Counted from the stretch's first letter, positions 1 through 64,000 are shown. The stretch: DNA of 64,000 nucleotides from an uncultured Acidobacteriaceae bacterium (GCA_963797135.1 CAWCOK010000011.1:220444-284443), one strand, 5' to 3'. Program-made: numbers and translations. Notes: generated by a model from the sequence alone, not told the origin.

Positions 1-184
1 TTTCGCAAAATATCTGGAGTTCGTCCTGACTGCGGCGCATGGTTCGCACGACGATCACTGTTTGACCGTTATGGAGCACCACCTGATCACCCGGTTGAAG
101 CTGCTCGAGCCCTGGCGACGGTCTTGGCACGAGGTAATCGCCTGTGCAGGAGTCCCGAAAGAGCACTACGGGGACATGGGGCAT
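1..184 (-). CDS. Hypothetical protein, 5' part; runs off the window start (MPHVPVVLFRDSCTGDYLVPRPSPGLEQLQPGDQVVLHNGQTVIVVRTMRRSQDELQIFCE...)
   Basis: Manual translation of the minus strand gives an open frame from ATG at 184 to the window edge, with a GGAGG Shine-Dalgarno 8 nt upstream. Not in the ORF track. Confidence 0.5.
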   Translation of the reverse strand, partial: MPHVPVVLFRDSCTGDYLVPRPSPGLEQLQPGDQVVLHNGQTVIVVRTMRRSQDELQIFCE

Positions 185-598
185 GGCATGGACCTCCCAG
201 AAGATATCCGTTCTGCCGTGGAACCTGGGAAGGGCGCGGTTGCGCCAAATATTGCCTTTAACAATGACGACATAACTGCTATGGCTGGATGTATCTTCGT
301 ATGCAAAAAGTTGCTTGCCCGATGGGGAAGTCTTGATTTTTCAACAGGGTTGGGTTGTGCCGGATTGGGAACCGCGCGAGGTGATTCGGATTTTGTGACG
401 TTTTAAACGGGACGCGTTCGTCTGTGCGGAATCCATCCAATATCGCGTGCGGCGAATGAACGGGCCACGAGAACGCGTGGCTGAGGATGTGATGCCTCCA
501 GCGCGGACGCGAATTTTTGGCGGCACAGGAAAATGCGGGGGTCCCCACGCCGCTCGGAATGACACATCGTTGGCGGGCGGGAGATTTGTTGCCACCAT

Positions 599-1654
599 TC
601 AGATGCGGCGGCGTTTGTTAGGCAGTTCGCGGGCTCGGGCAGTGGACTCTCGGATGATGAGTTCAGGCTCGACCTGTACGTACTCGGGGATGGGTTCGTT
701 GGCGAGCTTTTTGAGCAGAAGCTGGGCGGCGGCTCCTCCCATCTTCTGGAGGGGCTGGCGGATGGTGGTGAGCGAGGGGACCTGGAAGGAAGAGGACTGG
801 ATGTCGTCGAAGCCGACGACGGAGACATCCTGGGGTACGCGGAGTCCTGCTTCGTGGAGGGCCCTGATGGTTCCCATGGCCGAGACATCGTTGAAGCAGA
901 GGACGGCGGTGAAGGGTCGGCCGCTCGCGATGAGCTGGCGGATGCCGGGGTAGCTGATCTCAGGGGAGTGCGAGTCCTTGGAGAGGTAGATCATGAGCTC
1001 TTTGTGGATCTCGATTCCGAGTTTTTTTGCGTTGGAGAGGGTGGCGTTCCAGCGGGTGTCGGAGTCGGAGCTGAAGGGCTGGCCGTGCATGAAGGCGATC
1101 TTGTGGTGGCCGAGGTCGCGCAGGTGTTGGAGAGAGAGATGCGCGCCGCGTTCTTCGTCGAGGAGGACGTTGCTGACTCCGGGCAGCGTGGTGTGGCCGG
1201 CGACGGTAACGGTAGGGAGAGGGGGTGGAGTTTCCAGGTGAGTGTCGATGGCGAGGATGCCGTCGACTCCGCGAGAGCGAAGGAGAGCGGGATAGGTTTC
1301 GACGAGATCCTTCCGGTGACGGTGGTGAACGGTGAAGTAGAAGTAGTCCTTGCGCATGAGGAGATCCCCGACGCCGGAGAGGACCTGTGAGTGGTAGCCT
1401 TCGCCAAGTTCGGGGAGAAGGATGCCGATGGTCTGCATGCGCTTGCCCTTGAGGTTTCGGGCGATCATGGAGGGCTGGTAGTTGAACTTTTCGGCGGCTG
1501 CTTTGACTCGGGCTCGAGTGGCTTCAGGGATTGATCGGCCGGGGGTGTCGTTGAGGACGAAGGAGACAGTAGAGGGGCTGAGGCCGAGGTACTCGGCGAG
1601 CGTCTTGAGGGAGACGTGATGTGGTCGAGCTGGCGAGGGTGGAGGCTTTTGCAT
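599..1654 (-). CDS. LacI-family transcriptional regulator
   Basis: N-terminal LacI HTH (SLKTLAEYLGLSPSTVSFVLN), hinge YQPSMIARNL, and sugar-binding domain motifs (FNDVSAMG, VPQDVSVVGFDD, LTTIRQP, ELIIRES). Confidence 0.95.
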   Translation of the reverse strand: MQKPPPSPARPHHVSLKTLAEYLGLSPSTVSFVLNDTPGRSIPEATRARVKAAAEKFNYQPSMIARNLKGKRMQTIGILLPELGEGYHSQVLSGVGDLLMRKDYFYFTVHHRHRKDLVETYPALLRSRGVDGILAIDTHLETPPPLPTVTVAGHTTLPGVSNVLLDEERGAHLSLQHLRDLGHHKIAFMHGQPFSSDSDTRWNATLSNAKKLGIEIHKELMIYLSKDSHSPEISYPGIRQLIASGRPFTAVLCFNDVSAMGTIRALHEAGLRVPQDVSVVGFDDIQSSSFQVPSLTTIRQPLQKMGGAAAQLLLKKLANEPIPEYVQVEPELIIRESTARARELPNKRRRI

Positions 1655-1790
1655 TAGAAAGCGTTAGTTTACGGGCAAAGACTTATGTTGTTGGAGATAA
1701 GAGTAGCAGCATACGGGCGGAATGATGTTGCGGAGAGTAGCGATGAAGACACCTTTGCTGAAGGCGTGGAGAATTCTTGCATGGACAAAG

Positions 1791-1806
1791 AGACAAACGT
1801 TTGTCT
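1791..1806. promoter_or_regulatory. Candidate LacI-family operator, perfect 16-bp palindrome AGACAAACGTTTGTCT
   Basis: Perfect inverted repeat with a central CG (AAACGTTT core typical of LacI/GalR operators), located between the divergent lacI and GH3 genes. Confidence 0.7.
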
Positions 1807-1930
1807 ACACTTGTGCGGCTTAGATAGGCTATGGAATTTGCTGCTTGCGACAGGTGTCGTTCGCAGGTTGAATCGATTTTTTTGCGATATCTGCCTGGTT
1901 CTGGAGAGATCGCAGCTGGAGTCTTGCCCA

Positions 1931-4258
1931 ATGCTTTTTCGGACGTCAATGCTTCGTGTATCTGTTTGCCGAGCTTTAGTTGCGGCGGTGGCGCTCTCGC
2001 TGTTCAGCTTGACCGGCAGTGATGTTCGGGCGCAGACGTCCGCGTCAGCTCGTTCGAAGGACGCTGAGGCGGACCGGTTTGTGGATGAGCTGCTGAAGAA
2101 GATGACGCTCGAAGAGAAGATCGGGCAGATGAGCCAGATTGCGCTGAACTCGCCTGAGGGACCGAAGCGTGACGAGCGGATTTTGAAGGGGCAGGTGGGG
2201 TCGTTGCTGTTTGTTAAGGACCCGAAGGAGATCGACCGGCTGCAGCACCTGGCGATGGAGAAGAGCAGGCTGCATATTCCGCTGATCATCGGCTTCGATG
2301 TGATTCACGGGTACAGGACGATCTATCCGGTGCCGATTGCGATGGCAGCTTCCTGGGATCCGGCGGCGGCTGAGAAGGCGCAGACGATGGCTGCTCGTGA
2401 GGCGAGTGCGGCGGGCGTGCGCTGGACGTTTGGGCCGATGCTGGATATTGCGCGCGATCCGCGCTGGGGAAGAATGATGGAGGGCGCGGGCGAGGATCCT
2501 TATCTAGGTGCTCGGATGGCTGAGGCGCAGGTAAGGGGGTTCCAGGGCAAAGACCTCAGTCATATTCCTGAAGATCGCATCATGGCTTGCATCAAGCACT
2601 TTGCGGGGTATGGCGCTGCGGAGGGCGGACGTGACTACGACGCGGTGAATCTTTCGGACGAGCAGCTTTGGAATGTTTATCTGCCGCCGTTTGAGGCCGC
2701 GGTGAAGGCGGGTGCGGGCTCGCTGATGTCGGCGTACATGGATTTGAACGGCGTTCCGGCGACGGGAAACAAGTGGCTGCTGACGGATGTGCTGCGGAAG
2801 AAGTGGGGCTTCAACGGATTTGTGGTGAGCGATTGGGATTCGGTGAAGAGCCTGACAACGCATGGATTCGCTACGGGGCCGGAGGATGCTGCGGCGCGCG
2901 CGGTGAATGCCGGCGTGGATATGGAGATGACGTCGACGACGTTCTTCGACACGCTTGCGGATGCGGTGAAGAAGGGCGAGGTCTCGCAGGCAACGATCGA
3001 TGCGGCGGTGCGAGACATCCTGATGGCGAAGTATCGGCTGGGGCTTTTCAAGCAGCCGTATGTTTCGGCGGGACGAGCGGAGAATGAGCTGGTGTCGGCG
3101 GAGCAGAGAGAGGCTTCGCGAAGGATTGCGGAGAAGACGGCGGTGCTGCTGCGTAATGAGGGCGGGCTGCTTCCGCTGAAGAAGGGGCTGACATCGATTG
3201 CGGTGATTGGGCCGCTTGCGGATTCGAAGCCGGACATTATGGGATCGTGGAGTTTGGCTGCTCACCCTGAGGACACGGTGACGGTGGTTGAGGCGTTGAA
3301 GGCGCGCACTGCTGCGGGCGGTCCGCAGGTTCTGTCTGCGAAGGGTGTGGAGATCGAGCGGGTTCAGCCGTCGATCTTCGACGATCAGTTTCCGAGCCCG
3401 AAGCCGACATTGACGACGGAGGCGGCGAAGGAGGCGGAGTTCAATCATGCGATCGATCTGGTGAAGCGCGCCGATGCTGCGGTGCTTGTACTGGGCGAGG
3501 CGCAGACGATGAGTGGGGAGCGGGCTTCGCGCTCGTCGCTGACGTTGCCGGGGAAACAGCAGCAGTTGCTGGAGGCGGCGGTGGCTACGGGGAAGCCGGT
3601 GGTGCTGGTTCTGGTGAATGCGCGGCCACTGGATATCACTTGGGCTTCGCAGCATGTGCCGGCGATTCTGGATGCGTGGTATCCGGGGACCGAGGCGGGG
3701 AACGCGATTGCGGATCTGCTGTTTGGCGATGCGGTGCCGGGAGGCAAGTTGCCGATGACGTGGCCGCGCGATGTGGGGCAGGTGCCGATTCACTATGCGC
3801 GACAGCTCAACCAGATTCCGGATGACTGGGACACGATGTACTGGGATGGCTCGAGCGCGCCACTTTATCCGTTTGGATATGGGCTGAGCTATACGAGCTT
3901 CACGGTGGGTGGGTTGAAGACGAACATGGCGAAGGTGGCTGCGGGTGGAGCGATTGAGGTGTCCGTGGATGTCGCGAACACGGGTAAGGTCGAGGGCGAT
4001 GAGGTGGTGCAGTTGTATACGCATCAGCGAGCGGGCTCGGCGTCGCGGCCAGTGCGGGAGTTGAAGGGATTCAAACGCGTGACGTTGAAGCCGGGGGAGC
4101 GGCAGACGGTGACGCTGACGTTGGAGACGAAGGAGCTTGGGTTCTGGAGCTCGGCGACGCATGCGTGGGGGATTGAGCCGGGGACGTTCGACCTTTGGGT
4201 GGGGACGGATTCGAACGCGAAGGACCATACAACGTTTGAGGTAACGCCGAGCAAGTAG
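1931..4258 (+). CDS. bglX: GH3 beta-glucosidase (BglX-like), secreted
   Basis: MTLEEKIGQM, GFDVIHG, RDPRWGR, CIKHFAGYG, nucleophile VVSDW, MSGE acid/base region, YPFGYGLSY, FnIII-like C-terminus. Start moved from 1685 to ATG 1931 (GGAG upstream, signal peptide follows). Confidence 0.93.
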   Translation: MLFRTSMLRVSVCRALVAAVALSLFSLTGSDVRAQTSASARSKDAEADRFVDELLKKMTLEEKIGQMSQIALNSPEGPKRDERILKGQVGSLLFVKDPKEIDRLQHLAMEKSRLHIPLIIGFDVIHGYRTIYPVPIAMAASWDPAAAEKAQTMAAREASAAGVRWTFGPMLDIARDPRWGRMMEGAGEDPYLGARMAEAQVRGFQGKDLSHIPEDRIMACIKHFAGYGAAEGGRDYDAVNLSDEQLWNVYLPPFEAAVKAGAGSLMSAYMDLNGVPATGNKWLLTDVLRKKWGFNGFVVSDWDSVKSLTTHGFATGPEDAAARAVNAGVDMEMTSTTFFDTLADAVKKGEVSQATIDAAVRDILMAKYRLGLFKQPYVSAGRAENELVSAEQREASRRIAEKTAVLLRNEGGLLPLKKGLTSIAVIGPLADSKPDIMGSWSLAAHPEDTVTVVEALKARTAAGGPQVLSAKGVEIERVQPSIFDDQFPSPKPTLTTEAAKEAEFNHAIDLVKRADAAVLVLGEAQTMSGERASRSSLTLPGKQQQLLEAAVATGKPVVLVLVNARPLDITWASQHVPAILDAWYPGTEAGNAIADLLFGDAVPGGKLPMTWPRDVGQVPIHYARQLNQIPDDWDTMYWDGSSAPLYPFGYGLSYTSFTVGGLKTNMAKVAAGGAIEVSVDVANTGKVEGDEVVQLYTHQRAGSASRPVRELKGFKRVTLKPGERQTVTLTLETKELGFWSSATHAWGIEPGTFDLWVGTDSNAKDHTTFEVTPSK

Positions 4259-4286
4259 GCGAAGTTTTCAAGAGCGAGGTTGAAGG

Positions 4287-5510
4287 ATGTTTCGTCGTCT
4301 GCTGGGTGTTGCTGCGGTTGTGTTGAGTCTGGTGTCGGTGCCGATGCATGCGCAGTTTGCGCATACGCAGGGCAAGGAGATTGTAGATGGCAGCGGAAAG
4401 CCTCTGCTGCTGCGCGGGACGAGCCTGGGGAACTGGATGGTGACGGAGGGCTACATGTGGCTCTTCGAGGGCGGGCCGCAGTCGGAGCGCGAGATTGAGG
4501 CTCTGGTGACGGAGCTGATCGGGCCGGACAAGGCGGAGGAGTTCTGGAAGCAGTATCGCGAGAACTATGTGACGCGCGCGGACATTCATCTGCTGAAGGA
4601 GGCGGGGGCGAACTCGATCCGCGTGCCGATGCACTACAGGTTCTTTGAGACGGAGAACTGCCGAAGGCTTCAAGCTGCTGGACCGCGTGGTGGAGTGGTC
4701 GTAAGGCCGAGGGGCTGTACGTGATTCTGGATATGCACGCTGCGCCGGGTGGGCAGACGGGCACGAACATCGATGACAGTTATGGGTATCCGTGGCTTTA
4801 TGACAGCCCGAAGGAGCAGGCGCACTTGGTGGCGGTGTGGCAGCGGATTGCGAAGCACTATGCGAAGAACAAGACGGTGCTTGGGCTACGACCTGCTGAA
4901 TGAGCCGATTCCGCACTATCCTTCGCTGAAGCCACTGAACGAGAAGCTGGAGCCTGTGTATAAGAAGCTGACTGCGGCGGTGCGCGAGGTTGATCAAAAC
5001 CACATTTTGTTTCTGGGTGGCGCGCAGTGGGACACGAACTTTGCGGTGTTTGGGGCGCCGTTTGATAAGAACACTGCATACTCGCTGCACAAGTATTGGA
5101 TGAAGGTTGAGCAGCCGGCTGTGCAGCCGTACGTGGACTTTCGCGAGAAGTACAACGTTCCGCTGTGGCTGGGTGAGTCGGGCGAGAACACGGATGAGTG
5201 GATTGCGCAGTTTCGCGAGCTGCTGGAGAAGAACGATATCGGGTGGACGTTCTGGCCGTACAAGAAGATGGAGAAGAGCTCTGCCGTCGTGACGGTGACT
5301 CCTCCGGAGGGTTGGGACAAGATTGTGGCGTTTGCGAAGCTGCCGCGCGCGGTTGGAAGCACGGAGGCTCGGCTGAAGGAGAGGCCGGAGCAGGCGGTGA
5401 TCGATAAGGCATTTGCGGGGCTGCTGGAGAACATCAAGCTGGAACACTGCCGCGTGAATGATGGCTATTTGAAGGCGCTGGGATTCAAGACGGTGTCTGC
5501 GGCGAAGTGA
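4287..5510 (+). CDS. GH5 glycoside hydrolase (cellulase-like), secreted; split by frameshifts near 4660-4710 and 4885
   Basis: LRGTSLGNW, NSIRVPMHY, ILDMHAAPGGQ, GYDLLNEP (acid/base), HKYW, LWLGESGE (nucleophile), GWTFWPYK, distributed across three consecutive frames. Confidence 0.88.
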
Positions 5511-5526
5511 TTCAAGGGAGATTGCG

Positions 5527-6932
5527 ATGAGATGGAAGAAGGTTGGAGCTGGTATTGACTGCGGCTCGCGATGTGCGTGCCGATGGCGTTGCGCGCGCAG
5601 GATGCTTCGGTGTGGTTGACGACGCCGGATCGCTCGTCGCTGCTGAAGGAGCAGGCGCCGGCGCCGAAGTTTGGAAGCGAGGCTGCCAGCGGGACGGTGA
5701 TTGATGTTGATGACGCGAAGAAGTTTCAGACGATGGATGGGTTTGGGTTTGCGTTGACGGGCGGGAGTGCGCAGCTGATCAGCAAGATGGATGCGGGAGC
5801 GCGGGCAGCGTTGCTGAAGAACCTTTTCACGACGGAGGGCGATGGGATCGGCGTGAGTTATCTGCGCTTGAGCGTGGGTGCTTCGGACATGAACGATCAT
5901 GTGTACTCGTACGACGATCTGGCGAAGGGCGAGACGGACGTGAAGATGGAGAAGTTTTCTATCGAACCGGACAAGGCGGACGTGATCCCAGTGATGAAGG
6001 AGATCCTGGCGATCAATCCGAAGATCAAGATTCTGGCTTCACCGTGGTCGGCTCCGTTGTGGATGAAGACGAGCGGCGTTGCGCGTGGCGGTGTGCTGAA
6101 GCCGGAGTACTTCGAAGCGTATGCGCTGTACTTCGTGAAGTACGTCCAGGCGATGAAGGCCGAAGGGATCACGATTGACGCGCTGACGGTGCAGAACGAA
6201 CCGTTGAACGAGAAGAACACGCCGAGCATGCTGATGCTGGAGTCGGAGCTCGGGGATTTTATCGAGAACGACCTGGGGCCGGCGTTTCAGAAGGCGGGAA
6301 TCAAGACGAAGATTGTTCTGTACGATCACAACCTCGATCATCCGATGTATCCGCTGTCGATCCTGAAGGACAAGAAGGCGAACAAGTATATCGATGGCAC
6401 GGGGTTCCATTTGTACGGCGGAACCGTGGAGGCGTTCGACCAGGTGCACAACGCGTTTCCGAAGAAGAACCTTTACTTCACGGAGCAGTCGGTCAACGAC
6501 AGGCGCGATGCGACGCAGATGAATGTCGCGCGGCCGGTGGCGAGGATTGTGATTGGAGCGACCCGGCATTGGAGCAAGAATGTCCTGTTGTGGAATCTTG
6601 CAGCAGACCCGCAGGCGGGACCGCACACGAACGAAGGTGGATGCGCGGGCTGCTATGGCGCATTGACGATCGACGGCAGCAACGTAACTCGGCTGGTGGC
6701 TTATTACGTGCTGGCGCATGCTTCCAAATTTGTTCCAGATGGCTCAGTGCGAATTGATTCGGAGCCTTCCTCAGATGCGCTGCCGAACGTGGCGTTCCGG
6801 ACGCCGCAGGGAAAGATAGTGTTGCTAGTGGCGAATACGGGTTCGGCCGAGGTGGACTTCAGTGTGCGGTTTCACGGAAAGACGTTGAAGACGTCGCTGA
6901 GCGCGGGTGCGGTGGGAACGTACGTCTGGTAA
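5527..6932 (+). CDS. GH30 glycoside hydrolase (GH30_3-like, probable endo-beta-1,6-glucanase), secreted; probable frameshift in the signal-peptide region
   Basis: FQTMDGFG, YLRLSVGASD, ILASPWSAP, TVQNEP, YFTEQ, WNLAAD..GPHT..GC. ATG 5527 follows AAGGGAG but is out of frame with 5571..6932. Confidence 0.88.
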
Positions 6933-6959
6933 GGCCAACCAAGATTGGGTGAGGACGGT

Positions 6960-9954
6960 ATGAATTTGAAGAGATGGTTTTGTGTGATTGCTGGTGCGGC
7001 AATGGTCGCCGCGCCAGTTTCGTTGCTTGCGCAGTCCGCTTCGTTCTACCGGTTGCGGCTGGAGGATAAGAAGGCCGTCTACCTGACTCGCAATGATGGC
7101 GGACTGCACGGCGATGGTGTCGGCGGACGATACGGACGCGATTCAGGCGGCGATCAATAAGGTGCAGGAGACCACGGGGCAGGGGATTGTGTTTGTGCCA
7201 GATGGCCGGTATCGCCTGTCCAAGACGGTGTTTCTGTGGCCGGGGATTCGGCTGATTGGCTGGGGAGCGCATCGTCCTGTGTTTGCGCTGGGAAAGAATA
7301 CGCCGGGATATCAGCAGGGCATGGGGTACATGCTGATGTTTACGGGCGGCCGTCCGCGAAACAGTGCAGCGCCGCTGCGGCAGGGAAGGCCGCAGAGGCC
7401 GATAGAAGGAGTAGTGCCGCTGAACCCAGCGATTCCGGACGCGAACCCGGGGACGTTTTATTCGGCGGTGAGCAATATCGATTTTGATATTGAAGAGGGA
7501 AATCCGGCGGCGGTGGGTATTCGATTTCACGCCGCGCAGCATTGCTATCTTGCGCACATGGATTTTCACATTGGGTCAGGGCTGGCGGCGCTACATGATG
7601 TTGGCAACGAGGCCGAGGACCTGCACTTCTATGGTGGGCAGTACGGCATTATGACGCGCAAGCCTTCGCCGGGATGGCAGTTTACGCTGCTGGACGCGAC
7701 GTTTGAAGGACAGAGCCAGGCGGCGATTAAGGAGCATGAGGCTGGGCTGACGCTGATTCGCGCGCACATCAGCAAGACGCCGACGGCGATATCGATTGAT
7801 CCGAACTATTCAGAGGAGTTGTGGGTGAAGGACTCTCGCTTCGAGGATATCTCGGGGCCCGCGGTGATTGTGAGCAACGAGAACGGGTTGCGGACTGAGA
7901 TCAATCTTGAAGGTGTTGTGTGCAGGCATGTGCCGGTGTTTTTAGGTTTCCGTGAGAGCGGGAGGAAGCTGGAGGGGCGCGGCGAGATCTATCGTGTGAA
8001 CGCGCTGACGCATGGGCTGACGTTTGAGACTGGCGCGACGCAGGGCGAGGTGAAGACGAGCTATGACGCATCGGCGTTGAAGGAGATGCCCACGCCTGTT
8101 GTTTCGGATATTCCCGCGTTGCCATCACAGGATACGTGGGTAAATCTGCAGGACCTGGGTGCGAAGGGCGATTCGACAACGGATGATACGGCGGCGATTC
8201 GTAAGGCGGTTTCGGAGCACAAGACGATCTATATTCCGAGTGGTCGGTATATTGTTACCGACACAATTACATTAAGGCCGGACACGGTGCTGATTGGGCT
8301 GAATCCGACGACGACGCAGTTCGATATTCCGGATTCGACGCCGGCGTTCCAGGGGCCGGGTTCGCCGAAGCCGCTGCTGGAGACGCCGAAGGGCGGTACG
8401 AATATTGTTACCGGCATTGGACTTTATACGAACGGCATCAACAGCCGCGCTGTCGGTGCGAAGTGGATGGCGGGTAAGGATTCGCTGATGGACGATGTGC
8501 GGTTTCTGGGTGGGCATGGAACGACGCTGCCTGGTGTCGCGTTCAATACGATCTACAACAATACGCATACGGCGGATACGGATATCAATCGCCGATGGGA
8601 CAGCCAGTATCCGAGCCTTTGGGTGACGGATGGTGGTGGCGGCACGTTTGCGAATATATGGACGCCGACGACGTTTGCGCAGGCGGGAATGTTTATCTCG
8701 AACACGACCACTTCAGGGCGTGTATATGAGCTTTCGAGCGAGCACCATGTGCGGAATGAGGTGAAGCTCGATCATGTTTCGAACTGGCAGATCTATGCGT
8801 TGCAGACGGAGGAGGAGCGCGGGGAGGGGCCGTTCTGTCTGCCGCTGTGGATTGAGCACTCGAGCAATGTGACGATTGCGAACTTTCATGGCTATCGCGT
8901 GGTGAGCAGCTACCAACCGTTTCTGAATGCTGTGCATGTAGCGGATTCGAAGGACATTCGTTTTCGCAATGTGCATGTGTATGGCGATAACAAGGTGTCG
9001 TTCGATAATTCGCTGGTGATTGACGGGCCGGTGCAGCAGATGATTCGCAATCGCGAGTTTGCGGCGCTGACGGTGGATACTTCGGCGAAGGCAGTCGTGG
9101 CGAAGCAGAAGCGTTCCGTACTGGCGAATGGCGCGAAGGTGGAGCGGTTGACGGACGGCTTTTACAACATCTCGGGCGCGGCGGTTGATAGTGCGGGGCA
9201 GTTGTACTTCGTGGATGCGCACTGGCAGAGGATTTATCGCTGGTTCCCGGATGAGCGCAGGGCGGCGATTGTGCGAGATAGTCCTCTGGATCCCGTGCAA
9301 CTGGCATTTGATAAGGCTGGGAACCTGATGGTGGTGTCGTATGGAGGGACGGGCACGGTGTACTGGTTCAAGCCGGATGCACTGGACCAGGACGTTACGC
9401 TTATAAAGCCCCAGCCAAGTGCGCTGCGTGAAGGGATGACGCCGGTGCTGCCGGTGAACTACTGGCGGAATGAGAATGATTTTGTGGCGGCGGTGCCGGT
9501 GAAGAGGCCGTATCAGTTTGTGTCGCCGGATGGGACGACCTTCATACCTGCGGGCGAGGATTTTGTTACGGGTGCTCTGTACTACGGCACGAAGATGGCG
9601 GATGTTTTGCGCGCGTTCAGCCTGGGTAAGCCGAAGGAGGGCAAACCGTTTTTTGTGAGCGACGAGAGCGCGCAGAAGACTTATTCGGCGAATGTGGCGG
9701 CGGATGGGACGCTGACGGATGTAAAGCTGTTCGCGGATTGCGGTGGAGAGAATGTCGCGCAGGATGATGCCGGGAATGTGTACATCGCTGCGGGACAGAT
9801 CTATGTCTACTCCCACGAGGGAGAACTTATCGACACGATCGATGTGCCGGAGCGGCCGATCAACCTTGCCTTTGGGGGCAAGGATGGGAAGACGCTGTAC
9901 ATTCTTGCGCGGACTTCGCTTTACAGTGTGGAGACGAAGGCGAAGGGTTTGTAG
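6960..9954 (+). CDS. Secreted double beta-helix (pectate_lyase_3/GH55-like) protein fused to a C-terminal SMP-30/gluconolactonase-like beta-propeller; frameshift near 7120
   Basis: Two 'GDG..DDT.AI..A' motifs (DDTDAIQAAI; GAKGDSTTDDTAAIRKAV). C-terminal DDAGNVYIAAG...PERPINLAFGGKDGKTLYILARTSLY is typical of SMP-30 propellers. Signal peptide lies in the 6960 frame. Confidence 0.8.
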
Positions 9955-9958
9955 CAGG

Positions 9959-11489
9959 TTAGTGCGATGAGATCTTTACGAGCACGAGAGCGTTAGGTTC
10001 GAGCGTGAGTGCTAGTTGTCCGTTGGTGAGGTGCGTCTCTTCGGGAGCGGAGAGAGCGGTCTCGCGATTGAGTTGCTCGACTTGCGTGGGCGTTGGGTAG
10101 GTGGGCTTGCCCATGGCGGCGTACTTAGGGAGGACGTTGCCATGTTCGTTGTCTACGCGCTGGATGATGGCGCGCGCGCTCGGTGGTGCGTTGCGAATTG
10201 CGAGCGTGATGGTGCTGGCGTGTGATTTGCTTAGGATGCCAGGCGAGGGATCAACGAGATTCCAGGCGGCGATGATGAGCGAGCCATCGGATGATTTTGT
10301 GACGATGGCGTTTGATGATGCGTTAGCGATGCGCTTGTCGCCTAGTTGGTGAAGCAGCGAGAAGCCATAGTAGCTGGGCTTGTTGATGCCGAACTCGGCG
10401 CGGAGGCCGAACTGGCCGATGAAGGGGCGCGGGCCGGGGCCGCCCTCTTCGAAGACATCGGAGAAGGTCCAGAAGGACATCATGTCGACGAGACCGTCGC
10501 ACTGGCGGATGGTGTTGGCGAGAGCGGGGCCGACGTATGTGGTGTCGCGGGATTCGTCGTGGCCGGGTACGTTCCATTCGGTCCAGAAGAGTGGCATGGT
10601 GGGTTTGCCTGCGGCCTTCATTTCATTGCGGACTTTGGTGATGGCGCGGCAGACGCGCTGGTCCATAGGGAGATCGACGGGTACGTTGTCAGCGGGCGAG
10701 AACATGTTTTCGATGGTGTCGTCGGCGTAGCCGTGACTGGAGACGAAGTCGACGGGGACTTTGTTGTCGAGTGGTGTGCTTGAGAAAAGCATCGACCCAT
10801 TGGGCGGCGGCGGTGGCGGGGCCTCCGACGCGGAGGCGCGGGCTGACGACTTTTAGATCGCGGGCGGTATGGTCGTAGAGCTCGAAGTAGCTGCGCTGGT
10901 TAGGGACGCCTCCCCAGAAGTCGATGTTGGGCTCGTTCCAGACTTCGAAGTACCACTGCGAGACTTCGTCGATGCCGTACCGTTCGACGAGGTTGCGGGC
11001 GAAGGCGGTGATGAGGCCGTCCCACTTCTCGTAGGACTTGGGTGGCGAGACGTTGGGCTTGTACCAGAAGGGATGCAAGGCGTCAGGGTTGAAGGCTAGC
11101 TTTTTGGGCATGAAGCTGATCTCGACGACAGGTCGTACGCCGCGGGCGAGGAGACCGTCGTAGATCTGATTAATGTAGGCGAAGTTGTAGACGGGGTTCC
11201 CGTGCTCGTCTTCGTTGTAGACGCCGAGCTCGTCGTGAAGGATGGCGTGAAAGCGGACGTATCGGAAGTCGGTGATCTGCTTTACTGCGACGAGATCACT
11301 GCGGTAGCTGTCACGGAGTGCGAGTGCAGCGCGGCCTGAGCCGAACATCTGCTCCCAGAAATGGGGGAAGGGAGTGGTCGCGGCGTTGGCGTCGATCTCG
11401 ATGCGCTCCTGTGCGCGAAGGTGAGTTGTACAAGAGAGAGTGAAAAGAATGATGAGGGCAGGAAGCGCTCGGAGGTTTGTGCGACGCAT
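9959..11489 (-). CDS. GH39 beta-xylosidase-like glycoside hydrolase, secreted; frameshift near 10780
   Basis: YVRFHAILHD, WYFEVWNEPN (acid/base), VGGPA, FVSSHGY, WTEWN (nucleophile), SFWTFSDVFEE, INKPSY. Start ATG 11489 after CAGGAG. Confidence 0.88.
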
Positions 11490-11515
11490 GCGAAACTCCT
11501 GTGCGGAGGACATGA

Positions 11516-11544
11516 AGAAGGAGCGCTGCGCGAGCGCTCCTTCT
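11516..11544 (-). terminator. Intergenic hairpin between the receptor and GH39 genes (partial terminator or mRNA stabiliser)
   Basis: 12-bp perfect stem AGAAGGAGCGCT/AGCGCTCCTTCT with a 5-nt loop; only a short pyrimidine tail. Confidence 0.55.
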
Positions 11545-11564
11545 AGAGGAAAGATCATTCAACC

Positions 11565-14500
11565 TTAGAAGCTGAAGCGGGCCTGGAATTCAATCGTGCG
11601 CGCTCCGAGGGCCTGGCTTGATTGTCCGAAGGTGTTGCTGGTGATCTGGGTATTGCCGTCGCCGGTGTTGAACGGAGTCAGATTTGTCTGGTTGAAGATG
11701 TTAAAGAACATGGCTCGGATGGTAAGGCCTGAGTTCTCGCCGAGGAACTTGTTGCTGGGGATGCCAAACCTCTTCTGGACATCCATGTCGGTATCAAAGT
11801 AGTTGGGCCCGTGGAGGCCGTTGCGGCCTACTCCGGGGGGCGGAGGAGCGCCGGTTGTGGGGTAGGTTGGAACGGTGAAGTACGCGAGGCCGCCGCGCGG
11901 GAACTGACCGCCGGTGCGCTTGAAGGTGTCGTTGCTGGTGTCGCCGGTGCCGCGAGCAATTTGTGCGCCGGGACGCAGCGTGCAGTATCCGCTTCCAACA
12001 TAGACGACGTTGCAGCCTGTGTTGGTGTAGACAGGAGTCCATGGGAAGCCGGTGTGGTATTGAATGATTCCGCTGAACTGGATTCCTCCGAATATACCTT
12101 CGAGGAGCCTATTGCCATGGAAGAGGATGGGTGAATAGGTGCCGAAGAGTTTTGCGTTGTGGGTGACATCGTAGTCAGCCCGACCATAAGCGTAGCGATT
12201 GTCGTAGGGGTATTGATCGATGTAGTAATCCTGCGATCCGCTGTCCATGATCCTGCCCCAGCGATATTGCGCGTTCATGGAGAAGCTGCGAGCGAAGGTG
12301 TGCCTGACCTCTGCGAGGAAGGCGTGAGAGCTGGCGCTGACGTCGTTGGAGTAATAGCTGAAGGAGTTTACTGCGGGATTGAGATTGGGATAGTAGATCC
12401 AGTTCAGGTTGTTCTGTCGCGTGTAATGGCGCGAGATGCTGCCCTGATAGCCGGCGCTGAGAATCCAGCGCTGCGTGAGAGCATATTCCACGCCCAGCGA
12501 CATTTTGTAGGTCAGTGGTGTAGGAAGATCCTGCTGGATTGCCTGGAGTCCGATGGGCGCGCCGCCAACCGGCAAGCCGTTGGGCCCGAATGGGACTTTT
12601 GCCGCTGGGTTAGAGGGATATCCGTTGAGATCGGTGGGACTGCCTGAAGCGGCATACAGAAGGCCCGGGCAGTTGGCCAAAGCGGTGTCGGTACATGCTG
12701 CGCTGAGACTTGTAACCAGCGGAGGATTTGAACGTCCATTGAGAGTGATGGCTTCCTGCATGCGGTTATAAGCGATGCCAAAGCCTCCGCGCACAACGGC
12801 GAGATGCGTCGATGCAGGATTGATTGCATAGGCGAAGCCAAGCTGTGGACCCCAGTTGTTCTTGCTGGTCTTGAAGAGATCGCCACCGGTTTTGATAGAT
12901 GCTCCGGTCAGAGTCTGTGTCCCGGTACCGAGGACGACGTTGCTGATGTTTCCATTCTTCTCGGTGATGGGCGTGAAGTACTCCCAACGCATGCCGAGAT
13001 TCACAGTTAGAAAAGCATTGACGCGCCAATCGTCCTGAACGTAGCCAGCATAGATGTTGGAGCGGATGTACTTCGTCGCAGAGGTTGGCGTACCTGTGCG
13101 CGGATCGAAAGACCCGTTTTCGAGGCGGGGCTTGTCGCTGGCAAATTCCCACAGGTTGCGGAAGGTGTAAGAGGGAATGGCGGCGTAGGTCTGGGTATCG
13201 TTGTCGAGCTCACGATAACCGTCGAAGCCGAAGCGAATGTTGTGCGAGCCCCATGTCTTCGTCAAGTTGTCGCGAACGTTATAGGTGGTTTGGGCAAAGT
13301 TGCCGGGACCGGGCGCGCCGAAGTACTGAAAGTCGTTGGTATCGATTCCGCCCATGGTATCGAGCTTGCCCTGAGGCAGACCGAATGGCTCTTGGGGATT
13401 GGTAGCTACTTCGTTGAAGTACCAGCGGACACCGTTGAGGCGAAATTCATTCAACAGCGATGGCGTAAAGATGTGGTTCCAAAGGGCGGCATGCGAGTAG
13501 GCCAGACGGGGCGAGTTCCAGAGATTCGCAGTGCGATTAGGGCCGTTGAAGAAAGTGCTGGAAGTCGGTACCCAATAAATTGTGTAGGCGATAAGGTCGC
13601 GAGGGTTGAGCTGCCAATCGAGCCGCCCGTTGAACTGCTGAGCGGTGTTGTTGCTCGGGCTGATGGTGTTTACGCGGAATAGATCCGGTACACCGTCGAA
13701 GCCTCCCCCGATGCCGGGTTGCGTGTTGCTCACATAGGTGGGGTCAGCTGTTCGCAGCGGTGTCTTGAGCGGTGATCCGACATCAAGCGCTGTGCCGCCG
13801 TTGTAGGACACAGTGCGGCAATAGGCCGGGCTTAGATTGACAAAGGCGCAGTTAGAGTTGGGATCGATGGCAGCATAGTTCACACTCTCGCCGGGGTATC
13901 CGGCGATTGCGGCCGAGACGCCGCCGTTCTTCGCAATCAGTTGGTCAAACGCCGGTGTTTCGTACCAGTGAGTCGCCTGCGACTGTCCGCTGTTGCGGAG
14001 CTCTTCATAGGAAAAGAAGAAAAAGATGCGGTTCTTCCAGATGGGCCCGCCGATGCTCCCGCCGAGCTGATTGAAGCGGTTGTTATCGCGCTGCAAGGTC
14101 TTTGTGTTGTCGGCGCTGGATCGCGAACCGGGGCCGTTGTACCTCTGATAGGCGTTGAGGCCGGGGCGGTGAAATTTAAAGAATGCGCTGCCATGAAAGT
14201 CGTTGGTGCCGTTTTTTGAAACGACGAGCACCTGGGCTCCGCTGTTGCGGCCGTAGGTTGCATCGTAGGGGCTAGTCTGGGTTTGAACTTCCTTTACCGA
14301 TTCTTCGTTGGGAGTGATGACTGCGCCACCGCCCCATGCGAGTGAGTTCACCTGACTGCCGTCGATCTGGAAGGAATTACCCGAGGTGCGGACACCGTTG
14401 GCCTGAGTCTGCGCGCGGTTTTCCACCTGGAACACGCTTCCGGTGGAAGAGCTTCCGCCGATGCCTCCGTTGCCGGGAAGCGAATAACTGCCGCCGCCGC

Positions 14501-15050
14501 CGCTTTGAGAGCCATCACCGAGTGCGCCGGGTGTGAGCCGCAGTAACTGATATGGATCGCGGTTTGAGGATGGAAGTGCTTGAAGATCCTTGCTGGTAAT
14601 GGTCCCTGCGATAGTTGCGTTGGCGGTGTTGATTGCGGGAGAGGTGTCGGTGACTGTGACCGTTTGTGATCCGCCCTCCGCGCCAAGCGTGACGTTTAGG
14701 CCCTGCATGGTTTCGCCGGAGACATTTACGTTGTCGATGATGCGCTTGGCGAAGCCCTGGGCCTCTACCGTAACCGTGTAACCCGCCGGAGCGAGGCGAT
14801 TGAAGGTATAGGTGCCAGCGCCGTCCGTCTTCACGGTTTGTGTTTGATTGGTCTCTTTGTCGAGAATCGTCACTGAGGCGTCGGGGATGACGGCCCCGCT
14901 CGAGTCGGTAACTGTGCCTTGGAGGCCGGCACGGTATTGCGCGCTGGCGGAACGCGCAGGAACGAGCGCGCACGCTAGAAGAACGACGAAGATAAATGGA
15001 CGGAAGAGCTGACTTGTAAAGGTTGGGTGGTAGATCTGCTGCGTCTTCAT
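11565..15050 (-). CDS. TonB-dependent outer-membrane receptor (Oar-like, N-terminal carboxypeptidase-regulatory-like domain)
   Basis: Signal peptide, GTVTDSSGAVIPDA, YTVTVEAQGF, SKNGTNDFHGS, YVQDDWRV..LTVNLGMRWEY, GPQLGFAY, C-terminal ARFSF. Start ATG 15050 after CAGGAG. Confidence 0.92.
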   Translation of the reverse strand: MKTQQIYHPTFTSQLFRPFIFVVLLACALVPARSASAQYRAGLQGTVTDSSGAVIPDASVTILDKETNQTQTVKTDGAGTYTFNRLAPAGYTVTVEAQGFAKRIIDNVNVSGETMQGLNVTLGAEGGSQTVTVTDTSPAINTANATIAGTITSKDLQALPSSNRDPYQLLRLTPGALGDGSQSGGGGSYSLPGNGGIGGSSSTGSVFQVENRAQTQANGVRTSGNSFQIDGSQVNSLAWGGGAVITPNEESVKEVQTQTSPYDATYGRNSGAQVLVVSKNGTNDFHGSAFFKFHRPGLNAYQRYNGPGSRSSADNTKTLQRDNNRFNQLGGSIGGPIWKNRIFFFFSYEELRNSGQSQATHWYETPAFDQLIAKNGGVSAAIAGYPGESVNYAAIDPNSNCAFVNLSPAYCRTVSYNGGTALDVGSPLKTPLRTADPTYVSNTQPGIGGGFDGVPDLFRVNTISPSNNTAQQFNGRLDWQLNPRDLIAYTIYWVPTSSTFFNGPNRTANLWNSPRLAYSHAALWNHIFTPSLLNEFRLNGVRWYFNEVATNPQEPFGLPQGKLDTMGGIDTNDFQYFGAPGPGNFAQTTYNVRDNLTKTWGSHNIRFGFDGYRELDNDTQTYAAIPSYTFRNLWEFASDKPRLENGSFDPRTGTPTSATKYIRSNIYAGYVQDDWRVNAFLTVNLGMRWEYFTPITEKNGNISNVVLGTGTQTLTGASIKTGGDLFKTSKNNWGPQLGFAYAINPASTHLAVVRGGFGIAYNRMQEAITLNGRSNPPLVTSLSAACTDTALANCPGLLYAASGSPTDLNGYPSNPAAKVPFGPNGLPVGGAPIGLQAIQQDLPTPLTYKMSLGVEYALTQRWILSAGYQGSISRHYTRQNNLNWIYYPNLNPAVNSFSYYSNDVSASSHAFLAEVRHTFARSFSMNAQYRWGRIMDSGSQDYYIDQYPYDNRYAYGRADYDVTHNAKLFGTYSPILFHGNRLLEGIFGGIQFSGIIQYHTGFPWTPVYTNTGCNVVYVGSGYCTLRPGAQIARGTGDTSNDTFKRTGGQFPRGGLAYFTVPTYPTTGAPPPPGVGRNGLHGPNYFDTDMDVQKRFGIPSNKFLGENSGLTIRAMFFNIFNQTNLTPFNTGDGNTQITSNTFGQSSQALGARTIEFQARFSF

Positions 15051-15459
15051 CACGGGCTCCTGAAAGCGGAGCGGCCTACGTTCACGACCGGAACTCCGGG
15101 TTGGTCTATGTCGGGTCAGAGCAACGTTTCTTTGGAACGTCTGCTGACTCACAAGGTGGCCGCTGTTGCAAAGCGGCTCATCGCCAAACCTGAGAGAACC
15201 TGATCAACTACCCGAAATCAAACAACGATTACAACTCGGCCTCCGCGACCTCGAGGTCTGCGGACGTAAACGGTATGGATTCTTCACATACAGAGATGCA
15301 GAAAATCAACTTAGCGGTGAGGATGTCCGGCGGAAGATTTTTTCGCGATCGCGTAAGTTGTAGAAAATATTGGTTTCGTTCTGCTGTACGCTGTTCGTGA
15401 GCGGGCGGTGAGGTGGGGTTTCGTGTCCGGCTATCCAAAATGGTGCGAGGTGCGGTTGA

Positions 15460-17163
15460 ATGCGGGAAGTTTACGGAGAAGACCCGGCGGTATTTTGTGC
15501 GGTTACAAGGAGGAGGACGAGGGGACGCCGAGCCGCGGTACTGGTTGCGCTGATGTTGTGTGTGCTGCCGGTGATGTATGCGCAAGAACAGACTTCACGT
15601 GCCATAGATCGCGACCTGATGGAGGTGTCGGTTGAAGGACTGCATCATCTGTATGCGCAGCATCGTTACACCGTGACGCAGGTGACCCAGTGGTACCTCG
15701 ACCGCATCGCGCGCTACGACGGGACGTATCGGGCGTTGCTCTATGTCGATACAAAGGGAGCGCTCGCACGGGCTGCGGAGGAGGATGGGTCGCCTGCGTC
15801 AGCCGAGCACGGCGCCTTGTGGGGAGTTCCAATCGTTATTAAGGCGAACACGAGCGTGAAGGGCTGGGTAACGAGCGCGGGGTGGAAGGGCTACACGATT
15901 CCGGGCAAGGAGCTGATCTCGCCCCGCGATGCCCTTGTTGTGGAGCGGCTTCGTGCAGCGGGAGCGATTCTGTTGGGGCAGACGAACATGCCGGACTTCG
16001 CGGCGAGCGATACCAATATCAGCACAGCAGGAGGCAGGACTGGCGACGCCTATGACGTGCGCTTCTCTCCGGGAGGTTCGTCAGGCGGAACTGCGACTGC
16101 TGTAGCAGCGAACTTTGCTGTACTGGGCACGGGAACGGACACGGCAAACTCGATCCGGCAGCCAGCGGCAAACAACAGCCTGGTGGGTATGCTGCCTACC
16201 CGCGGGCTTACGAGCATTGCGGGAATTCATCCGCTCGATTGGCTGCGAGACAACACGGGTCCGCTTGCGCGTGATGCAACCAGCGCGTCGATTGCGCTTG
16301 AGGTGATGCAGGGGGAAGACCCGCTGGATGCGTGGACGAAGGGCTCGGCTGCGAAGGCAGAGAAGACTCCGTACACGAAGTATCTGAAGAAGGACGCGCT
16401 GAAAGGGAAGCGATTTGCCGTGCCGTGGTTTGTGCTTGAGGGATCGCCGAATGTTTACGGCAACGGGCCGGATGCTCCACCGCTGGCCGGGGGCGTTGTG
16501 CCGGAGACGCGTGCTGCATTAATGAAGGCGATCGAGCAGATGCGTGCAGCGGGAGCGACGGTGATCATCGACAAGGAGATTCTGCCGGAGAGCTTCTTCA
16601 TCACAGCGCGCAAGATGAATACGCGTCCTTATCGGCGGGAGGGCGTTGATCTCTTTCTGCGCGACTTTGGGCCGGCGCAATATCACTCGGTGGCGGAGTA
16701 TGAGGCGGCGACTGGAGAGACGTTCCCTGCCTTCATGGTCGGCGGCATTCGTCCCGGTAGAGACAGCGGAAGTGCTATGGAACAACAAAAGATCGAGACC
16801 GATCCCGAGCGCGAGAAGAACTTCTACGGTCCGCAACGTGAGGCTTTAGCGATCTATGAGGCGACGCTAAAGAAGTGGAAGCTTGACGGCTTTGTTTATC
16901 CGGCACTACAGATTCCAACGTATGACGAGACGTTACCCGGCGCTTCGAAGGCGGGTCCTTACAGCGAGACTGGGTGGGTCAATCGCATCGGTGTTCCGGC
17001 TATCTCTGTTCCGGGTGGGTTTTATGCAAACGGGCTTCCGTTTGGACTTGAGATATCCGGTGTGCGCTGGCATGACGGGGATTTGCTGGGCTACGGGTAC
17101 GCGTACGAGCAGGCGACGCACAATCGTCGGTTGCCAAAGCTGGTGGAAGGTAGGCGGCAATAA
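15460..17163 (+). CDS. Amidase-signature family hydrolase, probably secreted
   Basis: LWGVPIVIK, GQTNMPDFA, SPGGSSGG, GTDTANSIRQPA, GVPAISVPGG..NGLPFGL. Confidence 0.9.
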   Translation: MREVYGEDPAVFCAVTRRRTRGRRAAVLVALMLCVLPVMYAQEQTSRAIDRDLMEVSVEGLHHLYAQHRYTVTQVTQWYLDRIARYDGTYRALLYVDTKGALARAAEEDGSPASAEHGALWGVPIVIKANTSVKGWVTSAGWKGYTIPGKELISPRDALVVERLRAAGAILLGQTNMPDFAASDTNISTAGGRTGDAYDVRFSPGGSSGGTATAVAANFAVLGTGTDTANSIRQPAANNSLVGMLPTRGLTSIAGIHPLDWLRDNTGPLARDATSASIALEVMQGEDPLDAWTKGSAAKAEKTPYTKYLKKDALKGKRFAVPWFVLEGSPNVYGNGPDAPPLAGGVVPETRAALMKAIEQMRAAGATVIIDKEILPESFFITARKMNTRPYRREGVDLFLRDFGPAQYHSVAEYEAATGETFPAFMVGGIRPGRDSGSAMEQQKIETDPEREKNFYGPQREALAIYEATLKKWKLDGFVYPALQIPTYDETLPGASKAGPYSETGWVNRIGVPAISVPGGFYANGLPFGLEISGVRWHDGDLLGYGYAYEQATHNRRLPKLVEGRRQ

Positions 17164-17201
17164 CAGTGCGGCGAGAGGTGCGATGAGTTGCGTGCTGGCG
17201 A

Positions 17202-18738
17202 TTAGTGCTTCAGCGCCTTGCCTGCGAGGGTTGTTGTTAGGCTTCCTTCGTCGATTGCCAGACGACCATTGACGGCGAGATAACGCACTCCGGTGGCGAG
17301 TACGCGCGGCGACTCATACGTGGCTTGCTCCTGAAATGCCTTTGGGTCGAAGACAAGGACGTCTGCGAAGTAGCCCGGCTTGAGCAGACCGCGATCCTTG
17401 AGACCGAGCGTTTCAGCGGGGAGAGAGGTGCTGGAACGAACAGCTGCTTCGAGTGAGATGACGTGTCTCTGGTAGACGTAGTCGTGAATCTTGCGCGGAT
17501 AGGTGCCGTACTTGCGCGGATGTCCTTCGGAGCCGTCCGAGCAGGTCATCACCCATGGCTGACGCATGAAGGCTTCAATGTCCTTCTCTTTCATATTGAA
17601 TGAGGCGACAGCGGAGCCTCCGGACTTGATGATTTCAATCGCCGCATCGACAGGTGATTGATTTCGTTCTTTCGCGATTGCGGCGAGTGTCTTGCCGGTG
17701 ATGCTCTTGTCGCGAGGAGCGGTCATCAGAAGTGAGTCGGCTCCGCCTCGGCGCACGAGGTTCTGATTCATCTCGTTCACGAGTCGCGTATGCACCGCAG
17801 GATCGTCGAGATTCTTGAGCAGCGCTCCATCGGCCTCGGCCCAGCGGGGTACCAGCGCTGCCGTAACACTTGTTCCCGATGCGGTGTAGGGATATTGACT
17901 TGCGACGACGTTGACTCCCTCGCGTCGCGCATCATCGACTACTTTGATCACGTCAGCGCTTTGGCCCCAGACGTCGGCGCCCAGCGCCTTGATGTGCGAG
18001 ATCATGACGGTCATGTGTGCCTCGCGGCCGATGCGAATGGTCTCGCGCACAGAGCCGAGCAGGCCGATTGTGTACGAGCTCTCGTCACGCATGTGCGTGT
18101 CGTAGATGCCGTCGATACTGCGCGGCTACCTTCGCCAGCTCGATTACTTCCTCCGTGCTGGAGTAGCTGCCGGGGGCGTAGTAGAGCCCGGTTGAGATGC
18201 CGATCGCGCCCTGCTGCATCGCGACTTCGACAAGATGTTTCATCTGGGCGAGTTGTTCGTCGGTCGGCTTGGCGTCAGACATCTTCATGACTTCGCCGCG
18301 AACCGTGCCCTGGCCGATGAACAGCGCTCCGTTCGTCCCGATGCCCTGGCGCTCCCACTTTGCGAGTGTTGCGCCGATCTCTTTCGGGCTGTCGCCGTCG
18401 TTTCCGGTGGCCACTGTTGTCACACCTTGCATGAGGTAGGCATCATTACGGCTGCGCTTCGGGTCAGAGAGGTCTCCTGCAGTGTGGGTGTGCGGGTCGA
18501 TGAATCCCGGAGCAACGACCAGTCCGGTGGCGTCGATCACGCGCGTGGCTTGCTTGCCGGTGCTGGAGCCGATGAAGACGACGCGATCGCCTGCGATGCC
18601 GATGTCAGCTTTTTGCGCGGGAGAGCCCGAGCCGTCGACTACCGAGCCACCACGAATGATAAGGTCGAGCTTCTGTGCCGTGGCAAGGCATGACGAACTC
18701 AGCAGGAGCGCGGCCACCATCGTTTGAATCGGTCTCAA
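17202..18738 (-). CDS. N-acyl-D-amino-acid deacylase-like amidohydrolase, secreted; frameshift near 18110
   Basis: DLIIRGGSVVDGSG, APGFIDPHTH, GISTGLYY, HMRDE, SHIKA, SDG..GHPRKYGTYPR, RGLLKPGYFADV. TTG start overlaps the upstream TGA after AAGGAG. Confidence 0.88.
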
Positions 18739-20852
18739 TGTTTTTTCTCCTTGGTAGCGGCGGGCGGTGATGACATCAGGTGACGTTGAAAAAAATCTGC
18801 TTCTGCGGTGTAGGCCGCGAGCCACGAGCGATGCAGAAGGAAGCCGTGTATCTCGTCGGGGAAGACCAGCTCTTCGTATTGGATCCCGTGCTTGCTGAGT
18901 TCGCGCGATAGGGATACGGTTTGCGAGAACGGAACGTTGCGGTCGTCATCGCCCTGGATCAGAAGTACGGGTGAGCGCCACGTCGACATGTAGGCCATGG
19001 GCGAGGACTCCCACGAAGTCTTGAGCGTGCGCGCATCTGCTTCAGGATCGTGCGAGGGTCGCCAGCTTGCGGGACGCTGCCACTGGTGGACGCCGTGCAT
19101 ATCGACCCCGGCGGCAAAGATGTCGGAGTTGCGCGCCAAGGCGAGTGCGGTCATGAAGCCGCCGTAGCTGCCTCCCCACACACCAATGCGAGCAGGATCG
19201 ACATCGGCCCGGTGCTGCAGATAGTGGCCGGTTCCCAAGATGTCGAAGTACTCGCTCGCTCCGTCGCGGCCATAGTGCTCAGCTTCGCGGAAGTCGAGGC
19301 CATAGCCGATACCGCTGCGATAGTTGACGGACAACACGATGTAGCCCTGACTCACGAGATACTGATTCATCGCGTAGGCATTTGAGTAGTACTGCATGGT
19401 GTGAAAGCCCAGCATCATCTGCCGCCGTGAACCGCCATGAAAGAAGACGAGCGCGGGATGCCGTTTGCCGTCGTGGATATTTGCAGGAAGGAATAGCTGT
19501 CCGTGGATCTGCAGGCCGTCGGATGCAGGAAAGATGACCTGCTCAGGTGCGACGAACTTCGCTCCGGGATATGTAGATGGGACAAGCTGCGGCGTGAGAT
19601 CCGCGAGCGCGCCTTGAGGATTTAGCAATGCAGGCCTGAGCGGGGTATGAACGTCCGAGCGCAGCAAGATAATGCCGGCTCCTGTATCAACGGGCGAAAC
19701 CTCGATTCCTGCGCCGCTCGTCAGCGCCTTCGGCTTGCCTCCCGAGGTGGCAACGCTCCAGACGTGGCGGCGATCGATGTCGTCCTGGTTTGAAGCGTAG
19801 ATGATGCTCTTTCCATCTGTCGTAAGACGCGCGTCATCGACTTCGAAGTCGCCCGGCGTCAGCAACTCTGCCTTGCCGCCGGTCACCGGTATTGAATAGA
19901 GATGCGACCAGCCATCGGCCTCCCATGGAAAGACGAGACGGCCATCGGCGCTCCACAATAACTCCGTTCCGTGAACCTCGCGAAAGGCGCTACCGCGTCC
20001 TGCCGTTGCCGTCCATACGGCGTGGCCGGTGCCTGTCGCAGCATCGGCGACCTCGATCGACCAGGGGATCGCGGTTCGGCGGTTGTATGTAGCCCCCTCG
20101 GGCAGACCGGGCTCTCGAATGAAAGCGACCTGTCGGCTGTCGGGAGACCATGCGGGCTGGCTGTCGCTCGCGGTGCCGGGGTCGAGGTAGAGCAGTGTCT
20201 TTGTGGCGATATCGTAGATGCCGATGAAGCCGTGATCGCCGCGATCGCTGGCGAAGGCGAGCGCATGTCCATCGGGAGCCCACGCGAGTGAGCTGATGTC
20301 GCCGCGCGCGTGAAACATGAGCTTAGCCTTTGCAGCGTCAGGCGCGAGGCCTACAGCCCATACCTGTCCGTGCGATAGAAAGGCAGCCTGATCGCCTTTG
20401 GGAGAGACGGCAGGAGAGTGTCCCTCGCCGATCTTGCGTGGTTCGCCACCAGCGGCTGGAATAAGGTAGATGTTCTGCGAGACACCTTCCGCGGCATGTG
20501 TGGGGTTCGGATCGGGTCTGCCGGGCCACTCTGAGTCGCCACCGCGCACGTAGAGGACCTGCTGCGCGTCTGGCGTCCATGCGATGTCGTACATCTCCTG
20601 GCCGTCATCGTCGTTGTAAGCGGTCAGTTGAGTAGCCGCGAATTTACCCGCTCCGTCTGGTTTTGCCACCCACAGGTTGCGTCTTCCCTGCAGGCTTTCC
20701 ATCCACGCCACTCTGTTGGATACCGGGCTCGGCACAAGGTCTGTGGCGAAAGGAGCGCTCAGCGCCTGCTCAAGAGTAAAGTTCTGGCCACGGGCGGATT
20801 GCACCAGCAGACACGCGAATGCTGTTCCAAGAACAGCAGTACTCAACTTCAT
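18735..20852 (-). CDS. S9 prolyl oligopeptidase / dipeptidyl-peptidase family, secreted
   Basis: PD40-like propeller repeats (WTPD, VSPKG, WAPDG, WSPDS), GVWGGSYGG nucleophile, QGDDDRNV, FPDEIHGF. Confidence 0.93.
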   Translation of the reverse strand: MKLSTAVLGTAFACLLVQSARGQNFTLEQALSAPFATDLVPSPVSNRVAWMESLQGRRNLWVAKPDGAGKFAATQLTAYNDDDGQEMYDIAWTPDAQQVLYVRGGDSEWPGRPDPNPTHAAEGVSQNIYLIPAAGGEPRKIGEGHSPAVSPKGDQAAFLSHGQVWAVGLAPDAAKAKLMFHARGDISSLAWAPDGHALAFASDRGDHGFIGIYDIATKTLLYLDPGTASDSQPAWSPDSRQVAFIREPGLPEGATYNRRTAIPWSIEVADAATGTGHAVWTATAGRGSAFREVHGTELLWSADGRLVFPWEADGWSHLYSIPVTGGKAELLTPGDFEVDDARLTTDGKSIIYASNQDDIDRRHVWSVATSGGKPKALTSGAGIEVSPVDTGAGIILLRSDVHTPLRPALLNPQGALADLTPQLVPSTYPGAKFVAPEQVIFPASDGLQIHGQLFLPANIHDGKRHPALVFFHGGSRRQMMLGFHTMQYYSNAYAMNQYLVSQGYIVLSVNYRSGIGYGLDFREAEHYGRDGASEYFDILGTGHYLQHRADVDPARIGVWGGSYGGFMTALALARNSDIFAAGVDMHGVHQWQRPASWRPSHDPEADARTLKTSWESSPMAYMSTWRSPVLLIQGDDDRNVPFSQTVSLSRELSKHGIQYEELVFPDEIHGFLLHRSWLAAYTAEADFFQRHLMSSPPAATKEKKH

Positions 20853-20979
20853 GGAAGACCTCGAAGGGGCTGCAGATTTCGGCCTCGGCGTGCAGGCGGC
20901 AGCGAATCTTTATGGAGAAAGGGTACTCGATTGAGCGCTTCTCTTCATCTCTTTATGAGGCCAAGTGGCTGAGATGCCG

Positions 20980-22479
20980 TTATGTCTTGGGCACACTCCG
21001 CTGAAAGACCGCGGAGTTGTCATCGGAGTAGACCATCGTCCATCCTGCAAGCGGCAGAACCTGCACCATGGGAGAGGTGCGGGCAAGCAGGCAGAAATTG
21101 ATCTTGTACTTGTCCAGCAGTTTGTTTGGTGGTTCCTGCAGGGTTGCCCAGTTGCCGAACTCTCTGAAGACGCCGGTTGCTTCAAACACGTCGGCTCGAC
21201 CATCGATAAAGACCGGATACTCTGGAGCCGCCCAGATGAGGTAGCCGCCATAGACGTATTCATTCAGCATTGGGCCTGAGATGTGCTTCGATTTGAGAAA
21301 CTCAACCGCCTTTACGGGGCTTTGCTTCGCTACCAGTGAGTTGAGAAAAGGCTTGCCGGGAAACGCAAAATAGATAGCGATGAACGAAGCGATGATCAGG
21401 ACCGCATTGGGAACTGGGTGGTCCCGATAGACGTCGTAGTTGTCCCACTCCTCCTTCAAGAGTCGCGAGAGAATCGGCGCGGCAAGGATGCCAAAGGCAA
21501 AGACCATGCGTTCGTGACTGGCTGCCAGCCATGTTCCCATAGCAAGGATGAGCACTTCCTCCCAAAGAAGCTCCTGGCAACGAACGATGACCATCAGAAG
21601 AGACACTGCAATTACGGCCACAAGAGCGAAGGCCCGCGGATCGCCGAAGCTGAGAGGCTTCCACTCATCCACCGCGCTAAGACCCAACGGCTGGTGCAGG
21701 AGAGTATCAATCGGATAGAAGACCTGGCCTGGCCCAATAGGGTTCAGGAACAGCGCTGCAATCGATAGCAGGAATGCGTAGGCGAGGGTTCGTCGAACCC
21801 GTGGATCCCATGACGGCGATACGAGCAGGCCCGCCTGGAAACGAAAGAACGAGCCGGCAAGAATGACTCCCGCAACCAGAAGACCGAGGAAGAATGATCC
21901 GTGTGTGTTCACCCAGATGGCGAAGAGCACAGGCAGGCCCCAGAACCAGCGTGGATTGCGCGTTCGCCCCAGATGCAACAGGATTAGCTCGACGATCAGG
22001 AAGATGTACCCGAACACCTGCGGCCTGATTCCCAGACCCATGGTTGAAAACAGCCATATGACGAGACCTCCGACAAAGGAGATCTTCGCGTTTCCTGAGT
22101 ACAGCCAACACAGGCAATAGCCGGCGATCAGCAGGACCGAGCCAAGGATGCACAGCAGCGCCATCAGTCCCGGGTAGCCGGCTGCTTTGTAAGCGCCGTA
22201 GATAACAAACTGGGGGAGCCATTCGTGGGGAATGTAGCTGTGATGGCCTGTCGTGAAGGAGAAGAGGTCGGTCCGGGGAATGGTGTGGGTGGTCCAGATG
22301 ATCTCACCCATCTTCAAGTGCCACCACATGTCCGGATCGTCAAAGCGCAGCCGCACCGTGATCACTGCAAGAACAGAGAGGAGAGAAGCCAGCATCGCCG
22401 GAAAGGAGAAGATCCTTCGTATCGGATGAATCGTTGTCACGAAGGGAGCCCGTTCTGCTGTTGCCGGCGTGTTCATCAC
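20980..22479 (-). CDS. Polytopic membrane protein, GT-C-like glycosyltransferase with an STT3/AglB-like C-terminal soluble domain
   Basis: About 11-12 hydrophobic segments, acidic DDPDMWWHL after TM1, C-terminal NEYVYGGYLIW..PVFIDGR..LLDKYKINF. Coupled (ATGA overlap) to the upstream activator gene. Confidence 0.65.
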   Translation of the reverse strand: MMNTPATAERAPFVTTIHPIRRIFSFPAMLASLLSVLAVITVRLRFDDPDMWWHLKMGEIIWTTHTIPRTDLFSFTTGHHSYIPHEWLPQFVIYGAYKAAGYPGLMALLCILGSVLLIAGYCLCWLYSGNAKISFVGGLVIWLFSTMGLGIRPQVFGYIFLIVELILLHLGRTRNPRWFWGLPVLFAIWVNTHGSFFLGLLVAGVILAGSFFRFQAGLLVSPSWDPRVRRTLAYAFLLSIAALFLNPIGPGQVFYPIDTLLHQPLGLSAVDEWKPLSFGDPRAFALVAVIAVSLLMVIVRCQELLWEEVLILAMGTWLAASHERMVFAFGILAAPILSRLLKEEWDNYDVYRDHPVPNAVLIIASFIAIYFAFPGKPFLNSLVAKQSPVKAVEFLKSKHISGPMLNEYVYGGYLIWAAPEYPVFIDGRADVFEATGVFREFGNWATLQEPPNKLLDKYKINFCLLARTSPMVQVLPLAGWTMVYSDDNSAVFQRSVPKT

Positions 22480-23885
22480 GCAGATTCTACTTCCGCGTGA
22501 CCTCCGTCGATAGCAAGTTCAGCATCGGAGATCCCGTCGGGTTCGGCCACACGGATCAAGCGGTGAAGGTAAGCTCGGGAGATATTGAGGCTCCGCGCTG
22601 CCAGCGTCTTGTTTCCGTGGTTCTCGCGCAGCGCCGTTGTCGCCAGCTTGATCTTGTAGCTGCGCAACTGCCGCTCAAACGATCCAGAGGGTTCGTAGTC
22701 CTCAATGTTGAGAACCACGTTCTCCTCCTGAATTCTGACCGGGAGATCTTCCATGGTCAGGGTGTCGCCCGGAGAAACAATGATCGCCTGCTGGATGACA
22801 TTCTCGAGTTCGCGCACATTCCCGGGCCAGGAATAACCCTGCAGCGCCGTCTGAGCCTGAGGATCGATGTCCACCATGGGCTTTCCATACATTTCAGAGT
22901 AATGACGCAGGAAGTACATCGCTATATGCGGGATGTCTTCGGAATGATCGCGAAGCGGCGGGGAATCGATGCCAACTACATTGATTCGGTAATAGAAGTC
23001 CTCGCGGAATGACCCCAGTGAGACCTTCTCCCGAAGATTCTGGTGGGTGGCGAAGATCAGCCGCGCCTTCAGAGGAATCAGCTTACTACTGCCGAGCCGG
23101 CAGAACTCACGCTGCTGGATAACGCGAAGAAGCTTGACCTGTGTGGAGAGGCTGAGTTCTCCGATCTCATCGAGGAAGAGAGTGCCCTCTCCCGCCTGCT
23201 CCAGATAGCCCACGCGGGTACCGACTGTGCCGGTGAATGCTCCCTTCTCGTGGCCGAACAGCTCTGCTTCGATCAGGCTCTCAGGAATAGCTCCACAGCA
23301 AACGGCGACGAAAGGCTTGTTTGCGCGAATGCCCATCCGGTGAATCCCGTTCGCGATAAGCTCTTTTCCGGTTCCGCTCTCGCCTGTGACCAAGACGGTA
23401 GCGCTGATGTTTGCGACGCGATTCATCAGGTCATACACCCGCTGCATCTGAGGGCTGGAACCGATCATCTGATGTCCGGTCCCCGCTGCCTGTCGTTCCT
23501 GAACAGCCTGAATCTCGCGCTTGAGCGCCGCGCTCTCATGCGCTCGTTGAAGAGTTGTCTTGAGATCGCGTATCGAGGGGGGTCTGCGGCAATAGTTGTA
23601 TGCGCCCAGCCTCACAAGCTCGACCGCGTTGGAGCGAAGGCCGTCGCTTGCCATTACAACCAGTGGCATCTCACCAGCCACGATCTGCTTCGTCACGCGC
23701 ACTGCTTCGTGCAACGTGTCATGGTAAGCATCCAAGTCAAGTAGTACGAGATCGAACCGGCTGGTATCTAAAAGCCCGTCCATATCAGCGTCGGTGGGTA
23801 CAAGGCTTGCATCGAACTCATTACCCAAAGCTGAGAGAAGCGACTGCAGAGTACGGTCCTGCGAAGAAAGTCCAATTCGAATCAT
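22476..23885 (-). CDS. Sigma-54-dependent enhancer-binding protein (degenerate receiver, AAA+, Fis HTH)
   Basis: [64 protein letters not shown]. Confidence 0.95.
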
Positions 23886-24180
23886 GTTTCTGGTGCTCCC
23901 GGTTCTTGCTGGGTTAAGCCCCTTGCACTACGACTGTCTGAATCAATTAAGCTCTTATGACGCTGTTCTGTCCTTGCTTCAGATCAACCAAGTTGTTGCG
24001 TCTATCGAAAACTTTGCGCAAAAAGGATTCTTCTTCCCCTTCAGTGCAAGCTGCCGCTTTCTCTAAAACGCCGCAAAATTGGCTAGAGACTGAGTATTTA
24101 TCTGATCCACAGGGCAAAGTCGAGACAAATTAGACGTAACTATGGTAATGAGACGCTCCATGTTACTTTGAAGCGTCGTT

Positions 24181-24196
24181 CGGCAACTGGCTTGCT
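24181..24196 (+). promoter_or_regulatory. Possible sigma-54 -24/-12 promoter CGGCAACTGGCTTGCT
   Basis: GG-N10-GC with TTGCT. It would start transcription about 2 nt before ATG 24209 (near-leaderless). Confidence 0.4.
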
Positions 24197-24208
24197 GAGG
24201 CAATTTAC

Positions 24209-25825
24209 ATGACTTGGCCGCGGAGTTGGGACCCTCTGTTACTCGCCTCTGCGGTGGCGCTCAGTCGCCTCGCATTTCGTACACGCGAGCTATATGACCT
24301 TGATTCGGTGAACTTCGCGCTGGGAATCGCGCGCTTTGACCCTCAGGTCCATCAACCTCACCCACCCGGCTATTTCCTCTACGTTGAGTTAGGCCGTCTG
24401 CTCAATTTCTTCACCCATGATGCGAACCTTGCGCTCGTTATCCTGAGCGCTGCCGCCAGTTGCGGGACAATCCTGCTTATCTATTACCTGGCCCTGGAGT
24501 GGTTTGACATCAGCACAGCGCGCTTTGCCAGCGCAGTCTTTTTCTTTTCTCCGCTTGGCTGGTTTCATGGCACGGTCGCACTCACCTATGGTGTCGAAGC
24601 CTTCTTCTCGGCGCTCATGGGGTATCTGTGTTGGCGGATGGCTCGCGGAACGCCAAGTCTGGCGATCTTCGCAGGCGTGGCCCTGGGGATCTCTGCCGGC
24701 ATTCGACCATCGTCCCTGGTTTTCCTTGGGCCGCTCTATCTCTACTGCCTCTATTCCAGTCGGCAGCTCACACTGCGGCTGCGACTGGCTGGAATCCTCG
24801 TGCTCGCGCTCACCGTCGCTGCCTGGGGCCTGCCAATGCTCTACATGAGTGGCGGTTTCCACGCATACTGGGGAGCCCTTACCTCGTTATGGCGAGTCGT
24901 GCCGTCAAAGGAGACGGTCTTCAACTCCTCGCCTGCCACCTCCCTCGCCCGGGCCTGTTTTGTCGCGTTCGTCGCGATGCTGACCTTCGGCACGGCCTTG
25001 TTGGTTCTTCCTCGGGTCCTCCTGAGCAGTGCTCATGTTGATCCGAAGAAGAGAAACTTCACGATCGTGTGGGCCGCTCCAGCTGTCTGCTTTTTCACGC
25101 TGGTCTTCTTTAAGTTCATCAATAGCGGCTACTTACTCCTGCTCATCGCGCCGGGCTCGGTGTGGCTGGGCTATTGGATTTCGACCTGGTACCAAGCCAG
25201 CAGGTGGCGTGCTTCCGGGAAGCTTGCGCTGCTCGGGACATGCCTTGCGATCAACGTCCTGATCTATCTCCAATCGCCGTTTTACTTTTCTTACCGATCG
25301 GTTCGGAGCTTCGAAAGACGGTTGGATTCCCTGCGCTCTGCGCTTCCGCAGATGTGCGTGCCCGACGACACTCTTGTGGTCGCCTTCGATTCGCATTTTC
25401 TGGGCTATCGCCACGCGGGTTACTATCTCCCGGATTATTTCGTCGTTCAATACCCAGAAGTTAAGCTAAATCAAGGCCCACGTTCATTTGCCATGCATGG
25501 CCGGGATACGTTTCTGCTCGAACAGTTGCCGCTGAGCAAGTACAGAAGATTCGTACTGTTCCCGCTGCCAGGCGAAAAGGGGGACCAGTCCTATCTGGCC
25601 ACGGTCATGGATCTGCTTCCCACAGAGGAACTTAAGACCATCAGGGTGGGTGACCAGCAGTTTGTCGTTGGCCCGATTGCTCTGTTGCCCCGTCTTTTCC
25701 CGCATACGCCACAGTTGACCAGTCAGCGTGTGTATCCGTCGATTCACTCATCATTGCAGTATGTAAACAGCCGTGAACACCCTGCGGCCGGGATCGAGCA
25801 CAAAGCAGCCGATTTGCCCCGATAA
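24209..25825 (+). CDS. DUF2723/TMEM260-like GT-C membrane glycosyltransferase (putative protein O-glycosyltransferase)
   Basis: YDLDSVNF after TM1, HQPHPPGYFLY motif characteristic of DUF2723, GIRP, multiple TM segments, soluble C-terminal domain. Confidence 0.72.
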   Translation: MTWPRSWDPLLLASAVALSRLAFRTRELYDLDSVNFALGIARFDPQVHQPHPPGYFLYVELGRLLNFFTHDANLALVILSAAASCGTILLIYYLALEWFDISTARFASAVFFFSPLGWFHGTVALTYGVEAFFSALMGYLCWRMARGTPSLAIFAGVALGISAGIRPSSLVFLGPLYLYCLYSSRQLTLRLRLAGILVLALTVAAWGLPMLYMSGGFHAYWGALTSLWRVVPSKETVFNSSPATSLARACFVAFVAMLTFGTALLVLPRVLLSSAHVDPKKRNFTIVWAAPAVCFFTLVFFKFINSGYLLLLIAPGSVWLGYWISTWYQASRWRASGKLALLGTCLAINVLIYLQSPFYFSYRSVRSFERRLDSLRSALPQMCVPDDTLVVAFDSHFLGYRHAGYYLPDYFVVQYPEVKLNQGPRSFAMHGRDTFLLEQLPLSKYRRFVLFPLPGEKGDQSYLATVMDLLPTEELKTIRVGDQQFVVGPIALLPRLFPHTPQLTSQRVYPSIHSSLQYVNSREHPAAGIEHKAADLPR

Positions 25826-25852
25826 TTTTGCGGCATCAGTCAGTTACGGCTT

Positions 25853-25868
25853 TGGATGAGGAATTGCA
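25853..25868 (+). promoter_or_regulatory. Sigma-54 -24/-12 promoter TGGATGAGGAATTGCA for the cpaA operon
   Basis: TGG-N10-GC with TTGCA, 30 nt upstream of the cpaA ATG; conserved upstream motif at 25755-25779. Confidence 0.6.
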
Positions 25869-25897
25869 CTGAGTCATGCATTGGAGCTTTGTAGCAT

Positions 25898-26410
25898 ATG
25901 CATTCCATTAGCTGGTGGCCGACGGTAATTGTTCTGGCAGTAGCCACCATTACCGACCTTCGGAGCCGGAGGATTCCCAACTGGCTGGTGTACCCATTTT
26001 TCATTGCGGGTTTCATCGTCTCCGGCTTTACTAGTGGGATTGGCGGTATCGTTCAAAGCCTGGAGGGAATGTGCGTTGGCGCACTCTTCTTTGGGCTGCT
26101 GTACTTTCTGGGCGGCATGGGAATGGGAGACGTCAAGCTCTGCGCAGCCATCGGGGTATGGATTGGCCCGTCGCAGATGCTTCTGGCGTTGGTTCTGACC
26201 GGCATGGCCGGTGGCCTCATTGCACTTTGTATGGCGGTTGCTGGAGGATTCGTCGGAGAGATGTTCAAGGGCACGGGAGATGTCCTAATCAGTTGGAAGC
26301 GCGGGCTTCGTCCACACCCTGAGTTGGTTCTCAGTAATCCGGTGGCGAGAAAGATGCCCTACGCTCCTGCTATTGCCATAGGCACCGTTGTCTCGTTCTT
26401 CTCACGGTAG
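25898..26410 (+). CDS. cpaA: Prepilin peptidase, A24 family (CpaA/TadV)
   Basis: TDLRSRRIPNW, GGMGMGDVKL, MPYAPAIAIG; no methyltransferase domain; Tad context. Confidence 0.92.
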   Translation: MHSISWWPTVIVLAVATITDLRSRRIPNWLVYPFFIAGFIVSGFTSGIGGIVQSLEGMCVGALFFGLLYFLGGMGMGDVKLCAAIGVWIGPSQMLLALVLTGMAGGLIALCMAVAGGFVGEMFKGTGDVLISWKRGLRPHPELVLSNPVARKMPYAPAIAIGTVVSFFSR

Positions 26411-26498
26411 GTCAGACGATGTTTCGGTTATCAAGACCATGGCGAATCTACATTCACCGATCGGAATGAAGCAAGAAGCACGGAGCGGCGAATTTGTG

Positions 26499-27692
26499 AT
26501 GTCGACCTCGACCAAGGACACGGACGCGATTGGAAGTAAAACGATCTCCATCGCCTTGATCTCTCCCGAGGAGATGCGAAGGAAGCCGCTCGCTGATGCC
26601 TTGGCGGAGTTGCGCGGAAGCGCTACGCGCGAGTTCTCGTCCTACCCGGAGCTGGATGACGTACCCAGGCTTCTTGAGGCGGACTACGACGTCATCATCG
26701 TGGAGTTGGACAGCAATCCGGAGTATGCGCTCGACCTCGTGGAGAGCGTTTGTGCCAATAGTTCCGCCACCGTAATGGTTTACTCAGGGCGTGTCTATCC
26801 CGACATGCTGGTGCGCTGCATGAGAGCAGGAGCCAGAGAGTTCCTCACCTCGCCAGTCACCGCAGGAGCCATTGCGGAGGCGATGATCCGAGCCGCCGTA
26901 CGGCGACCGGCGGCTCGGCCTGTCAAAAAGACGAACGGAAAGTTGTTCGTCTTCGTCGGAGCAAAAGGGGGTTCCGGCGCCACAACGATTGCGAGCAACT
27001 TTGCCGTTGCTCTGGCGCAGGAAAGCAACCAGAACACGCTACTGATCGATCTGAACCTTCCGCTGGGGGATGTTGCGCTCGAACTCGGGGTTCATTCCGA
27101 GTACTCAACGGTAACGGCGCTGCAGGATCATCAGCGTCTGGACTTCAATTTTCTTAATAGCCTGCTGATTAAGCACAGTTCGGGCCTGTCGGTATTGGCG
27201 GCTCCCGATCAATACAGTGAGGTCGAAGCATCTGCCGCTTCTGTTGAGAAGCTGCTATCTGTGGCAAGGCAGAACTTCGACTACGTCGTCGTTGATGCAG
27301 GATCCAGATTTGGAGCGACCGGCAAAGCACTCTTTGAAAATGGTTCGACTGTGTACCTCGTCACGCAAGTGGGTATCTCGGACCTGCGCAACTCCAACCG
27401 ACTGATCTCGGAGCTTCTCAAGGCCAGTGGCGCCGAGGTTGAAGTAGTGCTCAATCGCTTCACGCCGCGGTCTCTGGTCATCGACGAGCAAAGCATCACC
27501 AAGGCGCTCACAATGCCGGCGCAGTGGAAGATTCCGAATGACTACGCGGCAGCCCGCAGTGCGCAGAACACGGCGACCCCGCTGGCGCTCAAAGACTCAC
27601 CGATTTCACGTGTGATCCTGCAGATGGCGAGAGCCGCGCGAGGAGCGCCCTCAAACCCGGAGAAGAAGAAGCGGTTCGGCATCTTCGGTTGA
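26499..27692 (+). CDS. cpaE: Pilus assembly protein CpaE/TadZ (atypical receiver + MinD-like ATPase)
   Basis: CMRAGAREFL receiver remnant, GAKGGSGATT deviant P-loop, LLIDLNLPLGD, VVVDAG, IPNDY. Confidence 0.9.
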   Translation: MSTSTKDTDAIGSKTISIALISPEEMRRKPLADALAELRGSATREFSSYPELDDVPRLLEADYDVIIVELDSNPEYALDLVESVCANSSATVMVYSGRVYPDMLVRCMRAGAREFLTSPVTAGAIAEAMIRAAVRRPAARPVKKTNGKLFVFVGAKGGSGATTIASNFAVALAQESNQNTLLIDLNLPLGDVALELGVHSEYSTVTALQDHQRLDFNFLNSLLIKHSSGLSVLAAPDQYSEVEASAASVEKLLSVARQNFDYVVVDAGSRFGATGKALFENGSTVYLVTQVGISDLRNSNRLISELLKASGAEVEVVLNRFTPRSLVIDEQSITKALTMPAQWKIPNDYAAARSAQNTATPLALKDSPISRVILQMARAARGAPSNPEKKKRFGIFG

Positions 27693-27729
27693 AATTCAAT
27701 GGTTTCGGTAACTGGGGAAATGGGGCTGT

Positions 27730-29010
27730 ATGGATCGTTTGGATCTCGATAAGTTTAAAGCGGAGATACACAAGACGCTGATCTCGAAGCTTGATCTGGA
27801 GAAGCTGTCCCGGGTCAACACGAGCCAGGCTCGGCAGGCTGTCGCGGGCATGGTGAGCGAGATCATCGTCGCGCAGCGTGTTCCGTTGAACTTTTCAGAG
27901 CAGGCCAAGGTTGAAGCCGAGCTGCTGGACGAGGTCTTCGGTCTGGGACCGCTGGAGCCCTTGCTTGCGGATCCGACCATCTCTGACATCCTGGTCAACG
28001 ACAAAAACCACGTCTTTATTGAGCGTCGTGGAATTCTTCATCAGGTCGATACCGCTTTTCGAGATGACCGCCATCTGTTGCAGATCATCGATCGCATCGT
28101 TTCCCGAGTAGGTCGGCGCGTAGATGAGTCTTCTCCGATGGTCGATGCTCGTCTCCCGGACGGATCTCGTGTCAATGCGATTATCCCTCCACTGGCGCTT
28201 GACGGGCCCGCGCTGTCGATTCGCCGTTTCGGAACCGGACCGCTCGCGGCAAATCAGCTGGTCGAACTGAAGAGCATCTCGCCGGAGATGATGGAGGTTC
28301 TTACCGCAGCGGTTCGCGCACGCATCAGCATCCTGATCTCCGGAGGAACTGGCGCCGGAAAGACGACCTTCCTCAATATCCTCTCGCAGTACATCCCGAA
28401 GAACGAACGCATCGTGACGATCGAGGACGCCGCCGAACTCAGACTGGCTCTCGACAACATCGTGCGTATGGAGACCCGGCCGCCTAACGTTGAGGGCACC
28501 GGTGCTGTCCGCCAGCGTCAACTTCTCATCAACAGTCTGCGTATGCGTCCCGATCGCATCATCATCGGTGAGGTTCGTGGCGAGGAAGCCTTCGACATGC
28601 TTCAGGCCATGAACACGGGCCACGAAGGATCAATGACTACGATCCACGCGAACACACCCAGGGACGCGCTCACCAGACTTGAATCCATGGTGGCGATGAG
28701 CAACCTGAATCTGCCGGAAAAGAGTGTTAGGCAGCAGATCGTCTCGGCGATTTCGATTGTCGTTCAGGTTTCGCGCATGAGCGACGGCAGCCGCAAGGTC
28801 GTCAGCATCTCCGAGATTACGGGAATGGAAGAGAACATCGTCAGTATGCAAGATATCTTCACCTTCTCCCGAAAGGGTGTCGGGCCGGACGGCAAGGTTA
28901 TCGGAACATTCGCGCCAAGCCGTATCCGTCCAAAGTTCCTTGAGCGGTTAAAGGTGTCAGGAATATTCCTGTCGCCTAATCTCTTCGAGCAGACGATGGA
29001 AGTGAACTGA
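27730..29010 (+). CDS. cpaF: Tad pilus assembly ATPase CpaF/TadA
   Basis: [67 protein letters not shown]. Confidence 0.96.
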
Positions 29011-29028
29011 AGCATCGAGGAAACGCCG

Positions 29029-30001
29029 ATGTTAGTCATTTTGTTGCTTGTGTTCTTCGGAGTGTTCGTGGTCATCGCTCTGCTGCTGTCGGCTGGAGGC
29101 GGAGGCGCTGCTCAACAAGCTGAGCGCGCGAAGGCCAGTCTGGATGCCGCCCTGGCCACCGGCAGAAGGGACGCCAGCGATCAGCTCGTCGATGTTCGCA
29201 AGAACGAACTGATGAGTGCGGTTCCGTGGATAAATCGCTGGCTGGTGCGAATCGAGCTTGGTGCGCGTCTCAAGACTCTTCTCAATCAGTCGGGTCTGAA
29301 GTGGACTGCAGGCGCGCTCATCATGATGAGTGTCGTCTGCTTCCTTATTCCCGCCTATTTGATCTACACGAGGACAGGAGTCCTTATCTTTGCAATATTG
29401 ATGGGAATCCTCCTCGGTATGGCCCCCTTTGCCTTTGTTATTCACACCCGCAACAAGCGATTTCAGCAGATTGAGCAGGAATTGCCGGAGGCACTGGATC
29501 TGATGGTTAGCGGCCTTCGCGCCGGCCATAGCCTCGTTGCCGCGCTTCGCCTTGTCGCCTACGAGTCTCCCGAGCCAATCAGCAGCGAGTTCCGCATCTG
29601 CTTCGACGAACAGAACTATGGCCTTGAACTCAGAACCGCCATGGAAAACCTGGTTAGCCGCGTTCCCCTGCAGGACCTGAGGATCGTTGTCACGGCAATC
29701 CTGATCCAAAAAGACAGTGGAGGAAACCTGGCCGAAGTGCTCGACAAGGCCTCCTATGTGATTCGCGAGCGATTCAAGCTGAAGAGGCAGGTGCGCGTTC
29801 ACACAGCACAGGGAAGACTGACAGGATGGATCCTTTCCTTTCTGCCAATCGCCCTTGGTATTGCACTCTATCTCGCTCAATCCGCAAACGATGAGTCTGT
29901 TATGGACTCGCCCTATTGGCGTCAAGCTCCTGATCGCATCAGGCGTCATGACCATAACTGGCACCTTGATCATCCGCAAGATCGTCAACATGGACGTGTA
30001 G
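29029..30001 (+). CDS. tadB: Tad inner-membrane platform protein TadB; frameshift near 29878
   Basis: LPEALDLMVSGLRAGHSL, IQKDSGGNLAEVL, TAQGRLTG. The last TM and IIRKIVNMDV* continue in another frame to TAG 30001. Confidence 0.9.
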
Positions 30002-30011
30002 GAGACTGGAT

Positions 30012-30923
30012 ATGGCATTCGTAGCGTTCACATTTCTCGTCATCTTCATCCTGGTCGCCAGCGGTGGTCTCATCCTGTTCTATCGCCAGGCGATGCTCGA
30101 GCGTATCTCCGATGTCGTCTCTCCAGAGGGCAGGCGTGGTGGCGGTATGCTCAGCACCCTCCAGCAGACTCGCTCCTCGCTGGGTGGAATGGTGCAACAG
30201 TTGGAGAGAGTTCTGCCGAAGAGCCAGGCCGAGGTCTCCGTTATCCAGCAGCGTCTCATCCGGGCTGGATACCGCAAGGATTCCGCAATCAATCTCTTCT
30301 ATGGAGCGAAGGTCCTGGTCCCCATCGGACTTTGCGTGGTGGCTTTTGTAACCGGGATCGCGAATAACAATCCGTTTTTCGTTTACGCGATTGCATTAGG
30401 ACTTGGATTCCTCGCCCCGGATTTCTGGCTGGGTAAACGTATCTCCTCACGCCAGGCGGCTATCAAGCGTGGATTACCCGACGTCCTCGATCTACTCGTT
30501 ATTTGCATCGAGGCCGGTCTCAGCATGGACCAGGCCACCTCTCGAACCGCCGAGGAACTCGACATCGCTCATCCCGCTGTCTGCGACGAACTTAGCATCG
30601 TCGTTTTAGAGCAGAGAGCCGGCCGTCCGCGCTCCGAGGCCTGGAAACAATTTGCTGATCGTACCGGGGTGGATAGCGTCCGCAACCTCGTTACTGTACT
30701 AGTTCAGTCCGAACAACTGGGAACGAGCGTCGCGAAAACGCTCCGCGTTCATTCCGATACCCTGCGCACCCAGCGTCGGCAAAAAGTGGAGGAGCAAGCT
30801 GCAAAGACCACGGTAAAACTGGTCTTTCCACTTGTCTTGTTTATTTTCCCCTCCCTGTTCCTCGTTACCCTGGGCCCGGCAGTCATCATTATGTCGGAGT
30901 CTTTCAAACACTACCTCAACTAA
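30012..30923 (+). CDS. tadC: Tad inner-membrane platform protein TadC
   Basis: LPDVLDLLVICIEAGLS, QSEQLGTSV, EEQAAKTTVKLVFPLVLFIFPSLF. Confidence 0.93.
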   Translation: MAFVAFTFLVIFILVASGGLILFYRQAMLERISDVVSPEGRRGGGMLSTLQQTRSSLGGMVQQLERVLPKSQAEVSVIQQRLIRAGYRKDSAINLFYGAKVLVPIGLCVVAFVTGIANNNPFFVYAIALGLGFLAPDFWLGKRISSRQAAIKRGLPDVLDLLVICIEAGLSMDQATSRTAEELDIAHPAVCDELSIVVLEQRAGRPRSEAWKQFADRTGVDSVRNLVTVLVQSEQLGTSVAKTLRVHSDTLRTQRRQKVEEQAAKTTVKLVFPLVLFIFPSLFLVTLGPAVIIMSESFKHYLN

Positions 30924-30947
30924 ACAGAGAAAGAAGGAGAACGAAAC

Positions 30948-31043
30948 GTGGATAACGTAACCATTATTCGGGTCGTAGCCGGAGTGCTGTTCGTCGTCGT
31001 ACTGGCGTTTTTGATCTATCGCCGGCGTACCCGGGTTCACTAG
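30948..31043 (+). CDS. 31-aa single-TM peptide MDNVTIIRVVAGVLFVVVLAFLIYRRRTRVH
   Basis: GTG start after AAGGAGA, 24 nt after the tadC stop; hydrophobic stretch followed by a basic tail. Below the ORF-track cutoff. Confidence 0.6.
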   Translation: MDNVTIIRVVAGVLFVVVLAFLIYRRRTRVH

Positions 31044-31307
31044 ACTGCGGACCGGCTTGGGGCCGGGTGTCAGTTCTTGGTTCTAGCGCGATGGACGTGC
31101 ATCTCTGAAAGGGCGCGAAGCATGCAGGTTATGCTGCTCTCTCTTCGGCGCGTCATCAATCTGAAACCGGGACATTCGGCCGTCCCTGCTCCATTGGGGC
31201 GCATAGCCCTTGGCAACGATTCGGAGGAACATTGGTTTATTCGAGTGGTTCTCGAGAGACAGATATACCCGGCCTTCAGACAGGAGCCGAAGTCGGGAGG
31301 GAGAAGG

Positions 31308-31727
31308 ATGGAACGAAGGACTTATTGCGTTTATAACGAAACGCGCGAATGCTTTCTTAGCTTAAATGTCAGGCCTGCTGACACTATCTTTTCGCGCCTT
31401 AAGGGATTCATCGGACGGCTCAGGCTTCGTTCCGATGAAGGGATCTGGGTTGTGCCTTCGCGAGGAGTTCACACCCTGGGCCTGTTATTCCCTCTGGATC
31501 TCATCTACCTCGATGGGAACAATCGCGTCATTCACCTTGAAGAGTATTTTCCTTCGTTTCGCATTGGTCCACTTAAAACTCAGGCGGAGAGCGTGCTGGA
31601 GTTGCCTACCCACACGATCTACTCCTCGCACACGCAGCACGGCGACCAGCTTGTCATCTGTGTAGCGGAAGATTTAAAGCTGAAACTGCAAAGCGCGGAG
31701 ACTGTGCCGAGCAATGATGGAGAGTAG
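31308..31727 (+). CDS. DUF192-family protein
   Basis: ADTIFSRLKGFIGR, EGIWVVPSRGVHTLGLLFPLDLIYLD, SVLELP. Start ATG 31308 after GGGAGGGAG. Confidence 0.85.
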   Translation: MERRTYCVYNETRECFLSLNVRPADTIFSRLKGFIGRLRLRSDEGIWVVPSRGVHTLGLLFPLDLIYLDGNNRVIHLEEYFPSFRIGPLKTQAESVLELPTHTIYSSHTQHGDQLVICVAEDLKLKLQSAETVPSNDGE

Positions 31728-31751
31728 TTCGGGCATGCAAGGACGGGTCCT

Positions 31752-32171
31752 ATGAACGGACTGATGAGGTGGCTCAATCGATTAACACTCCGGAATGAAC
31801 GCACTGACGAGCGCGACGATAGACTGCCGCTTGTCGCTCACTACTGGGACGGGGGCCCTCCCATCGGGCACACAGTTCGTGACATCAGCCGCCGAGGAAT
31901 GTACCTCTTCACAGAACAACGATGGTATCCCGGAACGCTCGTTATGGTTTCGCTGCAGAGAGAGGACGTAAGCGAAGATGATCCCGATCGCTGTCTCATG
32001 GTCAAGGCCAAAGTAGTTCGTCAAGGTTTTGATGGAGTCGGCTTCACCTTTGTTACACCGGATGACCCTGAGCGCATCTCAAGGGAAAACCTTCAGGACG
32101 GAGCAGACCGGAAGACAATCGACAGGTTTCTTCGGCGCTTCAACGACGATCGGGGCTCTCTTTCCTTTTAG
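31752..32171 (+). CDS. PilZ-domain protein
   Basis: RxxxR (RTDER) and DxSxxG (DISRRG) motifs, KAKVVR..GVGFTF. Confidence 0.82.
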   Translation: MNGLMRWLNRLTLRNERTDERDDRLPLVAHYWDGGPPIGHTVRDISRRGMYLFTEQRWYPGTLVMVSLQREDVSEDDPDRCLMVKAKVVRQGFDGVGFTFVTPDDPERISRENLQDGADRKTIDRFLRRFNDDRGSLSF

Positions 32172-32276
32172 TCATCTCAGCGGACAGCACCTTTCACTAT
32201 GAATCTCAACTCACACGCCGAACATGATCGGTATGTGCTGAAGAACGAAAGTACGCCAAACTTTCCACAGAAAAGC

Positions 32277-32510
32277 TGTCAAGCCCCAAATCTCACAAGT
32301 TACTCAAAGTAAACCGCATAGACTTGCCGATCAATTTGTATCGGTTTGTTAGAATGTAAATTGGAATAAGAAAGCCTCCGGTCCGACGGGGGCTTTCGTC
32401 TTGTTGGATCGTTCATTTACGCGTAGTTGTCCGGTGCGTTGGAATGAAATCGAGGTACCAGGCTAAACCCTTATAAATGAACACTTGCGCAAAATAAGTG
32501 CAGGGGGTTA
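32277..32510 (-). repeat. ~230-bp AT-rich intergenic element, copy A
   Basis: Colinear similarity to 49361-49593 in opposite orientation (TGTCAAG.CCC, CACAA, TTGCCGAT.AATT, TA.AATG, GAGGTAC.A..CTAA). Confidence 0.6.
32370..32397. terminator. Hairpin between the convergent PilZ and TonB-like genes
   Basis: GAAAGCCTCCG-GTCCGA-CGGGGGCTTTC stem-loop, followed by GTCTTGTT. Confidence 0.6.
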
Positions 32511-32517
32511 CCACACT

Positions 32518-33965
32518 TTATTCGGCGGGCTCCTCCGGGATGATGAGCAGAATCTCCACAGCAGCAATCTGCCCATTCTGCTTTGCCGGCCGGAACTGCC
32601 ACTGCTGCAGAGCATTCAGCACAAACTTTGCCTGCGCGAATCCCGTCGGAAAGACCATCGCCAGTTTCTCGAACCGTCCCGCCAGATTGATGAAGCCGTG
32701 AACAATGAGCGCGTCAGAGTTGTAGTCCTCAGAAGCCAAATGAGGCCGCAGGATGTCGAACGGCCACGGTGCCTCCGGCCGAGCAATGTTTCCGGTCACC
32801 ACCGCATCCGCGGTCGAGCGCGGCAGAGAATACTGCAGAATCCAGTTCTTCTTCGCGCCTACACGAAGATAGACGGTGTAAACCAGCCGCCCTCCCCATA
32901 TATCCGTAACCTCAGGATACTGGTCCGTCATCGAGGTCCCCACAACTACCACGCCGAACTGCCCATCCTTGGGCATCGCGAGATGCACCAGCGAAGGGAT
33001 GCCAGTCCCTGTGCCTGCCTGCCCACCAGCCATTCCCACCGTGACGCTACCTGCCGGCCCCCCCCGGTGCCCGCGGTCCCACCAGCTTTTGCGTTGCCCG
33101 CGCCGTCTCCCAAGCCGATTCCCGTCTGCGTACTGGCCGGATTTCCTCCGCCGTTTCCAGTAGCAGCCTCAGCGCGTTGCGGCGCCAGCTTATTGGTGTT
33201 GTTTCCCTGAGCCGGCTGGTTTGCGAGCGGGATAACGACCGGTCCATCTGCCTGGAGAGGCGACAACGATATCACTCTCGCAGGAGTCGGATTCTCGGCC
33301 TTGGCCGCAGACGAAGTCGAAGGGACCTGACTTACGGGCTCAGGGCCGCGGACTACGATCGGTGAAGTCGTGCCCGCTGTCATCATCGGGGTCTGAGCAG
33401 CCATCTTGGTCGCAGCGATATTCACGTCCGCTAGCTTGGCTTCGCGGTTGGGCTTGATGATGGCCGGCCGCATCTTGGCCACCGTGGGCTCCTGCTGCGG
33501 AGGAGGCACGATCGTCTTGGCGGGAGAGTTCTCGGGGGTCCAAAGCACAGCCATTGGCACCGGAATCTCCTTCGGCAGTAAGAGTTCAGGTGGCGCATCC
33601 GGCTGAATGAGAGCCTGGGAGCGTTGCGGAAGATGCGCCTCCTGAACCGGCAGGGAGAGTGGAGCGGGAGACCCACCTCCCTGAGAGGACGCCACATTGT
33701 GCGTGGCGGATTGAGCTGCGGCGGGTTCGGCCTGATCGGCAATCTGGGCCGGAGGCCGGGGATACTGAAGTCTCGGTGGATCGAGCACCCTTACGGTGTA
33801 TCGATCATGGAGGATCTGATCACTCACCTTTGGGAGGTGGCGAAGACCGATAAGGAGCCAAGTGAAAAACAGGCCATGGACCACGAACGAGATGAAAAAT
33901 GCCGACGGAGCCTTTCTTGGAGGCGGTAACTCCGAAAATAGCGTTACAATTCCGGCTGACTTCAT
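32518..33965 (-). CDS. Membrane-anchored Pro/Ala/Gly-rich protein with a TonB C-terminal-like domain; frameshift near 33040-33065
   Basis: N-terminal TM with SFVVH (TonB-like SxxxH), long Pro-rich then Gly-rich linker, C-terminal LNALQQWQFRPAKQNGQIAAVEILLII. Confidence 0.7.
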
Positions 33966-34064
33966 CTAGACCAAGCTCCCAGCAATCTGGCGGTCGATCA
34001 GCGTTTGGCTCTCGTGGCTACGCGGTCCGGACAGCCAGGAGAGGTTAGACGATTCTTTCGGAAC

Positions 34065-34080
34065 AGCAATTTGTGGGCCA
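34065..34080 (-). promoter_or_regulatory. Sigma-54 -24/-12 promoter TGGCCCACAAATTGCT for the TonB-like gene
   Basis: Near-consensus TGGCAC-N5-TTGCW on the minus strand, about 100 nt upstream of ATG 33965. Confidence 0.72.
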
Positions 34081-34153
34081 ACCGTCGGCGGTCATAACTT
34101 CTGCAGTAGGGCCGCCATAGCCTACAGAGGTGTCTACACGGCTACACAGGCAG

Positions 34154-34178
34154 TCCAGTTGGTATACAAGGGGTCACA
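34154..34178. promoter_or_regulatory. Candidate upstream activator site TCCAGTTGGTATACAAGGGGTCACA
   Basis: Matches 37216-37240 and 25755-25779; GTATACA core lies 80 bp before the -24 GG. Confidence 0.6.
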
Positions 34179-34240
34179 CTTCCGGGGGTGCCCATGGTCA
34201 AAGAATCTGAATTCGCTCTAGAAGAACACAGTTCTACCTT

Positions 34241-34256
34241 TGGCACACGAATTGCG
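34241..34256 (+). promoter_or_regulatory. Sigma-54 -24/-12 promoter TGGCACACGAATTGCG for cpaB-cpaC
   Basis: Consensus TGGCAC-N5-TTGC about 50 nt upstream of cpaB. Confidence 0.82.
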
Positions 34257-34307
34257 AAATAGATTTCTGGAGAGTCTGCCTGCACGGCGACTCGGACAGG
34301 CCTGTTC

Positions 34308-35180
34308 ATGAACAAGAGATTGTTGGTCATTCTTCTATGTGCGTTTTTTGTTGCCAGCGCGTGTAGCTTGCTCGTCTACCGTCTGGTTGGAAAACGTCTG
34401 GGCGCCGCGCGCCCGAGCGCCAATAAAGTGGTGGTAGCGGCTACGGATATCAAGCTGGGAAGCGTTCTCCGCGAGATAGACCTGAGCACTTCGGAGATAT
34501 CAGGCAGTCTGCCAAAGGGAGCCATCACTGATCCGAAGGTCGCGATTGGCCGCGGTGTGATCGCGAGCCTTTCCCAGGGTGAACCGATCCTCGAGAGCCG
34601 ACTAGCCGCTGCAGGTTCAGGGGGAGGGCTTGCCGCGACGATTAGTCCGGGGATGCGTGCCTGCGCTATTAAGGTCGATGACGTTGTCGGCGTCGCCGGA
34701 TTCGTAACAGCGGGTATGCGTGTGGATGTCCTGATCTCCGGAAATCCTCCCGGTTCGCCCAACCCGAGCGAGGGACCCAAAGTTAAGACTCTCCTTCAAA
34801 ACATCGAGGTATTGTCGGCCGGCACGGACATCCAGAAGGATGAAGAGGGCAAAGCTAAGTCTGTTCAGGTCGTCAATCTGCTTGTAACTCCGGAGCAGGC
34901 GGAAAACCTGAGTCTTGCCAGCAATCAAACCCACATACAACTTGTCCTGAGGAACCCATTGGATACGGAGATCGGTAAGCCTCCGGGATCGATGATGTCG
35001 AACCTGTTTTCGGACAAGGGTAGCGTGCCCCCTGCTCCTGTGAAGGTATCCTCTCCCGCCCGGCCCCGGGTCGCTACTGGTCCATCATCAAAGGTTTACC
35101 TGGTTCAGGTCTACAACGGATCTAAGAAAACTGAAGAAAAATTCGTTGATGCTGAGGGGAAAGCTGAGGGGAAAAAATAG
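34308..35180 (+). CDS. cpaB: Flp pilus assembly protein CpaB/RcpC
   Basis: N-terminal TM, SAF domain (VVVAATDIKLG), PGMRA..VAGFV..G.RVDV, LLQNIEVLS, VNLLVTPEQAE.L.LA, LVLRN. Confidence 0.93.
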   Translation: MNKRLLVILLCAFFVASACSLLVYRLVGKRLGAARPSANKVVVAATDIKLGSVLREIDLSTSEISGSLPKGAITDPKVAIGRGVIASLSQGEPILESRLAAAGSGGGLAATISPGMRACAIKVDDVVGVAGFVTAGMRVDVLISGNPPGSPNPSEGPKVKTLLQNIEVLSAGTDIQKDEEGKAKSVQVVNLLVTPEQAENLSLASNQTHIQLVLRNPLDTEIGKPPGSMMSNLFSDKGSVPPAPVKVSSPARPRVATGPSSKVYLVQVYNGSKKTEEKFVDAEGKAEGKK

Positions 35181-36721
35181 TGAGAGCAAGTATTTCCATC
35201 GCGTGTTTGTGTGTATGTTCGTTAGGGCTCTGCGCGGGATTGACTCTCAAGGCACAGACCCCTGGCACTGGGGTGGCGACACAGGATACAACCAACGATC
35301 TTCTGGTTGCGGTCGGAAAGTCTGTGCTTGTGGATAGTGCACGGCCTATCGAGCGAATAGCGGTGGGGGCTGGCGATCTTGCCGAGGCCACGGCAGTGAG
35401 CCCTTCAGAGATCATGGTTAACGGCAAGGCCCCAGGTGAGACGACTCTCATCGTCTGGCAGGCAGGTGGTGGACGGCAATTTTTCAACTTGAAGGTGCGC
35501 GCCAACGACGCCGCAACAGTTGATAAGCTTGATGGCCTTCGTCGCGAGTTAAGAACCGAGTTTCCAGGACAACCTATGCGGCTCACAGCCGAGGGCGGGA
35601 CGATCTTTTTGCGCGGCACCGTGAAGGATCTCGAGAGTTCTGATCGTGCCGTTCAGATCGCCTCCTCAGCCGGTAAGGTGGTGAACCTGCTTTACGTCAA
35701 CGTTCCTCAACGGGAGACGCAGATTCTACTAAAGGTACGCTTCGCGTCTCTTGACCGTACTACAGGCAAAGCACTCGGCATAAACATCTTCAGCACCGGT
35801 GCAGGGAATACCATCGGCGCGGTATCGACACAACAGTTTCCTGGTCCATCTCTCACTCTTCCTTCAGGCGGAAATGGAGCAGCCGCTACTGTGTCGCAGC
35901 TGCTGAATATCTTTCTCTTTCGGCCGGACCTGAATCTCGGAGCAACGATCCAGGCGTTAGAGCAGAAGGGCGTTTTGCAGGTATTGGCTGAGCCCAATCT
36001 CCTTACAACAAATGGGAAACAAGGCAGTTTTCTAGCTGGCGGCCAGTTTCCGTATCCAGTCGTACAGGGAACCACAGGAGGCGGAACGGGTGCGGTAACT
36101 ATTCAGTTCAAGGAGTTTGGTGTTCGCCTCGACTTTATTCCGACGATCACTCCGCGCGGAACTATCCGTCTCCAGGTAGCTCCAGAAGTAAGCGCATTGG
36201 ACTTCGCGAACGGAATTACGATCTCCGGCTTTACAGTGCCAGGACTCACAACCAGAAAAGTAAATACCGAAGTCGAACTGGGCCAAGGACAAAGTTTTGC
36301 CATTGGGGGATTGCTCGACAATCGCGAGACCCGGAATCTCTCGAAGATCCCGTATATCGGGGACATTCCTGTACTTGGAAAACTTTTCCAATCGATCAAG
36401 ACTGACAAACAGAACACGGAACTCATCGTGATTGTGACGCCGGAGATCGTAAATCCGCTACCGGTCGGCGAGCCTCTGCCGCAGTTGAAGTTTCCGGATG
36501 AGTTTTTACCTTCGGCCTCGGGCATTCCTATGACGACGCCTCAGGTCAACACGGGATCGACGCCTCCTCCCGCTGAACCGGCGTCTGCTCTTCCGGTTGA
36601 AAAGCTGGTTCAGAGTATGAAGGCCGAACAGCCGCTCAATATCGACAACTCGACCTCGGGCTCGTACACATCGCCTATGACGGGTGCAGGAGCAGGAACA
36701 ACATCGGGTGCACCTCGATAG
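35180..36721 (+). CDS. cpaC: Tad secretin CpaC/RcpA with BON-like domain
   Basis: VNGKAPGETTLIVW, QILLKVRFA, LAEPNL, FLAGGQFP, FKEFGVRL, VAPEVS, IPYIGDIPVLGKLF, TELIVIVTP. Confidence 0.93.
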   Translation: MRASISIACLCVCSLGLCAGLTLKAQTPGTGVATQDTTNDLLVAVGKSVLVDSARPIERIAVGAGDLAEATAVSPSEIMVNGKAPGETTLIVWQAGGGRQFFNLKVRANDAATVDKLDGLRRELRTEFPGQPMRLTAEGGTIFLRGTVKDLESSDRAVQIASSAGKVVNLLYVNVPQRETQILLKVRFASLDRTTGKALGINIFSTGAGNTIGAVSTQQFPGPSLTLPSGGNGAAATVSQLLNIFLFRPDLNLGATIQALEQKGVLQVLAEPNLLTTNGKQGSFLAGGQFPYPVVQGTTGGGTGAVTIQFKEFGVRLDFIPTITPRGTIRLQVAPEVSALDFANGITISGFTVPGLTTRKVNTEVELGQGQSFAIGGLLDNRETRNLSKIPYIGDIPVLGKLFQSIKTDKQNTELIVIVTPEIVNPLPVGEPLPQLKFPDEFLPSASGIPMTTPQVNTGSTPPPAEPASALPVEKLVQSMKAEQPLNIDNSTSGSYTSPMTGAGAGTTSGAPR

Positions 36722-36734
36722 CTAGAGCGGAATC

Positions 36735-37136
36735 ATGAATCTTGTGAGACGGCTGTTGACTAGGCCGAACAAACAGCAGAGCGCACGTCTCTGCGTGGTA
36801 AACCGCACGAGAGAGATTCAATTGGCCCATTCCATCGAAGTGGCCGATGAAGCCTCCACCCGCAGGAAAGGCCTACTCGGAAGAGTGAACCTCGCTGCAG
36901 GGGAGGGTCTTTGGATCGTGCCCTGCGAAGCGGTTCATACCTTCGGAATGAAGTTCCCTATCGACCTCGTCTTTCTGGATCGCAACAAGATCGTTAAGAA
37001 GGTCAAACACAACGTCGTGCCTGGAAGGCTATCCATGTGTCTATCAGCTCATTCTGTGCTTGAGCTTGCATCTGGGGCAATCCAGTCGAGCGGGACTCTG
37101 CCGGGCGACAAGCTTGAGTTCGGGTCGGCTGCCTAA
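36735..37136 (+). CDS. DUF192-family protein (second copy)
   Basis: ADEASTRRKGLLGR, EGLWIVPCEAVHTFGMKFPIDLVFLD, SVLELASG. Confidence 0.88.
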   Translation: MNLVRRLLTRPNKQQSARLCVVNRTREIQLAHSIEVADEASTRRKGLLGRVNLAAGEGLWIVPCEAVHTFGMKFPIDLVFLDRNKIVKKVKHNVVPGRLSMCLSAHSVLELASGAIQSSGTLPGDKLEFGSAA

Positions 37137-37215
37137 AATGCAGAGCTTGCCCAGAAAATCTGGGCATAGACACCGCTTATGCGACGGAAGTTGTATACGC
37201 TCTGTAGCGCGGCCC

Positions 37216-37240
37216 TCCAGTTTGTATACAGCCGTTCACA
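37216..37240. promoter_or_regulatory. Candidate upstream activator site TCCAGTTTGTATACAGCCGTTCACA
   Basis: Same motif and same 80-bp spacing to the -24 GG as at 34154-34178. Confidence 0.6.
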
Positions 37241-37302
37241 GCTGGTATCACCGCATTTGGATAAGTTATTCATTCAGAAGGATCAATCAGAGCTAAGGAA
37301 AA

Positions 37303-37318
37303 TGGTCTACCGCTTGCT
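37303..37318 (+). promoter_or_regulatory. Sigma-54 -24/-12 promoter TGGTCTACCGCTTGCT for the flp pilins
   Basis: TGG-N10-GC with TTGCT, about 63 nt upstream of the first flp. Confidence 0.68.
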
Positions 37319-37381
37319 ATTAGAGAGAGTAGCCCAGTCAATGGCTGGAAACAAAAAAACGAAAGTTCCTGGAGGATACAA

Positions 37382-37579
37382 ATGAAAGACAAGCTTTGGT
37401 TGATGTCCATCAAGATGAAGGAAGTTCTGAATAGCGAAGAGGGTCAGGATCTTATCGAGTACGCTCTCATCGTGGCGTTGATCGCATTCGCTGCCACCGT
37501 CGGTATGGGCTCGCTCGCCTCAGGCATCAATAAGGCATTCGGCAACATAGGCAGCAAGGTCGCCAGCTATACAAGCTAG
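37382..37579 (+). CDS. flp: Flp family type IVb/c pilin 1
   Basis: EEG|QDLIEYALIVALIA Flp motif, 65 aa, GGAGG SD. Confidence 0.95.
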   Translation: MKDKLWLMSIKMKEVLNSEEGQDLIEYALIVALIAFAATVGMGSLASGINKAFGNIGSKVASYTS

Positions 37580-37615
37580 TTCTGATGGATGTCCGGAGTG
37601 GTTTTGGAGGGCAAC

Positions 37616-37662
37616 GAGGGAGATTGCGTAGGTGTCAACCCACATCGACCGCATTTTCCCTT
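37616..37662 (+). other. 3'-UTR hairpin after flp1
   Basis: GGGAGATTGCG...CGCATTTTCCC stem; the same stem follows flp2. Confidence 0.55.
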
Positions 37663-37764
37663 GTCAACTCTTCACAGAGGTAGAGGCAATTGTTGCATTG
37701 ATCACCTAAGGGTGACTTAGTCATTTGACTAGAGGCTAAAACAAATCCACTGGAGGGTGATTCA

Positions 37765-37962
37765 ATGAAAGAGAAAATTTGGATGATGTCGATCAAGATC
37801 AAGGACGTTCTGAATCGTGAAGAGGGTCAGGACCTTATCGAGTATGCTCTCATCGTAGCGTTGATTGCGTTTGCCGCCACTGTCGGTATGGGCTCTCTCG
37901 CCTCGGGCATCAATCAAGCATTCGCCAACATAGGCAGCAAGGTCGCCAGCTATACCAGTTAG
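37765..37962 (+). CDS. flp: Flp family type IVb/c pilin 2
   Basis: EEG|QDLIEYALIVALIA; mature part differs from pilin 1 at two residues. Confidence 0.95.
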   Translation: MKEKIWMMSIKIKDVLNREEGQDLIEYALIVALIAFAATVGMGSLASGINQAFANIGSKVASYTS

Positions 37963-37994
37963 TTGTGGCGATAAGCCGGACAACCTGAAAGCGT

Positions 37995-38042
37995 GGGGGA
38001 GAGATTGCGGAAGGTATAGAGACGAGCGCATTTCTCCCTTTT
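37995..38042 (+). terminator. 3'-UTR hairpin / probable terminator after flp2
   Basis: GGGAGAGATTGCG...CGCATTTCTCCC followed by TTTT. Confidence 0.55.
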
Positions 38043-38130
38043 CATCTCAATGTTGCTACTGGATTAACAGTTGATGATTATCAATAGATCAAGATAGAGC
38101 GCCCGTCGATTCAAGATACAGGATAAGCAT

Positions 38131-39195
38131 ATGCTTCTTTCGGTGGTGATTCCCGTTCTCAACGAAGCTGCGGCGTTGCCGCTGCTGCTACCGAGGCTTC
38201 GCGATGTTCTGCGTGACCAACAGTGGGAGCTTATCGTCGTCGACGATGGAAGCACGGATGCGACGCCAGCGATTCTTGAGTGCGCCTCCCGCAGCGACGA
38301 GCGTGTCAAAGTCCTTCGCTTCACTAGAAACTTCGGACATCAGGCTGCCGTAACTGCGGGGTTGGATTTTGCCAATGGGGATGCGGTGATTATCATGGAT
38401 GCGGACCTTCAGGATCCTCCTGAGCTATTGCCGCGAATGCTTGCTCTTTTCGAGCAGGGATATGACGTTGTCTCTCCACAGAGAATCTCCCGCGAGTCTG
38501 AGACCGCATTCAAGCGGTGGACCGCTGCCGCTTTCTACAAGGTGTTGTCGTATCTCTCCCGCCACCAATGCACGCCAGATGTTGGAGACTTTCGCCTGCT
38601 CAGCCGCAGGGCTGTGGAGGCCATTCGCTCTCTTCGCGAGCAACACAGGTATATGCGTGGAATGATTGCTTGGCTTGGTATGAAGGAAGCCATCTTGCCG
38701 TTCGAGCGTCGTGCGCGGGCCGCAGGCAAGACCAATTACTCTCTGCTGAAAATGATGCGTTTCGCCTGGACTGGAATATCTTCCTTCTCGGCTCTGCCTC
38801 TGCGTATCAGTATCGCCGCTGGATGCTTTCTTAGCTTTGCTGGATTTCTTTACTTCCTTCGGGTGATGTATCTTGCGCTTTTCACAAATACGCTTGTTCC
38901 CGGCTGGGCTTCCGTCGTTGCTCTCCAATGTGTTTTTTCAGGCATGATACTGCTGGCTCTTGGCGCAGTGGGTGATTATGTCGCCCGAACTTACGAGGAA
39001 ACAAAGAGCCGGCCACTCTACGTTTTGTCCGCGACGTGCAATGTCCCACAGTCGAAGAACATCCTCTCTCGCGTCGTCATTCTTCCCGAGCCGCTTCCAC
39101 TCGCTCCTGTGTCCATGCGTGACGAACTGCCGCTTGAGGTTGTCGTCGCCGCAGAAGAGCCGTCTTTCAGTCCCCTTGCTGGAATTGGTGTGTAG
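38131..39195 (+). CDS. GT2 polyprenol-phosphate glycosyltransferase (GtrB/ArnC-like)
   Basis: SVVIPVLNE, VDDGSTD, RNFGHQAAVTAG, MDADLQDPPE, GDFRLLS, two C-terminal TMs, YEETKSRPLY. Confidence 0.92.
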   Translation: MLLSVVIPVLNEAAALPLLLPRLRDVLRDQQWELIVVDDGSTDATPAILECASRSDERVKVLRFTRNFGHQAAVTAGLDFANGDAVIIMDADLQDPPELLPRMLALFEQGYDVVSPQRISRESETAFKRWTAAAFYKVLSYLSRHQCTPDVGDFRLLSRRAVEAIRSLREQHRYMRGMIAWLGMKEAILPFERRARAAGKTNYSLLKMMRFAWTGISSFSALPLRISIAAGCFLSFAGFLYFLRVMYLALFTNTLVPGWASVVALQCVFSGMILLALGAVGDYVARTYEETKSRPLYVLSATCNVPQSKNILSRVVILPEPLPLAPVSMRDELPLEVVVAAEEPSFSPLAGIGV

Positions 39196-39214
39196 ATCCA
39201 CGAGGCGCGGCTAG

Positions 39215-40796
39215 ATGAGCACAGAGCTTATTTACGACAGTGCTGTCAAAGATACTTTGACAACATTGACAGTGCGGGGAACGGATAACCTTCCAGTTTG
39301 GAAAAAATACACGCTCTTTGGGCTGCTGGCCAGTTTGTATCTGCTTCCGTTCATGCCGATTTATCTCTTAGGCACCGACGAGGGTACGCTTGATTACGGT
39401 GCTGTAAGGATTGCTCAAGGACAGGTATTCACACGAGACTTCTTTGAGGTCATTGGACCCGGAACGTTTTATTCTCTGGCGGCATTTTTCAAGCTCTTCG
39501 GAGTGAGCTTTCTGGTAAGCCGCGTGTACCTGTTTTTGATCTCGTTGGGAACCGCTCTGCTGATGTACTTTTTGTCTCGTCGGTTGTGTAGAACTCATCA
39601 GGCATTAGCAAGCATCTTTTTAGCCGCGACCTCCTTTGGTCTTTTATGGCCAGAGGTAGGTCATCATGTCGACAGCAATTTTTATGCGTTGATAACCGCT
39701 GCTTGCATCCTTCTCTGGTACGAGAGAAGAAGTAAATTCTTTTTATTTGCTGCTGGAGTGTCTGCGGGGATTACATCGGTTGTGCTGCAACCGAAAGGGT
39801 TCCTTCTGTTTGTTGCGCTTCTGGTATGGTTGTTGATTTTGCGCAAGCGTCGAGAGACTTCGTTATCCTCACTTGGCCATGTGATGATGGGCTACTTTGG
39901 AGTTCTCTCTCGTCGCCCTAGCGTTCTGGAGCAAGGGTGCTTTTCGGAGTCTTGTCTACGTAAACTTCATCTGGCCGCTGTTCCATTATCAAACGGTAAA
40001 CACCGTAACATACGCGGGCGACGTGGTCCTGAGTTTTCGCAACCACGTGGTGGAGGGGATCAAATGGACCATTCCCCTGGCGGCCGTACTAGTTACGCCC
40101 TTTCTCTTTGTCGCAGCGTTTCCGGTTTTATTGCCCGTCATTGGAGCGCGCCTTCGCTGGAACCTAAAACGAGCAGACGTGCTTCTTTTTTGGTTATGCG
40201 GTGCGGCGGTGCTTGCTTCAGAGTGGCACAGAAAAGATATAGCTCACCTCGTATTCGGATCGCCCTTTCTCATGATCCTCTGCGTTCACCTTTTGACTGA
40301 GTATCGTGGGAGAATCGCAACTTTCGCCATTAATGTGTTGTCAATCAGTTGCGTGACGTTAGCAGTGTTCAACTTACTGTGTGTGTTTCTAAGCGCGCAC
40401 TCGGTTACGACGTCCGTAGGGAAGATCAAGGTTTTCACGCAAGACGGCGCACTCGCTTTTGAAAGGGAACACGTCTCTTCTGGAGAAGAGATTTTTGCTT
40501 ATCCGTTCTGTCCTCGATACTACTTCTTGGGGGCGGCGAAAAATCCCACACCATATAGCCTGATGATTTACGGCTACAACACCCGCTCACAATTTCTGGA
40601 AGTGATCCGGATTCTCGAGGAGCGCAAGGTGAAGTACGTCTTCTGGGATACAAATTTGGAACAAGTTATGGCAGATGTTTTTCCAGCCGCAAATCACCCG
40701 CCCGCCGGTGGATTCATTATTGAGCCGTATCTTGAGTCGCATTACAGGGTCGTACAGGTATCGAACGGCACTCGCATCCTGGAGCGCAAGGAATAA
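39215..40796 (+). CDS. GT-C (PMT_2/ArnT-like) membrane glycosyltransferase; frameshift near 39900
   Basis: TDEG...AVRIAQGQVFTRDFFEVIGPG after TM1, many TMs, soluble C-terminal domain continuing in 39897..40796. Confidence 0.75.
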
Positions 40797-40798
40797 CT

Positions 40799-41521
40799 AT
40801 GCGCGATAATGCAAATCCCGAATTTGATCAGTATGCTCGCTCATACGACGGCCTCCTGGAAGATCCGATCAGGGATCGATTTGCTCGAGATCCACTCCAT
40901 TTCCATCGTAGAAAGTGGATTGTGCTCGAGCGTCTGCTCAATCGAGCAGGGGTCAATCCAAAGACACAGAGATGGCTGGATGTGGGGTGTGGCCGAGGAG
41001 AGCTATTGGACTTGGCGAGCGGTAGCTTCGCGCGGTCGATTGGCTGCGACCCTTCACATGGCATGCTTGTGTCTGGCGCTCGGGCAGATGTCTTTCAGCA
41101 GTCATCTTCGGTGGAACTGCCGTTTGAGGACAATTCTGCAGATCTGATTACTGCGGTATGCGTCTATCACCATGTTCATGGAGAGGCAAGGTCCCTCTTG
41201 ACCAGGGAGATTCGAAGAGTCCTTGCGCCCGGTGGTCTGTGCTGCATCATTGAGCACAACCCTTGGAATCCGGTGACTCGCTCGATCGTGAAGAGATGCC
41301 CGGTGGATGTTGATGCGGAGCTTCTTACCGCGCAGTCCGGATCCGCGTTGCTGAAATCGGCGGGTTTCGAGCGAGTTTGCGCGGATTACTTTTTGTTTCT
41401 GCCGGAGCGGCTATTCGATCGCATTGGAAGCGTGGAAGGAATGTTTTCGAAGGTGCCCCTGGGCGGACAGTACGCCCTTCTGGCTCGATCGACTAAGCCA
41501 TCTGTCACTCCTAGTCGCTAA
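40799..41521 (+). CDS. Class I SAM-dependent methyltransferase
   Basis: WLDVGCGRG, LPFEDNSADLI, VYHHV, RVLAPGG, EHNPWNP, PLGGQY. Confidence 0.9.
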   Translation: MRDNANPEFDQYARSYDGLLEDPIRDRFARDPLHFHRRKWIVLERLLNRAGVNPKTQRWLDVGCGRGELLDLASGSFARSIGCDPSHGMLVSGARADVFQQSSSVELPFEDNSADLITAVCVYHHVHGEARSLLTREIRRVLAPGGLCCIIEHNPWNPVTRSIVKRCPVDVDAELLTAQSGSALLKSAGFERVCADYFLFLPERLFDRIGSVEGMFSKVPLGGQYALLARSTKPSVTPSR

Positions 41522-41637
41522 TCAACAGGACGACTAAGCCTCTGCTGTCATTTGCCGGCGTCGTGCACGAATAGCCACACAGGTTTATCCTTTGGTTCGG
41601 AAGGTGTGGAGATCCGAACTCACCCTAGAGGTCTGAC

Positions 41638-42927
41638 ATGAAGAAGCGCGTGGCGGCGTCCCGGGCACAGCAACAAACTGCAACGCCGAGCAGAAAGCCC
41701 TGGATTGTAGGCATCGTGATCGTCGCGGCAGCCTTGGCCTGTATCGTGATTTATCAGCGGTCGGCGCCATCTTCCGCCGAGGCATCTGGAGCGCCCGCAT
41801 CTGCAGCGGAAACAAGCGCAAGTGGGAAACCGGAAGTAAAGGATGGCAACGTTTCGAAGACTACTTCTGAACCAGAGATGAAGGCGGTTGTCTTCGAGCC
41901 CACTATCCCTAACAAGACACCTCGTCCTACTAAGGCTCCATCGGGAATGGTTTGGATCCCTGGTGGAGAGTTTTCCATGGGTGCGCAGGACCCTCCGGGT
42001 ATGGATGAGGTGGGGATGAAGGCGACTCTCGACTCTCGCCCCGTCCATCGTGTGTACGTCGATGGGTTCTTCATGGACACGATGGATGTCACCAACGCCG
42101 AGTTCGAAAAGTTTGTGAAGGCTACTGGATATGTGACGATTGCAGAGCAAAAGCCACGCGCCGAAGACTTTCCCGGAGCCCCTCCGGAAAACCTCGTGGC
42201 AGGCTCGGTCGTTTTTTCGCCACCGGACCATCCTGTGGCCCTTAACAACTTCTACCAGTGGTGGAACTATGTGCCAGGTGCGAACTGGCGTCATCCGCTC
42301 GGACCCAACAGTACGATTGTGGGCAAGGCAAATTACCCAGTAGTTCAGATCGCCTATGCAGACGCTCTCGCGTATGCGAAATGGGCGGGGAAGCGGCTTC
42401 CTACTGAGGCAGAGTGGGAGTTCGCTGGCCGTGGCGGGCTCACTGGTAAGCCGTATGTCTGGGGCGACGAATTCAAGCCTCAGGGAAAGTGGATGGCAAA
42501 TACTCACGAAGGACATTTCCCGGACAAGGACACTGGCGGCGATGGATACGTCGGAATCGCTCCTGTAGGAAAGTTTGCACCGAATGGTTATGGCCTCTTT
42601 GATATGGCCGGCAACGTATGGCAATGGACCAGCGATTGGTATCGGCCTGACTATTACCAGCGCCTCAAGGCATCTGGCGTGGCGAAAAATCCGCAGGGGC
42701 CAGACTCGTCGTACGACCCATCGGAACCTGGGCACGCGAAGAAGGTGCATCGCGGCGGATCATTTCTTTGTACTGACCAGTACTGCTCGCGCTACATGAT
42801 TGGGACTCGGGGTAAAGGCGAGGCAGATACCGGAACGAATCACCTCGGCTTTCGGTGCGTGATGACTCTGCCGCAATCGCAGGCTGCTCAGAATGAACCC
42901 GAGAAGAGTTCGCCTCACGGGCAATAG
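41638..42927 (+). CDS. Formylglycine-generating enzyme (sulfatase-modifying factor) with N-terminal membrane anchor
   Basis: IPGGEFSMG, VTNAEFEKFV, RLPTEAEWEFA, NGYGLFDMAGNVWQW, RGGSFLCTDQYCSRY with both catalytic Cys, HLGFRC. Confidence 0.93.
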   Translation: MKKRVAASRAQQQTATPSRKPWIVGIVIVAAALACIVIYQRSAPSSAEASGAPASAAETSASGKPEVKDGNVSKTTSEPEMKAVVFEPTIPNKTPRPTKAPSGMVWIPGGEFSMGAQDPPGMDEVGMKATLDSRPVHRVYVDGFFMDTMDVTNAEFEKFVKATGYVTIAEQKPRAEDFPGAPPENLVAGSVVFSPPDHPVALNNFYQWWNYVPGANWRHPLGPNSTIVGKANYPVVQIAYADALAYAKWAGKRLPTEAEWEFAGRGGLTGKPYVWGDEFKPQGKWMANTHEGHFPDKDTGGDGYVGIAPVGKFAPNGYGLFDMAGNVWQWTSDWYRPDYYQRLKASGVAKNPQGPDSSYDPSEPGHAKKVHRGGSFLCTDQYCSRYMIGTRGKGEADTGTNHLGFRCVMTLPQSQAAQNEPEKSSPHGQ

Positions 42928-42939
42928 GCTTCCCGCATT

Positions 42940-44289
42940 TCAGTCCGGTGTCTGCGGGGGATTCAGAAACGGAAGATGATAGATTTGTCGGCTTGATAGA
43001 TGCCGTTGGGACGCCTTCCTCTGCTGCTTGAGCAGGGTGGCGAGTGGCGATCCCTTCCAATTGGCTGCGCCAGTTCTCGCAAACAGCGCAGCGCCTAAGC
43101 CATCGATCTCGGAACTAAGCGCGGCATTCTCCTCGTGTTGCAACATTTGATCGATTGTCCATCCCGGATGCACAATCTTGATCCATTGGAGAAGCAGGGT
43201 GTATGACAGCCCGGCTCGGTTTCTCTCGCAAGCATTCATAAGCTCACGAAAAATTGCGCTTTCGGTATGGCGCTGTCGCTCGCGATATGCCGCAAATTTG
43301 CGAAAGGCACGTGGCAGAAAATGCAAGCCCGCCCACAGGAAAAGTATCGCAGCGATGCAGGATGGCACCGCAATCAATATGGTGCGTCGATAAAGTTTCC
43401 ATCTACTTACGGGCTTGGCTGGGACTACAGGTGCTACTTCAGGCTCCGGAGGAAGTTCCGCGACGTAGCCCGGGTTTGCCGCGACAGTAAGGTGAACTGC
43501 TGGAAGGGTTGCGGTCATCATGCGATGAGTGCCGAGGTTCCACCATTTCAGCTCGATTGGCGGAAGAGTGTAATCGCCCTCGTGCTGAAGAAAGTACTTC
43601 GCACTTTCGGTGCGACGTCCGTAGACGAAGTCGCCGCGAGCAGTCTTGTGCTCTTGAACAACCGGCTCCTCAGGATAGACACGAATGCCCTGGGATGCTT
43701 TGAGAGGAAGAGGTGGAATTAACATCGCCTGCATCTTCGTTGCAGTGACCGTGATGGTTCTTTCAATCGAATCGCCTACACGAAGATGCTCCATCGGGCG
43801 CGACCACCTTTGTTGCATCGTCAAACTTGTGGTCGGTAGGAAATAGTCGAGACCTTGAGCTGCAGCAGGAACATTTGCGTGAAACGAAAGAGCGGGCAAT
43901 GACACTTTTGCCTGGACACTCTTAGGCGGAGCGATTGCGTAGGGTACAAGGATCTCTGCTGGCGGTAGATGAAAATCACCTGCCTGTTGCGGATAGATGA
44001 CATAGGTCTCAGTGATACCCGCGTAAGTTGCGCCTCCTATCTGCGTGTTTGAGTTTTCGGGACGATCCTGTGGCATAACGATAATCGCGTTTTCCATCTC
44101 GAACTCTGGAAATTCAGGCGAACCCGTGAAGTAGTTAGGGACAAAGACCGAAACCACCAATCGAACCGGTTGCCCAACGAGGATTTCGTTAGAGGGTTCT
44201 AAATGAGCGCGAATCACGGGGCTTTGCGCAACAGCGATAGCATTAAGCAGCCCAGCAAGCAGCATAGCTATTGATCGTAGGAGTTTCAT
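42940..44289 (-). CDS. batD: BatD-like protein
   Basis: Signal peptide, VGQPV, YVIYPQQAGDF.LP, VGDSIERTIT, LPPIELKWWN, C-terminal TM; last gene of the MoxR/VWA operon. Start ATG 44289 overlaps the upstream stop. Confidence 0.8.
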   Translation of the reverse strand: MKLLRSIAMLLAGLLNAIAVAQSPVIRAHLEPSNEILVGQPVRLVVSVFVPNYFTGSPEFPEFEMENAIIVMPQDRPENSNTQIGGATYAGITETYVIYPQQAGDFHLPPAEILVPYAIAPPKSVQAKVSLPALSFHANVPAAAQGLDYFLPTTSLTMQQRWSRPMEHLRVGDSIERTITVTATKMQAMLIPPLPLKASQGIRVYPEEPVVQEHKTARGDFVYGRRTESAKYFLQHEGDYTLPPIELKWWNLGTHRMMTATLPAVHLTVAANPGYVAELPPEPEVAPVVPAKPVSRWKLYRRTILIAVPSCIAAILFLWAGLHFLPRAFRKFAAYRERQRHTESAIFRELMNACERNRAGLSYTLLLQWIKIVHPGWTIDQMLQHEENAALSSEIDGLGAALFARTGAANWKGSPLATLLKQQRKASQRHLSSRQIYHLPFLNPPQTPD

Positions 44290-45878
44290 CGGTGACGCTC
44301 CTGCGCGGCCTGAATGGCAAAGCGGCGTCTTAGGAAATCGGCAGGAGTGGTCTGGATGTTGCGCATCCATATATCGGCCATCTTTGCGGGATCGAGTTGC
44401 TGGATCTGGGTCTTCTTACCTTGTTTGCCCTTCTTATCGAACTTCACCTGATCGGGAGGGAGATCTGGGGCGATCTCTTGTTGCTCGTCTTCTTTGTCCT
44501 TCTGCTTTGGGATCAGCGATTGAACCAGCGCGAGGTTCTCCTGAGCTTCGGGCCATGGGGACCGCAGTCGCAGTGCTTGTTGATAAGCCTGAACTGCTTC
44601 CGGGTATTTTCCGAGATGGGCCAGCGCGTCGCCTTGGTTAAACCACGATTCGGCGGATTCGCCGAGAGCGAATGCGTTAACGGCACTCTCGTAGTCTCCA
44701 GCACGGGCCAGTGCGAGGCCACGCCATTGCGGATCGTCGAATACTTCCGCGGCCCTTCGATATTCCGCTTTCTGGAAGTAGTAGCGACCTTGCTGATCAT
44801 GTGTGAGCCATAGGTCGAGCCACGAAAAGCTTGAAGGACTCGACGGAGGAAGAATGAAGATGAGCGCAGCGGCAGAGGTCCAGCGTACAGTCCATCCCTT
44901 GCGGAACCACAGCGCAGCGATCGCAGCAATTGGAAAGGTAAGCCAGTAGCCCTCATCAATCCATCGCGTCTTCGAGTTCTTCTGTTGCACAGCTTCGAGG
45001 TGATGCTGCACCCGGCGTTGAATCCACTTGATGTCGTCGTCGTTCAGTGTGAGGGTGGTTGCGGCGATGTTGATACGACTTAGAGACCGGAGGGCATCAA
45101 CATCCAGCCTCGAATAGACGCGCCGGCCAAAGTTGTCATTGAGGAAGCTATTGCCGGCCGTTCTAACGGGACCACCGCCGGAGGTTCCTGCGCCCATGAC
45201 GAGAACTTCGTTCTCGTTGTCTTCCTCCGCGGTGAATTGGCGAAGTGCGGGCAGCGCCTGCGGTTCGATGCCGTCGGTGATAAAGAGAATGGTGCCAGGC
45301 ACCGTCTCGCCTTTCAGGAAGTCTTCAATCGCGTGCAGCGCTCCTGCCGTGTCTTTCCCCCGGCTTGGCATCAACGATGTTGACAGCGAGTTGAGATAGA
45401 GATCGAAGAGTGAATCGTCGGTCGTGAAAGGAAGCACCATATGCGCGGTGCCGGCATAGACGAAGAGTGCTGTGCGGCCGCCATTTCTGACTTTGAGCAG
45501 ATCGCGAAGCTTCAACTTGACTCGTTCGAGTCGAGTCGGGTCGAGGTCGATAGCGTTCATCGTCTCGGAGAGATCGAGTGCAAGAACCAGTGGAGCTTTG
45601 TCCTCGGTAAATGGAGGCTGTTCGTGCTTCCATGCCGGTCCGGCTACCGCAATAGCTCCCAGCACTATGAGCGCTGCAACCATGTCCACCGGGCGAAAAC
45701 GCCAGTTTCTCTTTCGCGCCACGATCAAATGATCAAGTAGGTCGGGCTCGATATAGCGCTTCCACCGTGCACGGACGTCGTCTCGGATGTGGAAAGAAAG
45801 GTAAATCACCGGAACTGCGAGCAGCAGCCATAACCACTGGGGCCGGAGAAAGTGCAGGGCCTTAAACCACTCAGTCAT
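44286..45878 (-). CDS. VWA domain + TPR protein (BatB/BatC-like fusion)
   Basis: HFLRPQWLWLL, LALDLSETM, PTRLER, FITDG, TPR repeats, acidic/Gln tail, PADFLRRRF. Confidence 0.87.
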   Translation of the reverse strand: MTEWFKALHFLRPQWLWLLLAVPVIYLSFHIRDDVRARWKRYIEPDLLDHLIVARKRNWRFRPVDMVAALIVLGAIAVAGPAWKHEQPPFTEDKAPLVLALDLSETMNAIDLDPTRLERVKLKLRDLLKVRNGGRTALFVYAGTAHMVLPFTTDDSLFDLYLNSLSTSLMPSRGKDTAGALHAIEDFLKGETVPGTILFITDGIEPQALPALRQFTAEEDNENEVLVMGAGTSGGGPVRTAGNSFLNDNFGRRVYSRLDVDALRSLSRINIAATTLTLNDDDIKWIQRRVQHHLEAVQQKNSKTRWIDEGYWLTFPIAAIAALWFRKGWTVRWTSAAALIFILPPSSPSSFSWLDLWLTHDQQGRYYFQKAEYRRAAEVFDDPQWRGLALARAGDYESAVNAFALGESAESWFNQGDALAHLGKYPEAVQAYQQALRLRSPWPEAQENLALVQSLIPKQKDKEDEQQEIAPDLPPDQVKFDKKGKQGKKTQIQQLDPAKMADIWMRNIQTTPADFLRRRFAIQAAQERHR

Positions 45879-46915
45879 ACATGCACCTTCAGCACATGCG
45901 AGCTAGTGGTTTCCGCTGGCTGTTCATGTCGCGCGATAAGTCCTCTTACAAAGCTGATGAGTAGCATGATGAGGTGATAGCCGATGAGCAAGAGGACGGC
46001 GGCTCCCAGCGGAAACATGAACAACTCGCGACGCGGCTGGTAGCTCAGGGTCTTGAAGTTCTGTGGCGTAATCTTGTCGAGGGTCGCGTATGCCTTTTCA
46101 AGCTCGACGCGGTTCTCGCCGTGGAAGACTTGGCCGCCGGTTGCTTTAGCGATGCTGTTCAGCGCGTTGTAGTCGACCTTATCTTCGCCGGTCGCACGCG
46201 GATCTCCGAGACCAACTACATGAATTGTGATTCCGTTCTGCTGCGCGATCTCGGCTGCCTTACGCGGCGGCATGCGACTTCCAGTGTCGTTGCCGTCGGT
46301 CAGCAGGATGAGCATCCGGTGCTTGGCCTCAGTATTTTGAAACTGCTTGATCGCGAGGCCGATTGCGTCGCCAATCATGGTTTGTGGGCCCGCCATCCCT
46401 GCATCTATCTGGCCGAGTATCTTGAGGCAGGCGTCGTGATCTAGCGTGAACGGTGTGACGGGATATGCAGATTGACCAAAGACGATCAGGCCAATTCGGT
46501 CATGCTTGCGTTTGCGGATGAACTCGCTGACCACCTCTTTTACCGCGTCTACGCGGCGCATGCGTTTGCCGTCGGGAGTGCGAAAGTCGGGAGTTTCCAT
46601 CGACTGCGAGATGTCGAGGGCGAGCATCAGATCGCGCCCGGGCTCGATCTTTTGAATGGGAGGCTCGATGAATTGAGGCCGCGCAAGCGCGAGAACTACG
46701 AGGCACCAGCATATTGGAGCGACAATCTTCTGCAGCCAGTTTGTTCGGGGAACGACGGCTCCAGGCCGAGGAGTGAGGCCAAGGCTTTCACTGATGTACT
46801 GGAAGAACGGCAGGCGCAGCGAGTCTTGCTCCTCTTTATAGGCTGGCAGCAGCCAGTAGATCAGTAGAGGCAACGGCAGTAGAGCGAGCAGCCAGGGATG
46901 ATCAAGCCTGTACAC
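45875..46915 (-). CDS. batA: VWA domain protein (BatA-like)
   Basis: ALARPQ, RDLMLALDISQSM (MIDAS), DRIGLIVFG, TMIGDAIGLA, ILLTDGNDT, IAKATGG. Confidence 0.88.
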   Translation of the reverse strand: MYRLDHPWLLALLPLPLLIYWLLPAYKEEQDSLRLPFFQYISESLGLTPRPGAVVPRTNWLQKIVAPICWCLVVLALARPQFIEPPIQKIEPGRDLMLALDISQSMETPDFRTPDGKRMRRVDAVKEVVSEFIRKRKHDRIGLIVFGQSAYPVTPFTLDHDACLKILGQIDAGMAGPQTMIGDAIGLAIKQFQNTEAKHRMLILLTDGNDTGSRMPPRKAAEIAQQNGITIHVVGLGDPRATGEDKVDYNALNSIAKATGGQVFHGENRVELEKAYATLDKITPQNFKTLSYQPRRELFMFPLGAAVLLLIGYHLIMLLISFVRGLIARHEQPAETTSSHVLKVHV

Positions 46916-47348
46916 GATGCCTCCTGATCCAGGTTGCGGCGACGTGTCTTACGGCTTGCTCTTCTTCGCTGGATAGCCTTGATGATCGTAATGCCAGCTC
47001 TTCGATGAGGCTCGCGGGCATGGCGCGAAACAGGTCTTCACCGGCGGATGTGTTGAGAAATGCGAGCCATGCATCACCGCTGAGGGACGCGACCTTTTCG
47101 CGTGGCCACGCCGCAAGCGCAGTGCGTTTGAGCAGCGCAGAGATTTGCTCAGGTGGCAGCAGCGGAAGCTCACGCAGAGCTTCCCGGCGGTATCGATTAG
47201 CGAGCCACTTCCTGATGAAATGAACGGCGATCCAGATCGCGGCTGCAGCGCCAACCGCAAAGACGACGTACCAGCCAATGGTTTGCGGCATCCACGAGGG
47301 AGGGGGTGGTTGGTAGAAGTCGTGGAGCTTATCGAGAGGGGCGCTCAC
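46902..47348 (-). CDS. DUF4381-like membrane protein
   Basis: LHDFYQPPPPSWMPQTIGW, YRREALREL, LLKRTAL, SLSGDAWLAFL. GTG start overlaps the DUF58 stop. Confidence 0.82.
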   Translation of the reverse strand: MSAPLDKLHDFYQPPPPSWMPQTIGWYVVFAVGAAAAIWIAVHFIRKWLANRYRREALRELPLLPPEQISALLKRTALAAWPREKVASLSGDAWLAFLNTSAGEDLFRAMPASLIEELALRSSRLSSEEEQAVRHVAATWIRRHRVQA

Positions 47349-48271
47349 AGTCTTCTCCTCTCCGTAATCTTTCCCAGCAGGTGGCGTAGCTGGGTTGAGA
47401 CGTCTTCCGCGGTGCTCAAAGGCAGCACGGGAACTCCGAGCTCGTGTTGCCACGAGAGTATTGCGTGGATGCGTCTGTCGGAGGCGTCAAGGATGTTCTT
47501 TCGTACCTTCTCCTGGCCTAGCTGCAACTCGACCTGCAGTTCGCCGTTGCTCACGACCAGTTGCTCTGCAGCGGGTAGGTGGACAGCAAGAGGATCGTAT
47601 GCGAGGCAGCAGATGACGTCGTTCGACTGCGAGAGATGCATCAGCAGATCGCGGGTCGTGTCGTCCGCACCGTCGAAGTCGCTGGCGATGATGATAAGGG
47701 CGTCATGATGGCAGACGCGGGCGACCGACGCGAGGACTTCATTCAGACGTTCGGGCCGAATCGGTGACGCGACGTCGCTGCGAAGCAGGTGGTTCTGACG
47801 GACGATACGGTCGAGGATGCGGAGCACATTTGCGCGGCTGCGATGCATGCGTATCTCTTCAGTGGAGTCGTCGTTGAAGACAAATGCTCCGACGCGATCG
47901 CCTTGATGGAAGACACGCCACGCGGCGAGAGCAGCGACTTCAGCGGCTACGACCGACTTCATTGAAACGCGGCTCCCGAAGAACATATTGATGCGCTGGT
48001 CGACGACCAGCATGGTTGGGCGGTCGCGTTCTTCGGAGTAGACGCGTACGTAGGGTTTTCTCGTACGCGCGGTAACGCGCCAGTCGATACTTCTTACGTC
48101 GTCTCCGGCGACATAGCCGCGCAGTTCTTCGAAGTCGAGCCCCCGGCCGTGGACTCGTGATGCTCGCCGGCCAAAGAGGAGGCTATGGGTGGGCTGATTG
48201 TGTTTCAGGGAGAAGCCGCCAGCCTTGAACTGCAGGGCCACCAGCGAATCGAGTTCGGCGTAGGCTCCCAT
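47345..48271 (-). CDS. DUF58-family protein
   Basis: GRGLDFEELRGYVAGDDVRSIDWRVTAR, EERDRP, MFFGS, ASDF. Confidence 0.92.
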   Translation of the reverse strand: MGAYAELDSLVALQFKAGGFSLKHNQPTHSLLFGRRASRVHGRGLDFEELRGYVAGDDVRSIDWRVTARTRKPYVRVYSEERDRPTMLVVDQRINMFFGSRVSMKSVVAAEVAALAAWRVFHQGDRVGAFVFNDDSTEEIRMHRSRANVLRILDRIVRQNHLLRSDVASPIRPERLNEVLASVARVCHHDALIIIASDFDGADDTTRDLLMHLSQSNDVICCLAYDPLAVHLPAAEQLVVSNGELQVELQLGQEKVRKNILDASDRRIHAILSWQHELGVPVLPLSTAEDVSTQLRHLLGKITERRRL

Positions 48272-48280
48272 TTCGCATCC

Positions 48281-49267
<987 letters not shown>

Positions 49268-49360
49268 CTCCTTGAGCGAAGGTGTTTTGCTGAGTGTCTA
49301 CGAGCTGAGACTCATGAAAGGGAACGATAACCAAAGAACCGGTGGGAAGCAAATCACAGC

Positions 49361-49593
49361 CACCCCTCCCCTCCCTCCTTTTTTGGCTAAATGCTCATTA
49401 CAATGTACTTAGGTTCGTACCTCATCATTGGCATAGCCGGCTTGCCGACTTTGCCCAGCGGGTTGAGGGGCGCTGAGATTGAGCTGAGTTTGGGGATTTG
49501 TCCACTAATTCCATTGTATCGAGATAGAGGTAATTAATCGGCAACGAGTAAACCAACTATTTTCAATGATTTGTGCATCGTAGGGACTTGACA
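49361..49593 (+). repeat. ~230-bp AT-rich intergenic element, copy B
   Basis: Colinear with the reverse complement of 32277-32510; C-rich left end CACCCCTCCCC, right end GGGACTTGACA. Confidence 0.6.
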
Positions 49594-49949
49594 TCAAAAA
49601 TTTCAGCAGTTTTTGGCGAAAGAATTCGCTAACTCATTGTTTTTGCTGCGCTTGCTTACCGGGATCAGTACATCTTTCGAATGTTGACTTGACTTGATTC
49701 CGAGAGGCGAGGAAAATCCTCCAACGAAGTAGCCCTTGTATTTTCTGATTATTGAAGCTATCTCCCGGGCCCTTGCGAACATAGCTGGTTTTCGATTTGA
49801 GGTTTCGTGGGATTGGCTATCACGGCTGCTGATCACGAATGGTTCCCATTTGGGAACCTCAGGGTCCAGTCTTCAGATCCATCGACTGCATTCCTTACGT
49901 TTCCTCACATGACCTGAAGCGGGCCGTTGAGACGAATGGGAGCTGTCCG

Positions 49950-51569
49950 ATGATTTCCAAGAGACCGACATTGGGATTATTGTGGCGAGGCCGGATGCTG
50001 TATGTGGCCGGTCTGTGTCTAGCGCTGATGTACGCGTTTGGCGTATCGACCGTAAGCGCTCAAGGGAAGAAGCCGAACATTTTGGTCATCTTCGGCGATG
50101 ACGTCGGCCAGACGAACATCTCCGCCTATGGTGACGGCGTGGTGGGTTACAGGACACCGAATATTGATCGCATCGCCAAAGAGGGGATGAAGTTCACCGA
50201 TTACTACGCGGAGAACAGCTGCACAGCCGGGCGCTCGACGTTTATCACCGGCCAGAGTGCGAAGCGCACCGGCCTCTCCAAGGTCGGTCTCCCGGGAGGG
50301 GCCGCTGGATTACAGGCGAGAGACATCACCATCGCCCAGGCGCTGAAGCCGTTGGGATACGCCACCGGCCAGTTCGGTAAGAACCACCTCGGCGACCGCG
50401 ATGAGTTCCTTCCCACCAATCACGGCTTCGACGAGTTCTACGGCAACCTTTACCACCTCAACGCGGAAGAGGAGCCGGAGCGTCCGTACTGGAAGTCAAT
50501 CAACGACGCCGATCCCACCTTCAAGAAGTTCTACGAGCCGCGCGGCGTGCTGCATAGCTATGCCGACGGCAAGATTGAAGACACTGGTCCGCTGACAGCC
50601 AAGCGCATGGAGACCACCGACGAGGACTTCGAGAACGCGGCCGAGGGCTTCATCAAAAAACAGGTGGATGCCAACAAGCCCTTTTTCGTGTGGATGTGTT
50701 TCACCCATATGCATGCGTTCACCCACGTGACCGACGCCATGAAGGGGCAGAGCGGCATGCCGGGCAACGAATACGCCGACGGCATGGTGCAGCACGACAA
50801 GGATGTGGGTAAGCTTCTCGACTACCTCGACCAGCTAAAGGTGACGGATAACACGATCGTCGTTTACACCACCGACAACGGCCCGAACCAGTTCAGTTGG
50901 CCCGATGCTGCAACGACGCCGTTCCGCAGCGAGAAGGACACGAACTGGGAGGGAGCCTTCCGCGTGCCGGGAATGGTTCGATGGCCGGGACACATCAAGG
51001 CCGGCGCAATCTCCAACGAGATCTTCTCAGGATTGGACTGGTTCCCCACGCTGCTCGCAGCAGCAGGAGATTCGAACATCAAGGAAGGTCTGCTGAAAGG
51101 AACGAGCGTCGGCGGCAAAACCTTCAAGGTTCACCTCGATGGCTATAACCAGTTGCCCTACCTTACAGGCCAGCAGCCGCATGGCGCCCGTCACGAGTTC
51201 TTCTACTTCAACGACGATGGAATGCTTGTAGCCACGCGAATCGATGACTGGAAGTATGTATGGTGCGAGCAGCGAGTTCCGGGAGGAATGCAGGTCTGGG
51301 CCAATCCCTTTACCTGCCTTCGCTTCGCAAAGGTCTTCAATCTGCGTATGGACCCCTTCGAGCGGGCAGATGTTGTCTCCGATGTGTACTACGACTGGAT
51401 GACAAAAAATGCTTATCTGGCGGCATATGGCGTAAAGCACTCCGCGGAGTTTTTGCAGACTTTTATCGACTATCCGCCGAGCCAGATTCCGGACAGCTTC
51501 TCGATTGATCAGATCGAGGAGAGGATCGATGCAGCCAATAGAGCCAAGGCGGCTGCACAGAAGAAGTGA
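49950..51569 (+). CDS. Arylsulfatase-like S1 sulfatase (Cys-type), secreted
   Basis: [58 protein letters not shown]. Start ATG 49950 after GGGAG. Confidence 0.93.
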   Translation: MISKRPTLGLLWRGRMLYVAGLCLALMYAFGVSTVSAQGKKPNILVIFGDDVGQTNISAYGDGVVGYRTPNIDRIAKEGMKFTDYYAENSCTAGRSTFITGQSAKRTGLSKVGLPGGAAGLQARDITIAQALKPLGYATGQFGKNHLGDRDEFLPTNHGFDEFYGNLYHLNAEEEPERPYWKSINDADPTFKKFYEPRGVLHSYADGKIEDTGPLTAKRMETTDEDFENAAEGFIKKQVDANKPFFVWMCFTHMHAFTHVTDAMKGQSGMPGNEYADGMVQHDKDVGKLLDYLDQLKVTDNTIVVYTTDNGPNQFSWPDAATTPFRSEKDTNWEGAFRVPGMVRWPGHIKAGAISNEIFSGLDWFPTLLAAAGDSNIKEGLLKGTSVGGKTFKVHLDGYNQLPYLTGQQPHGARHEFFYFNDDGMLVATRIDDWKYVWCEQRVPGGMQVWANPFTCLRFAKVFNLRMDPFERADVVSDVYYDWMTKNAYLAAYGVKHSAEFLQTFIDYPPSQIPDSFSIDQIEERIDAANRAKAAAQKK

Positions 51570-51656
51570 TGTTCTGCCTGTGCGAGCGGAAGGACGGGTG
51601 ACTGTCCTGCCGTTCGTGCCACGAAGTGAACGGGTTGTCTTACAAGGAGCAATGGG

Positions 51657-53274
51657 ATGATGTCGAGTAAAAAGAACTGGCGACCAAAACGAAGTTTTCT
51701 CGTCCGGCTTAGTGCGATCTGCTTCTTCGTGCTGACAGCCGGATTTGCGGTCCAAAGCGTAAACGCCCAGGCGAAGAAACCCAACATCCTGGTGATCTTC
51801 GGTGACGATGTAGGGCAGGCGAACATCAGCCGCTACACCCATGGTGTGGTCGGATATAACACGCCGAACATCGACAAGATCGGTGAAGAGGGAATGACCT
51901 TCACCGACTACTATGCGGAGAACAGCTGCACGGCGGGCCGCTCGTCGTTCATCACGGGCCAGTCGCCGATGCGTGTTGGTCTCACCAAGGTTGGAGTTCC
52001 CGGAGCACCGGTTGGACTGCAGAAGCGGGATATCACCATCGCTGAAGCGTTGAAGCCGCTGGGATACGCGACCGGGCAGTTCGGCAAGAACCATCTCGGC
52101 GATCGCGATGAGTATCTGCCGACCAACCACGGCTTCGACGAGTTCTTCGGCAATCTGTATCACCTGAATGCCGAGCAGGAGCCGGAGATGCCGTACTGGC
52201 CGAAGGACGATCCGGTCTTCCTGAAGGTGTACAACTCCTCGCGGTGTTATCCACTCATTTGCTGACGGCAAGATTGAGGATACGGGGCCGCTGAACATCA
52301 AGCGCATGGAGACGATCGACGACGAGACGACGAGCGCGGCGATGGACTTCATGGACAGGCAGGTGAAGGCGGGCAAGCCGTTCTTTACCTGGATGAACTT
52401 CACCCGCATGCACGTCTTTACTCACGTTCGCCCCGAGTACATCGGCAAGGCCGGACTGGGTAAGGGCTATGAGTATTCCGACGGCATGTGGGAGATGGAC
52501 CAGAACGTCGGGCAAGCTGATGAAGAAGCTCGACGATCTTGGCATCAAGGACAACACGATCGTCATTTACACGACGGACAACGGGCCGAATATGTTCAGG
52601 TGGCCCGATGCGGCGATGACTCCCTTCCGCAGCGAGAAGGACTCGAACTGGGAGGGTGCGTTCCGGGTTCCGGCGATGGTCCGGTGGCCGGGGCACATCA
52701 AGCCGGACCAGTGGTCGAATGAGATCGTTTCGGGGCAGGACTGGTTCCCGACGTTGCTGGCGGCGGCAGGAAATCCGGACATCACGGAGCAACTGCTGGC
52801 GGGAAAGGGACCGGGCGGCATGGCGCATAAGGTCCACCTGGATGGATACAACATCCTTCCCTATCTGAAGGGAAAGAGGCACACTCGCCACGCAAGGACT
52901 TCTATTACTTCGATGACGACGGCCAGCTAGTGGCCATGCGCCATGAGAACTGGAAGTTTGTCTTCTGCGAGCAACGTGCGCCCGGGAACCTGGACATCTG
53001 GTCAGAATCCGTTTACGTGTCTGCGACTGCCGAAGATATTCAACCTTCGTATGGACCCGTATGAACGGGCTGCCTATCACGTCAGACCAGTACAACGACT
53101 GGCAGGTCCACAACGTTTACCTGGCCATTCAAGGGCGGAATCATTGCGCAGCAATTTATGGAGACGTTCAAGGAGTATCCGCCAAGTCAGCCTCCGCGAG
53201 CTTCACGATCGATCCGGAAGGAGCGCTAAATGCTGGAACGAGAAGGCGCTAGCCAAGAACAGCACAAGAAGTGA
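51657..53274 (+). CDS. Second arylsulfatase-like S1 sulfatase; several frameshifts (about 52235, 52512, 52880-53250)
   Basis: Same motifs as the upstream paralogue ([46 protein letters not shown]) spread over successive frames; likely ends at AAGAAGTGA 53274, like its paralogue. Confidence 0.85.
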
Positions 53275-53322
53275 CCGAGATGATCCGCGTTCATCGTTTG
53301 CACAAAGTGATACGCAACGACA

Positions 53323-53353
53323 GACCGGGTTCATTACAACAATGAACCCGGTC
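53323..53353 (+). terminator. Intergenic perfect hairpin after the second sulfatase
   Basis: 13-bp stem GACCGGGTTCATT/AATGAACCCGGTC, 5-nt loop, no strong U-tract. Confidence 0.5.
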
Positions 53354-53465
53354 GATGTATTTAAAGGGACAACGCATGCCTTCGGCAAGGGTCACGTTAA
53401 GCTCCGTACTCGGTGGATCAAACCAATAGCAACACCCCTGAGAAGCTACTTCGTTCGGCGGTACG

Positions 53466-55926
53466 GTGCTGGCGCTATTTTTGTCGGGAACAGCGGCGCT
53501 GGTCTTTCAGGTTCTGTGGATCAGGCAGCTCTCGCTGGTGGTGGGGGTCGAGGTTTATTCGATCACCATTGCGGTAAGCGCTTTCTTTGCGGGACTGGCT
53601 GCGGGCGGCGCGGTGTTTGGGCGGATTGCGGATCGGTGGAGCCGGCCCTATTTTCTGTATGCACTGCTGGAGGTCGGAGTTGCGCTGGCGGGAGTGGGAG
53701 CGACGCTGGCGTTGTCGCATGCTGCGCCGGCGTTCGTGGCGCTTGAGTCGCACGCGAGCGTAGTCGCGTGGGCACTTCCGTTTTTGCTGGTGGGAATGCC
53801 GGCGTTCCTGATGGGAGGGACGCTGCCGGTTGCTATTCGATCGCAGGCTGAGAGCGCAAGTGCTGTGGCGAGCGCAGGCGGTTGGATCTATGCAGTCAAC
53901 ACTGCGGGCGGAATTGCGGGCGCATTGGTCAGCTCGTTTGTATTTTTGCCGTGGTTGGGTGTGCGAGGAACGGCGATTGCGGCTGCTGTGTTGAATTTGA
54001 GCGCGGCTGGAGTTGCGATGATGCTGGATCGACGCACGACGCAGGCGGACGGGCCGATTGCCGAGAAACAGATAACGAGCGAGGCCGCCTCGCCAGTTGC
54101 ATCGAGTACTGCGGTTGCCCTCTATACGATTGCGGGTGGCATTGCGCTGGGGTACGAGGTGGTGTGGTCGCAGAGCATGGCGCAGTTCTTGAGCACGCGG
54201 GTGTTTGCGTTTTCAGTAGTGCTTGCGACTTATCTTGCGGGGCTGGCGGTGGGGAGTGCGCTGTATGCGCGTTATGCGAAGCGGGTGCGTGATCCGTGGG
54301 GAGTGTTTGGGTTATTGATCGCTGCTGCGGGGGTGGTTGCGCTGCTTGAGATTGCGGGGCTGAGCCTGTGGCAGCTTCAGGTGCAGGCGGCGATTGGAAG
54401 GATGGCATTGGCAGTGACTGGTAGCGAGTTCGCACGCATGTGTGCGCAGTTTGCAGTTGCTGCCGTGGGCATTGTTTTTTTGCCGACGGTGCTTTTGGGC
54501 GCGGCGTTTCCCGCAGCGTTGAGGCTTGCGGTAGGACGGGAGCGAACGGGGCGTGATGTAGGCACAGTTGTGGCACTGAACACCGCCGGAGGAATTATCG
54601 GCACGCTGGTGACGGGCTTCGTGCTGGTGCCGGCGGTTGGTCTGGTGCGGACGCTGGCGATGCTGGCGATTGCGGCATCTGCGATTGGAGTTGTGGCTGT
54701 ATTGGTGGGCCGAGGTGTCGGCCGAAGGATGCAGTGGGCGACGATCGGTATGGCGGTGGTGGCTGTTGCTGCCGGGATGTTGACGCCTGCGGATCGGCTG
54801 GCGCGTTTGCTGCTGACGACTCGCGGAGGAGGCGCTCTGGTGTTCTATCAGGAGGCGCGAGGAGCGACGGTGGCTGTGGCGCAGACACGATCGGGGGACA
54901 ATGTGTTTCGAAGACTGTATATCCAGGGAGTTTCGAACTCGGGCGATGCGATGCCGTCGCTGCGTTATATGCGGCTGCAGGCGATGCTGCCGCTGATGAT
55001 TCATCGCGGAGAACCGAAGTCCGCGTTGGTGATTGGCTATGGGACGGGAATTACTGCAGGTGCGGTGCTGCACTATCCGCAATCTTGAGCGCCGCGTGTG
55101 CGTTGAACTGCTTCCCGCGGTTGTGCAGGCGGGACGGCTTTTTCCTGAGAACTACAAGGCTGGGGTCGATCCGCGGATGCAGATACGTATTGGCGATGGT
55201 CGTCATGAGTTGCTGCGGAGTTCGGAGAGCTACGACCTGATCACGCTGGAGCCGCCGCCTCCGGCTGCAGAGGGGGTGGTGAATCTTTACTCTACGGATT
55301 TTTATCGGCTCGCCAGCAAGCGGCTTAATGCTGATGGATTGTTTGCGCAGTGGTTGCCGATCGGCACGCAGAATGCGGAGGATACGCGGGCGTTGGTGAA
55401 GAGCTTCCTCGATGTCTTTCCGTATGCCACGCTGTGGAGCACAGAGCTGCACGAGATGTTGCTGATCGGGTCGCATTCGCCGATTGAGATGGATGTGCGG
55501 AGCATCACGAATCGCTTTGTGCAGGCGGACGTGAGCACTTCATTGAAAGCGGTCGGTATATCTTCGCCAGCGGCGTTGCTGGCCACGTGGGTTACGGGGA
55601 GGGAAGGCCTTGAGCGATATGCCGCCAATGTGCGTCCTGTGACCGATGACTATCCGCGGATTGAGTACGCGTCGTGGGTGCATCCCAAAGAGATTACGGT
55701 TGCGCTTCCTGAGCTGCTTGCTCTGCGAACAGATCCTCCGCTGGTGAACGCGGATGACGCCTTTCGCAATGAAATTGCGCTTCAACGTCAGAGTCTGCTT
55801 GATTTCTACTCAGCGGGTATCGCAGCTTACAACGGAGATCGCGAGGCGTGGTCGGCGGCGATGCGGCGTGTCGACGCGGCGGATGGCGGCAACCCATACT
55901 ATGGCTGGATTTCAGGCGACAGGTAA
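53466..55926 (+). CDS. Fused multi-TM (MFS-like) / spermidine-synthase-like SAM-binding protein; frameshift near 55082; true start may be ATG 53376
   Basis: Two repeats of SG...(Y/F)(Q/E)V.W...NTAGGI.G; then ALVIGYGTGITAG, VELLPAVV, GDGRH, YDLITLEPPPP, NLYSTDFY, TDDYPRIEY. Confidence 0.85.
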
Positions 55927-56031
55927 GGGGTTTCAATTTCAGTGCCGAAGCAGCTCGCGTATTTCGATGAAGTTCTAAAACTGTTCCTCGATTGAAGTGG
56001 CGGCTGAGAATGGGACGCCCTGTTCCCTATT

Positions 56032-56078
56032 TGGAAATAATTTTTCTATTGACATCAGTTTCTACATTCACATAAATT
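56032..56078 (+). promoter_or_regulatory. Sigma-70 promoter (TTGACA 56049-56054, TAAATT 56073-56078) with adjacent candidate operator TGGAAATA
   Basis: Consensus -35; TGGAAATA-N7-TATTGA architecture repeated at 62734-62756. Confidence 0.6.
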
Positions 56079-56179
56079 TCCTTGCAGCCTAAAGATCAAA
56101 GAATCAAGTAAGGCGGCCGCATGGATTTCTGCCACGGATAACCTGGCGGTGAATTTTTGCGGCTTTTCGGAGGAAAGTT

Positions 56180-59100
56180 ATGCGAGGCAATACCATGTGC
56201 ATCGGTGACAAAGCGAGTTTCAGCGGCAAGAAGTGGATTGCGATCCTATTGGTGTGGATCGGTTTGTTTGTTGCTCCCGCCGTGGCGCAGACCGGCGGTG
56301 AAGGAGCGATCAGCGGTACCGTTACGGATACGACGGGTGCGGTTGTCCCCAACGCTGAGGTGGTCGCCACTAATAACGGCACCAGTGTTCAGACAAAGCG
56401 GACGAGTTCGTCGGATGGTCTTTACAACATTGCGCCGCTGACGCCCGGCACTTATACCGTGACAGTCACCGCGCAGGGGTTCAACCAGTTCAAGCAAGAG
56501 AACGTGGTGGTGAACGCCCTGAACACGTTTGGGCTGAATGTGAATCTGAAGGCAGGAAGCGTGAACGAGACCGTCACCGTCACTGACGCTCCTCCGGCGC
56601 TTGAGACCACGAATGCCACACTGGGTGGCACGATTGAAAACAGTCTCTACACAAAACTGCCTGTCATGATCTCGGGTAGCCAACAGCGCGATGTTACGCA
56701 GTTTTCGAACCTGTTGCCGGGCGCGCAGGTTAATCCTGGCGGACGATCATCGATCATCGGAGGCACGGGGCAGCGGCTGGGAGAGCTCTATCTCGACGGT
56801 CTTCCGATTACGACATTGAGCCAGCAGGGTGACAATCGGCCCGTGTTCAACATTGTTCCGCTGGAGGCGATCGATCAGATCAAGGTGGTAACCAGCGGCT
56901 TCTCGGCGGAGTACCAGGGCGCTGGCCTCGAGAACTACAACACGAAGACGGGCACGAATACGTATCACGGAGCCATCTTCGGCTACTTCCGCAACACGGT
57001 CTTCGACGCTTGGAGTTTTTCGTCCAAGCCCGGCGGCGGTAATACCACGACGATTGTGCAGAACGGCGTTGCTACAAAGATTCCGGGTCCGAAGCCTCCG
57101 GAGAACCAGAACGAACTGGGTTTCTCTGTGGGAGGCCCAGTCAAGATTCCGTTCCTCTTCAATGGTCGCGACAAGCTGTTTTTCTTTGCGACGTATGACA
57201 AGTTCCGCTCCCGGCTTGGCGCGAATCCAAGCGCCACCTCGATTCCCACGACGCTGATGCGTCAGGGCAACTTTCAGGAGTTGATTCCCGCGAGTGCGGC
57301 GACGGGCGGACTAGGTAATACAGCAGGTGTGAACTATCCCATCTATGATCCGACGACACAGGCGACCTGCACGGCGCACAGCACAACAGGAGCATGCCGC
57401 TATCAATATGGCTACGGACCGGGAGCGACTAACGGTCCTAACGGGAATCCCGTGATAACGGCACCGGGTAAGGTCAATGTGATTCCGGCGAGCCAGCTCT
57501 CGCCGATTACGCAGTACATGCAGAAGTTCCTGCCGACGCCAACGATCGACCAGGTCGGCACGATTCAGAACAACTATCTCGGCGGAGTTCCCAGCGGGTA
57601 CGACAACTGGCTCTACTCGGGCCGTGTCGACTACAACATCTCTGCCCGGCAGACGCTCTCCTTCGTGATTACAGGTGGTAACCGTCATGCTGTTCCATAT
57701 ACGGCTACCGCAAATGCTCCACTGCCTGTGCCGTACTACGCCTCCACGGCCTCGACTGTTGCCGGTCACTGGGTTGACCTTGGATACACGTTCGTCGTGA
57801 ATCCGCACCTGATCAACCAGGCCAAGTTCGGTTTCATGAACTTCGGCGGGCCTCCGGTAAAGAACCTTACCCAGGGCATTCCGGAGTATGCTGCGACGGC
57901 ATCCGGCATCAAGGGGCTTCCTGCGGGGCAGGCCTCGGAGAACTTCCCGAACACGACCTTCTCCGGAAGCAATGCACCGTACATGTGGGTGGGCAACACA
58001 CCGACGACGACCAATGTTTCGGAGACGTACACCCTGAAGGACAACGTCAGTTATCTCCGTGGCAAGCACTCGCTCAACTTTGGCTTCCAGTATCAGTGGC
58101 TGCAAAACAACGCGAGCACGGCCGACGGTCCGTCGCTGCCGATGACGCTTACCTGGAACACGAACGATACGGCAAACCTGAGCGGGAGTACGTTCGTCAC
58201 GAACTCAGGCTACTCCTACGCGAGCTACATGATTGGCGCCGTGGGCAGCAGCTCCCTTACGCAGCAGACATTCAGTCTGCTCGGCGGACGTTTTCATCCG
58301 TTTGCGGGTTATGTTCAGGACGACTATAAGGTCACTCCCAAACTGACCATGAACCTGGGCCTTCGCTGGGACTACCTGCCAACCTATAACGAGGCGCAGG
58401 ACCGCTGGTCGTTCCTCAACCCCGATATCAAGAATCCCATTACCGGAAATCCTGGAGCTTTGCAGTTTGCAGGCAATCGAGGAGATGGGGTGAGCTGCAA
58501 CTGCCGTACTCCGGTGAATAACTACTATAAGAACTTCGGCCCTCGTCTTGGGCTCGCGTACTCTGCTGACGAGAAGACTGTGTTCCGCGCGGGATTCGGG
58601 ATTCTCTTCTCGCATGCGGGAGGCACGGGCGGGGCGGGCGGAGCAGCGACTGGAACCGGTCAGGCTGGCTTCAACAGCGCAGTCACGTTATCTGACAGCA
58701 CAACTGGTCCTGCGTTTTATCTGAACAGCGCAAATGCGAACTGGGGCGGAGCCGGCTACTCGCTGCCGCCGGTCGCTCCCATCACCGCCATCAGCCAGAC
58801 TCTTGGGACGGGCTACTATGTTTGCTCGGGCCAGAGCTATGCTCCTTGCAATGGTGCCACCGGTACTTCGGCGGGTACGGGAACGAGCATCGCTTATCCG
58901 GATCCGTACGTCGGCGGTCGCGCTCCCACCTTCAACTTCTGGAACGTTGGAATGCAGCGCGAGGTCACCAAAGACATTACGGTGACGTTGAACTACGTCG
59001 GCAGCCAGAGTCACTTTATCGCTGGCGCGGGCAACATCCGCGGCCTGCAGTCGGGCCAGATGGATCCTAAGTGGCTGGTGCTCGGCGCCAACCTGACCAA

Positions 59101-60144
59101 GCCTGCCACTGCTGCGAACATCGCAGCAGCCCAGGCACAAAGCGGCCTTACGATTCCTGTTCCCTACGCCGGCTATACGGCTGCAGCGGCTTTGAATGCC
59201 AACGCAACTATCGCCCATATGCTGACATGGATGCCTCAGTATGCGGGTACCAGCGATCCGTGGGGCAATGTCGCGAATGCAAACTACAACGCCTTCCAGC
59301 TTTCGGTCAGCCACCGCGCATCGCATGGCCTGACGATGAACGTCAACTACACCTATTCGAAGAACATCGATGATGCGGGAACACAGCGCAGCGGTTATGC
59401 GATTCCTGCGTTTGCTACTTCAAATGGACAGGCGTGGGCGCAGAACCGCATCGACCGATCACTCAGCATCAACAGCCAGCCGCAGAACCTGAGTGTCTTT
59501 GGTGTGTATGAACTGCCGTTCGGCAAGAACAAGATCGGCGGCGAACACTTCTGGGTGCGTGCACTCTGGGTGGTTGGGACTTCTCGAACATCTTCCAGTA
59601 CAGCTCCGGTATTCCGCTGGCGATCGTCGGCACCTGCAACGCAAGCACGCAGAACGTTGGCGCCGGCACATGCATGCCGGATGCGAACCCAAACTTCATT
59701 GGAGGCAATCCGCGCCAGAATGGCGGTTGGGGAGACGGTGTTACCGCGGCCACTTTGGGGACGAAGAGCTACCTGACCGGGGCGCTTACGAGCGCTACGC
59801 CGGGTACCGGAGCCGGCGGCGTTCCATGCTCGGCCAGCAGCGGTCCTTATTGCAATTCGGGACAGTTCCAGATCGGCAACCTTACGCGCATCGCTCCTTA
59901 CGGATTGCGTGGGCCTGGCGTGTACCGCCTCACCAGCGCACTTCGGCGCACCTTTGATATCACCGAGCGCGCGCAATTTATCTTTGGTGTCGATTGCCAG
60001 AACGTCACGAACACCGTGACCTTTGGCAACAACGCGTCGAATAATCAGATTGGAGTGAATGTAAACACCGCAACATTCGGAACGCTCAACTTTGCGAGCG
60101 GCGATCCTCGTGCCTTTCAACTTTCGGGACGGTTCACCTTCTAA
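56180..60144 (+). CDS. TonB-dependent outer-membrane receptor (Oar-like); frameshift near 59565
   Basis: Signal peptide, GTVTDTTGAVVPNA, KTGTNTYHG, YVQDDYKVTPKLTMNLGLRWDY, GPRLGLAY; C-terminus QLSGRFTF in the 59674..60144 frame. Confidence 0.9.
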
Positions 60145-60227
60145 AGAAGGTGCCGTTCTGATGGCTGAATGGCTTAGTGTTTCAATAGGGAGTATATTTC
60201 TGGCTCAGAAGGCCCTGAGAGAAACAG

Positions 60228-61433
60228 ATGACGACTAACGGTGCAGGCGCAGCAGAGCGGAATGCGGAGAGGATCTGGAGCGCGCTCGACGGCTTCCGGA
60301 TCGAAGTGCCTTCGTGGGGATTTGCCAACACCGGGACCCGGTTTGGGAAGTTCGTGCAGGGCGGCGCGGCGACGACGATTGAGGAGAAGTTTGCCGATGC
60401 CTCGCAGGTGAACGCGCTGACGGGCGCGAGTCCCACGGTGGCGTTGCACGTGTTGTGGGATCTGCCTGCAGGAAAGAAGGACGTGCCTGCGATCCAGGCG
60501 CTCGAGAAGAAGTATGGAGTGCGTTCAGGATCGATCAATCCGAATCTTTTTCAGGACCAGGAGTACAAGTACGGTTCGATCGCCAATCCTGATTCTGAGA
60601 TTCGCAAGAACGCCCTGACTCACTTACTGGATTCGGTGGAGATCGGGCGGGAGTTGGGATCGAAGGACGTCTCGTTGTGGATTGCGGACGGCTCAAACTA
60701 TCCCGGGTCGCAGAGCGTACGTCGGCGGATCGGGTGGATGGAAGAGGTTCTGGGAGCGACCCATGCTGCCCTTGGACCTGATCAGCGAATGCTGGTGGAG
60801 TATAAGCCGTTTGAGCCGGCCTTTTATCACACGGACATCGCCGACTGGGGCATGGCTCTGGAGCTTGCGCGACGCGCTGGGCCGAAGGCGAAGGTGCTGG
60901 TGGATACGGGGCACCACTACCAGGGAACGAACATTGAGCAGATCGTGGCGTGGCTGCTGCATCTTGGAGCGCTGGGAGGATTCCACTTCAACGATCGCAA
61001 GTATGCCGATGACGACCTGACCCTGGGCTCGATCGATCCATACCAGGTGTTCCGCATCTTCCATGAGATTGTGAGCGCAAAGCCGAGCGAACGCTCGGAG
61101 ATCGCGTTCATGATCGACCAGAGCCACAACCTGAAGGGCAAGATGGAGGCGATGGTGCAGACTGTGATGACGGCGCAGGAGCTGTATGCGAAGGCTGCGC
61201 TGGTCGATCAGGAACGGCTGGCAGAGCTGCAGGATGCATGTCGGCTGGTGGAGGCAGAGGAGTGTTTCCGCGACGCGTTCTGGCAGGACGTGCGGCCGAT
61301 GGTGCGGGAGTGGCGCGCGGCACGAGGACTTCCGGCTGATCCGCTGCAGGAGCTTGCCGAGAGCGGCTATGTTGAGAAGATCACGCGCGAACGCGAAAGC
61401 AAGAATTCAAAGAGTATTTCGAGCTACGCATAG
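60228..61433 (+). CDS. rhaI: L-rhamnose isomerase (RhaI-type, xylose-isomerase-like TIM barrel)
   Basis: IEVPSWGFANTGTRF, INPNLFQD, WIADGSNYPG, EYKPFEPAFY.TDIADWG, DTGHH, FHFNDRKYADDDL, MIDQSHN. Confidence 0.9.
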   Translation: MTTNGAGAAERNAERIWSALDGFRIEVPSWGFANTGTRFGKFVQGGAATTIEEKFADASQVNALTGASPTVALHVLWDLPAGKKDVPAIQALEKKYGVRSGSINPNLFQDQEYKYGSIANPDSEIRKNALTHLLDSVEIGRELGSKDVSLWIADGSNYPGSQSVRRRIGWMEEVLGATHAALGPDQRMLVEYKPFEPAFYHTDIADWGMALELARRAGPKAKVLVDTGHHYQGTNIEQIVAWLLHLGALGGFHFNDRKYADDDLTLGSIDPYQVFRIFHEIVSAKPSERSEIAFMIDQSHNLKGKMEAMVQTVMTAQELYAKAALVDQERLAELQDACRLVEAEECFRDAFWQDVRPMVREWRAARGLPADPLQELAESGYVEKITRERESKNSKSISSYA

Positions 61434-61589
61434 ACGGGCGAGGATGCCGATCAAGGTCATTCGAGCGTGAGAACCCGCGAGAATCTTAAGTTTATCGATT
61501 GAACAAAATAGGAACGGCCATTTCATTAACGAAACAGAGCAGTTTTGCAGCATAATGGCCGCTGTGTCGTTATTTCCTTGCGAGAGACT

Positions 61590-62771
61590 ATGGCCGTAAG
61601 AAAAACAACGAAGAGACTTTACCTGATTCCGGTGCTGTCGAAGGCGCTGGACATTCTTGAACTGCTGCAGGCCGAAAACCAGCCGATGACGCTGGAGGCG
61701 ATCCACCGGCAGACGAAGATTTCGAAGACGACCGTGTACCGGGTGCTGAAGACGTTTGTGCATCGCGGATATCTGTCGCAGTCGCCGGATGGCTTGTACC
61801 GGCAGGTGACGCGGCCGAAGAAGATGCGGTTCGGCTTTGGCGGGCAGAGCGCGGATATGCCGTTCTCGGACGAGGTGACGGAGAGTCTGAAGGATGCGGC
61901 GGCTTCGGTGGGTGTGGATCTGCTGGTGCTGGACAACCGATACGATGCGGCGACCGCGCTGAAGAATGCGGAGGAGTTTGTTCGTAGCAAGGTGGATCTG
62001 GTGATCGAGTTCCAGGTGGAGCAGGAGGTCGCGCCGATGATCGGCGACAAGATTGCCGGAGGCGAAGATTCCGCTGATCGCGATTGATATTCCGCATCCG
62101 CACGCGACTTACTTTGGCGTGGACAACTATCGCGTTGGGATTGAGGCAGGGGAGACGCTGGCGGCTTACTGCGATGGCGAACTGGGGAGGCAAGGTCGAT
62201 TGGGTGATTGGGCTGGATCTGCCGGAGGCAGGGCAGTTGGTGCAGAGCCGGATTACGGGTGCGTTCGAGGGGGTGCGGAGCGGGCATTCCGGATCTGCCG
62301 GTGGAGGCGTTTGTGCGGATCGATGGGCGAGGCATGCGCGACAAGAGCAAGAAGCTGATCTCGGACTTTCTGCAGCGGCATCCGAAGGACAAGCACATCC
62401 TGATTGCGGCGGCGACGGATACGAGTGCGCTGGGAGCGGTGGATGCGGTGCGGGAGCAGAAGCGGGAGAAGCATGTCGCGATTGTTGGTCAGGATTGCAT
62501 TGCCGAGGCGATTGCAGAGATGAAGAAGGACGGGTCGCCACTGATCGGTTCGGTGTCGCATGAGGCGAGTTCGTATGGGCCGAGCCTGATTCACCTGGGG
62601 CTGTCGCTGCTGCGCGGACAGACCGTGCCGCCGTATAACTATGTGGATCATAAGATGGTCGACGCAGGAGTCGTTGCAGTACGGAGTAAAGCGCCAGGTT
62701 CTATCGGGATTCGATCCGAAATGGTTTTCTCATTGGAAATAGTTGCTGTATTGATGTTGCCTGTGGAATGA
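61590..62771 (+). CDS. Transcriptional regulator with IclR-type HTH fused to an RbsB-like sugar-binding domain; several frameshifts, 3' end uncertain
   Basis: IPVLSKALDILELL..MTLEAI...KISKTTVYRVLKTFVHRGYL, then FSDEV..SLK.AA...VDLLVLDN, IPLIAIDIP, YFGVDNY, SALGAV, IVGQD. Confidence 0.8.
62734..62756 (+). promoter_or_regulatory. Candidate rhamnose-regulon operator abutting a -35-like TTGATG
   Basis: TGGAAATA-N7-TATTGA, identical spacing to 56032-56054. Confidence 0.5.
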
Positions 62772-62817
62772 TGATTAGGTGCGGCTCTGTTCTCAGGCAG
62801 AAGTTGAGGCTATCTTT

Positions 62818-64000
62818 ATGACGACAAAAGGCGGCGGACTGCGGTTTCTGGAGGATCGATGGGATGACGCGGTTGCGGCGAAGCTGGATGAGCCGGAGTT
62901 GCTGCGCTATCGGTCGAACCTGCTGGGTTCCGACCTGCGGATCACGAACTTTGGCGGCGGCAATACCAGCTCGAAGCTGGACCAGGTCGACCCGCTGGAT
63001 GGGCAGACGAAGAAGGTGCTGTGGGTGAAGGGAAGCGGCGGCGACCTGGGCAGCATCAAGCGCGCGGGTTTTGCGACGCTGTATCTGGACAAGCTGCTGG
63101 CGCTGGAGAAGGTCTACGGGCGTTGATCTCGAAGACGAGATGGTGGAGATGTATCCGCTGTGTACGTTTGGGAACAATCCGGTCGCGGCTTCGATCGATA
63201 CGCCGCTGCATGGGTTTCTGCCGTTTCCGCATGTGGACCATCTGCATCCGGACTGGGGTATCGCGCTGGCGGCCTCGGCGAACGGCAAGATGAAGATGGA
63301 GGAGTTCAACAAGGAGTTCGGGCACAAGCTGGCGTGGCTGCCCTGGCAGCGGCCTGGGTTTGAGCTGGGGATGATGCTGAAGAAGATCGTGGCCGAGACT
63401 CCGGGTTGCGATGGCGTGGTGCTGGGTGGGCATGGGCTGTTTACGTGGGGCAATACGCAGCGTGAGAGCTATCTGAATACGATCACGATCATCGATCAGC
63501 TGGGGCAGTTTATTGAGCGGCATGCGTCGACTGAAGGGCATAAGCCGTTTGGCGGCGGCGAGGTCGAAGACGCGCGAGGATCGCGCGGAGATTGCGGCTG
63601 TCGATCATGCCGTATCTGCGTGGCGCGGTCTCGCGGAAGCAGCGGTGGATCGGAAGCTTTTCGGACTCGCCGCAGGTGCTGGAGTTTGTGAACTCGGCGC
63701 AGGCGGAGAAGCTGGCGCATCTGGGGACGAGCTGCCCGGACCACTTTATCCGGACGAAGATTCGGCCGATGTTCATCAAGTGGAATCCGGCGGGCGATCC
63801 CTGCAGAGATTGAAGGAGCTGATCGAGACCGCGCTCGAGACCTATCGCGCGGAGTATGCGGAGTACTACAAGAAGCATGCGCTGAAGGATTCGCCGGCGA
63901 TGCGCGATGCGAGTCCGACGGTGGTGCTGGTGCCGGGAGTGGGGATGTTCAGCTTCGGGAAGAACAAGACCGAGGCGCGGATTACCGGCGAGTTCTACAT
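62818..64000 (+). CDS. rhaD: Bifunctional rhamnulose-1-phosphate aldolase / short-chain dehydrogenase (RhaEW-type), 5' part; frameshifts near 63118, 63565-63595 and 63805
   Basis: LRYRSNLLGSDLRITNFGGGNTSSK, WVKGSGGDL, ASIDTPLH, VDHLHPD, WQRPGFELG, GHGLFTWG, GTSCPDHFIRTK; follows the rhamnose isomerase. Confidence 0.9.

Follow-up and report, generated by a model that had tools for sequence, protein, structure and literature searches.

Why a Tad/Flp pilus locus should sit among genes for glycosyltransferases is the question raised by the genome of an uncultured soil bacterium of the Acidobacteriaceae. Tad/Flp pili are among the most widespread bacterial adhesion organelles and are usually treated as bare filaments of a minimal 40–50-residue pilin; to our knowledge, no dedicated glycosylation system has been described for them. 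In the window (the whole stretch of 64,000 nucleotides analyzed, GCA_963797135.1 CAWCOK010000011.1:220444-284443), positions 20980–41521 hold a complete Tad/Flp locus together with genes for three GT-C-type membrane proteins, a GtrB-like GT2 and a SAM methyltransferase (MTase). We read this, with moderate confidence, as a Tad/Flp pilus locus that includes dedicated machinery for glycosylation in the periplasm. Judging from sequences and structure models, a sugar coat is probable on these pili or on a part made with them.

Gene content of the locus and predicted enzyme classes

All core parts of a Tad/Flp (type IVc) system were matched by Pfam: pilins, A24 peptidase, CpaF/TadA, TadB/TadC, CpaB/RcpC, secretin and CpaE/TadZ. 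On the minus strand, the start of the gene for GTC1, a membrane enzyme with an STT3/PglB/AglB-like GT-C fold that was recognized by predicted fold and has no sequence family (20980–22479), overlaps by 4 bp the stop of a gene for a sigma-54 enhancer-binding activator (22476–23885; Sigma54_activat, E = 2.4e-65). On the plus strand, the gene for GTC2, a DUF2723/TMEM260-like GT-C (24209–25825; PF11028, 31.9 bits against a cut-off of 24.2, and 36.3 bits in the genome search), ends 72 bp before cpaA (prepilin peptidase, 25898–26410; Peptidase_A24). It is followed on the same strand by cpaE (ParA/MinD-like, 26388–27692; AAA_31/CbiA), cpaF (ATPase, 27730–29010; T2SSE), tadB (29029–30024; T2SSF), tadC (30012–30923; T2SSF) and genes for a DUF192 protein and a PilZ-domain protein (31077–32171; Pfam), both of which recur in related loci. 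A TonB_C-type membrane protein with a Pro/Thr-rich linker, identified from orthologues and from TonB_C in a relative, is encoded on the minus strand (32530–33965); its orthologues are single ORFs of 479–493 aa, whereas the window copy is frameshifted and split over frames -3 and -2.

A perfect sigma-54 promoter core (-24/-12, TGGCAC-N5-TTGC; 34241–34256, plus strand) precedes cpaB, and a divergent partner with one mismatch lies at 34065–34080 on the minus strand. The count of this core pattern over the whole window was not above chance; its position is what counts. Downstream on the plus strand are cpaB (34308–35180; RcpC), the secretin gene cpaC (35180–36721; Secretin), a second DUF192 gene listed after cpaC (within 34308–37136; DUF192) and two flp prepilin genes (37382–37579 and, as flp2, 37765–37962; Flp_Fap), which are the only flp genes of the genome. 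The GT2 gene (38131–39195) starts 168 bp after flp2 and is followed, on the same strand, after 19 bp by the gene for GTC3, a PMT_2-type GT-C with a broken frame (39215–40796), and after a further 2 bp by the class I MTase gene (40799–41521; Methyltransf_11, E = 2e-18). Every gene named in the initial annotation was thus found in its place and with its reported spacing, by Pfam or, for GTC1, by the GT-C fold. Genome-wide (5.4 Mb), there was one copy of GTC1, one of the DUF2723 gene, two of full-length GtrB-like genes and about 16–19 of PMT_2 genes. Because the single-copy glycosyltransferase genes of the genome all fall in this locus, the clustering of GTC1 and the DUF2723 gene is far beyond chance.

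By sequence, the GT2 is of the GtrB/polyprenyl-phosphate hexose synthase class. It matched GtrB sll0501 (5ekp) over its full length (residues 3–301, E = 2.1e-71), as well as PgfS (E = 2.2e-77) and ArnC (E = 7e-40), with scores under the NCBIfam equivalog cut-offs for PgfS and ArnC. A DAD motif lies at residues 90–92 and two C-terminal hydrophobic TM helices at about 225–290. GTC3 matched PMT_2 (PF13231) with 38.0 bits against a cut-off of 26.1 (frame 39215–39910) and has the acidic loop-1 motif TDEG. The initial annotation had taken it for a single gene, but in this assembly it occupies two overlapping frames (39215–40300 and 39897–40796). The break is a (TC)4 run at 39904–39911 that is 2 bp (one TC unit) short: contigs from four independent metagenome runs have (TC)5, with the TC inserted behind 39903, and give one GTC3 ORF. 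Because GTC3 is intact in these four metagenomes and two further genes of the window are also split, the frameshift is likely an assembly error. The MTase sequence lacks a signal peptide and points to a cytoplasmic protein; the methyl cap proposed earlier is for this reason a guess. No flippase was found, including any of the GtrA type.

GTC1 matched no Pfam or NCBIfam family at E≤0.01, and a profile of 40 homologues found no PDB sequence. Its AF2 model had a pLDDT of 92.6, and the top 38 Foldseek matches were all GT-C proteins. In structure alignment (VIA Z), the scores were 23.2 for STT3B, 18.9 for PglB and 18.2 for AglB, and 15–19 across PglB, AglB, Pmt, DPY19 and ArnT; the whole-protein match to STT3/AglB/PglB (Z 18–23) covered about 400–430 residues. 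Furthermore, residues 383–495 form an OST-type C-terminal alpha/beta domain (AglB C-domain 3vu0, Z 8.6, rmsd 2.4, 104 aa; PglB C-domain 3aag, Z 6.9). On this model we confidently assign GTC1 to the GT-C superfamily, with a predicted STT3/PglB/AglB-like fold. The loop-1 motif DPDxWWH lies directly behind TM1; position 48 is D or E in 40/40 homologues, and D50, W53, H54 and R324 are invariant. An acidic loop-1 motif is kept in all three GT-C proteins, so that with the full-length sll0501 match of the GT2, the enzyme classes first read from the DNA held. Membership of GTC1 in Pfam STT3 (PF02516, GT66) was rejected, as there was no Pfam/NCBIfam match and no PDB sequence match. The WWDxG motif is likewise absent from its C-terminal domain, which has GGYLIW...FIDGR; the sole WW is in loop 1 (MWWHL). 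The GTC1 family comprises at least 2110 proteins, all annotated as hypothetical and without a Pfam family. The present reading offers a testable function for them, and the family may yield a compact STT3-like enzyme recognizing a membrane-embedded acceptor.

Linkage of the glycosyltransferase genes to Tad loci

The initial annotation had named the absence of a conserved linkage to tad genes as refuting its proposal. Linkage was in fact class-wide for GTC1: among 20 class-wide relatives selected by score alone, 19 lay in or beside Tad clusters, across families and with rearranged gene order, and it recurred for GT2, PMT_2 and even MTase genes. In a well-supported GTC1 clade, 39 of 44 members were Tad-linked. 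Among 41 related genomes, which are not independent samples, GTC1 was present in 14 of the 23 Tad-positive and in none of the 18 Tad-negative genomes (0/18). Nine of the 23 Tad-positive relatives were without GTC1, and the enzymes are therefore not required for Tad pili as such. GTC1 and the adjacent activator were kept in 7/7 same-genus orthologous Tad loci, and the activator was adjacent in many other loci. No other glycosyltransferase partner of Tad loci is as well conserved in the class as GTC1. In one locus (L041), far from any Tad machinery, an unlinked GTC1 paralogue neighbors an orphan flp gene. Loci with GTC1 also have the TonB_C protein, TadG-like proteins, PilZ proteins and the activator, which are missing from plain Tad loci without GTC1; the TonB_C-type protein was present in 19 loci and belongs to the module that travels with GTC1.

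The other genes were less constant. The DUF2723 gene was in the same place in 4/7 same-genus loci and was not seen outside the genus. Downstream of the pilin genes in five same-genus orthologous loci, GTC3 was found in one, a divergent GT2 in two and the MTase in none; the GT2/GT-C/MTase trio, presented earlier as a unit, was absent as such from all five. Intact GTC3 orthologues adjoin flp in G020, G027, G031, G218 and G157, with two copies right after flp in G020, and an MTase homologue lies beside a GT2 in G112 (partial match in G210). More widely, islands with varying gene content lie between the sigma-54 activator and the pilin genes; GtrB-like GT2, PMT_2, GT87 and PAP2 genes occur in them repeatedly. 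Glycosyltransferase genes occupy this interval in G210, G216, G104, G186 and G204, with islands abutting flp in the first three, and they directly follow the pilin genes in the window, G020, G010 and G002.

An STT3-like GT-C family lies inside Tad clusters class-wide. No paper describing glycosylation built into Tad loci was found in the literature searched, in accord with the earlier remark that no such pathway was known in Acidobacteria. By analogy, the variable gene content beside the pilin genes resembles pilin/flagellin glycosylation islands. Because of this resemblance, diversifying selection on the pilus surface may be suggested, for example on adhesion properties or against pilus-specific phages, although this is speculative.

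Predicted pathway, candidate acceptors and alternative readings

In the pathway that we propose, the GtrB-like GT2 would charge polyprenyl phosphate with a hexose taken from a nucleotide sugar at the cytoplasmic face of the membrane, and a putative flippase would turn the lipid-linked sugar over. At the periplasmic face, GTC1 and lineage-variable GT-Cs (here the DUF2723 and PMT_2 enzymes) would pass the sugar to the acceptor. Of these, GTC1 is the part that has remained with Tad loci under sigma-54 control throughout the class, and the other GT-Cs are additions that differ between lineages. A polyprenyl-phosphate-linked sugar as the GTC1 donor is suggested by the GtrB-like GT2 genes that recur beside GTC1 genes. 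The likeliest acceptor would be the Flp pilin while it is still held in the membrane, on the short C-terminal half exposed to the periplasm; polymerization would then yield a sugar-coated filament.

The mature window pilins are 44 aa each (processed between G and QDLIEY). The count of seven Ser/Thr per mature pilin reported earlier was right; as a hint of glycosylation it failed, since pilins of Tad loci without these enzymes have 7–11. Neither Ser/Thr content nor any motif set pilins from loci with GTC1 apart from those of loci without it. N-x-S/T sequons were sporadic: some related pilins have them, the window pilins do not. A complex model of GTC1 with the mature pilin scored 0.69 against 0.00 for the best of three controls, which were perhaps not membrane helices, so that generic hydrophobic docking is possible. 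In a rough calibration in which own alignments were used, 58 of 80 solved complexes reached this score mark, as did 2 of 110 mismatched pairs. The runs had no less than 43% of contacts in common, and the partner pLDDT was at least 61. The docked pilin helix had the correct N-in/C-out topology and placed Glu5 next to K132 of GTC1, a residue that is Lys in 32/40 homologues. From gene position and this one docking model, we infer that the pilin is the acceptor.

Alternatively, the same enzymes could assemble or modify a non-protein glycoconjugate produced alongside the pilus, for example a lipoglycan, modified LPS or an adhesive polysaccharide. Their genes would then share regulation by the sigma-54 activator, and the pilus proteins would stay untouched. 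Known GtrB and GT-C pairs mostly act on O-antigen, lipid A or teichoic acids rather than on proteins, and Caulobacter couples its holdfast to Tad pili. The arrays in G186, G204, G210 and G216, with up to four GTC1 paralogues together with GT87, PAP2 and several GT2 genes, are reminiscent of machinery that builds a glycan step by step (cf. mycobacterial lipomannan/arabinan synthesis), and the pilin sequences carry no acceptor signature. We nevertheless consider this unlikely: the closest folds of GTC1 are protein-modifying GT-Cs, including the OST-type C-terminal domain, the genes lie tight against pilin genes, with one GTC1 beside the orphan flp, and the GTC1–pilin complex model passed its controls. 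Genes for Wzx/Wzy, ABC or Wza export were not noticed in the islands, although they were not searched for systematically. A merely coincidental neighborhood of unrelated envelope glycosyltransferases flanking a Tad locus might be imagined from the abundance of PMT_2-type genes in acidobacterial genomes (about 16–19 here) and from the exact trio after the pilins not being conserved in the genus. It is very improbable and already contradicted by the synteny survey (19/20 relatives linked across families in rearranged order; 14/23 versus 0/18), and the single-copy GTC1 and DUF2723 genes are both in this locus.

Acceptors among other Tad-associated envelope proteins, namely the TonB_C linker, TadG-like large pseudopilins and the tails of CpaC and CpaB, would fit the joint occurrence of TonB_C, TadG-like and PilZ proteins and the activator with GTC1 and their lack in plain Tad loci. 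Pro/Ser/Thr-rich linkers are typical targets of O-mannosylation in actinobacteria. Of the Pro/Ser/Thr-rich tails noted initially, that of CpaC was evident (0.40 in the last 60 residues versus 0.23 overall), that of CpaB was only mild (0.27 versus 0.21), and the TonB-like linker, in the frameshifted gene, likewise reached 40%. The basis of this reading is co-occurrence; the islands of most lineages adjoin the pilin genes and not the genes of these proteins, none of which is near the orphan GTC1–flp pair. We hold it to be improbable. If pilus glycosylation is true for a large clade of abundant soil bacteria, the surface chemistry of Tad pili, adhesion, aggregation and phage sensitivity would depend on glycans, and the variable islands beside the pilin genes would be a diversity generator of pilus glycans.

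Comparison with known systems

The window locus has its core machinery in common with the canonical Tad loci (Aggregatibacter tad, Caulobacter cpa and Pseudomonas rcp/tad) and adds the sigma-54 activator, PilZ and TonB_C proteins and the glycosyltransferase genes; we know of no glycosyltransferases in the canonical loci. The Caulobacter Tad pilus, the one solved at high resolution, showed no glycan density (PMC10710030), and for Aggregatibacter a paper cites only indirect hints of Flp modification (PMC12307814).

GtrA/GtrB/Gtr, ArnC/ArnT, CsbB/YfhO, PgfS/PgfM (Streptococcus mutans) and Ppm1/Pmt (actinobacteria) follow the same logic, in which a GT2 makes a polyprenyl-phosphate sugar that, once flipped, serves as donor for a GT-C acting outside the cytoplasm. 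Among these, PgfS/PgfM and Ppm1/Pmt modify proteins. The present locus differs from them in its lack of a detected GtrA-type flippase, its pilus setting and its unannotated GT-C family. GTC1 resembles STT3/AglB/PglB in fold, in its small C-terminal alpha/beta domain, in the acidic loop-1 motif and in an invariant Arg within the position range of the phosphate-binding Arg. It differs in having no Pfam STT3 match, no WWDxG and a much smaller soluble domain (about 115 aa). In addition, the window pilins have no sequon, and the product of the neighboring GT2 class is a single sugar linked through a monophosphate rather than an oligosaccharide linked through a pyrophosphate. Archaeal type IV pilins and archaellins are glycosylated by AglB, and Tad pili are considered descendants of archaeal type IV pili. 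GTC1 might be a bacterial branch of the STT3/AglB lineage that never left the Tad pilus; much of the Acidobacteriota, a phylum of soil bacteria, would then retain an archaeal-style, obligatory step of pilin glycosylation in which the pilin is recognized through its TM helix (Glu5 to Lys132) and not through a sequon. We regard this as a long shot.

TfpW of Pseudomonas aeruginosa/paraeruginosa group IV (pilA-tfpW-tfpX) is required for pilin glycosylation, which is abolished by its loss, and needs its loop-1 acidic motif (bioRxiv 10.1101/2020.04.19.049825). Compared by description, both systems place the gene for a GT-C-fold membrane enzyme beside the major pilin gene, and TfpW uses a polyprenyl-phosphate-linked monosaccharide. 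The substrates of TfpW are type IVa pilins with a globular domain, to which it attaches D-arabinofuranose oligomers that a DprE-type pathway makes, whereas the present system, as predicted from genes and models, has a Tad/type IVc pilin of 44 aa, a GtrB-like donor synthase and several unrelated GT-C families. The TfpW-type arrangement, a GT-C gene directly beside the major pilin gene, was found across the relatives, in the window, G020, G027, G031, G218, G157, G210, G216 and G104.

Gene content, reading frames and promoters of the locus

Scans with Pfam and NCBIfam confirmed the presence of all genes that the initial annotation had named. GTC1, a membrane-protein gene without a family match (20980–22479, minus strand), overlapped by 4 bp with the gene for a sigma-54 enhancer-binding activator (22476–23885, minus strand). 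On the plus strand lay GTC2, which encodes a DUF2723/TMEM260-like protein (24209–25825), cpaA, cpaE, cpaF, tadB and tadC (25898–30923), genes for a DUF192 protein and a PilZ protein between tadC and cpaB, then cpaB, cpaC and a second DUF192 protein gene (34308–37136), and two Flp prepilin genes, flp1 and flp2 (37382–37579 and 37765–37962). These were followed by a tight plus-strand block (38131–41521) comprising the GtrB-like gene GT2 (38131–39195), the PMT_2-type GT-C gene GTC3 (39215–40796) and a SAM-methyltransferase gene (40799–41521), which lie 19 and 2 bp apart in turn. A TonB_C-type gene (32530–33965, minus strand) was divergent to cpaB. Genome searches found flp at one locus and one copy each of GTC1 and the DUF2723 gene, together with two full-length GtrB-like genes and about 16–19 PMT_2 genes. 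Two open reading frames were rejected as genes: that at 32485–33210 (plus strand) was an antisense artefact over the TonB-like gene, and that of 68 aa at 37179–37385 (plus strand), without a family, was the flp1 leader region. The genes directly 3′ of the methyltransferase gene (41638–45878), for a formylglycine-generating enzyme and BatD/VWA/TPR proteins, lie outside this system.

The GT-C gene that had been placed at 39215 was present, and in the window it was split into two overlapping frames. The window carries (TC)4 at 39904–39911, versus (TC)5 in contigs of four independent public soil/rhizosphere metagenome runs from four studies, which were 95–100% alike to the window (most pieces at least 99%). 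The predicted loss of one TC unit was borne out by all four runs, each with an extra TC behind 39903. The extra unit restores the single frame of 39215–40796; a 2-bp difference breaks this gene in this assembly only. The TonB-like gene too fell into two frames, −3 and −2, where four same-genus orthologues had a single one; an amidohydrolase gene (17202–18825, minus strand) was likewise split into two overlapping frames. The assembly (5.4 Mb in 18 contigs) was only 68% complete. Because of the two further split genes, this low completeness and the intact metagenome copies, the frame breaks look like assembly indel errors rather than biology. Strain-specific mutation may be an alternative source of the breaks; phase variation at the TC tract is not favoured, given that the tract counts no more than 4–5 units and that the window contains two further split genes.

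A perfect TGGCAC-N5-TTGC element was found before cpaB and a copy with one mismatch before the TonB-like gene, and these were the only convincing sigma-54 sites. With one mismatch allowed, the pattern count in the window did not exceed that in shuffles; with three mismatches it fell below it. Weaker GG/GC sites preceded GTC2 (24181), cpaA (25853) and flp1 (37303); the last of these (37303–37318, plus strand) was a weak −24/−12-like site, TGG...TTGC, about 80 bp 5′ of flp1. The pattern search of the window found no sigma-54 site before GT2. Between flp2 and GT2, a GC-rich hairpin followed by UUUU (37996–38042, plus strand), which a simple terminator scan had missed, may dampen transcription beyond the pilin genes. 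This hairpin suggests weaker expression of the GT2 block than of the pilins, arising either through read-through or from a separate promoter.

Predicted enzyme classes of GTC1 and GT2

GTC1 gave no sequence match in Pfam, NCBIfam or the PDB, and a 40-homologue profile did not change this. At least 2110 relatives were found in a collection of 5.8 billion proteins, all named hypothetical and all lacking Pfam domains. Edaphobacter aggregans carries a GTC1 orthologue that is 62% identical. The AlphaFold2 model built with the 40 homologues was confident (pLDDT 92.6, pTM 0.91), and its best 38 Foldseek matches were GT-C enzymes without exception (38/38). An independent structure aligner placed human STT3B at Z 23.2 over 428 aligned residues, followed by PglB (18.9), AglB (18.2), Pmt4 (18.1), DPY19 (17.2) and ArnT (15.3). 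The small C-terminal soluble domain (383–495), aligned separately, matched the C-terminal domain of AglB (Z 8.6) and PglB (Z 6.9). Among the 40 homologues, position 48 in loop 1 was D or E in every sequence (D48 in GTC1), D50, W53 and H54 of the same loop were invariant, as were H193 and R324, and R152 was nearly so. The WWDxG motif was absent and Pfam STT3 was not matched; by sequence criteria, GTC1 is not a member of GT66. The modelled GTC1 resembles protein-modifying GT-C enzymes in shape and predicted mode of action.

GT2 matched Synechocystis GtrB (sll0501, 5ekp) over its full length (E 2e-71), with further matches to ArnC (7e-40) and DPMS (9e-18). The best NCBIfam model was PgfS, below the equivalog cut-off. 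GT2 has a DAD motif and two C-terminal membrane helices and, as judged from these similarities, is a polyprenyl-phosphate sugar synthase.

Linkage of glycosyltransferase genes to Tad loci

The initial annotation had said that its reading, a dedicated and possibly methyl-capped pilin glycosylation pathway, would fall if these genes had no conserved linkage to tad loci. A synteny survey bore out the Tad linkage of GTC1 and found that of GT2 and PMT_2 to recur; for DUF2723 it did not reach beyond the genus, and for the methyltransferase it was weak. The reading was supported in part, for the enzyme classes and the linkage of GTC1, GT2 and PMT_2.

Seven same-genus genomes had an orthologous Tad locus (CpaF 80–88% identical); GTC1 and the activator were present in all seven, and GTC2 in four. 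In the region 3′ of the pilins, covered for five of the seven, GTC3 was found in one (G020, which carried two intact tandem copies directly 3′ of its flp genes), a divergent GT2 in two (G010 and G002) and the methyltransferase in none. GTC1 homologues occurred in 101 of 201 sampled genomes, often as tandem arrays. We examined 20 kb around the 20 top GTC1 matches across the class Terriglobia, picked by score only, of which 18 came from other families at 30–37% identity. Tad genes lay within the fetched 20 kb for 16 matches; in three of the remaining four, a complete flp-cpaA...tadC cluster lay just past it, and the last was on a contig that ends, with a TadG/PilZ/activator/TonB module present. 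Gene order varied among lineages and the glycosyltransferase genes were retained. GTC1 was found in 14 of 41 relatives, all 14 with Tad CpaF, and in none of 18 Tad-negative genomes, and nine Tad-positive relatives were without it, counts that are descriptive as relatives are not independent samples. In the tree, 44 class-level GTC1 sequences formed a well-supported clade, 39 of them Tad-linked after flank extension. The sister group was Tad-linked in 4/4 cases and more distant homologues in 1/18, and among distant relatives from outside the class, at about 200 bits, 15–16 of 20 had no Tad genes nearby. Since distant relatives are mostly unlinked, the Tad link belongs to one clade and not to the whole superfamily. 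One of the unlinked GTC1 paralogues (L041 on G012:C1, about 2.09 Mb; 9409–11460) lay in divergent orientation beside an orphan gene for a bona fide Flp prepilin, some 1 Mb away from where that genome has its Tad machinery.

The related loci shared a common layout of three blocks: TonB_C, TadG-like, PilZ and sigma-54 activator genes; a glycosyltransferase (GT) island with one to four GTC1 copies, GtrB-like GT2, PMT_2, GT87, PAP2, unknown membrane proteins of 520–580 aa and sometimes a methyltransferase; and one to three flp genes, cpaA-B-C-E-F, tadB-C and DUF192. In G210, about 25 kb of island genes lay between the activator and three flp genes. Two classes of Tad locus were distinguished among relatives (L032–L040 versus L003–L031 and L042–L044): plain loci, the type of the Tad-positive genomes without GTC1, had no activator, TonB-like gene or GT genes, and sigma-54-activator loci carried GTC1 and a GT island. 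G008, G012 and G005 had both classes or two plain loci. In other families, a conserved pair encoding a DUF362 protein and a prenyltransferase/squalene-hopene-cyclase-repeat protein lay between the activator and GTC1 (L015, L017, L018, L020, L024 and L026); it was absent from the window. Three families of 520–620-aa membrane proteins, none with a Pfam family, recurred in GT islands beside pilin genes: c18 (L016, L018, L021, L022 and L028), c21 (L020, L024 and L027) and c26 (L010, L023, L069 and L072). These may be further unannotated GT-C families; comparison with the GTC1 profile by hhalign detected no similarity.

The pilin as candidate acceptor and comparison with known systems

In the proposed pathway, GT2 would make a polyprenyl-phosphate sugar; after flipping, this sugar would be the donor for GT-C enzymes at the periplasmic face. 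This logic comes from the enzyme classes, by analogy with GtrB/GtrX, ArnC/ArnT, Ppm1/Pmt and PgfS/PgfM, in which a polyprenyl-phosphate sugar is made, flipped and used by a GT-C enzyme outside the cytoplasm. No GtrA-family flippase (PF04138) was found in this genome, at 68% completeness and with split genes.

The complex model of GTC1 with the mature pilin scored 0.69 (three runs), versus 0.00 for the best of three controls; scores this high were seen for 58 of 80 solved complexes and for 2 of 110 mismatched pairs, a calibration that is approximate here, as we supplied our own alignments. The runs shared at least 43% of contacts, and partner pLDDT was at least 61. In the model, the pilin helix (1–25) lay along TM1 (26–44), 132–146 and 348–361 of GTC1 in the correct N-in/C-out topology, with pilin residues 20–25 where TM1 ends, immediately ahead of the catalytic loop. 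The universally conserved pilin Glu5 was placed beside K132 of GTC1, a position occupied by Lys in 32 of the 40 homologues. The model supports binding of the pilin by GTC1, judged against control partners that are not necessarily membrane helices.

Gene position and the docking model together point to the pilin as acceptor; position counts in its favour in that the GT islands directly adjoin flp, much as tfpW adjoins pilA in Pseudomonas. Three observations speak against a pilin acceptor. A series of GT-C paralogues would fit the stepwise building of a lipoglycan as well. The pilins have no motif that sets those of loci with GTC1 apart; the wider comparison with loci lacking GTC1, in which Ser/Thr content and sequons did not differ either, counts neither for nor against. 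The seven Ser/Thr per pilin counted earlier were correct and proved uninformative, as pilins of Tad loci without these enzymes have 7–11. Furthermore, the structure of the Caulobacter Tad filament has no glycan density (PMC10710030). Weighing these points, we lean, with modest assurance, towards a Tad-dedicated periplasmic glycosylation system with the pilin as its likeliest acceptor.

In the literature searched, we came across no account of Tad loci with inbuilt glycosyltransferases or of enzymes that glycosylate Tad pilins; for Aggregatibacter Flp1, one report cites only indirect hints of modification (PMC12307814). New here would be pilin-linked GT-C glycosylation in a Tad system, the predicted core of which is an unannotated STT3-like family. 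In pathway logic, the closest known systems are the three-component systems of GtrB type. In fold, GTC1 is closest to STT3/AglB/PglB, of which AglB is a glycosylating enzyme for type IV pilins in archaea. In function, the closest is TfpW of Pseudomonas, a GT-C enzyme encoded beside pilA that uses a lipid-linked monosaccharide to glycosylate the pilin (bioRxiv 10.1101/2020.04.19.049825).
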